Numbered from the stretch's first letter, positions 1 through 35,487 are shown. The stretch is 35,487 nt of DNA from Candidatus Bathyarchaeota archaeon (GCA_963777155.1 CAVZPM010000022.1:1-35487); one strand, 5' to 3'. Translations and numbers: made by a program. Notes: generated by a model not told the origin, from the letters alone.

Positions 1-1175
1 GGTTTTTTGGCTTTTTCCAACTCTTTTTTAAGCAGGTCAGCCTTGTCAGTCTTTTCCCAAGGGAACTCTACGTCTTCGCGGCCAAAGTGGCCAAAGACAG
101 CTGTTTTTTTGTAGATGGGCCTTAGCAGGTCTAGATGGTCAATTATTGCTTTAGGTCGCATATCAAAGTATTTCATGACCAAAGCTAAGATTTGTTCGTC
201 TGGGAGTTTGCCTGTCTCATTAGTGCTTACCAACACCGATATTGGTTGGGCAACGCCGATAGCGTAGGAAATCTGGACTTCACATTGTTCAGCTAATCCT
301 GAAGCAACGACGTTTTTGGCGATGTATCTTGCCATGTAACAGCCAGAACGATCGACTTTTGATGGGTCTTTGCCGCTGAAGCATCCGCCTCCGTGGCTTC
401 CAACTCCACCGTAAGTATCAACGATGATTTTTCTTCCTGTTAAACCTGAGTCGGCAAGGGTTCCACCAATGACGAATCTGCCAGTGCCGTTAATGACGTA
501 TTTTATGTCTTCAGCCAACATGTTTGGCGGGATTACATATTTAATGACCTTTTCGATTACATCTTTCTTTAGTGTCGCATCGTCGACTTTACCGTTATTC
601 TGTGCAGCAATGACTACGGTTTTTACGCATTTTGGTTTGCAGCAATCATATTCAACAGTAACCTGAGATTTGCAGTCAGGTCGAAGATAAGGCATGATTT
701 TTGTTTTTCTACATTCCGCTAGACGTTTAACAAGTTTATGCGCTAGTACAATGGGCAACGGCATGAGTTCTTTTGTCTCATTAGATGCATACCCAAAAAC
801 CATTCCTTGGTCTCCAGCACCTTGCTCGTGACCTTTAGACTCAGTTACTCCCATCGAAATGTCCGGAGACTGCTCAGTTAATGAAACTAAAACACCGCAT
901 GTTTCCCAATCCAAACCATCCTTTGCATTGTCAAACCCAATTTCCTGCAGAGTTTGGCGGACAATTTTTGGGATATTAACGTAGGAGCAAGTTGTTATTT
1001 GACCCGTAATCATTACTGTTCCCTGCATGACAAGGGTTTCACAGTCTACACGCGCTTTGGGGTCATGGGTGAATATTGCGTCTAAAACGCTGTCGGATAT
1101 TTGGTCTGCGACTTTATCAGGGTGACCTTCTCCAACTGATTCGGATGTGAACAAGTATCTTCCATTTTTTCTCAT
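1..1175 (-). CDS. metK: S-adenosylmethionine synthetase, bacterial/eukaryotic type; 3' end runs off the window
   Basis: Not in the ORF track. Manual minus-strand translation from ATG 1175 gives [28 protein letters not shown], then [36 protein letters not shown] and a C-terminal [12 protein letters not shown]...PWEK, all MetK signature motifs. Confidence 0.97.
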
Positions 1176-1336
1176 TGGATTCTCTCTTCCGTTCAATCGT
1201 ATGATAGGCATAGTAACTTGCCATTTTTCTTAAAAGGCTTTCGACAATGCAGACAACTATTCGACAAACAAATTTAAGGCAGATGCTTTACAAAAACCAT
1301 TTTTAGTCCTAAACTAACAAACACAAAGGGATACCG

Positions 1337-1729
1337 ATGAAAAGAACTGTGATTAACCAAAATGCACCAAAACCCCTTGGTCCTTACAGTCAAGCTGTGG
1401 AAGCTGGAAATTTCCTATTTGTTTCAGGACAACTGGCTATTGATCCAATGGATGACAAACTAATCATTGAAAGCATCAAGCTTCAAACACAACAAGTTAT
1501 GGAAAACATTAAATCCATTTTGGAAGCTGCTGGCTATAACTTAAAAGATGTGGTTCAATCCACAGTATACCTTTCCTCAATGTCGTTGTTTGAAGAGTTT
1601 AACCGTGAATATGCCAAATACTTTAAGACTAATTTTCCCGCCAGAGTAACGGTTGGAATAGAACTCAAGTCAGGTGCACTTGTTGAGGTTTCTGTTGTTG
1701 CCTTCAAAAACCGACCTCTTCAATTTTGA
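1337..1729 (+). CDS. ridA: RidA/YjgF/UK114 family enamine/imine deaminase
   Basis: APKPLGPYSQAV, FVSGQL, FNREYAKYF, PAR (catalytic Arg) and LVEV motifs; 130 aa. Confidence 0.93.
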   Translation: MKRTVINQNAPKPLGPYSQAVEAGNFLFVSGQLAIDPMDDKLIIESIKLQTQQVMENIKSILEAAGYNLKDVVQSTVYLSSMSLFEEFNREYAKYFKTNFPARVTVGIELKSGALVEVSVVAFKNRPLQF

Positions 1730-1775
1730 CAAGTTATAAAAACCCTGTCACCTCTTTACTATTAACGTGCATAAC

Positions 1776-2402
1776 ATGGCATCGTCCCTCAAGAAGTTCA
1801 TGCAGGAAATTGCAGGAAAAAAAGCCCCAGGGCCATCAACCACCTTCACAATATTCCATGTTTTCTATGCTTTGGAGCTACTGTCGGAGAAACCGTTGGG
1901 CAGAAACAAATTAGCTGAAAAACTCAACGTTGGGGATGGCGCGGTGCGGACCATAATAAGTAGATTAAGAGAAGCCGCTTTGATTGAAACCTCTAAAGAA
2001 GGTTGCAACTTAACCCAAAAAGGCTTGGATATTTGGCGGCAATTTCAAGAAATCTTCCCTAAACGAGTTGAAATTCCAAGATCTGAATTGGCTCAATCTG
2101 AGTTTAATTTCGCTTTTCTAGTTAAGAAAAGTGGGCAAAAGGTAGAATCTGGGATTGACCAGCGTGACGCAGCCATTATTGCGGGTGCACGGAAAGCCTT
2201 AGTCATCGTTTTTAAGAATGGTCATCTGTGCATCGAATCCGTGAGCAATTGTATAGAAAAGCAATATCCTAAGGCTGCAAACCTACTTCTCAAGGAGTTA
2301 ATGCCCCAAGATGACGATGTTATCATTATTTCTGGCGCCGATTCATACCTGAAGTCTAAGCGTGGCGCGTTTGCTGCAAGTTGGTCACTGATCAGCGTTT
2401 AA
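1776..2402 (+). CDS. Winged-helix protein, probably DUF4443 family putative regulator
   Basis: N-terminal HTH (GRNKLAEKLNVGDGAVRTIISRL) and GIDQRDAAIIAGA in the C-terminal domain. ATG 1776 is preferred over GTG 1767. Confidence 0.7.
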   Translation: MASSLKKFMQEIAGKKAPGPSTTFTIFHVFYALELLSEKPLGRNKLAEKLNVGDGAVRTIISRLREAALIETSKEGCNLTQKGLDIWRQFQEIFPKRVEIPRSELAQSEFNFAFLVKKSGQKVESGIDQRDAAIIAGARKALVIVFKNGHLCIESVSNCIEKQYPKAANLLLKELMPQDDDVIIISGADSYLKSKRGAFAASWSLISV

Positions 2403-3160
2403 GTTGTGTATTTTTCTCCTTCGTTCAAAATGCGTTCAAGCATCGTGTTAACGTTTACCATGCCTTCGTTCGATTTAGATGAAACAGGCATCAACAGGAA
2501 CTTCAAGCCAAGTTTGTTGATAGCTTGCATCATGTTACGACTGAACAAGCGTTTCGTACCCTCGAGTCTTTCTTCAATGGCATCTTCCAATGCATTGGTG
2601 TTTGCAGACCAACTTGCAATAGCCTGTACGTCTTTTTTAGGTATCAAGTCGCTTTTTGAGAGAATATGTATTTGTGGCTGGAAAAACCTATTGTAAACTG
2701 CTGCGGACAAGAACATGTTTGAAACATAGTTTAATGGATTAATTGAGAAAACAGCGTCGAAGAGATAGATTAATGCTTTAGGCTCTTTGGTTAATTCGTT
2801 AACGATGTATGGGCCGCTTGCGCGGAAAGCAAACAGCTCCATTTGACCGGGAGTGTCCACAAGTACGATGTCTGCATGGGCTTCTTCGATGTCGCGGGTT
2901 AAGTTTTCAATCTCATCCGCTATCAAATCAGCAGCCATAACTAAAGCGCCGTTTGGACCTAAACCATATTTTTCCATTATGTTGCCAACCTCCACGTAGT
3001 TTCGGACATCAACATCTGGTTGGTAAGGCAGTTTTAATGCTCCAGGATCCAAATTGACCACGGCAACGTCTTGTTTTGACATTTTAAGCCATTCTGCAAA
3101 AGCTGCCGTGAAGAGGGATTTACCCGAGCCAGCAGTTCCAATAATAAACGCTAAGGGCAC
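2399..3160 (-). CDS. Archaeal GPN-loop GTPase
   Basis: GTAGSGKS P-loop, NLDPG, YGLGPNGA (GPN loop), DTPGQMELF, SKSD. Confidence 0.95.
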   Translation of the reverse strand: MPLAFIIGTAGSGKSLFTAAFAEWLKMSKQDVAVVNLDPGALKLPYQPDVDVRNYVEVGNIMEKYGLGPNGALVMAADLIADEIENLTRDIEEAHADIVLVDTPGQMELFAFRASGPYIVNELTKEPKALIYLFDAVFSINPLNYVSNMFLSAAVYNRFFQPQIHILSKSDLIPKKDVQAIASWSANTNALEDAIEERLEGTKRLFSRNMMQAINKLGLKFLLMPVSSKSNEGMVNVNTMLERILNEGEKYTT

Positions 3161-3521
3161 AGTATTATCTCCAATCTACCGACTATCATCTGTTGAGTAA
3201 AGAACCTTTCTGCTCTTTAGAACCCGTAAGTCTGTCTCGATTTAACATAGTTTTTGTAGATGACTAAGCGAAGATAATGAACTACTTTCTAGAGGGGTGC
3301 AATAATTGCCTATTTGGTAAGGCAAATTCCACCCCAAATGCTTCATCCCATTTTCGAACAATTCCCAAACAAAACCAACTCCTCAATAAATTGACGTATA
3401 TATAATCGAAGAAAACTTTCTTACCAATAGCTTTTTTGGAAAAAGCGATTAGGGTATCTATGGCCTCGCTTTTCTATAAGTGCCAAGTTTGAACACAAAA
3501 AGCGAAAAGAAAGGGTTTGGT

Positions 3522-4628
3522 TTATTGCTTTTTACCCATGGGGTTCTTGCGTAGTTCCGCAAGATACTTTGGGTCTTCCCGCAAGACTTTGGGTATATAA
3601 TTACATGCTGGGTCTGATTCGAAGAGGTCGCCAGTATAGTATTCTGCTCGTGTTCTGCATCCACCGCAGATTTCTCTGTATTCGCATACTCCACATCTGC
3701 CTTTAAGGTTACTTTTATCGCGAAGTTTGAGGTGGAAGTCGCTTTTTTGGAGTTGCTCCCATGCTGTACGTAGCTTTGTATCTTTGACGTTACCAATACG
3801 ATAGCCTTCATGGAAGCCGCAGCTTCGGTAGTCGCCGTTTTCTGTTATGCCGATGTAGTTACCGCCTATGGTGCATCTGCCCAAGTATCCTTCGTTAAAC
3901 CAATCCCAGAAGTCAACAGGGTTCTTCTGTTTGACTATACGTGCATAGAAGGGCGCATAAACATTGACTTTGACTTTACCATAGAGTTTACGTTGTATGT
4001 CATAGATTTCATTGAATGCTACCTCATACTGTTCGGAGGTAGGTGCGAGGTCTTCCATGTGTTCGCCTGCCCGTCCTACTGGCACGAGGTTGTGGTAGAC
4101 GACTGAGCGGGCTTTATATTCTTCTGCCAACGCCGCTGTATGTGCCATCTGGTGAATGTTATACTTAGTCATAGTGGTGACTAAGCAGTCAAGTAAGCCA
4201 ACGCTTGAGAGTTTCTTCATAGCGTGGAGGGCTTTATCGTAGCCGCCTTGGCGTCTTATTTTGTCGTTTGTATCTTTCATACCATCAATGCTGATGGCTG
4301 TTTTAACATTATATTTCCGTAGCTTATCAAAGCGTTCTTCATCCCATGCATAGCCGCTAGTGATCAAACTGACGTTGAGGTTATGTTTTTTCTCAGCATA
4401 CTCAATAATTTCCCAAATGTCTGGTCGAACCAGGGGCTCTCCGCCGCTGATTCCGAACCATTGCGAGCCGAATTCTGCCATTTCATCAACCATGTGTTTG
4501 GCTTGTTCGGTGCTTAGCTCTTGGTCTTTAGCGTAATCTTTAATGTAACTGCAATATGTGCAAGTACCAACACAGTTGCGGGTACATCGCCAAACAACCA
4601 TAAACAAGGGAGTTGTGGTTGGATTCAT
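3522..4628 (-). CDS. Radical SAM/SPASM protein (AhbC/AhbD/NirJ/PqqE-like)
   Basis: CVGTCTYC cluster motif, SGGEPL, SIDG, PVGRA, and SPASM cysteines (C..GG...C, CGVCEYREICGGCR, DPAC). Confidence 0.92.
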   Translation of the reverse strand: MNPTTTPLFMVVWRCTRNCVGTCTYCSYIKDYAKDQELSTEQAKHMVDEMAEFGSQWFGISGGEPLVRPDIWEIIEYAEKKHNLNVSLITSGYAWDEERFDKLRKYNVKTAISIDGMKDTNDKIRRQGGYDKALHAMKKLSSVGLLDCLVTTMTKYNIHQMAHTAALAEEYKARSVVYHNLVPVGRAGEHMEDLAPTSEQYEVAFNEIYDIQRKLYGKVKVNVYAPFYARIVKQKNPVDFWDWFNEGYLGRCTIGGNYIGITENGDYRSCGFHEGYRIGNVKDTKLRTAWEQLQKSDFHLKLRDKSNLKGRCGVCEYREICGGCRTRAEYYTGDLFESDPACNYIPKVLREDPKYLAELRKNPMGKKQ

Positions 4629-5005
4629 TTATTTCACAGTGGAAATAGTTTGCCCAGCTGATATAAAACTTACTCTATAAAATTGATTTTTTACTTTCTT
4701 CTAAAAACCGCAGAAAGCAATCCAATTTCACTAGTTAGAAGAAGAAAACAACGCGCACACACCTTTTCTTCTTCTTTTTAGAATATTCTGTCACCTCTAT
4801 TTGTTTTCACAACTGCCGATTAGAAGAAAAAATTAGTGTTTTCGGGGAAAAAACGACATTTCTTCTTTCGACTTAACCTGAAAACTTGCCACAGAACTTG
4901 TTCTACCCACGACCGGCTCAAGCCGTTTCCTTTGTCTTCTAGCCCATAGTTCAAGCTGAAAGGACAACAAGCACGCTAACCCCTTTTCTTTATGTCTTAA
5001 GGTTT

Positions 5006-5479
5006 TTACTCAGTTAAAACATTGATTTTGCGCTTACTTTGTAACAGCCCTTCCACGGTGAAAACCGCCAAAGCAAACCCAGTGATGATTGTCAGAAGGA
5101 AGAAGAAAACTTTGAACTCGTTTGTCTCAACCGAATAATGAAGGATTAAAATTATGATTTCAACAATTAAGATTGCGAGGAACACCGAGGCGTAAAGCCA
5201 CATCTTCAACCATAGACGGTTGCCAATCCATATTTGTCCTCGGATATGCGCTTTGCGTTTAACTGTGTATTCGCCATACTCGTTTTTCTGCAAATCTCCA
5301 AGATCTTCGAGCTTCTGCAGGTGTCTGTAAGCGACGCTGGGACTGCTAAGTCCGATACCCTTCATGACGTCGCGGGGACCAACAGGTTTGCCTTTATTGA
5401 CAGCGTACATGTACACGGCTAAAGTTGTTCCTTCCAGCGAACTGTTTTCCGTATTAGTCAAAGTGTTCCCGCTCCGCAA
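5006..5479 (-). CDS. Membrane-tethered winged-helix protein (HTH plus 2 TM)
   Basis: PVGPRDVMKGIGLSSPSVAYRHLQKL HTH followed by two hydrophobic helices; paralog at 33586..34017. Start uncertain. Confidence 0.8.
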   Translation of the reverse strand: MRSGNTLTNTENSSLEGTTLAVYMYAVNKGKPVGPRDVMKGIGLSSPSVAYRHLQKLEDLGDLQKNEYGEYTVKRKAHIRGQIWIGNRLWLKMWLYASVFLAILIVEIIILILHYSVETNEFKVFFFLLTIITGFALAVFTVEGLLQSKRKINVLTE

Positions 5480-5621
5480 TCAGAGATAGTTTGCTGTCTG
5501 GATGTATTAGGCTTTACCTAGAAGCAAGGTTTACTAGTTTGTGGTTGCTTATCCACTATCTCCGAAAGAGTTTAATATCTAAGACTTTAAATAAAATTCT
5601 TCATTTGAGAAGGTTAATCAA

Positions 5622-6737
5622 ATGAGTAATGAATCACCAAACGAACTAATTGTAAACCCAGCACCACACATAACAGGTCCAATGTCTAAAAATCGCATGA
5701 TGCAATACACTTTTTTCGCCATACTGGCAGTAACCATTGTTTCAATCGCGCTCTGGTCAGAAGTCACTACCCCCTCAGGATGGAATCTAGGCTTAACCGT
5801 TGCCATCGGCGCACTCATAGCAGTTGGCATAGCGGTCGCAGTCGACCTGCTTATCGGCAAAGTAACATCTGATAGCGAAGTAAACACTTGGTCCGCAGCA
5901 GTATTTGGTTTAATCGTCATTAACTGTTTTTCTCTCGGATTCCCAACAATGGCAGTCGGGTTAGAAACTGGGGTACCGGTTGAAGCACCCCTTGCGTTCT
6001 TCTATATCGCGTTAATCTCAGTCGTAGGCATCGTTGTCTTCAAGAAAGTCATGAGCCTCGCAGGCAAAAAACTGGTTAATCCTGCAGCAGCAGCCAAATT
6101 CCTCATCTTGCTCCCAACACTACCCGCAACACTCATCACAGCATTCCACCTAAAAACTGGACTTCTTCAAGTTCCAGCATTGGCAGGTGGAATCAGTGCA
6201 ACTTCCATCGTCAACGGAAACGGTGGCGCCACATTTGGCAGCTACTTACAAGCTTGCTATGGCTTGCCCACAGCTCAATCTCCGGCTAGTATCGAATCAG
6301 TTATGTTCTTAGCAAAATACCATGGATGGGTCGGTGGAGCATCCAGCATCGCAGTTATCATCGCAGGAATCGCGCTCTTTGTCTTAGCCCGCAAATACAT
6401 CAAATGGAAAATCACAGTCAGCTACCTTATCACCATCGCAGTTATGTCACTTGTATTCTCCTTCATCTATGTAGACGCAGATCTAACCACAAGATTATTC
6501 TTCGAGTTATTCATCGGCAGCTCAATATTCATGGCGTTCTTTATGGCAACCGATCCAGCGACAACACCATTTAGCGGAGTTGGACAAATCATCTTTGGTA
6601 TCGGTCTGGCAATTTTGACCATACTGATACAAACCTATATGAACTTCTTTGGCGGCTCACTGCTAGCGTTGCTCATCATGAACTTGACAGTTCCGCTTAT
6701 TGACCGTGTTCGCATAGGCAAACCCTTCGGGAGATGA
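5622..6737 (+). CDS. rnfD: RnfD/NqrB-family integral membrane subunit
   Basis: N-terminal PAPHI, SAAVFGL, VNPAAAA, AFFMATDPATTP, LLIMNLTVPLIDR and C-terminal FG. The stop overlaps the next start (ATGA). Confidence 0.85.
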   Translation: MSNESPNELIVNPAPHITGPMSKNRMMQYTFFAILAVTIVSIALWSEVTTPSGWNLGLTVAIGALIAVGIAVAVDLLIGKVTSDSEVNTWSAAVFGLIVINCFSLGFPTMAVGLETGVPVEAPLAFFYIALISVVGIVVFKKVMSLAGKKLVNPAAAAKFLILLPTLPATLITAFHLKTGLLQVPALAGGISATSIVNGNGGATFGSYLQACYGLPTAQSPASIESVMFLAKYHGWVGGASSIAVIIAGIALFVLARKYIKWKITVSYLITIAVMSLVFSFIYVDADLTTRLFFELFIGSSIFMAFFMATDPATTPFSGVGQIIFGIGLAILTILIQTYMNFFGGSLLALLIMNLTVPLIDRVRIGKPFGR

Positions 6738-8074
6738 ACAAAATGGCAAACTTAGTTGAAATAAAAGAACAGAAAGACCTTGCAAGAAAAACACCTATTG
6801 AAATCTTCCCTGACCCTAAAATCGCAGTCGTGTTAACCAACCAACAATCTGGGGCAACCAACACTCCCCTGGTTTCTGTTGGCGACAGCGTTGTCATCGG
6901 ACAAAAAATCGCAGACTCCAAAGAACGCATCAGCGCACCCGTCCACAGCCCAATCAGCGGAAAAGTCATAAAAATAGCGAACGTATACAATAGCTGCTTT
7001 GAAATGGCAACCGAAGCCGTTTACATTGAAGGCGACGGCAAGAAAACCAAAGATAAAACCTTAACTCCAATTTCTGAAGATGAACTCAAAGACACTTCAA
7101 ACGAAGTATTGCTGAAGCGTATCCGGGAAGCAGGTATCATCGGCATGGGAGGCGCAGGTTTCCCAACCAGCATCAAACTCTCCATCCCCGCTGATAAGAA
7201 AGTAACTACCATAATCGTAAACGGTGCAGAAGGCGAACCATATGACACTGCAGACGAACGCTTAATGATCGAGAAAACAGCAAACCTCGTGCGTGGAGTC
7301 CATGTTATACGCAAAATCCTTGGCAACCCAAAAGTTATAGTAGCAACTAAAGATAGCAAAGTTGAAGCTATACCTAAACTTCAGGAAGCCTTCGGTAAGG
7401 AGCCAGAAACCCAAGTTATCGCAAAGCACCTAACCTACCAACAGGGCGACGCAAGCGTCCTGCAAAAAGCAATCCTTGGCTACGAAACACCTCCCGACAA
7501 ACGCAGCTACGAAATGGGTACAATAGTGCAGAACGTCTCAACCTTAAACGCCATCGCAAATGCCGTTTTCGAAGGTGAACCACTAATATCCAGAGTCATC
7601 ACACTAAACGGTGACGTCGCAAAACCCAAAAACCTACTGGTGAAAATTGGCACTCCGATATCTGACATACTTATCCAAAACAACATTAATACAAAGGACA
7701 TCGGAAACATAGTTGTCGGCGGAGTAATGATGGGAACCGCTCTCCAAACAATCGACGCACCAGTAACCAAACGAACCTCAAGCATAATCTACTTCACAAA
7801 AAGCACCGTTAAGAAAATTAAAAAATCTACAGCGTGTATTCACTGCGGAAGATGCCTCAATGCTTGTCCAGTACGTCTACAACCCATAGCAATCTACAAT
7901 GCCGTAATAAAAGGCGACTTCGCAAAAGCTGAAAAACTCTGGGCCAAAGACTGTCTAGTATGCGGAACATGCTCGTTTGTCTGTCCATCACGACTACCCC
8001 TAGCTAGCGACCATCAAGATGGCGCGTCAATAAAAAACTCCCCCTTTATCTTTTCTTTTATTTTTCTATTCTAA
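6734..8074 (+). CDS. rnfC: RnfC-like flavin/2x[4Fe-4S] oxidoreductase; probable true stop at 8033 after a +1 frameshift
   Basis: PLVSVGDSV, SAPVHSPISGKV, AGIIGMGGAGFPT, NGAEGEPY.TAD.RLM, GGVMMG, CIHCGRCLNACP and CLVCGTCSFVCP. Confidence 0.9.
   Translation: MNKMANLVEIKEQKDLARKTPIEIFPDPKIAVVLTNQQSGATNTPLVSVGDSVVIGQKIADSKERISAPVHSPISGKVIKIANVYNSCFEMATEAVYIEGDGKKTKDKTLTPISEDELKDTSNEVLLKRIREAGIIGMGGAGFPTSIKLSIPADKKVTTIIVNGAEGEPYDTADERLMIEKTANLVRGVHVIRKILGNPKVIVATKDSKVEAIPKLQEAFGKEPETQVIAKHLTYQQGDASVLQKAILGYETPPDKRSYEMGTIVQNVSTLNAIANAVFEGEPLISRVITLNGDVAKPKNLLVKIGTPISDILIQNNINTKDIGNIVVGGVMMGTALQTIDAPVTKRTSSIIYFTKSTVKKIKKSTACIHCGRCLNACPVRLQPIAIYNAVIKGDFAKAEKLWAKDCLVCGTCSFVCPSRLPLASDHQDGASIKNSPFIFSFIFLF
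8034..8072 (+). terminator. C-rich then T-rich archaeal terminator-like tract
   Basis: aaaaactcccctttatcttttcttttatttttct follows TAA 8031-8033. Similar tracts follow the stops at 8869 and 9849. Confidence 0.5.
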
Positions 8075-8156
8075 TTGCGGACTTCAATTGATTGTGTTAT
8101 TCGTACAGTTACTTGTGTGAAGTTATAGCAGGTCGCCGTTGGGTGTAAAAACAAGC

Positions 8157-8209
8157 AAGCATTAAGCTTATAAACACGTCACCACGTAAAATAAGTCAAG
8201 GGATAAAAA
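8157..8209 (+). promoter_or_regulatory. Putative TATA promoter and leader, duplicated at about 9144-9198
   Basis: aagcatta(a)agcTTATAAA...gtaaaata...aagggata.aaaTTG is conserved in front of both tandem genes. TTATAAA lies at 8168 and 9156, 42-43 nt before the starts. Confidence 0.6.
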
Positions 8210-8869
8210 TTGGAAGAAAACAAATTCAAGTTATCGGACATCTTCGGCGGCATTATCATTCCAATGATTCTAGTAATTCTCATTTATGTTCTCGCGGTTT
8301 ACGTCAACGTCGGCGGACAGCACCACGTTCTCGGCGCAACAAACACGATCGCGGTCATTCTTGTTAATGGCTTTGCAGAAATGATTATTCTCGGTATCCC
8401 ATTGGTTTTAGGCTTGCTATGGAATAAGTGGGCAGGTGGAGCTGCAGGCTTCGTCATGGGCGGCCTTTATTACGTAGCGCAAGCAGGTCAATATAACGGA
8501 ATTTATGCAAGTGCGGGTGTAACTACTTACAACTTCTTTGGCGACGTCAGCATGCTTTACTGGATTGTCTACGGTGTTATCATCGGTTACATGGCTGGCG
8601 CACTCAACAATGGATCTACAAACTTCAAACGAATGCTCCTCTCAGGTTTGACTGCTTCGGTGATAGTCTCAGTACTCAAAGCTTACTTGAATTACACTAT
8701 CTCACTTGACCCCGCAAGACAGATGGCTCAAGATTCTTGGAAAGTAGACCCGGTATTGGCTGTTGTAACTAATTTCGTGCCACTAATTGCATTAGGCGTA
8801 ATCGTACCGATACTCGGCAAAGTAATGACCTGGTATGGCATTCAGCCTCAAAAGCATTCAGCCTATTAA
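8210..8869 (+). CDS. Multi-pass membrane protein, possibly ECF transporter S-component-like (copy 1)
   Basis: 219 aa, about 6 hydrophobic segments, small-residue helix LGLLWNKWAGGAAGFVMGGL. The family call is an inference. Confidence 0.75.
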   Translation: MEENKFKLSDIFGGIIIPMILVILIYVLAVYVNVGGQHHVLGATNTIAVILVNGFAEMIILGIPLVLGLLWNKWAGGAAGFVMGGLYYVAQAGQYNGIYASAGVTTYNFFGDVSMLYWIVYGVIIGYMAGALNNGSTNFKRMLLSGLTASVIVSVLKAYLNYTISLDPARQMAQDSWKVDPVLAVVTNFVPLIALGVIVPILGKVMTWYGIQPQKHSAY

Positions 8870-9833
8870 CCTCCCCCAACTTCTTTTCTTAATAAATCTA
8901 TTTTGAAATCTGAAGCGCCAAAGTTTTCCTCACAGTTTTTAAGTATTCATACGTAACATAGTATCAATCGGTTTCACTCTGTTTCTACGCCTGTCTCGGC
9001 GAAAATAGCAGAGGGAACTTCGAAGAAAAAATTCGTGTCTTCTTATGGTATAGAGATTGGTCATGTTAGGCTACAGAAATAGTGGCGCTTCTTGGGCGTT
9101 ATTTTCAATTTGCATGGATACAAATTCTTTGAAGAAAGCTTTCAAGCATTAAAGCTTATAAATATGCCATTATGTAAAATAGAGGTAAGGGATAGAAATT
9201 GGCAGAAAACAAACTTAACCTATCAATAATCTTCGGCGGCATTATTATTCCATTAATTCTAGCATTACTCATCTATGTTCTCGCGGTTTACGTCAACGTC
9301 GGCGGACAGCACCACGTTCTCGGCGCAACAAACACGATCGCGGTCATTCTTGTTAATGGCTTTGCAGAAATGATTATTCTCGGTATCCCATTGGTTTTAG
9401 GCTTGCTATGGAATAAGTGGGCAGGTGGAGCTGCAGGCTTCGTCATGGGCGGCCTTTATTACGTAGCGCAAGCAGGTCAATATAACGGAATTTATGCAAG
9501 TGCGGGTGTAACTACTTACAACTTCTTTGGCGACGTCAGCATGCTTTACTGGATTGTCTACGGTGTTATCATCGGTTACATGGCTGGCGCACTCAACAAT
9601 GGATCTACAAACTTCAAACGGTTGCTTGGCGCAGGTTTGACTGCTTCGGTGATAGTCTCAGTACTCAAAGCTTACTTGAATTACACTATCTCACTTGACC
9701 CCGCAAGACAGATGGCTCAAGATTCTTGGAAAGTAGACCCGGTATTGGCTGTTGTAACTAATTTCGTGCCACTAATTGCATTAGGCGTAATCGTACCGAT
9801 ACTCGGCAAAGTAATGACCTGGTATGGCATTCA
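8285..9833 (+). repeat. Direct duplication with 989-bp offset (8285-8844 vs 9274-9833)
   Basis: The two copies read identical by eye except for one block of about 12 nt (aatgctcctctc vs gttgcttggcgc). Confidence 0.95.
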
Positions 9834-9849
9834 ACCACAGAGGCACTAA
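9199..9849 (+). CDS. Multi-pass membrane protein, possibly ECF transporter S-component-like (copy 2)
   Basis: Near-identical paralog of 8210..8869, differing at the N-terminus, at MLLS/LLGA and in the C-terminal tail. Confidence 0.75.
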   Translation: MAENKLNLSIIFGGIIIPLILALLIYVLAVYVNVGGQHHVLGATNTIAVILVNGFAEMIILGIPLVLGLLWNKWAGGAAGFVMGGLYYVAQAGQYNGIYASAGVTTYNFFGDVSMLYWIVYGVIIGYMAGALNNGSTNFKRLLGAGLTASVIVSVLKAYLNYTISLDPARQMAQDSWKVDPVLAVVTNFVPLIALGVIVPILGKVMTWYGIQPQRH

Positions 9850-9949
9850 AAAACTCCCACTCTCTTTTCTTTTTTTAAATTCTTTAAAGAACAATTTCGC
9901 TATTCTTATTGCCAAAATCTTTTAAAAAAATATGCGGAAAACAAAATAA

Positions 9950-11233
9950 TTATTTTGTTTGGTTAGGCGCAAACTCCCAAGCGATATTGCCCTTCCAGAG
10001 TTCGCCTTTCTTGGTTAAACGAATTTCTTTGTCGTCAATCTCGATTAATTCCTGCTCCTTGAGTTTCTGCAGTTGTTTTGGAAACACCTTTTCTGGGGTG
10101 GTGTTAAATTTCTCCATGAATTCTTTTTTGCTAACTGGCAATCGAAGGTAGAGGCGTGTCATGGTTCTGCGCATCATGTCTTCAGTCGTTGATTCAGAGA
10201 GTCTGCATATAGGTAGTTTGTCAGACTTCACCGTTTCCATGTAATCGTTTATGTTTTCAATGTTAGAATAGGAGAATTTCTGCAGGTATCCCATGAAGCA
10301 ACCCGCGCCCGTAGTTAAGATGCCTCCCCATGGCCAGCCGTTAAGGCAGTTCTCCCTCATATGCCACTCCACTCGGCTGTAACGGTCGTGTCCAACGGCT
10401 TTGTAGCCTGCTTCGGTGAGCATCTTGTGAGCAGTTATGAACATTTGCTTCTCATTCTCCGCGTTGCCTTGTGGAGGCGAGGTGCCATTTTTAATCATTT
10501 TCTCTAAAATTGTTCCAGGATCTACATGTAATGAGTAAGCGTCAACTTCTGCATCCAACTCTATCGTCTTCTTGAGTGTGTCCACCCAACTTTCCATTGT
10601 CTGCCCTGGCAAGTTATACATGAGGTCAACACAGACCACTAACCCAAGTTTTCTAGCATGCCTTATGGCTTTCTCGACATCGGCAGCGCTATCGGGTAAG
10701 CATAACGCTTTGCGTAGTTTATCGTCGAAGGTTTGTGCACCCATATCCATCTGGTAGACGCCGTATTCTGCTAGTTTATCGATTTTTGGAAGCGCAAGGG
10801 TCTTTGAGGAACCGGTGACTTTGATGAAGTATTCTTTGCTTGTGTTAAAGTTGGCTTTGCAGAAGTCGATTAAATCAATTATTTGTTCAGCGCTAAGAAC
10901 GCTGGGTGTTCCTCCGCCTAAAACTATTTCGTCAAAAACGCTAGTTTTTACATATTTGGTTTTTGCGTACATCGCCAGCTCTTTTTTCAGCAAGGCGAGA
11001 TATGGTTCAATCTGCACCTTACTCGAAGCGGTGGTCGGGAAGTAGCAGAACGCGCACCTGCTGTCGCAAACCGAAACCCAAGGTTGTAGTTCCATTAAGC
11101 GGCCCGAAGTGTTCTCAGTGTCTAGGAATTTTATGAAAGCTTCGTATGTTTCAGGTTTTATGCCTGGGTAGTCCCTGTAGGTGTATGGAGGCCAGTTTTC
11201 TCTTGTGCCGTATGCTTCAGAGGTTTTAGTCAT
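9950..11233 (-). CDS. HemN-like (class C-type) radical SAM protein
   Basis: YRDYP N-terminal motif, CDSRCAFC, GGGTPS, MGAQTF, DLMYNLPGQT, G.GA and HemN_C-like IRLTKKG. Confidence 0.88.
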   Translation of the reverse strand: MTKTSEAYGTRENWPPYTYRDYPGIKPETYEAFIKFLDTENTSGRLMELQPWVSVCDSRCAFCYFPTTASSKVQIEPYLALLKKELAMYAKTKYVKTSVFDEIVLGGGTPSVLSAEQIIDLIDFCKANFNTSKEYFIKVTGSSKTLALPKIDKLAEYGVYQMDMGAQTFDDKLRKALCLPDSAADVEKAIRHARKLGLVVCVDLMYNLPGQTMESWVDTLKKTIELDAEVDAYSLHVDPGTILEKMIKNGTSPPQGNAENEKQMFITAHKMLTEAGYKAVGHDRYSRVEWHMRENCLNGWPWGGILTTGAGCFMGYLQKFSYSNIENINDYMETVKSDKLPICRLSESTTEDMMRRTMTRLYLRLPVSKKEFMEKFNTTPEKVFPKQLQKLKEQELIEIDDKEIRLTKKGELWKGNIAWEFAPNQTK

Positions 11234-11336
11234 CTAAATTCCCCAATGGGTGTTTTAAAACCGCTCGAATATGTAATAAAGTTTCCGTAGAAAAGCCTCA
11301 GTCCAGAAAAAACGAGGAGGGCGGCTGCTTTGCAAT

Positions 11337-12737
11337 TTACATTCGGCTAAAGTGAGCCATTGCTCGCCAAAGCATGTAGTTTGCTCCTGTTCGGGTCATT
11401 ATCTTGCTGTATAGGTTACCCTTCAAGTAGCCTTTCACGGCTTGCCGCATAACGTATTTTGGACTGTAGAATTTGTTGTAGAAGTTTTTTCTGATTTCCG
11501 CAATATCCTTAGCTGGGAATGCGGGGTCTTCAAAAATGGGGTTCATAGTGTTATACAGTTCCCACTTATCAGACATCTTCCACCCATAACTCTTCACTAA
11601 CTCGCGAAGTTCAGTTCCGGGAAAAGGAGTTGCGTGGCAAAGCCAAACATCGTCAGGTTCCACTCTACGTACAAAATCGAGGCTTTCCTGCAAAGTCTCT
11701 CTTGTCTCGCCGGGATACCCCAAAATGACTGATACAGTAACGAAGATTCCTGCTTCTTTAGTCCATTTAATCGCGTTTTCACACTGCTCGTTCGTAACCT
11801 TCTTCTTCAGCAAATCGCGCATCATCTGACAACCCGACTCAACGCCGAACATCACCTCGTCGCAATGAGCTTTACTCATCTTTGCCACAAGGTCCTTTGT
11901 AACTGCATCAGCACGGGTTCCACAGCCCCAAGGCAACTTCATTTTCCTTTCGATCATGCCGTCGCAGATTTCAAGCGCACGTGCCTTGTTAAAAGTTAAT
12001 GTGTCGTCCTGGAAAGCTACACCCTCAGCGCCATACTCATCCCTTAACCATTCCATTTCGTCAAGGACCTTCTGGGGACTTCTTGCTCTAAACGGTGCGC
12101 CGAACATTTGTGAGGCAACACAGAACGGGCACTGGTAGGGGCATCCTCTGCTGCTAATTATTGAAAGCAGGTTTCGTCCTGTAATATTGTATTTTTCCAT
12201 TGGAAGCAACTTGTAGGCTGGAAGTGGCAGTGAATCAAGGTCTTGAATGTAGGGTCTGTTTGCTGTATGGGTTATTTGGTTGTCTTTTCGGAAGGCAATG
12301 CCTTTTACCTCGCCAAGGGGCAGTTGTTTGGCAAGTTCTACGATTGTTTCTTCTCCTTCACCCCTCACAATTATGTCAACGGCTTTTTCGGATGCGAGGA
12401 TTTCTTCTCCAGAAAAAGTTGCGTGAGGACCACCCATCAACACCTTAGCGTCTGGGCAGGCTTCTTTTGTTACGCGGGCAGATTTAAGTGCTGACTCGAT
12501 CGTAGGTGTCATCGAGCCGATTCCAACTATCGTTGGTTGGTAGGTGCCCAATTCAGCTTTTAATTTTTCGTGGTCAAGCTCGCACACTGGACAATCGAAA
12601 ATCTTGACTTCAAAACCGTTCTCCTCCAAAACAGCTGCCATATATGCTAAACCCAGGGGTGGAAAAAGCGGATGGTTACCCCGTTTTTGCAGAAGTGGAG
12701 TAGTAACTAATGCTACTTTGGTTTTATTTGCACTCAT
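11337..12737 (-). CDS. Cobalamin-binding (class B) radical SAM protein
   Basis: PPLGLAYMAA, GGPHAT, RGEGE, SRGCPYQCPFC, F.DDT, GVESG, GYPGET, TPFPGT. Confidence 0.95.
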   Translation of the reverse strand: MSANKTKVALVTTPLLQKRGNHPLFPPLGLAYMAAVLEENGFEVKIFDCPVCELDHEKLKAELGTYQPTIVGIGSMTPTIESALKSARVTKEACPDAKVLMGGPHATFSGEEILASEKAVDIIVRGEGEETIVELAKQLPLGEVKGIAFRKDNQITHTANRPYIQDLDSLPLPAYKLLPMEKYNITGRNLLSIISSRGCPYQCPFCVASQMFGAPFRARSPQKVLDEMEWLRDEYGAEGVAFQDDTLTFNKARALEICDGMIERKMKLPWGCGTRADAVTKDLVAKMSKAHCDEVMFGVESGCQMMRDLLKKKVTNEQCENAIKWTKEAGIFVTVSVILGYPGETRETLQESLDFVRRVEPDDVWLCHATPFPGTELRELVKSYGWKMSDKWELYNTMNPIFEDPAFPAKDIAEIRKNFYNKFYSPKYVMRQAVKGYLKGNLYSKIMTRTGANYMLWRAMAHFSRM

Positions 12738-12758
12738 CGCTATACCTGTTAACTAAAG

Positions 12759-13838
12759 TTATTTTTTGCGAAGGCTCTCAGGAACGTATATGCATGCAGG
12801 GTCAGATTCGGCAATGTCGCCCGTGTATGCAAATGCTCGATTTCTGCATCCGCCGCAGATCTCTCGGTACTCGCATACTCCACATTTGCCCTTGAGTACG
12901 TTTCTGTCTTGGAATTTATTGTAGTATTTGGATGCTTTGATTTCTTCCCAAGCGGTTGTTAAACTTTTGCTGCGTATGTTACCCAGCATCATGGGTTCGG
13001 AAGGCTGCAGGTCCGTGTAGAAACAAGGGATTAAGTCACCGTTTTCGGTTACGCTTAGATAACCGCCGAAAGCGAAGTATGTACATTTGCCATGGAACTC
13101 TTTTTCGTACCATTGGTTAAATTCTTTTTCTGACAGTCTCTGTTTTACGACTCGGGCAAAGTGAGGGCAGTGTACATGGACTTCAAATTTGCCCCTGTAC
13201 TTCTCAGTTATGTCCCAGATGTGGTTTAACGTCCACTCATACTCTTCTGGAGTTGGGGTCAAATCCATGGTTGCTTTTGCTCGTCCGCTCGGAACAAGAT
13301 GGTTGTACCAGACAAAGTTGGCATGGTACTTGTCAGCTAACTCGGCAACGTGGTCTAAGTGTTTGTAGTTTATGGTTGTTATTGCACAGGCTAAGCCGTT
13401 GAGGATTTTGCCCTCGGACAATTTTTCGATGGCTGCAAGGGCTTTTTTGTAGGAGCCCTTTCCTCTTAGTTGATCGTTTATTTCTTCAGGTCCATCAATG
13501 CTTACTGATGTCCAAACCTGGTTTTTCACCAAATTATCGTAAATTGTTCCGTCCACAAAGACTCCGTTAGTTAAAAGGCAAACGTTTAAGCCTTTATTTT
13601 TGGCATATGTGACGATCTCAAAGATGTCCGGGCGTGTTAAGGGTTCTCCACCTTTTATGCCAAACCATCTAACGCCAAAATCGCTAACTTCATCAACCAG
13701 ATGGAACGCTTCTTTCGTAGTCATTTCTCTTGGAGCATGTTGACCTGTCGCATCAACGTTACAATATAGGCAGCGTGCATTGCAGGCGCCAGTTGCCCGC
13801 CAAGATGTCATAAGTAAAGGACCTTTCTTATCTGTCAA
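12759..13838 (-). CDS. Radical SAM/SPASM protein, paralog of 3522..4628
   Basis: CNARCLYC, GGEPL, SIDG, HNLVP-like NHLVPSGRA, CGVCEYREICGGCR, DPAC. Confidence 0.92.
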   Translation of the reverse strand: MTDKKGPLLMTSWRATGACNARCLYCNVDATGQHAPREMTTKEAFHLVDEVSDFGVRWFGIKGGEPLTRPDIFEIVTYAKNKGLNVCLLTNGVFVDGTIYDNLVKNQVWTSVSIDGPEEINDQLRGKGSYKKALAAIEKLSEGKILNGLACAITTINYKHLDHVAELADKYHANFVWYNHLVPSGRAKATMDLTPTPEEYEWTLNHIWDITEKYRGKFEVHVHCPHFARVVKQRLSEKEFNQWYEKEFHGKCTYFAFGGYLSVTENGDLIPCFYTDLQPSEPMMLGNIRSKSLTTAWEEIKASKYYNKFQDRNVLKGKCGVCEYREICGGCRNRAFAYTGDIAESDPACIYVPESLRKK

Positions 13839-14089
13839 ATAAAATTCATCCTTTTGTTCTCTGGTAATTCATTGTTTAACTTAAGGGCTGTTTTCGTCTT
13901 AAAAAAGATTGTGCGGTTCTATTACTTTTTCAGTTTCCCTGAAATTCTGATGTTTTTCTCAAAAAATGTGTGTTAGCGCTGGTTTTGTGGCTTTCCGCAA
14001 AGTTTATAGTGAAACAAAACCTAGACAGTCATTCGTCGGGGGCAAAGCAACGCAAATCCTAACCAAAATCCGCTCCATTAGTATAACAG

Positions 14090-16636
14090 TTGGGGGTAAA
14101 TGATATTCCCAGAAAATTCCAAGTAATGGTCATCTTGGCTTTGCTGCTTGTTTCCTCAGTTTTAGTTTCCACTTCAGTATTTCAAGAAAATTCTGTTGGT
14201 GCCCAGGTTAACGACAACATAACCTCCAATAGAACTTTAAATCAGTATGAGTGGACCCAGTTTCAAGGCGATTCCTCTTTTACAAGGTTCTCTGCAGGAC
14301 CAGCCCCCGACACATCCTCAATACTCTGGAAAGTTAACATAACAGGAATACAACCCTACATCACCGCTTTTAACGGCATGATTTTCATATGCACCGACAC
14401 ATCCGTAGTCGCACTTGACCAAGCCGGAAACATCGCTTGGAAAACACAGATACCTATGAACAAGACATGGCCAATATCGTACAAAATTGATGATTCACAC
14501 ATGGTTGTTGAGAGTAGTTGCCTCGAAACAAATACGGGAAAAATTCTGTGGACCAGCTCCACTTTCACCACTGACACCGGCATTTTTAACTCCAATGTCT
14601 ACAGTCCAGAAGAAAAAATGTTCTACATCAAAATCGACACCTACATTGAGGGCTGGAGTTTATCTGATGTCTCACAACCGCCAACTTTAGCGTGGAGAAC
14701 CTACATTCCAGGCGGTGGCTTAACGGGCATCGGTACAACCTACGGTGACGGCAAGGTATTCACAGGCTCTTTTTTAAACCAGCAGTTAGCACTCGACGCC
14801 AAGACAGGCGCAATCCTTTGGACTACCCTCACCAAGGGACCGATGATTTTCAATGGCGCCTATTCTGATGGCAGATTCTTCAGAGGCGGAACAGACGATA
14901 ATACACTTTATTGCTTCAATGCTACAGATGGTAAAATCCTTTGGTCCTACAAGCCGGATACAAACGGATACTTTACAACTGGAGTCGCGGTAGCCTACGG
15001 GATGGTTTATGAACCTAATAAAGACGGATTCGTTTATGCTCTTGACGCGGCAACTGGTCGTGTGGTATGGAAGTATAAAGGACCTAATGAGGGAAATATT
15101 TGGCCTGGAATGGCAACTGTTGCCGACGGCAAGGTATATTTAACAACAGGCGAAGCTGTCCAATATAATGGTCCACCAGGAGTCTCCGAGTTTGCCTGTC
15201 TTGACGCCTTCACTGGACAACCCATTTGGAAGCTTACTCTGGAGGCTTTGCCGCCAAGAGAATCCGTTATCGTCGCCTACGGCAACTTATACATAATTCC
15301 AGGTGACGTAACAACTGCTGTTGATACCCTCTCAGGAACCGAATACTCAACCGTCAATCAATTATGGGCTATAGGAACAAAAACAATTCCTGTCAGTTCT
15401 TGGTCCATGTGGCGGGCTGACCCTGCCCACTCATCTACTTCTCAAGACGGTCCCTCAAACCTGACTTTGGCGTGGAAATTTGCAACTAACGGCTCAGTTA
15501 TCTCTTCGCCAAGCGTATCAGACGGCATAGTCTATTTTGGTTCACAAGACAAAAACATCTATGCCATTGGTGCTTGGAGCGGCAGTCTAATCTGGAAATT
15601 TGCAACTCAGGACGTCATTGAATCTTCACCTGCGGTTTCAAACGGCAGAGTTTACACTGGAGGCGATGATGGCTATGTCTACTGCCTCGATGCTTACAAG
15701 GGCAACCTCATCTGGAAGACATTTGTCAACGGTAATTTGCCTTTCACTTTTGGGAACTTGGTGCTTAAATCTTCACCAGCCGCATATGGCGACAAAGTCT
15801 ACATCGGCTCCTTAGATGGCTACATGTATGCCATAGACGCCGACAACGGCAACATTATCTGGAAAGCCAAAGCCAACGGGCCAATAGAATCTTCTCCTGC
15901 GATTGCTGATGGAGCTGTTTACTTCACTGCAGAAGAACCAACCACGGGCGCTCTCTACAGTGTCAACGCCAACACTGGAGCTGTGATTTGGAAACAAGAA
16001 CTCCCCTATCAAATTTCCTTCGTAGGCGGCACTGAGATGCTTGGTTCTCCCTCGGTTGCAGCTGGCATGGTGTTTGCGTCATCGAACTGGGGCGCTTACT
16101 ACGGTATAAACGCTACAACAGGCGCCATTATCTGGTCATTTATAGATTCGACAGCAATCGAATTCATAGTTTCTTCCCCCATATACGTTAACGGCAACCT
16201 CTACATCATCGACAAATTCAACATCGCTTGCCTTAACGCGATGACTGGACAAACTATTTGGAGCACTTACACAGGAGAGGAACTGTACGTTTCGCCATCA
16301 TATTCAGACGACAAAATCTACATGGTAACAAGTCAACGTAGCATATTCATCTTTGACGCCACCGACAACGGCACAAAAATCGCCATCGCTACCACCTCCT
16401 CCAGTAGCTGGTCCTCACCAACAATAGCCAACGGAAGACTATACATCGGATGCAACGACTGGAACGTCTACTGCTTCTCCAACGACATCACAAACCAAGC
16501 TTCAGCCTCAACCCCAACGGATAATGTAGCATTCGAAAACCGCTTAGTGATAGTGGTCACCGCCATAGTTGCCGCTTTAATCATTGCAATGGTGGCGTTT
16601 GCCTATCTATTCAGAAAGCGAAGGAAAAAAAAGTAG
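14090..16636 (+). CDS. Secreted, C-terminally anchored tandem PQQ/BamB-type beta-propeller protein
   Basis: Hydrophobic N-terminal signal, many A.DA.TG...W repeats, SSP motifs, and a C-terminal TM helix followed by RKRRKKK. Start uncertain. Confidence 0.9.
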   Translation: MGVNDIPRKFQVMVILALLLVSSVLVSTSVFQENSVGAQVNDNITSNRTLNQYEWTQFQGDSSFTRFSAGPAPDTSSILWKVNITGIQPYITAFNGMIFICTDTSVVALDQAGNIAWKTQIPMNKTWPISYKIDDSHMVVESSCLETNTGKILWTSSTFTTDTGIFNSNVYSPEEKMFYIKIDTYIEGWSLSDVSQPPTLAWRTYIPGGGLTGIGTTYGDGKVFTGSFLNQQLALDAKTGAILWTTLTKGPMIFNGAYSDGRFFRGGTDDNTLYCFNATDGKILWSYKPDTNGYFTTGVAVAYGMVYEPNKDGFVYALDAATGRVVWKYKGPNEGNIWPGMATVADGKVYLTTGEAVQYNGPPGVSEFACLDAFTGQPIWKLTLEALPPRESVIVAYGNLYIIPGDVTTAVDTLSGTEYSTVNQLWAIGTKTIPVSSWSMWRADPAHSSTSQDGPSNLTLAWKFATNGSVISSPSVSDGIVYFGSQDKNIYAIGAWSGSLIWKFATQDVIESSPAVSNGRVYTGGDDGYVYCLDAYKGNLIWKTFVNGNLPFTFGNLVLKSSPAAYGDKVYIGSLDGYMYAIDADNGNIIWKAKANGPIESSPAIADGAVYFTAEEPTTGALYSVNANTGAVIWKQELPYQISFVGGTEMLGSPSVAAGMVFASSNWGAYYGINATTGAIIWSFIDSTAIEFIVSSPIYVNGNLYIIDKFNIACLNAMTGQTIWSTYTGEELYVSPSYSDDKIYMVTSQRSIFIFDATDNGTKIAIATTSSSSWSSPTIANGRLYIGCNDWNVYCFSNDITNQASASTPTDNVAFENRLVIVVTAIVAALIIAMVAFAYLFRKRRKKK

Positions 16637-16645
16637 CCAAAAGAA

Positions 16646-18071
16646 TTAAGCTATTCCAACCCTTTTCTGAGCCTTAGGGTTTAATCTTCTCATAGCAAAG
16701 TTTAATGCGCCTTCACGTCGAACTCGTTTAAGAATCTGTTTGGGTGACCGATGGAAGTCCCGGAAAAATCTTCCCTGAACAGCCAAAAGCGAGTTGATAA
16801 TCATACTCATCCGTTTTTACAGCAAGTAAAAAGTCGTCAAGCTGAGTGAACTTTTTAGAATCTAATACTTCTTGATATAGTCTGCTGTCTGGGTTGGCGA
16901 TGAAGACGTTGAATATGCACCAGTCAGGGTTCAATTTCTTAGCGAATTTCAGTGAAGCTTCCATATCCTTTAGTGTTTCGTCGGGGACCCCTAGCATGAA
17001 TGAGCAGGCAGTTTGTATGCCGTTTTTGCGGCAGAGTTTAAACGCGTTTTCTATTTGCTGTAGCGTTGTGTCTCTGCCTATGCGCTTTAAGACTTTCTCT
17101 GAGCCAGATTCAACCCCGAACCAAATGGTTTTGCATCCAGCCCGACTCATTGCAGATAGAAGTTCTTGGTTGACCAAATCTACACGTGTGTCACAGACCC
17201 ACTCCAAATCCAGTTTCTCTTTCACCATCAGGTCGCACAGTTCAAGGGTTTCTTTTTTCCTAAGAGTAAAATTGTCATTGATGAAGTAGAGTCCTTTTGT
17301 GCCGTATTTTCTCTGTAGGTCCTTTATTTCGCCGATGACTCTCGGTGGGCTAAAGCCTCGGCAGATGTTTCCCCAGAGTTTTCTTGTTTCGCAGAAACCG
17401 CAGTGATAGACGCATCCTCGGCTGATGCTCATGACGTCGGCGGGTTTAGCGTTTAGGTACTCTATTGTGCGGTCGTAGAGTTCAAGCGGCAACAAATGCC
17501 TGGCGGGATATGGGATCTCATCCATATTCTCAATGAATTTGGGCGGATTTTTGATGTTTGCTCCTGCACGCCTACACGCTACGCCAGGTATTGTGATAGC
17601 TTCTGGTTCATTGCCCTTAACAATACATGTGGCAAGGTCGGTTACTGCTCTTTCGCCTTCACCCATGACAACATAGTCAATCTCTGGGTTCTCAAGCAAA
17701 CTATCAGGCACATAAGAAGCATGCCAACCGCCCACAACTATTTTGCATGTCGGGAGAGCTTCTTTAATTGAACGAGCTGTTTCTATGCAGCGTTGGTAAG
17801 TAGCTGAACCACAGGTAATGCCGACAATTGTCGGATTAACTTTTGCAACTAACTCTTTAACTTCCTCAAGCGGCTGCTTCATGAGATAATTATCGAGCAT
17901 CTGAACCATAAAACCTGCTTTTTCAAGGGCAGCGGCAACATACATCAAACCGATTGGAGGCAACCGTTTTCCGAGGTACCAGGCACCGTTTTCAGGGGGC
18001 GCAGTAGTCATAAGCAGAACTGTTTTGTTTTTAACCAAGTTGGAATCATTGTTTTTTGATTCGGCGTGCAC
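16646..18071 (-). CDS. Cobalamin-binding radical SAM protein with an apparent +1 frameshift at about 16796 (called ORF stops at 16728)
   Basis: PPIGLMYVAA, GGWHAS, GEGE, SRGCVYHCGFC, GVESG. The shifted frame continues NSLLAVQGRFFRDF...KRVRREG to TAA 16646 and matches the tail of the paralog at 20624. Confidence 0.9.
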
Positions 18072-18240
18072 GGTTTTGCCTCTGTGAATGATTTATTGTT
18101 TCTTCTGATGGTTCGCAGGTTTATAGCTTTAGCGGAATTGCAGTTTGGATGAAGATTTGCAAGTGTTTTTGCTGTTTTGGCATAAATGAAAAGGTTTATA
18201 GTCACTTTAGGCGCATTTTCCAGACGAAGAGGGAATCGAG

Positions 18241-18948
18241 ATGAAAGTTGTCGTTCACTGGAGCGGGGGAAAAGAATGCAGTTTGGCGTACCACAAAGTT
18301 ATCAAACAGGGACATCAAGTTGCTTGCCTTCTTAGCTTCGAATATCAGAGACCGTACATTTTCCACAGCTTTCCTGTAATGGAGCTTCAATCTAAGACTC
18401 TTGGTACTCCCCTTAAGGTTGTTAGAATAAAGAAAGCCTACGACGACATTCTTGGCGCCCTAACAAAACTCAAAGGAGAACAAGGTATAGAAGGCATAGT
18501 CACGGGCGACATAGCTGGAGCAGGATGCGCCTTGGTTCATTCAAGCTATTATGAGAGCATGGCTAAACAGCTGGGACTTGCTTTCTTGATGCCAAACGAA
18601 GGCGACACATACGATGTCCTAAAAGAAGTTGTAGGCACTGGTCTGAGGCCTGTCCTGAACTGTGTCAATACCAACTTTTTTGGTGAAGAATGGCTAGGAA
18701 GAAAACTCGACCCCGAATCAGTCAAAGAATTGAAGGTGTTAGCCGACGAGAAAGGTATAGATGTTGCAAGTGAAGACGGACAAGGTTACCATAGTACAGT
18801 AGTTGAGGCACCGCTCTTCAAAGAATCCATTGTAATAGGCAAATACAAAACCAAAAAGAAGAAAGAAAAAGCGAAGAATTGGAAACGCAACTGGCTCTAC
18901 ATGGACATCAAAGAGTGCTCTCTACAGCCTAAACAAGAACCCCAATGA
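18241..18948 (+). CDS. DUF71/Dph6-like PP-loop ATP-dependent amide ligase (divergent)
   Basis: WSGGKEC PP-loop variant, IFH, TGDI, WLGR, E..YHS.V.EAPLFK. Confidence 0.85.
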   Translation: MKVVVHWSGGKECSLAYHKVIKQGHQVACLLSFEYQRPYIFHSFPVMELQSKTLGTPLKVVRIKKAYDDILGALTKLKGEQGIEGIVTGDIAGAGCALVHSSYYESMAKQLGLAFLMPNEGDTYDVLKEVVGTGLRPVLNCVNTNFFGEEWLGRKLDPESVKELKVLADEKGIDVASEDGQGYHSTVVEAPLFKESIVIGKYKTKKKKEKAKNWKRNWLYMDIKECSLQPKQEPQ

Positions 18949-19182
18949 TTCTAATTGATTGATTGTCTTAATTTGAAAGTAGTCGTCAGCAAATTCCGCC
19001 GATGACTACTTCAAATACTTTGCACACGACTGTCCTGTCGGTCTCTCTTCATACTGGAAAGAGTTCTTGTGTTTTATCTTTCTTTTCAATTTGCGGGAAA
19101 GTTGTCTCTTTGAAAAAAACGACACTTTTGCAAAAAGTAAATGAACCCCAAGCCATAACCTCTACGTGTTTCAGTGAAGACC

Positions 19183-20595
19183 ATGAAAACTCGCATAACC
19201 CTTGTAAATCCGCCGTACCCCGCTGGTTCTCATCAGCATCCGCCATTCATGCCCCTGGGCATCGGGTACTTAGGCGCGGTACTGTACAAGAATCATTTTG
19301 AAGTTAACGTGATTGATTGTCAAGCCCAAAAAATCAGTCATCAACAGTTCAGAGAAGAAATCGCTAAGTACAAGCCAGACATAGTTGGTGTCACCTCCAC
19401 AACACTCACCTACAAGTCAGCCCTGGAAATAATAAAAACAGCCAAAGAAGTCTTCCCCGGCTGCGTAACTGCCATCGGCGGTCCCCATGTTACCTTCTGG
19501 GATGACAAAGCTCTGCAGGAAGCGCCGTCATTGGACATCGTTATAAGGGGTGAGGGCGAGCAAACGATACTTGAGCTTGCTCAAAGAGTGGAAAAACACC
19601 AAGCTTTCCATGACCTTATCGGCACGACTTGTCGGAAAGACAGTGAAATCGTGAAGAACCCTGACCGCCCGTTCCTGGAAAACCTCGATAGCCTACCTTT
19701 CCCAGCGCTTCACCTATGGGAAAAACTAGGTGAAATACGAAAATACGGAACCATACCCTACCCAGTCATGACCAGCAGAGGATGCGTTTACTGGTGCAAC
19801 TTCTGCACGGCAGTTAGGATGTTTGGCAGAAAATACCGCATGCGCAGCCCAAAAAACGTCGTCGACGAAATAGAATATCTTCACAAAAACTACCACGCAA
19901 ACCAATTCACCTTCTACGACGACGCCTTCACTGTAGATCAAGCAAGAACCGCCGAGATCTGCGACGAAATCCAACGCCGTGGGCTCAAAATTAAATGGGA
20001 CTGCGAAACCCGCGTGGACATGGTCAGCAAAGAACTCTTTGTCAAAATGCGTGAAACAGGGTGCATAGCCGTTTGGTTTGGTGTGGAATCTGGCTCAAAA
20101 AAGCAGTTAACCAGCATGGGCAAAGGCTTCAATCTAAACCAGACAAGGCGCGCATTCAAATGGGCAAAAGAAGCCGGACTAATGACCGTTGCAGGCGTAA
20201 TCTTGGGCTTCCCGGGAGAGACAAAAGAGAGTGCTTGGGAAACCATACGTTTTGTGAAGGAGCTTAACCCAAACGATGTAGGCTTTTACATAGCAACACC
20301 TTATCCAGGTACACCCATGTATGAGGAAGTTAAAGCAAATGGATCACTAAAAATAACCGACTTCGATAGGTATGACACTGCTACCCCGACCTTTGAGATT
20401 CCAAACATGACAATGCAGGAACTCACCCAAATTCGAGAACAAGCTTTCCAAAGCTTCTACCTCAGCCCGAGATACTTCATCAGCGCAATAGGCATGTTCA
20501 AGAAAGGAAAAATGTGGGGTCTGGGCGCGACGCGACTCATAATGGCACATTTCCGAAGGGCACTCATGACTAAAATCGCCGGCTCAGCCAAATAG
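19183..20595 (+). CDS. Cobalamin-binding (class B) radical SAM protein
   Basis: LVNPP, PLGIGYL, GGPHVT, RGEGE, TSRGCVYWCNFC, FYDD, GVESG, TPYPGT. ATG 19183 is preferred over GTG 19174. Confidence 0.95.
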   Translation: MKTRITLVNPPYPAGSHQHPPFMPLGIGYLGAVLYKNHFEVNVIDCQAQKISHQQFREEIAKYKPDIVGVTSTTLTYKSALEIIKTAKEVFPGCVTAIGGPHVTFWDDKALQEAPSLDIVIRGEGEQTILELAQRVEKHQAFHDLIGTTCRKDSEIVKNPDRPFLENLDSLPFPALHLWEKLGEIRKYGTIPYPVMTSRGCVYWCNFCTAVRMFGRKYRMRSPKNVVDEIEYLHKNYHANQFTFYDDAFTVDQARTAEICDEIQRRGLKIKWDCETRVDMVSKELFVKMRETGCIAVWFGVESGSKKQLTSMGKGFNLNQTRRAFKWAKEAGLMTVAGVILGFPGETKESAWETIRFVKELNPNDVGFYIATPYPGTPMYEEVKANGSLKITDFDRYDTATPTFEIPNMTMQELTQIREQAFQSFYLSPRYFISAIGMFKKGKMWGLGATRLIMAHFRRALMTKIAGSAK

Positions 20596-20623
20596 AAACT
20601 GCAAAACATGGAGAAAGCAAAAC

Positions 20624-21988
20624 TTGATTCTACTGATGACCACTACCCTGCCTGAGAAGTCACCTTGGGGTATGGCGGGAAAACTTGCTCCTTTGGGTTT
20701 AGCCTATATTGCTGCGGCACTGGAAAAAAACGGTTACCCAGTTGAGATTTACGATAATTACCTTCTGGGGCGACCCATCGAAGAGGTTAAAGCCGAAATT
20801 AGTAAGCGGCAACCCGAAATTGTGGGTATAACCTGCAGTAGCCTAACCTACTCGCGATGTATAGAGATGGCTAAAGCTGCCAAAGAAGCATGTCCGTCTT
20901 GCAAGGTTATTGTCGGTGGTCCCCATCCATCATATATGCCTGAAACCCTGCTGCAGCACAGTGAAGTTGACTACGTAGTTGTCGGTGAAGGCGAAGCAGC
21001 GATAGTGAAGCTTGTAGCCAGTATTCTCAAAGGTGACCCGAAAGCTGTCTCGGTTGTCATTCCAGGGGTTGCATGCAAAATCGCTGGCGAAATCGTCACA
21101 ACTCCCCAACAATTCATCAGCGAGCTAGACACCATTCCCTTTCCCGCACGCCATTTGTTGCCCATGAAAATGTATGACCGCGTCATCCCCTACATTGACG
21201 TTAAACCCGTCGACACCATGAGTGTCCTCCGAGGTTGCCCATACCAATGTGCGTACTGCGAAACCCGCGAGTTATGGGGGACCAGTTGCAGGTCATTTTC
21301 TCCCCAAAGAGTCATCGATGAAATAAAAAACATGATTCAGAACTATGGCACCAAGGGCATCTATTTTGTCGGCGATAACTTTACCATAAACAAGAACCGC
21401 GCCATCGAGCTATGCCGTAAAATCAAGGAAAACAAGCTTGACCTCAAATGGACCTGCGAAACCCGTGCCGACCTCATAAACAAAGAGGTGCTCTCAGACA
21501 TGAAGTCAGCGGGATGCCAAACCATCTTCTTTGGCACCGAGTCTGGGTCAGAGCGGATTCAGCAGAAACTTGGCAAAAACATCGATCTCCAAGAAGTCAA
21601 ACGTACCTTTGAGCTTACCCGCCAGGTCGGAATAAAAACAGCTACCTCTTTCATGCTTGGAATTCCAGGCGAAACTATAGAAGACATGCATGCCACCTTC
21701 AAGTTTGCCAAGAGCTTAAAGGCTGACGTCTGTATGTTCAACATCTACATCGCTTGCCCAGGCAGCAAACTCTACGACGAGGTTGTAAGCCAACATCTCT
21801 ACGACCAAATGGACAATTATCTAGCTCGGGTAAAAACCCCCGATTTCGACTACGACATGTTGGTTAAGATTCAGAGGGATTTCCAGAGAAACTGTCAAAA
21901 ACCCATGACTTCTAAACTGATTCGGGTGATTCGCCAGGAAGGCATAGGATCCGCTGTTAAGAAAGGCACCAAACTAATCTTCCATTAA
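20624..21988 (+). CDS. Cobalamin-binding (class B) radical SAM protein
   Basis: PLGLAYIAA, GGPHPS, GEGE, RGCPYQCAYC, GTESG. Closest in the window to 16646..18071 (shared LLMTT, ETR.LWG, FN..IA.P). Confidence 0.95.
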   Translation: MILLMTTTLPEKSPWGMAGKLAPLGLAYIAAALEKNGYPVEIYDNYLLGRPIEEVKAEISKRQPEIVGITCSSLTYSRCIEMAKAAKEACPSCKVIVGGPHPSYMPETLLQHSEVDYVVVGEGEAAIVKLVASILKGDPKAVSVVIPGVACKIAGEIVTTPQQFISELDTIPFPARHLLPMKMYDRVIPYIDVKPVDTMSVLRGCPYQCAYCETRELWGTSCRSFSPQRVIDEIKNMIQNYGTKGIYFVGDNFTINKNRAIELCRKIKENKLDLKWTCETRADLINKEVLSDMKSAGCQTIFFGTESGSERIQQKLGKNIDLQEVKRTFELTRQVGIKTATSFMLGIPGETIEDMHATFKFAKSLKADVCMFNIYIACPGSKLYDEVVSQHLYDQMDNYLARVKTPDFDYDMLVKIQRDFQRNCQKPMTSKLIRVIRQEGIGSAVKKGTKLIFH

Positions 21989-22299
21989 ATAGGCACTTCG
22001 AGGACTCTAAGAATATCTACATACGCTTTAGGTGCCAACTTCTCATCGGTCACATTCTTTATCAGCATGCGTCCCCCATCAAAAAGGCTAACTTCCATCT
22101 TTAGGTAGTCAAAAATCACCAACATCGGCGCTTTAACTCGGATTTTAATTTTCTGTTTCTTTATTTTTTCGCATGCCTGCTCCATACTAAACTTTACTTG
22201 TGGCGCTGGAGTTATGTCGGCGGTTGTTCCACCGCAGATCCAAGCAATATTCAAAGTCAAGTTGCCGACGACCTGTTTCTGTTGCGACGTTTTCTTCAA
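21985..22299 (-). CDS. Small hypothetical protein resembling the C-terminal extension domain of long MoeB/ThiF proteins
   Basis: 104 aa with ICGG..ADI.P and EVSLFDGGRMLIKNV. The resemblance is from memory and was not searched. Confidence 0.6.
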   Translation of the reverse strand: MKKTSQQKQVVGNLTLNIAWICGGTTADITPAPQVKFSMEQACEKIKKQKIKIRVKAPMLVIFDYLKMEVSLFDGGRMLIKNVTDEKLAPKAYVDILRVLEVPI

Positions 22300-22765
22300 C
22301 TCCAGTTATGCAATGCTTTAGGCTCTGGTTGGTTTATCAACATTGTGATAGAAGAGGCGACACAATTTTGTTTTTGTACTGTTGTGGAGGCTTACATTGC
22401 TTTTTACTATTCTGAATATTAAGAGAAGCTCAAGGTTTGGCACTTTTCATATTCGTTTAGTAAATATTTTTTTGTCTGCGGCAGTTATTTTTAAACGAAA
22501 GAAGACTGATTTGGTAGAACAACTACAGGTTTTTTCAAGAAAAAAGTTTATTGTTGTTCTTTCAACCTTTAGACACATTTGACACATTAAGAGAAGAAGA
22601 AGGCTGCTGCAGGGAGCTTCTTCTTCTTTTGTTAGTAATACCTTCAAGGTTGATTTGGGCATTGCTGAGAAGAAGAAAAAAAGCAATTTTTCCAGAAAAT
22701 GATAGTTTTTCTTTCACGTCAACGACCAAAAATGGCATTTGGATTTGAATCCTATATTTTGCTTT

Positions 22766-23512
22766 CTAGGTAACTGACTTTTCTTCTTTTGGTCTCAGAA
22801 TTGCCTCTTCGATATCCATGTAGAGGAAGTCTCCTTCACGGAATGGGGAGCCGCCAAAATCGACCACTTTGCTCTTCTTGGTGTACTTGGTTAACTCGAC
22901 GCGTTGCTTAAACAGCGGAGCATCGAGGGTTGTTGAGTGGTATTCTCCTGGTTCTCCTGAAACATCGATTCCTTTCCCAGCTGGACCGACAAGTGGTTGC
23001 ATGTCTTCGATGCATTTTCTGTCAATTTGGCGTCCTAGCCATTCGGATGTGAAGTATCTTTGGTCGACGCAGCTGAGAATTGCTTTTACGCCTGTGTTTT
23101 GTTCCATTTCCATGATGCGTTTGCGGCGCCGATTGCCCGGAATTAGGTTTAGGGGGCGATCCCAAAGTGGCATTATAAGTTCTACTCCCAACTTCTTGCA
23201 GGCGTCTTTCCAAACACGCCGATGATGTACGTTGTCGATGTCGCCTGTGACGATGGCTTTTGCACCTTCTTCTTTGTGGAGCCGTTCAAGGGTTCCCATG
23301 ATGTCGTCATATCGGTTGTCGGTGATTTTGACGAATTGGTGAGGCATGCCTAAGGCTTTGACTTGTTGTTCTATGACTTTGAGGCTGTGGAAAATGTAGG
23401 GTTCCATGTAGATATAGGTGACAAGAGAGGCGACTTCGTGGCCTTGCTCGACTATTTTGTGCAATGCTGTGGCGCAGTCTTTTCCTCCGCTCCAGTGAAC
23501 AATAACTTTCAT
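22766..23512 (-). CDS. DUF71/Dph6-like PP-loop ATP-dependent amide ligase
   Basis: WSGGKDC, PYIFHS, TGDI, PLW, WLGR, GEPGEYHS.TLDAPLFK. Confidence 0.9.
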   Translation of the reverse strand: MKVIVHWSGGKDCATALHKIVEQGHEVASLVTYIYMEPYIFHSLKVIEQQVKALGMPHQFVKITDNRYDDIMGTLERLHKEEGAKAIVTGDIDNVHHRRVWKDACKKLGVELIMPLWDRPLNLIPGNRRRKRIMEMEQNTGVKAILSCVDQRYFTSEWLGRQIDRKCIEDMQPLVGPAGKGIDVSGEPGEYHSTTLDAPLFKQRVELTKYTKKSKVVDFGGSPFREGDFLYMDIEEAILRPKEEKSVT

Positions 23513-23595
23513 GCTATATCAACATCCAAAGTCTCGTCTGAACCTGTTTGATGAGGGATAAACATTCGCGCATATAAGCGTTTTAGAAATCTGCG

Positions 23596-25077
23596 TTAGC
23601 TTTGCTGATCTTTGCTGGGTGTGCTGTGTCCGCCCGGACTTTTCTTTACTCGCCTAACCTTACCCAGTTGTCTAAATGACCATCTTGTGAAACGATATTT
23701 CCATACGAGGTGGTTTAGTGCCATTCGCGCCATTATTTGGCTGTGGAAGTCTCCTCGGCGCCTCATTCTAAGATAGTAGGTAGGTGTGAAGACACTATCG
23801 TAGACGGTTTTTTTGGTTGCCTCCAACTCTGGAAGCGGCAGAAGTTTGTTTTCGAAAACCTGCATTTGCTCGTGGTAACGGTTCCAGTCTTCACTCATGG
23901 GCAAGCCAAGTTTCCGAACATAATCGGCAAGTTCGGTGCCGGGATACGGAACAGCTTCACACATGTAGACGTAGTCAGGTTTGGTTTTTCGAATAAAGTC
24001 CACGGTTTGCTGAAGCATCTCGGGGGTTTCGCCTGGGTATCCGATAACAAGTGATATGGCGACAAGGATACCCGCATCTTTCACCATTTTTATGGCTTTA
24101 GCGTTCTGCTCAACGGTTGTGCCCTTCCGCATAATGTTTAGTAGTTGTTGGCTGCCCGATTCCACGCCGAAATGGATAAGCTGGCAGTTCGTTGACCTGA
24201 GTCTCGCAAGCAATTCCTTGGATATTCGGTCTACTCGGGTTCTGCAATCCCATGGAAGCAAAAACTTTCTTGCCTGCATTTCGTCGCAGATTGCTATTGC
24301 CCTGTTTATGTCATGGGTGAATGTGTCGTCGTAGAAGGCAAACGATCCTGCCGCAAATGTGTCCCTTAGCCACTCAAGCTCGTCGACGACTTTGCTTGGG
24401 CTTCTGGCCCTAAACCCGCTGCCACACATCTTTGACGCCAAGCAGAAGGCGCAGTTGAAGGGGCATCCTCGGCTGGTTATGATGGGCATGTAGTTTTTGC
24501 CGTTGATTCTGTAGCGGGTCATATCGAAGAGATGGTGAGCTGGGCGAGGAAGAGAATCGATGTCTTCAATGAATGGTCTGTCGGCTGTAGCCACTACTTT
24601 GCCATTCTTCTTGAAAGTTATACCTAAAACACTGTTGAGGTTCTCTAGTTTACTCTCTGATACTAGGTTTGCGAGTTCCAGTATCGTCTGCTCTCCTTCG
24701 CCGCGGACAACAATATCTACATCTGGACTGTCGGTGAATGTGCGCTCATCCAAGACCGTGACGTGCGGTCCACCAATCATTGTTACACAGTTGGGCAGCG
24801 CGGCTTTGGCAGCTTTCAGAATTTTAAGGGCTGGAAAATAGGTAACTGTTGCTGCGGTTACTCCAATTATGTCGGGGTTGAGACCTCTAAACTTGTCCTC
24901 CATCTCCTGTTGGCTTGGCCGATTAACCTGGCAATCGACCACATCCACCTTGTACCCCTTCTCCTCAAGCACTGCCGCCAAATAACTAATACCCAGTGGA
25001 ATGAAGACGGCTTGCGGCACATCATCTGGATACGGTGGATTTGCAAGGACTACGTGAGCTTTCACTTGTCTTCCCAT
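23596..25077 (-). CDS. Cobalamin-binding (class B) radical SAM protein
   Basis: ANPPYP, PLGISYLAA, GGPHVT, RGEGE, TSRGCPFNCAFC, FYDDTF, GVESG, PYPGT. Confidence 0.95.
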   Translation of the reverse strand: MGRQVKAHVVLANPPYPDDVPQAVFIPLGISYLAAVLEEKGYKVDVVDCQVNRPSQQEMEDKFRGLNPDIIGVTAATVTYFPALKILKAAKAALPNCVTMIGGPHVTVLDERTFTDSPDVDIVVRGEGEQTILELANLVSESKLENLNSVLGITFKKNGKVVATADRPFIEDIDSLPRPAHHLFDMTRYRINGKNYMPIITSRGCPFNCAFCLASKMCGSGFRARSPSKVVDELEWLRDTFAAGSFAFYDDTFTHDINRAIAICDEMQARKFLLPWDCRTRVDRISKELLARLRSTNCQLIHFGVESGSQQLLNIMRKGTTVEQNAKAIKMVKDAGILVAISLVIGYPGETPEMLQQTVDFIRKTKPDYVYMCEAVPYPGTELADYVRKLGLPMSEDWNRYHEQMQVFENKLLPLPELEATKKTVYDSVFTPTYYLRMRRRGDFHSQIMARMALNHLVWKYRFTRWSFRQLGKVRRVKKSPGGHSTPSKDQQS

Positions 25078-25200
25078 CTTTAATGTGAAAAACGGCTGTT
25101 GGGGCTATTATGTGTTTTGCAGATATCGGCGGCTGATCGAAATTTCGCTTTTTTGCTGATACGCAAGGGTTTTTATGTTAAGCAATGCTAGCGATTATCA

Positions 25201-26784
25201 TTGAAACTATCTTTGAAGCAGAGTGAACACTTGAAGGCGGATTTGGCTATTGTCGATGCGAATATTAGGACGATGAACCCAAGTCAGCCCCTTGTGCAAG
25301 CAGTAGCTATAAAGAAAAACCGAATCCTAAAAGTCGGGACTAACCAGGAAATAAGAACCCTGATCGGAAAGGACACAAAGGTCCTTAACCTAGACGGAAA
25401 AACAGTAATTCCTGGCTTGATCGATACTCACATTCATTTAGCGGATTTTGGAAGATGCCTAATGTGGTTAGACCTCTCAGGCGTCGACTCTATCAAGACG
25501 CTTCAATGTGTTCTAAGGGAGAAAGTAAAACAGACTCCGGCTGGAAAATGGATTGTCGGTCGCGGCTGGAACGAGAATAGTTTGGTAGAAAAACGTCTCT
25601 TAACCTTTGGAGACCTCGACGCTGTTGCACCAGACAACCCTGTAATTCTGTACCATGGAGCCGCCTATGCTTGTACCGTAAACAGCAAAGCCTTAGCACA
25701 AGCAGGTGTAACAAGCGAAACACCAATTCCCTCAGGTGGAACGATAGACAAAACTACAACTGGCGAACTGACGGGGATTTTTCGGGGCAGCGCCACCAAC
25801 CTTGTTTGGCAAGTAGTCGGCGAACCGTCATTGCAGGAACTTGCGGATGCAACGGCAATAGCATGTCAAAAAGTCGTGGAATCAGGAATAACAAGCATCG
25901 ACTGGATAATCCTCCAAGAAAACGAACTCACGCTAATTCAGACACTCCATAAGCAAGAAAAACTACCAATCAGAGTCAATGTTATTGTGCCCTACGAACT
26001 CCTAAAATGTGCACTTGGGTTTACGTCGAATGACTCTCTCTGGCTACGTTTAGGAGGTGCCATAATCTTTGCCGACGGATACTTAGACTCCAAAACCGCT
26101 GCGCTCATGCAACCGTACTGCGACGACCCAAAAAACAACGGCAAGATCATGTGCACCCAGAAGGAACTGGCAGGTTGGGTGGCACAGGTTTTGGAGTCAG
26201 ATCTTCAGCCCGTTATCCATGCGATGGGCGACAAGGCAGTTGACAATGCACTCGCCGTAATCGAGCACTCAGACCAAAAAGTTAGGTTCCGCATCGAGCA
26301 GGCAGCTATACTAAACAGAGAACTAGTCAAACGCCTCAAGGCGCAGGACATCGTGGTTTCGGTTCAGCCAAAGATGATTCCCACCGAATTCGAAGTTTGG
26401 TCAGCCAGAGAACATTTGGGCATTGAGAGAGCAAAGTGGTTGCATCCCCTTAAAACTCTCCTAAACGAAGGCATCAAGGTTGCTGGCGGCTCTGACTGTC
26501 CTATGGAGCCTCTAAACCCGCTGTTGGGCATGCAAGAAGCAGTAGTCAGAGCAAGTTATCCTGAGCAACGCTTAACCGTTGAAGAAGCTCTATGCATGTA
26601 TACGCTATCTGCCGCATACTGTTCAGGAGAGGAAAACATTAAGGGCTCCGTTGAAGAAGGCAAGCTAGCAGATTTAATAGTTCTTTCATCTAATCCCTTG
26701 GAAGTTCCATTAGGGCAAATTAGCGAAATCACCGCAGAAATTGTAGTAGTCAATGGACGAGTAGTGTATTCTAAACAGGCGTAG
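25201..26784 (+). CDS. YtcJ-like amidohydrolase (Amidohydro_3)
   Basis: PGLIDTHIH, GRGWNE, NSKAL, FADG, HAMGD, GGSDCP, GKLADLIVL. Confidence 0.9.
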   Translation: MKLSLKQSEHLKADLAIVDANIRTMNPSQPLVQAVAIKKNRILKVGTNQEIRTLIGKDTKVLNLDGKTVIPGLIDTHIHLADFGRCLMWLDLSGVDSIKTLQCVLREKVKQTPAGKWIVGRGWNENSLVEKRLLTFGDLDAVAPDNPVILYHGAAYACTVNSKALAQAGVTSETPIPSGGTIDKTTTGELTGIFRGSATNLVWQVVGEPSLQELADATAIACQKVVESGITSIDWIILQENELTLIQTLHKQEKLPIRVNVIVPYELLKCALGFTSNDSLWLRLGGAIIFADGYLDSKTAALMQPYCDDPKNNGKIMCTQKELAGWVAQVLESDLQPVIHAMGDKAVDNALAVIEHSDQKVRFRIEQAAILNRELVKRLKAQDIVVSVQPKMIPTEFEVWSAREHLGIERAKWLHPLKTLLNEGIKVAGGSDCPMEPLNPLLGMQEAVVRASYPEQRLTVEEALCMYTLSAAYCSGEENIKGSVEEGKLADLIVLSSNPLEVPLGQISEITAEIVVVNGRVVYSKQA

Positions 26785-26957
26785 TGACCGTGTTCTTTTT
26801 CTGATGATAAAAACCATGGCTTTGGCTGTTGAAAAGTAGAGCTACGACAATTTAGTGAGTTCAATTCTGGGATTTGACTAGTTGGACTTGGATTCTAAGT
26901 AGGTTCGTTCGATTTTCTTCTTATATAATTTGGCTTTTAAGCAAAAGGGGTGTTTTG

Positions 26958-28406
26958 TTATTTTATTTGAAGCAGTATCTTGAGGGTTTTTTTTGGGTGC
27001 CGCATTGCCATTAGAACTTTAGTTCGGGTAAAAGTTGGGTTCGCCATGTTTGCTCTCATGCATAGTTCCTGCAGATCCTTAGCTGAAAATTCCGCTGTCT
27101 CGATGAGTGGCTCGGTTGCTGCTAGGGCGTAGTCGCAGAAACCTTCCCGCAGGTACCCGCTTTCTTTGGCCTGTTCGTAGAGTTCGGTTCCATAGAGCGG
27201 CATTGCTATGCTAAAGATTAGGCTATCGGCGCCAAGGCTGCGGAGTTTGTAAGCGAATTTTATGGTTTCCTCGATGTCGGCTTTGGTTTCGCCAATCACG
27301 CCCAGCACGAAAAAGCAACCAACTTTTATGCCGACTTTTTTGCATAGAACCACCGCTTGCTCCACCCTCTTCAAATCCAAGTTCTTGCCGATGACTTCGT
27401 TAACGATGCGTTGTACGCCGGATTCGGGGGCAACTCGGATTTTTTTGCAGCCTGACTTCTTCATCTTTCGTAGCAATGGCTCATCAAGAGTATCCGCCCT
27501 AACACCGTTAGGAGTGAACCATTCAATATGTAAGCCACGTTCAACGATTAGGTCGCAAATTTCAGCCATGCGTTTCTTGTCTAGCGTCATGTTCTCGTCG
27601 TAGAAATCAACCTGTTTGACACCGTAGGTCTTCACGACTTGTTCAAGTTCGTCGATGACGTTTTTTGGGCTTCTTGCTCGCCAGGTTCTTCCCCAGAGAA
27701 TACACACGGAGCAGAAAACGCAGCTGTAAGGGCAACCGCGGGTAGTTGTGATGATGGTCCAGGGTTTACTGATTTCACCTCTGAGCGGATTTTCCTTGAC
27801 GGCTTCGTTGTAAACTTCCATGGGTAATAAGTGTCTTGCTGGAAACGGCAACGAATCCAAATTCTGGATAAACGCACGTTTGTCCGTGAGTTTTGTTTTC
27901 CCGTTCTCTTTGAAACCTAAGCCATCTACACCCTTGAAATCTTGGTTGCCCAATGCAAGTGCATCAACGAGTTCGGAAACGGTGTTTTCCGGTTCACCAA
28001 CTACCACAAAATCGACGTTAGGCTCGGAGAGGCAAGCCTCTGGTCTTGCTGTAGGGTGTTGACCCATCAGCACAACGGCTATGTCTTTTTTAGCGGCTTT
28101 TATGGCGTCAACAACCTCAAACGCGGTCTTTGACCATCCAGAAAATGGAATCTCAACAACTACCACATCAGGACTCCACCCCCTAACGCGTTCCGCGATG
28201 TTTTCTGCGCTTAACCCCACGCGATACTTGGATTCATCCAACTCTGCAAGGTTCCGCCATCCCTCTGTGGGAGCATCAATAATACTTACAATATGCTTTT
28301 TTTCCAGGACAGCGGCGACTGACGCTAAGACGATTGGTGGAAAAACGTTGGGTTTTCCCCAAGCTTTGGGCTGAATCCTGGGCGGATTGATAAGGCAAAC
28401 ACGCAT
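26958..28406 (-). CDS. Cobalamin-binding (class B) radical SAM protein
   Basis: LINPP, GQHPT, VGEPE, TRGCPYSCVFC, FYDEN, APESG, PLYGT. ATG 28406 is preferred over TTG 28430. Confidence 0.93.
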   Translation of the reverse strand: MRVCLINPPRIQPKAWGKPNVFPPIVLASVAAVLEKKHIVSIIDAPTEGWRNLAELDESKYRVGLSAENIAERVRGWSPDVVVVEIPFSGWSKTAFEVVDAIKAAKKDIAVVLMGQHPTARPEACLSEPNVDFVVVGEPENTVSELVDALALGNQDFKGVDGLGFKENGKTKLTDKRAFIQNLDSLPFPARHLLPMEVYNEAVKENPLRGEISKPWTIITTTRGCPYSCVFCSVCILWGRTWRARSPKNVIDELEQVVKTYGVKQVDFYDENMTLDKKRMAEICDLIVERGLHIEWFTPNGVRADTLDEPLLRKMKKSGCKKIRVAPESGVQRIVNEVIGKNLDLKRVEQAVVLCKKVGIKVGCFFVLGVIGETKADIEETIKFAYKLRSLGADSLIFSIAMPLYGTELYEQAKESGYLREGFCDYALAATEPLIETAEFSAKDLQELCMRANMANPTFTRTKVLMAMRHPKKTLKILLQIK

Positions 28407-28460
28407 TAAAGAGGCACTTCTGAAAAACAAATACCTATACGCTTCGATTAAAACTTTCCA

Positions 28461-29498
28461 TTAAATCGGCATAAACCAGAACAACCGCACAAGCACGATG
28501 ACTGCTACACAGAGTATTCCCCACAATACAATCGTAACATCCCGAATTCGCAAAGCACCCAGGATTTTGTCTCCCGTCAAAGGTTCTTGAGCATCGCCTA
28601 GGATGTACTGTCCTGGTTTTTCAAGCTGTATGCGAAGTGCACCTGCTACTGCCGCCATCGGCCAACCATGGTTCCGGCTTGGAGTTTTTTTGTGGTCTCG
28701 ACGTGCGATTCTCCATGCGTTTCTCGCGTCCATGCGTAAAAATGCGGCGGCCACAATCATCAGCAAAGTTGTTAACCTTGTGGGAATGTAGTTTACGATG
28801 TTGTCGAGGTTTGCACTAAACCAGCCCGTGTTGATGTGTTCTTTAGTCTTGAAGCCCACCATGCCGTCTAACGTGTTTATTGCCCTAAACGCAAATGCGC
28901 CAGTTACCCCGAACAGGGCAAATGACATCATGGGTGAGAGTTTGAAGTCGATTAGGTTTTCTGACATGGATTCGATGACTGCACTACCCATCTGAGCGCC
29001 ATTCAGGTCTTTGGATTCCCGGCGTGAGAAGTGGCTGTATTTTTTTGCTTCAGGAAGGTTGCTTTCATCGATGGCTTTGGCAGCGGCTTTTGCCCAGTTG
29101 GTCTCAAGTTTGATACATATTGTCATTTTTAATAGGATTACGGCGATGAAACCGTATACGATTATGTTGATGTAGAATGGTACGTATTTGTATATTGCCC
29201 ATAGCCCGAAGAAAATTGGAAGCGCAAAAGCGGCAATCACTGTTAAACCAAGCAGAACACCGAGGGCTTTTTCTGTTCTAGAGTTGGAATTTTTGAAGGC
29301 GGGCTCTATTTTCTTGGTGAATTTACCCATTAAAACAGTTGGGTGTAGTTTGAAGACCCATCTGTCGGGGTTGTTTGGTGAGGGGTCCCCAAGAACCAAA
29401 TCTAGCAAAATGGCTAAAACTAGAATTACGATGGAAACCAACGTGTTTATGAGGCTTAGTTCCAAGATGACCCAAACTTGCTTTTTGAGATACTTCAA
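28461..29498 (-). CDS. cbiB: Adenosylcobinamide-phosphate synthase CbiB/CobD
   Basis: LDLVLGDP, HP, IESMSEN, RAINTLDGMVG, A.LD..VNYIPTRL, S.N.GWPMAA.AGAL..QL. Confidence 0.93.
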   Translation of the reverse strand: MKYLKKQVWVILELSLINTLVSIVILVLAILLDLVLGDPSPNNPDRWVFKLHPTVLMGKFTKKIEPAFKNSNSRTEKALGVLLGLTVIAAFALPIFFGLWAIYKYVPFYINIIVYGFIAVILLKMTICIKLETNWAKAAAKAIDESNLPEAKKYSHFSRRESKDLNGAQMGSAVIESMSENLIDFKLSPMMSFALFGVTGAFAFRAINTLDGMVGFKTKEHINTGWFSANLDNIVNYIPTRLTTLLMIVAAAFLRMDARNAWRIARRDHKKTPSRNHGWPMAAVAGALRIQLEKPGQYILGDAQEPLTGDKILGALRIRDVTIVLWGILCVAVIVLVRLFWFMPI

Positions 29499-29675
29499 GT
29501 AATCAGTTAATATCGATTACGGTCACCAAACCAAAAGCACGGTTCTAGAAGATGTCGGAACCAAGTTAAACTCCTTAATCCATCGCATTTTTCATAACAA
29601 GCAATAGGTAAACTGTTATATCCATCTAAAAAAAGGAGCCGCGAAACCTGCTCTAATGAAAACAAAAACTTTCGA

Positions 29676-30653
29676 TTAAAATGTGGATATGTGTTGCTGT
29701 GGTGTTGGCCAGCTGTCGGGGATTTTTCTGGCGCTGGCTTCAATTTTTGTCATGCCGCAAACCTTGGCAATTTGATCCTGCATATCAAACGAGTGTGCCA
29801 TATCTCTTATCATCGCGGCTACATGGAGATCGAAGTCGCCACTAGTTTTTGTTATAATGACAACATCTGGTATTTTTGCTAACAAATCAACAACGGGTCC
29901 TGTTACGCAAGAAGCCGTAAAGGCTATGTTGAAATCCAGTATCGAACTGTATCCAATTATGTTTGGATTTATCTGCGTTGAAATTTTTATGGCGCCATAA
30001 TCTCGAAGTTTATTGTACCTTTTAACTACAGTATCTGTTGACAAGCCTATTTCTTTGGCAATAGTTGAAAATGATACGCGCCCATTTAGAGTTAATTTCT
30101 GAACTATTTGTCTATCTATCTCGTCAATTTTTATTGAATCGTTTATTTTAGTTGTAGTTTGACTTGTTTTTTCTGGGACCTCTTGGCTATTTTTGGTTTC
30201 GTTTGTTAAGTTCATGTTTTCAGGTATGTTCTTTACTCCAGCCCAAATGTAAGTTTTTATCCCTAGAGTTGGCAAATTTCGTTTAATTAGGTGCTTTACA
30301 TGGTCTAACTCTTTTAGATCCCATAGAGTCGCCACTGCCCTAACATTATAAACGCTATTATATTGCCTATATGCACGCACCTCAGTTATTTTCTTGGTAA
30401 CTTCCATAACCTGGTCCATTTGCTGTGCTTCTGCGCTTATGAGCATAGTTGCAAGTGCTGCGTACCCAAAATATCCAAAGTTCATCTGTACGGTGGCACC
30501 TTTAATGATGCCTTTCTTCTCCATGGATTTGCAGCGTTTCCAGATTTTATTTTCTGGTTCCCCGCATTCTCTTGCTATCGAATCGTAACCTATCCGCCCA
30601 TTCTTTAATAATATTTTCAGGATTCTTGAATCAAGTTCGCTTATTTTGGGCAA
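29676..30653 (-). CDS. Tandem (double) Lrp/AsnC family regulator
   Basis: Two HTH plus ligand-binding units (LDSRILKIL..NGR; IDEIDRQIV..L..NGRVSF..IAKEIGLS), TSGDFDL. Confidence 0.9.
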   Translation of the reverse strand: MPKISELDSRILKILLKNGRIGYDSIARECGEPENKIWKRCKSMEKKGIIKGATVQMNFGYFGYAALATMLISAEAQQMDQVMEVTKKITEVRAYRQYNSVYNVRAVATLWDLKELDHVKHLIKRNLPTLGIKTYIWAGVKNIPENMNLTNETKNSQEVPEKTSQTTTKINDSIKIDEIDRQIVQKLTLNGRVSFSTIAKEIGLSTDTVVKRYNKLRDYGAIKISTQINPNIIGYSSILDFNIAFTASCVTGPVVDLLAKIPDVVIITKTSGDFDLHVAAMIRDMAHSFDMQDQIAKVCGMTKIEASARKIPDSWPTPQQHISTF

Positions 30654-30791
30654 CTTTTTTCCCTTTATTCCTACTTTTTGTTATGTATTCAAATTTAAGA
30701 TTTCTCTTCTTTCTCTTAACTATTTCAGTCAAAATATCTAACATTTATTATATTATGGCGAAATTGAATGAATTGCCTTTTAACAAACTCG

Positions 30792-31805
30792 TCAAAAAGT
30801 TGAAATATATTGGCGGGGGCTGGGCCATTTCTTCCACTCTTCGTTTATTCTTGAAATTTCCTGTTCAATTTTTCTTATTCCTGAAATCTTTCCAATCTGC
30901 TCTTGAATGTAAAGCAATTGACCTATGTCCTGAACCATTGCATATATTTGTAGGTCACAGTCTCCAGATGTCTTCATAATGCTTATGATGTTTGGTATTC
31001 TGCTGACTTTTTCAACAATCAAATTTGGCTTTTCATTGGAAGTAGTAGCAAAAAAAATACACATCGCTTGGTATCCGATTCTACTAAGATTAATTTGAAT
31101 TGTTACTTTTAGTGCGCCTTTTTTCTTCAGCTTTTCATATCTTCTTTTTGCTGTGTCAGGCGAGATTCCTATTTCCTTAGCCAGAACATCCATTTGAATT
31201 CGACCGTTCTCAGCCAATTTATCTGCTATTTTTTGATCGATTTCATCGATAATTGCAGTTTGAGTGTCTTTTTCATTTCTCTTAATTTCATGATTCTCTG
31301 TTATTGTGTCTTTCAGATCTCGCTTGACTAATGCCAGATTCTGGTTCATTTCTTTTACATCTGTCCAGATTGCTGTTTTCATTTCCAAAACTGGAAAATT
31401 ATTTTTTATTGAATCCTTAACCACGTTCAGCTGTTCAAGCGTTTTAAGGATCACTACTACGTCCACAGTTCCTTTTACTTCCTTATTGAAGGCAGAATAT
31501 ACCTCTGGCTTTTTTTGTAGGTATTCGACAAGTTTGTCTGCTTGCTGGGCGTCCAAGTAGATTAACATGTGTGCAACTGCTTTGTAACCAAAACTTTTGT
31601 AGTTAATGTGAATTGTAGCACCAGTAATAACTCCAATTGCTTCCAATTGTTGATAATTTTTCTTAACGACTTCTTTAGTTAGACCTAGTTTTTTCGCAAT
31701 TTCTGTGTCAGTTTTGCGTCCATCCGCTATTAATTCTTTAAGAATTTTTGCTTGAACTTCTGTAACTTGCCCAGTTAAGATTGATACCCCTTGTTGAGCA
31801 TTCAT
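30792..31805 (-). CDS. Tandem (double) Lrp/AsnC family regulator
   Basis: KILKELIADGRKT.TEIAKKLG; IDEIDQKIA..L..NGR; TSGDCDL; the tail WPSPRQYISTF is shared with the neighbour. Confidence 0.9.
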   Translation of the reverse strand: MNAQQGVSILTGQVTEVQAKILKELIADGRKTDTEIAKKLGLTKEVVKKNYQQLEAIGVITGATIHINYKSFGYKAVAHMLIYLDAQQADKLVEYLQKKPEVYSAFNKEVKGTVDVVVILKTLEQLNVVKDSIKNNFPVLEMKTAIWTDVKEMNQNLALVKRDLKDTITENHEIKRNEKDTQTAIIDEIDQKIADKLAENGRIQMDVLAKEIGISPDTAKRRYEKLKKKGALKVTIQINLSRIGYQAMCIFFATTSNEKPNLIVEKVSRIPNIISIMKTSGDCDLQIYAMVQDIGQLLYIQEQIGKISGIRKIEQEISRINEEWKKWPSPRQYISTF

Positions 31806-32012
31806 GGTTTTTTGCTATAATTAATATTGTGGTGTATTTAGTCTTTTACATGGACTGTTTCATATCAGGAATCTTGAAGTAACAAGATAATATTGCCATT
31901 TGTCAAATAAAAAAGCAATATTATCGATTAAATCCAAGTTTTTTATAAAGTTTTATATACGAAGGAAGCCCGATTCTTTTCATTAGAAAGAGAAAGAAAA
32001 GTCTGCGATAGA

Positions 32013-32135
32013 TGGAGATGTGGGGCTGAGTAGGCTTTGGTAACTATTAACGAAATAGCCAATAGTTAAAAGAAGAGCTTTGCATTTGCTCTTTTTCTCC
32101 TTAAACCAGAGCCTCAGCAAACCCTAACATTTCTA
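32013..32135 (+). ncRNA. Candidate structured RNA (multi-stem junction), family unassigned
   Basis: Nested complementary segments with G-U pairs enclose two internal hairpins; see findings. Confidence 0.4.
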
Positions 32136-32271
32136 ACCGTTGCCGGGAGTCTTATTTGCCAAAAAGGTAATGCTTCGATGTAAACCCAAATCTATGAGAT
32201 TCGCTCGTTTCGTTCGACTATGTTGGTGCTACAAAAATGATATATGCATCTGAGGGAACTACAAGGAATTC

Positions 32272-33504
32272 ATGAGCAGGCAACCTAACGGGGTTAATGA
32301 GCGTCTAAGGACCTTGTTGTTGCCTACTTTAGTTTTATGCACTTTTGTTGGATTTACGATAACCGCTTTTCTTAGCACGCTCCTTGTGGATCTTGCAGAA
32401 TCTTTTAACGTTTCAATCGGAACAGCGAGTGAACTTGTACTGATCAGTAGCCTAACAGGCCTAATCGTTGGAGTGGTTATGAGTGCAATTTCCATTAAAT
32501 TCAAACATAGGTCTCTATTTCTCATCGGAATATCAGTTTTTGCGATTGGGACATTTGGTTTCTTCTTGGCACAGACCTTTGTCATACTTGTTTTTAGCCA
32601 ATTTCTGGTTGCAGCAGGCTCTACAATTATCTCAATCATGACTTATGCCTTGATTGGGGATCAGTTTCCATTGGAGAAAAGAGGCTGGGCTATCGGTCTG
32701 CTCGTTTCAGGCGGAATGGCTGCGTTCATTATTGTTGCGCCCTTGTCCGGGCTAATTGCAGGCTTAGCAGGATGGCGGTCAGTGCTCTCCTGGTTCATAA
32801 TACCCCTTTCAATAGTCTGCGTGGCTCTGAGTTTAATTTGTATTCCTTCGAATCAGCCCAAATTAGACCCTTCAAGCCAATCTCTCTATGTGCAAGCATA
32901 CAAACGCATTTTTCTTTGCAAATCAACAGTTGCTTGTCTCATGGGTACAACGCTTGTTTCGTTCATAAGTGTCGTTCCTATGTACGCTGTATCCTTTTAC
33001 AGAACTGCTGATTCTGTTTCCCCGATTGTAGGCGGTGTTTTTTCCTCAATCGCTGGTGCAGGAGCGTTTGTCGGGGGGATAGTTGGAGGGAGATTAGTTA
33101 ATAGGTTTGGCAGAAAGTCACTAGCTGTTACATTTTACTTCGTTTCAGGCGTTACGTGTATTCTTTTCACTTTCATTCCAATAATTGGTGTTTCGGTGGC
33201 TATATGGGCTCTGGCAGCTGCCACGGGAACCTTGGGAATGGCTGGTCTAACCAGCTTAACACTGGAACAGGTTCCAACATTTAGGGCATCGATGATGTCG
33301 ATTAGCGGATCCTTCCAAAATGTAGGAATGGCTTTAGGGGCAATTATTGGCGGATTAGTGCTAAATTACTTTCATAACAACTTTCAACTTCTAATGACTG
33401 TTCTCGGGTCGCTTGGAGCTTCCGCCGCCATAGTGCTCTTTCTTTTCACAAATGACCCATACAAAGCGGGTCTCCGAGCAAAAAACCCAAAGCCTGATTC
33501 ATAA
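32272..33504 (+). CDS. MFS transporter (DHA1/AraJ-like)
   Basis: 410 aa, about 12 TM segments, P.EKRG.A.G, GWR, GRL.NRFGRK. Confidence 0.92.
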   Translation: MSRQPNGVNERLRTLLLPTLVLCTFVGFTITAFLSTLLVDLAESFNVSIGTASELVLISSLTGLIVGVVMSAISIKFKHRSLFLIGISVFAIGTFGFFLAQTFVILVFSQFLVAAGSTIISIMTYALIGDQFPLEKRGWAIGLLVSGGMAAFIIVAPLSGLIAGLAGWRSVLSWFIIPLSIVCVALSLICIPSNQPKLDPSSQSLYVQAYKRIFLCKSTVACLMGTTLVSFISVVPMYAVSFYRTADSVSPIVGGVFSSIAGAGAFVGGIVGGRLVNRFGRKSLAVTFYFVSGVTCILFTFIPIIGVSVAIWALAAATGTLGMAGLTSLTLEQVPTFRASMMSISGSFQNVGMALGAIIGGLVLNYFHNNFQLLMTVLGSLGASAAIVLFLFTNDPYKAGLRAKNPKPDS

Positions 33505-33585
33505 TAATTTGTTGAAATTACCCTATGGATTTGGGCTCGGATTTTTATTTATGTACTCGCTATTTAGTGAAGGACTGATGCCTGC

Positions 33586-34017
33586 TTGGCTGAACAAGAA
33601 CTGAATTCAACGTTGTTTCAAACTTATGTGTTTCTTGTAAAGACTGGGAAACCTGTTGGTCCCAGGGATTTGATGCGTGGAGCCAACCTGAGCAGTCCAA
33701 GCGTTGCCTACCGTAACCTGCAGAGACTAATGGATTTGGGTTTAGTTGCCAAAGACGAGTACGGCAACTACATTGTTAAGAAAAAGGTCGCTATGAGTGG
33801 ATATGTTTGGGTTGGAAAAACCCTCATCCCAAGCTTCGCCGTTTACGGCTTTATTTTTCTAGGCGTTTTAATAGCAGAAATTCTCGTATTGATCCCTCAT
33901 ATGCTAAAAGGTTCTGCCATAGAGGAGTCATTCTGGCTTTTAACGGTAGTTACTGTTGTTTCTGCAGCAGTTTTTCTGATTGAAGCATGGCGGTTTAGGA
34001 AAAAGTCAAAACATTAA
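33586..34017 (+). CDS. Membrane-tethered winged-helix protein (HTH plus 2 TM)
   Basis: GKPVGPRDLMRGANLSSPSVAYRNLQRL; clear paralog of 5006..5479. Confidence 0.82.
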   Translation: MAEQELNSTLFQTYVFLVKTGKPVGPRDLMRGANLSSPSVAYRNLQRLMDLGLVAKDEYGNYIVKKKVAMSGYVWVGKTLIPSFAVYGFIFLGVLIAEILVLIPHMLKGSAIEESFWLLTVVTVVSAAVFLIEAWRFRKKSKH

Positions 34018-34047
34018 CTTACTCGCTTTTTTGTGGTTCAAAGCTAT

Positions 34048-35106
34048 TTATGGCCAATATTTGGGCGCGATAGCCTCGCTGTCGATTAGTGAAGGAAACA
34101 GGTTAAGGGGCCAAGCTGGTGGCAGCATAGTCAAATGGACCGTTATCGACTCTACTCCGGCTATTTTTCTGATTTTTATATTGGCATCAAACATCTGTTC
34201 AAAATCCTCAAGGACAAGTCCACAATACAAATCATAGCTGCCGATTAGCCTAATGATAACTATTAGGTTTGGGATTTCAAGTATTTGAGTGTAAATTTCA
34301 TTCATTTTGCTACGGTTGGAGATTTTTAAGTACAGGTTTGCAAAAGCTTTGTATCCCAATTTGGAGAGGTCAACAGTTATGCTGGAAGAAGTGAACAAGT
34401 TATTTCTTAGTTTTTTGTACCTTTGAATTATAGTCTTACTTGAAACATTCAGTTCTGTGGCAATTTTATTGAAGGGTGTGCGTGCATTTATGGAAAGAAT
34501 TTTTGCAATCTTTTTATCAATTTCGTCTAGCGCAATAACTGGTCGTTCTTGATGATTGTTTATCAAGACTTTTCTGTCTTGTCGGTTATTTTCCTTTAAC
34601 GGTTTGATGATTAAGTTTTCTGGGTATTCTATGTTTGCTGCCTTCGCCCAGATTAATGCATCTACATGTTTAATGCAACTGTTAGCTTCCATCTCCTCGA
34701 TAATATCGTGCAACTTTTTGAGGTTTCGTATAGCTACTTTGCCAAGGAAGTTGTAATTGCCACATGGACCGACTAATCCAGCAATGTAAGGTTTGGTTTC
34801 GAGGAATTTTGTTACTTCTTTGTCATCTTCAATCGCGTTCGTTATGCATAGATCAACAATGTGTTGGTATCCCAAGCAGTGAGGGTTAATGAGCATTACT
34901 TCGCCGTTTATTACGCCTTCTTTCCATAGCCGTTTGTAACGTATTCTAACGGCTGTGACGGTAATTTTGCAGGCGGCAGCGATATCGGTGAAACTGGTGC
35001 GGGATTCCAATAAGAGTATCTTTAGTATTTTTGCATCAATTTCATCGATTTTCACTTTAGTTGCCAAAGTTACCTTGACCTCTACAAAACTTGGAATCTT
35101 AACCAT
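34048..35106 (-). CDS. Tandem (double) Lrp/AsnC family regulator
   Basis: IDEIDAKIL..L..ESRTSFTDIA and LDEIDKKIA..L..NARTPF..IA; G.YDL; late WP motif. Confidence 0.9.
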   Translation of the reverse strand: MVKIPSFVEVKVTLATKVKIDEIDAKILKILLLESRTSFTDIAAACKITVTAVRIRYKRLWKEGVINGEVMLINPHCLGYQHIVDLCITNAIEDDKEVTKFLETKPYIAGLVGPCGNYNFLGKVAIRNLKKLHDIIEEMEANSCIKHVDALIWAKAANIEYPENLIIKPLKENNRQDRKVLINNHQERPVIALDEIDKKIAKILSINARTPFNKIATELNVSSKTIIQRYKKLRNNLFTSSSITVDLSKLGYKAFANLYLKISNRSKMNEIYTQILEIPNLIVIIRLIGSYDLYCGLVLEDFEQMFDANIKIRKIAGVESITVHLTMLPPAWPLNLFPSLIDSEAIAPKYWP

Positions 35107-35312
35107 GCAAAACGTGATGCTTTATTTAAGATTTTTCAAATCTATTGAGAAAAATTATGTTTAGTGTATCTCTGTATTTGCCTGTTTAAGGTCTATTATC
35201 TGAATAATAAATAAAATAGTTTGTCCAATCTTCGTTCATTTTACAAATTCTGGCAACGGACTTTCCCTACGATGTTTTTTCTCGCAAATTCGATATGTGA
35301 GCAGTTGTTTTT

Positions 35313-35486
35313 CTATTTTCTCCTAAGTTTTAATTTTACATCTGAAATTAGGTTGGCAGCGAAAATCAACGCTGTAGATAACTTGAACCTTCTTTTCTTC
35401 TCAAAGAGAAATGCAGCGCGCAGGTAGTAATGGTGGAACGCACCTTCTCTTAGTTTACCCAGGTCTTTCATACTTAGCCACGGTGT
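35313..35486 (-). CDS. 3' end of a gene entering from the right edge, probably another cobalamin-binding radical SAM protein
   Basis: Not in the ORF track. Translation TPWLSMKDLGKLREGAFHHYYLRAAFL...KLKLRRK* resembles IPNMTMQELTQIREQAFQSFYLSPRYF of 19183..20595. Confidence 0.7.
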   Translation of the reverse strand, partial: TPWLSMKDLGKLREGAFHHYYLRAAFLFEKKRRFKLSTALIFAANLISDVKLKLRRK

Positions 35487-35487
35487 C

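Follow-up and report, generated by a model that had tools for sequence, protein, structure and literature searches.

A conserved radical SAM gene island of Bathy-6-type Bathyarchaeia, with its own cobamide genes and a possible role in tailoring ether lipids

Results

Here we describe a 60-80 kb accessory island, rich in radical SAM genes, that is kept by one Bathy-6-type order (five genera in one family and one genus in another). The window, by which we mean the whole 35,487-nucleotide stretch that was analysed, is the central 35 kb of this island and makes up an entire contig of a Bathyarchaeia MAG of Bathy-6 type (G000). The best explanation that we can offer, which we hold tentatively, is that its enzymes modify isoprenoid ether lipids step by step, with genes for cofactor supply in the same island.

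The window is part of a conserved island

The archaeal, Bathyarchaeia origin of the window was confirmed by 80 related loci. Radical SAM genes cluster in it beyond chance: a background of 32 matches in 2.17 Mb, taken outside the locus and its duplicate contigs, gives an expectation of 0.52 per 35.5 kb, and nine were observed (Poisson 5e-9, with tandem paralogs not being independent). A synteny check across Bathyarchaeia genomes indicated that the genes of the window are not scattered but co-occur and stay linked, as the initial annotation had supposed. Nearly all are syntenic in five genomes of the same genus, and the island is largely kept in a second family, where the closed genome G040 carries a 30-kb block with genes for a PQQ-like propeller, three SPASM, one HemN-like and six class B radical SAM enzymes, CbiB, the amidohydrolase, an RnfD-ferredoxin fusion and a small membrane protein. 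Among the 56 loci with a full 10 kb on either side of the HemN-like gene, RnfD lies within 10 kb of that gene in 51, SPASM1 in 50, SPASM2 in 46 and B12_1 in 44. Orthologs of the HemN-like gene are present in 38 of 301 Bathyarchaeia genomes, and only in families f1 (30/48) and f7 (7/12). RNA-library contigs from three wetland studies show few differences to the pieces of the window they cover (rnfD, rnfC, the small membrane genes, the HemN-like gene, the propeller gene, B12_3, DUF71b and B12_5); carried-over DNA is possible in such libraries, and co-expression is not readable from them.

The radical SAM enzymes fall outside named families

All nine radical SAM genes of the original description (six B12-binding, two SPASM, one HemN-like) score above the Pfam Radical_SAM cut-off, and each has one CxxxCxxC motif. 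Three of them form a core run on the minus strand (9950-13838), with gaps of 103 and 21 bases: the HemN-like gene (9950-11233), the class B gene B12_1 (11337-12737) and SPASM2 (12759-13838). SPASM1 (3522-4628, minus strand), with PF04055 and PF13186 domains and the motif CVGTCTYC at residue 19, is AhbD/NirJ-like but below all cut-offs, its best NCBIfam match being AhbD (203 bits versus a cut-off of 500). The other class B genes are B12_2 (16728-18071, minus strand; PF02310 and PF04055, motif at residue 220), B12_3 (19174-20595, plus strand), B12_4 (20624-21988, plus strand), B12_5 (23596-25077, minus strand) and B12_6 (26958-28430, minus strand; 62% identical in G040). At the right edge, what had been taken for the tail of a tenth radical SAM gene (35313-35487, minus strand; C-terminal part) proved genuine: a 52-residue frame at 35313-35471(-) is kept in six of six relatives, and the gene continues as a 461-aa B12-radical SAM gene on another contig of the same assembly (C16:4705-6090). 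In a phylogenetic tree the island class B paralogs form three clades, separate from the remaining class B genes of the genome, with B12_3, B12_5 and the tenth gene in clade I, B12_2 and B12_4 in clade II and B12_6 in clade III. Class B matches number 1-10 in 24 genomes of the same genus, 17 in G000, which is a composite, 6 in G040 and 0-3 in other families, so that the expansion is seen only in island-bearing lineages.

None of the nine enzymes reached the cut-off of any NCBIfam model, and hence none belongs to a named housekeeping family there, in keeping with the initial annotation. The HemN-like family comprises a single full-length 50% cluster among 1.84 billion representatives.

The island carries a second set of cobamide genes

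The gene at 28461-29498 (minus strand) encodes an adenosylcobinamide-phosphate synthase, CbiB (TIGR00380, 242.6 bits versus 166). It had been reported simply as cbiB; the identity holds, but the gene is not the cell's only copy. A canonical BtuFCD-CbiZ and CobD-CbiB locus lies on a separate contig (C34), and the island protein, CbiB', is an additional paralog that shares 41% identity with the canonical one. Genes for a second CbiZ (CbiZ', 34% identical to its canonical copy), a CobD-like aminotransferase (33%), a CobY-like protein and CobS flank the island, and G040 has a CobQ/CobB-like amidotransferase gene inside it. The co-location of cobamide and radical SAM genes thus stands, in the form of a previously undescribed second CbiZ/CbiB/CobD-like set. 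Its components are those of archaeal corrinoid salvage (BtuFCD, CbiZ, CobD, CbiB, CobY, CobS), from which it differs in being second and diverged, in being confined, as judged by island-type CbiB, to island-bearing genera, and in adjoining B12-dependent enzymes and not a transporter.

RnfD and RnfC form an orphan module

An RnfD-like membrane protein (5622-6737, plus strand; PF03116, 139 bits) is followed by RnfC (6734-8074, plus strand), which has an FMN/NADH domain and two 4Fe-4S motifs (TIGR01945, 403 bits versus 246). What is shared with the Rnf complex (RnfABCDGE) is an RnfC above its model's cut-off and an RnfD of PF03116, with rnfD overlapping rnfC by four bases. Unlike in that complex, RnfA and RnfE were found in none of six genomes; the island RnfD passes the Pfam cut-off only (TIGR01946, 108.6 bits versus 207) and has no conserved [ST]GA[TS] flavin-attachment motif; and in two relatives (G003 and G040) RnfD ends in a fused 2x[4Fe-4S] domain that takes the place of RnfC. 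The genes once assigned to electron supply are therefore present but do not amount to an Rnf complex, and constitute an orphan module previously undescribed for this island.

Remaining genes of the window

The left edge holds metK, for a bacterial-type SAM synthetase (3..1211, minus strand, running off the window; TIGR01034, 552.6 bits versus 309), of which the full 404-aa gene is on contig C27. It was initially regarded as a dedicated SAM supply. However, it is the only SAM synthetase found in the genome, where archaeal MAT (PF01941) was not found, and in the second family (f7) it lies outside the island; we therefore consider it a housekeeping neighbor. RidA (1337-1729, plus strand), a winged-helix/DUF4443 regulator (1767-2402, plus strand) and a GPN-loop GTPase (2399-3160, minus strand), all assigned by Pfam/NCBIfam, are syntenic in the five same-genus genomes checked (RidA in four) and absent from the G040 island; they are genus-level neighbors and not core.

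Downstream of rnfC, at 8210-8869 and 9199-9849 (plus strand), lie two tandem genes for membrane proteins with six to seven helices each. The proteins are 95% identical to each other, belong to no Pfam or NCBIfam family and fall in Bathyarchaeota-only clusters in the Atlas, where an ECF S component was the lead with high confidence. The AF2 model of this small protein has a pLDDT of 61.5 and its top Foldseek matches are S components, none at E<=0.001, so the pair is possibly like ECF S components. The 848-aa protein encoded at 14090-16636 (plus strand) is a secreted, C-terminally anchored beta-propeller with PQQ-like repeats (PF13360, 293.9 bits) and hydrophobic segments at both termini.

The two DUF71 ATP-pyrophosphatase-type ligase genes, a (18241-18948, plus strand; PF01902, 104.7 bits) and b (22766-23512, minus strand; 126.6 bits), the Amidohydro_3 metallohydrolase gene (25201-26784, plus strand; PF07969, 325.7 bits) and the MFS transporter gene (32272-33504, plus strand) are by Pfam as originally described, and metK, cbiB and rnfC had likewise been correctly named by NCBIfam cut-offs. 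Ligase a was ruled out as Dph6 (TIGR03679, 98.9 bits versus 197), and ligase b also falls below that cut-off (111.9 bits). The amidohydrolase gene is found next to island cbiB in both families, and in G040 it adjoins it. A conserved 104-aa ORF with no assigned function (21985-22299, minus strand) is 74-75% identical in G003 and G012; its sole database match is weak (ThiF C-terminal, E 1.7e-4).

Five regulators had been described as paralogs of one another. They are instead of two families: three tandem-Lrp/AsnC fusions (29676-30653, 30792-31805 and 34048-35106, minus strand; 25-38% identical) and two winged-helix proteins, each with two C-terminal membrane helices (5006-5479, minus strand, with no Pfam family, assigned by sequence and hydropathy and found in 35 of 56 loci, and its paralog at 33586-34017, plus strand, 46% identical). 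With the DUF4443 regulator there are six regulator genes of three kinds. The right end (29676-35106) is variable, with close orthologs in relatives only for 33586-34017 and 34048-35106, and GC is 0.345 at 30-32 kb of the window.

A divergent tetraether-synthase paralog and UbiA track the island

At the right flank of the island in G003, and at the end of contig C38 in G000, a radical SAM gene with a PF23545 zinc ribbon adjoins a UbiA gene (UbiA2). Of 14 control genomes, three had a PF23545 match (those of M. jannaschii, S. acidocaldarius and M. acetivorans), and the island-linked protein aligns along its whole length with the tetraether synthase GDGT-MAS, whose structure is solved (7tol; E 1.7e-111). 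A Tes-like gene is present in 105 of 121 genomes of the order. Only the six island-bearing genera have a second copy, which shares 46-90% identity with the island-linked one and is a divergent paralog (376.6 bits versus 541.6 for the universal copy). UbiA2, found in 34 of the 121 genomes, has the same distribution and always adjoins it. Of the 32 genomes with both genes, 18 have the second Tes-like gene and island cbiB on one contig, at a distance of 15-41 kb in 17 of them and of 90 kb in the other. That this pair shares the six-genus distribution of the island is a new observation, although shared ancestry alone could explain the co-distribution because it reflects only about two independent clades.

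Discussion

In its overall form the initial annotation, an uncharacterized tailoring pathway with local cofactor supply, survives in that the genes are linked, lie outside housekeeping families and include cobamide genes, but the roles of metK, the Rnf genes and cbiB have changed. It listed modified lipids as one candidate product, and this candidate gains most, through the co-distributed and linked Tes-like/UbiA pair. If all of the genes act in one pathway, the scaffold would be an isoprenoid ether membrane lipid made by the island-linked UbiA prenyltransferase and the divergent tetraether-synthase paralog. Class B enzymes of three clades would then act, together with the two to three SPASM enzymes and the HemN-like enzyme, successively on its unactivated carbons, with methylation, ring formation, cross-linking or desaturation as candidate reactions. 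The second CbiZ/CbiB/CobD-like set, together with the CobY-like protein and CobS, would build the cobamide from salvaged corrinoid, and a compact membrane module, either RnfD with RnfC or RnfD with its fused ferredoxin domain, adjoining a small vitamin-transporter-like membrane protein, may feed electrons to the radical SAM clusters.

Enzymes of the matching classes are known to tailor lipids (Tes/GDGT-MAS, Grs, Gms, Gmm, GDGT methylases, and Ted with Hgs). Grs, Gmm, the GDGT methylases and the Bathyarchaeota desaturase Ted are described as B12-radical SAM enzymes (10.1101/2025.10.20.683597), and Gms is presented as a SPASM-group enzyme that its authors liken to AhbC/AhbD (PMC11186832). The island has B12-binding radical SAM, SPASM-group and Tes-family members, and its likeness to Grs, Gmm, Gms and Ted is one of enzyme class. 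Gene clustering is common to both, and the published Ted is reported from a Bathyarchaeota MAG. In contrast to those clusters, the island is far larger, with 7-10 class B paralogs, a HemN-like and two to three SPASM enzymes, its own cobamide genes and the RnfD module; no AttH-like hydratase was seen in it, and its Tes-like member is the divergent second paralog. Several observations count against lipid tailoring. The Tes-like/UbiA pair lies outside the window, with glycosyltransferase and cobamide genes between it and the nearest class B gene, and UbiA2 and CobS look interrupted in G000. Nor does this reading give a role to the amidohydrolase, the two DUF71 ligases, an aldo-keto-reductase-ferredoxin fusion or the interleaved propellers.

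Mixed orientation and shuffled gene order would also suit several independent units. The island may be a duplication hot spot for class B radical SAM, propeller and regulator genes that then diverge, with a separate substrate for each unit and a neighborhood that reflects a common need for B12 and common ancestry. Almost every window gene has its own upstream region, the regulators are of three kinds, propeller genes come and go between genomes, the class B paralogs arose by local duplication according to the tree, and the G000 bin holds two to three diverged versions of the locus, 70-78% identical in the B12_1-SPASM2-propeller stretch. Yet at least 12 gene families stay together across two families despite rearrangement, and four unrelated markers (the HemN-like gene, CbiB', the second Tes-like gene and UbiA2) have the same narrow distribution, and we consider the absence of a common pathway unlikely.

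The enzymes might instead remodel salvaged corrinoids into a special cobamide: CbiZ' would strip the old linker, the CobD-like enzyme and CbiB' would install its replacement, the amidohydrolase, the DUF71 ligases and the CobQ-like amidotransferase of G040 would reshape side-chain amides, and the radical SAM enzymes would alter the ring periphery or lower ligand. The second cobamide set and its confinement to island-bearing genera fit such a scheme, as do the best NCBIfam models for the SPASM, HemN-like and class B proteins, which are tetrapyrrole enzymes (AhbD, NirJ, HemN/ChuW and BchE), a point that also counts against lipids. These scores, however, are all less than half of the cut-offs, BzaD reaches 102-143 bits versus 450, and the tandem-Lrp proteins fit Lrp/AsnC regulators better than AhbA/AhbB. 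The likeness to AhbC/AhbD, NirJ, HemN/HemW/ChuW, BchE and BzaD/BzaE is limited to best-scoring models and cobamide genes alongside. In four island-bearing genomes, including the closed G003, no HemB was found; as the island is kept with or without this enzyme, the tetrapyrrole product proposed earlier is weakened. The extra cobamide genes are more simply seen as cofactor supply for seven to ten B12-dependent enzymes. We know of no class B enzyme that acts on a corrin ring, and we regard this scheme as improbable.

Modification of proteins or a peptide, perhaps the secreted PQQ-like propellers or a peptide-derived cofactor for them, is similarly doubtful. Radical SAM and propeller genes occur in alternation in G003 (HemN-like, propeller, B12_1, propeller, SPASM2, propeller, B12_5), and on contig C17, a second locus copy in G000, two propellers enclose an additional class B gene. 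Among solved structures, the closest relative of SPASM2 is PqqE (E 3.8e-16), the second closest of the class B enzymes is 9CCB, described as the protein glutamine C-methyltransferase QCMT (PMC12931638), and a PqqE-like PQQ synthase has been proposed for Bathy-6 (PMC11697101). Against this, PqqD was not found in the genome, the PqqE model gives only 110-120 bits versus 381, the propeller falls below the cut-off of the PQQ-dehydrogenase model TIGR03075 (116 bits versus 480), the intergenic regions of the window hold no conserved small ORF, and the SPASM enzymes are without an N-terminal recognition domain, the motif lying at residue 19. A published closed Bathy-6 genome is reported to have 46 PQQ-domain and 11 class B genes (PMC11697101), numbers that preclude a one-to-one pairing.

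Transformation of imported lignin-derived or humic compounds, put forward for radical SAM and PQQ-domain proteins by the Bathy-6 pangenome authors (PMC11697101), fits the environments from which the related genomes come (soil, peat, termite gut and pulp-mill digesters) and the MtrH-like protein and corrinoid protein on the left side of the island, but is very improbable, since each radical SAM turnover consumes at least one SAM, which makes bulk catabolism too costly in an energy-limited anaerobe, and no substrate-specific aromatic-ring or uptake genes were seen in the island.

That pangenome study, one of whose MAGs is among the related loci here, gives 7-20 B12-type radical SAM genes per Bathy-6 MAG, many secreted PQQ-domain proteins and a PqqE-like gene (PMC11697101). 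Its main text (2024) notes this abundance but is silent on the island and its synteny, as well as on the second set of cobamide genes, the orphan module around RnfD and the island-linked Tes-like/UbiA pair. In these soil and peat archaea, about ten B12-dependent radical enzymes are encoded alongside dedicated genes for assembling the vitamin and an extra pair of membrane-lipid genes. On the reading favored here, the island's enzymes would most likely decorate the membrane lipids of the cell.

Radical SAM genes of the window

ORF listing combined with Pfam and NCBIfam scans gave 29 genes in the window, nine of which encode radical SAM proteins with one CxxxCxxC motif apiece. Two are SPASM proteins (SPASM1, 3522-4628; SPASM2, 12759-13838), one is HemN-like (9950-11233), and six carry an N-terminal B12-binding domain and are here called class B (B12_1 to B12_6: 11337-12737, 16728-18071, 19174-20595, 20624-21988, 23596-25077 and 26958-28430). 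A tenth radical SAM gene is represented in the final 175 bases by its conserved tail; its full 461-aa form lies on contig C16 of the same assembly. Pfam, a motif search and this full-length gene confirm the claim of the initial annotation that the window holds nine radical SAM genes with intact motifs and the tail of another. At the density seen in the rest of the genome, 35.5 kb would be expected to hold 0.52 such genes, against the nine observed. No Rfam match at gathering thresholds and, by tRNA scan, no tRNA gene was found in the window.

The initial annotation had considered that each enzyme might prove to belong to a known housekeeping family. This is not what we found, as none of the nine radical SAM proteins reached the cut-off of any NCBIfam model. 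The SPASM proteins scored 203.1 and 220.3 bits against the AhbD equivalog (TIGR04545, cut-off 500), 149-176 bits against the NirJ models of NCBIfam (500-650) and 120 and 110.4 bits against PqqE (TIGR02109, 381). The HemN-like protein, in which radical SAM and HemN_C domains were both found, fell below every equivalog cut-off (ChuW, 183.4 vs 400; HemW, 156.3 vs 205.4; HemN, 135.1 vs 325) and in the ESM Atlas matched generic radical SAM and HemW-family clusters only; against 1.84 billion representative proteins it had one full-length cluster at 50% identity or above, the next full-length relatives being 37-38% identical. All six class B proteins contain both domains of the architecture (PF02310, 52.8-88.1 bits, cut-off 32.1; PF04055, 81.5-107.7 bits, cut-off 29.5), with the single CxxxCxxC motif at residues 199-233. 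They reached no cut-off among the named class B equivalogs (BchE, HpnJ, BzaD, QCMT and others): the top score of the six was 251.2 vs 481.35 for BchE, and lower scores were obtained for BzaD (102-143 vs 450) and TIGR04014 (QCMT, 113-146 vs 360). Their closest solved relative is AprD4 (6fd2, E 1e-19 to 1e-27), and the nearest solved structures of the window's radical SAM proteins (AprD4, QCMT (9CCB), TokK, PqqE and HemN) are all distant. Judged by these sequence comparisons, the enzymes fall in no named family. We know of no sequence signature that tells class B methylases from cyclases, desaturases or dehydratases. Elsewhere in the window, NCBIfam cut-offs were reached by metK, RnfC and CbiB and missed by RnfD and both DUF71 proteins, which contain the Pfam DUF71 domain and scored 98.9 and 111.9 bits against Dph6 (TIGR03679, 197.3).

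Several versions of the locus in one bin

The window is the whole of contig C22 in an assembly (G000) of 2.29 Mb and 39 contigs, 90.6% complete with 3.8% contamination. C22 is collinear along its full length with other contigs of the same bin: C17 matches 1-25151 at 70-94% nucleotide identity, C28 matches 19516-31928 at 85-91%, C16 matches 30618-35487 at 96%, and the end of C27 matches 1-1452 at 99.7%. Where C17 overlaps C28 the two agree at 98.6%, and C28 and C16 agree at 87.7% in their overlap; hence up to three versions are present in places. Identity between versions drops to 70-78% in the stretch from B12_1 through SPASM2 to a PQQ-like beta-propeller gene (11364-16477), compared with 84-96% in its flanks. 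Because closed relatives carry a single ortholog of B12_5, we infer that the extra versions come from co-binned related populations and not from true duplication. The assembly-wide totals of 24 B12-domain and 56 radical SAM matches are therefore inflated, and any gene count from this MAG runs high, as two to three versions of the locus are mixed. Sequence beyond the window ends is visible on C27 and C16.

An accessory locus conserved in one order

Several lines of evidence indicate that the window is the central 35 kb of a real, conserved accessory locus (hereafter the island) of one order of Bathyarchaeia. Using an alignment of the HemN-like protein as a search pattern over species-representative genomes, we recovered 194 relatives; the best 80 of these are nearly all from Bathyarchaeia/Bathyarchaeota MAGs of soil, peat, pulp-mill and termite-gut samples, and they include three Candidatus Bathycorpusculum species. 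Among the best 80, 56 loci had a full 10 kb on both sides of the HemN-like gene, and in these the neighbours were kept: RnfD in 51, SPASM1 in 50, SPASM2 in 46, B12_1 in 44 and the propeller gene in 43. Orthologs of the HemN-like protein (E<=1e-90) occur in 38 of 301 Bathyarchaeia genomes, all in family f1 (30/48) or f7 (7/12) of this order and in none of the other families sampled.

The initial annotation had proposed a check of synteny across Bathyarchaeia, and on running it we found that the genes are not scattered. Nearly every window gene is syntenic in five genomes of the same genus. The island of the closed genome G003 spans about 63 kb, with 9-10 class B genes, three SPASM genes and 5-7 propeller genes that alternate with them, in a module order unlike that of the window. 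The closed genome G040, from another family of the order, carries within about 30 kb a propeller gene, three SPASM genes, the HemN-like gene, six class B genes, cbiB, an amidohydrolase, an RnfD-ferredoxin fusion and the small membrane protein, together with three class I methyltransferases, an aldo-keto-reductase-ferredoxin fusion and a CobQ/CobB-like amidotransferase. The last of these (L008:11708-13180; CbiA and GATase_3 domains) adjoins the HemN-like gene and is without a window counterpart. A PIN-domain gene lies inside the G003 island (L004:4558-4938), between DUF71b and a CobD-like aminotransferase. That the island consists of separate units with no common pathway seems unlikely to us, given this joint retention across two families and despite the rearranged module order.

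SAM synthetase and cobamide genes

The bacterial-type MetK (3-1211) is the sole SAM synthetase found in this archaeal genome; the archaeal enzyme (MAT, PF01941) was not found in the assembly at its 90.6% completeness. The metK gene is unlinked to the island in G040. The earlier proposal that metK supplies SAM as part of the island was therefore not borne out, and metK is a housekeeping neighbour.

The cobamide genes are a second set. A canonical salvage locus on contig C34 comprises BtuF/C/D-like genes, DUF2284 and CbiZ, with a CobD-like aminotransferase adjoining CbiB 24 kb further on. The CbiB encoded in the window is the genome's second copy; it shares 41% identity with the canonical protein and scores above its equivalog cut-offs (TIGR00380, 242.6 bits vs 165.9; NF002281, 274.9 bits vs 273). 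A second CbiZ (34% identical to the canonical copy) lies left of metK on C27 and is syntenic in G003 and three further related genomes (G014, G012 and G022). The CobD-like aminotransferase likewise has a second copy (33% identical), found to the right on C16 and within the G003 island. Among 121 genomes of the order, island-type CbiB (54-100% identical) is limited to island-bearing genera and nearly always accompanies a canonical copy (40-47%). CbiB of any kind was absent from the searched f1 genera that lack the HemN-like gene.

HemB (PF00490) was not found in G000 (90.6% complete), closed G003, G012 or G001, and was found in G014 and G040; all six genomes carry the island. The island is therefore not dependent on the making of tetrapyrroles, which argues against a heme-type pathway. 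Assignment of the AhbD-like and tandem-Lrp genes to a heme or siroheme pathway was rejected on scores under cut-off and the missing HemB of four island-bearing genomes. Remodelling of salvaged corrinoids is possibly compatible with the HemB-less genomes; that the island serves to remodel cobamides nevertheless strikes us as rather improbable.

A peptide or PQQ product is weakened by two results. PqqD (PF05402) was not found in G000, and of 44 intergenic small ORFs in the window compared with six relatives as peptide precursors, only the tail of the tenth radical SAM gene was conserved. PQQ synthase was rejected on this missing PqqD and the sub-threshold PqqE score, and modification of a protein or peptide by the island is in our estimate improbable.

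A proposed electron module and a small membrane protein

RnfC scores above its cut-off (403 bits vs 246) and was found in 23 of the 56 loci; in G003 and G040, RnfD bears a C-terminal 2x[4Fe-4S] domain instead. The module is not a complete Rnf complex: RnfA/E (PF02508) had no match in G000 or in any of five relatives, and RnfD is below its NCBIfam cut-off. The flavin-attachment motif [ST]GA[TS] was not found in RnfD, the nearest sequence, GGAT, being unconserved. A small, Bathyarchaeia-specific membrane protein of six to seven helices always follows the RnfD module. As a weak lead, it may resemble ECF S components, which came up in the ESM Atlas with high confidence and topped a Foldseek search of the PDB with no match at E<=0.001; the AF2 model is poor (pLDDT 61.5). 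Complex prediction of RnfD with this protein gave no confidence at all in two runs, made without controls. The window has two such genes (8210-9849) that are 95% identical. Because the pair is more diverged or single in relatives, this suggests recent duplication or gene conversion.

Putative lipid genes linked to the island

The right flank of the G003 island continues through glycosyltransferases, the third SPASM gene, CobY-like and CobS genes to a UbiA prenyltransferase (UbiA2) that adjoins a zinc-ribbon radical SAM gene of PF23545. The same genes lie at the end of G000 contig C38, outside the window, where the zinc-ribbon gene (C38:150827-152317) matches PF23545 (66 bits) and PF04055. Its product aligns with the solved tetraether synthase GDGT-MAS (7tol) over residues 6-485 (E 1.7e-111), and on sequence grounds is assigned to the tetraether synthase (Tes / GDGT-MAS) family. 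Another Tes-like copy, on C1, matches 7tol better (E 1.4e-161), the island-linked copy being the more divergent of the two. Of 14 control genomes, PF23545 turned up in just three: M. jannaschii, S. acidocaldarius and M. acetivorans. On C38, stops interrupt UbiA2, and CobS falls into two frames (152305-155024, L103); assembly errors or decay are possible.

Within the order, a Tes-like gene is present in 105 of 121 genomes, and the second copy (46-90% identical to the island-linked one) only in the six island-bearing genera. UbiA2 occurs in 34 of the 121 and in none of the other ten families, with the same distribution as the second Tes-like gene and always adjacent to it. This gene and island CbiB share a contig in 18 of the 32 genomes that have both; the distance between them, compared by hand, is 15-41 kb in 17 of these and 90 kb in the other. 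At that distance the pair is not adjacent, and it lies outside the window.

Known archaeal lipid-tailoring enzymes, with clusters such as gms-gmm-grs and ted-hgs, offer precedents. A 2025 preprint shows that the B12-radical SAM enzymes include Grs, Gmm and two GDGT methylases as well as Ted, which desaturates tetraethers and comes from a Bathyarchaeota MAG (10.1101/2025.10.20.683597). The GMGT synthase Gms belongs to a SPASM-group subfamily that Li et al. 2024 liken to AhbC/AhbD (PMC11186832), and AhbD-like best matches therefore need not mean tetrapyrroles. Methylation of the BDGT backbone was rejected: a 2025 review gives BDGT lipids as the mark of another genus and calls for work on Bathyarchaeia lipid modifications (PMC12694404), and most of the class lacks the island.

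RNA libraries and flanks

Contigs from wetland RNA (three libraries of as many studies) span, with 0-4 differences, pieces of rnfD and rnfC, of the genes for the membrane-tethered regulator, the small membrane proteins, the HemN-like protein and the propeller, and of B12_3, DUF71b and B12_5. These contigs fit transcription of island genes in nature, without proving it or showing co-expression; the uncovered stretches at 11670-12336 and 21675-22341 are uninformative about expression.

Towards the right-hand end, 29676-33504 is low in GC (0.345 at 30-32 kb); for its two tandem-Lrp genes and its MFS gene, no close orthologs turned up in the relatives examined, and the C16 copy of the MFS gene is split among three frames. 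On the left flank (C27:7180-10330, L098), MtrH-like, corrinoid-protein and class B genes seem truncated or split, and are intact in G003, G012 and G014. At the start of C27 (1-1461), a 486-aa ORF resembles phage terminase large subunits in their N-terminal domain (PF03237, E 1.1e-10), and a provirus may lie beside the island's left flank.

What the island may do

Our leading reading, tentative and somewhat short of an even chance, is that the island modifies isoprenoid ether lipids step by step and also encodes cobamide assembly and an electron-input module. In its fullest form, which we think unlikely to hold throughout, Bathy-6 of soil and peat would make lineage-specific, heavily modified membrane-spanning lipids: the second UbiA/tetraether-synthase pair would build the scaffold, up to ten B12-radical SAM enzymes with the SPASM and HemN-like proteins would decorate it, the island would supply its own cobamide, and RnfD-RnfC or the RnfD-ferredoxin fusion with a vitamin-transporter-like protein would be the first dedicated membrane electron-input device for radical SAM enzymes. 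Action on lignin-derived substrates, in line with the role in lignin modification proposed in the 2024 Bathy-6 pangenome paper (PMC11697101), is very improbable. That paper counts 7-20 radical SAM genes of the B12 type in each MAG and reports that many PQQ-domain proteins are secreted. The island is not described in the literature we found, including main-text portions of that paper, whose Fig. S7 / Table S4 may show gene positions. What this analysis adds is the paralogous set of cobamide genes, the test for HemB and the finding that the second Tes-like/UbiA pair shares the island's distribution.

In anoxic soils, peat and sediments, Bathyarchaeia rank with the most abundant archaea. According to a 2025 review, their lipids have been characterised for one marine genus only (PMC12694404). 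Should lipids be its substrate, the island would identify the genes that underlie possible Bathy-6-specific biomarkers of soils and peats and would bring several new radical SAM reactions at inert carbons. Irrespective of the substrate, three features provide testable ideas on how large B12-radical SAM sets are supplied in anaerobes: a dedicated second set for cobamide assembly, an orphan RnfD module whose cytosolic parts are interchangeable, and four unrelated markers that are tightly co-distributed.
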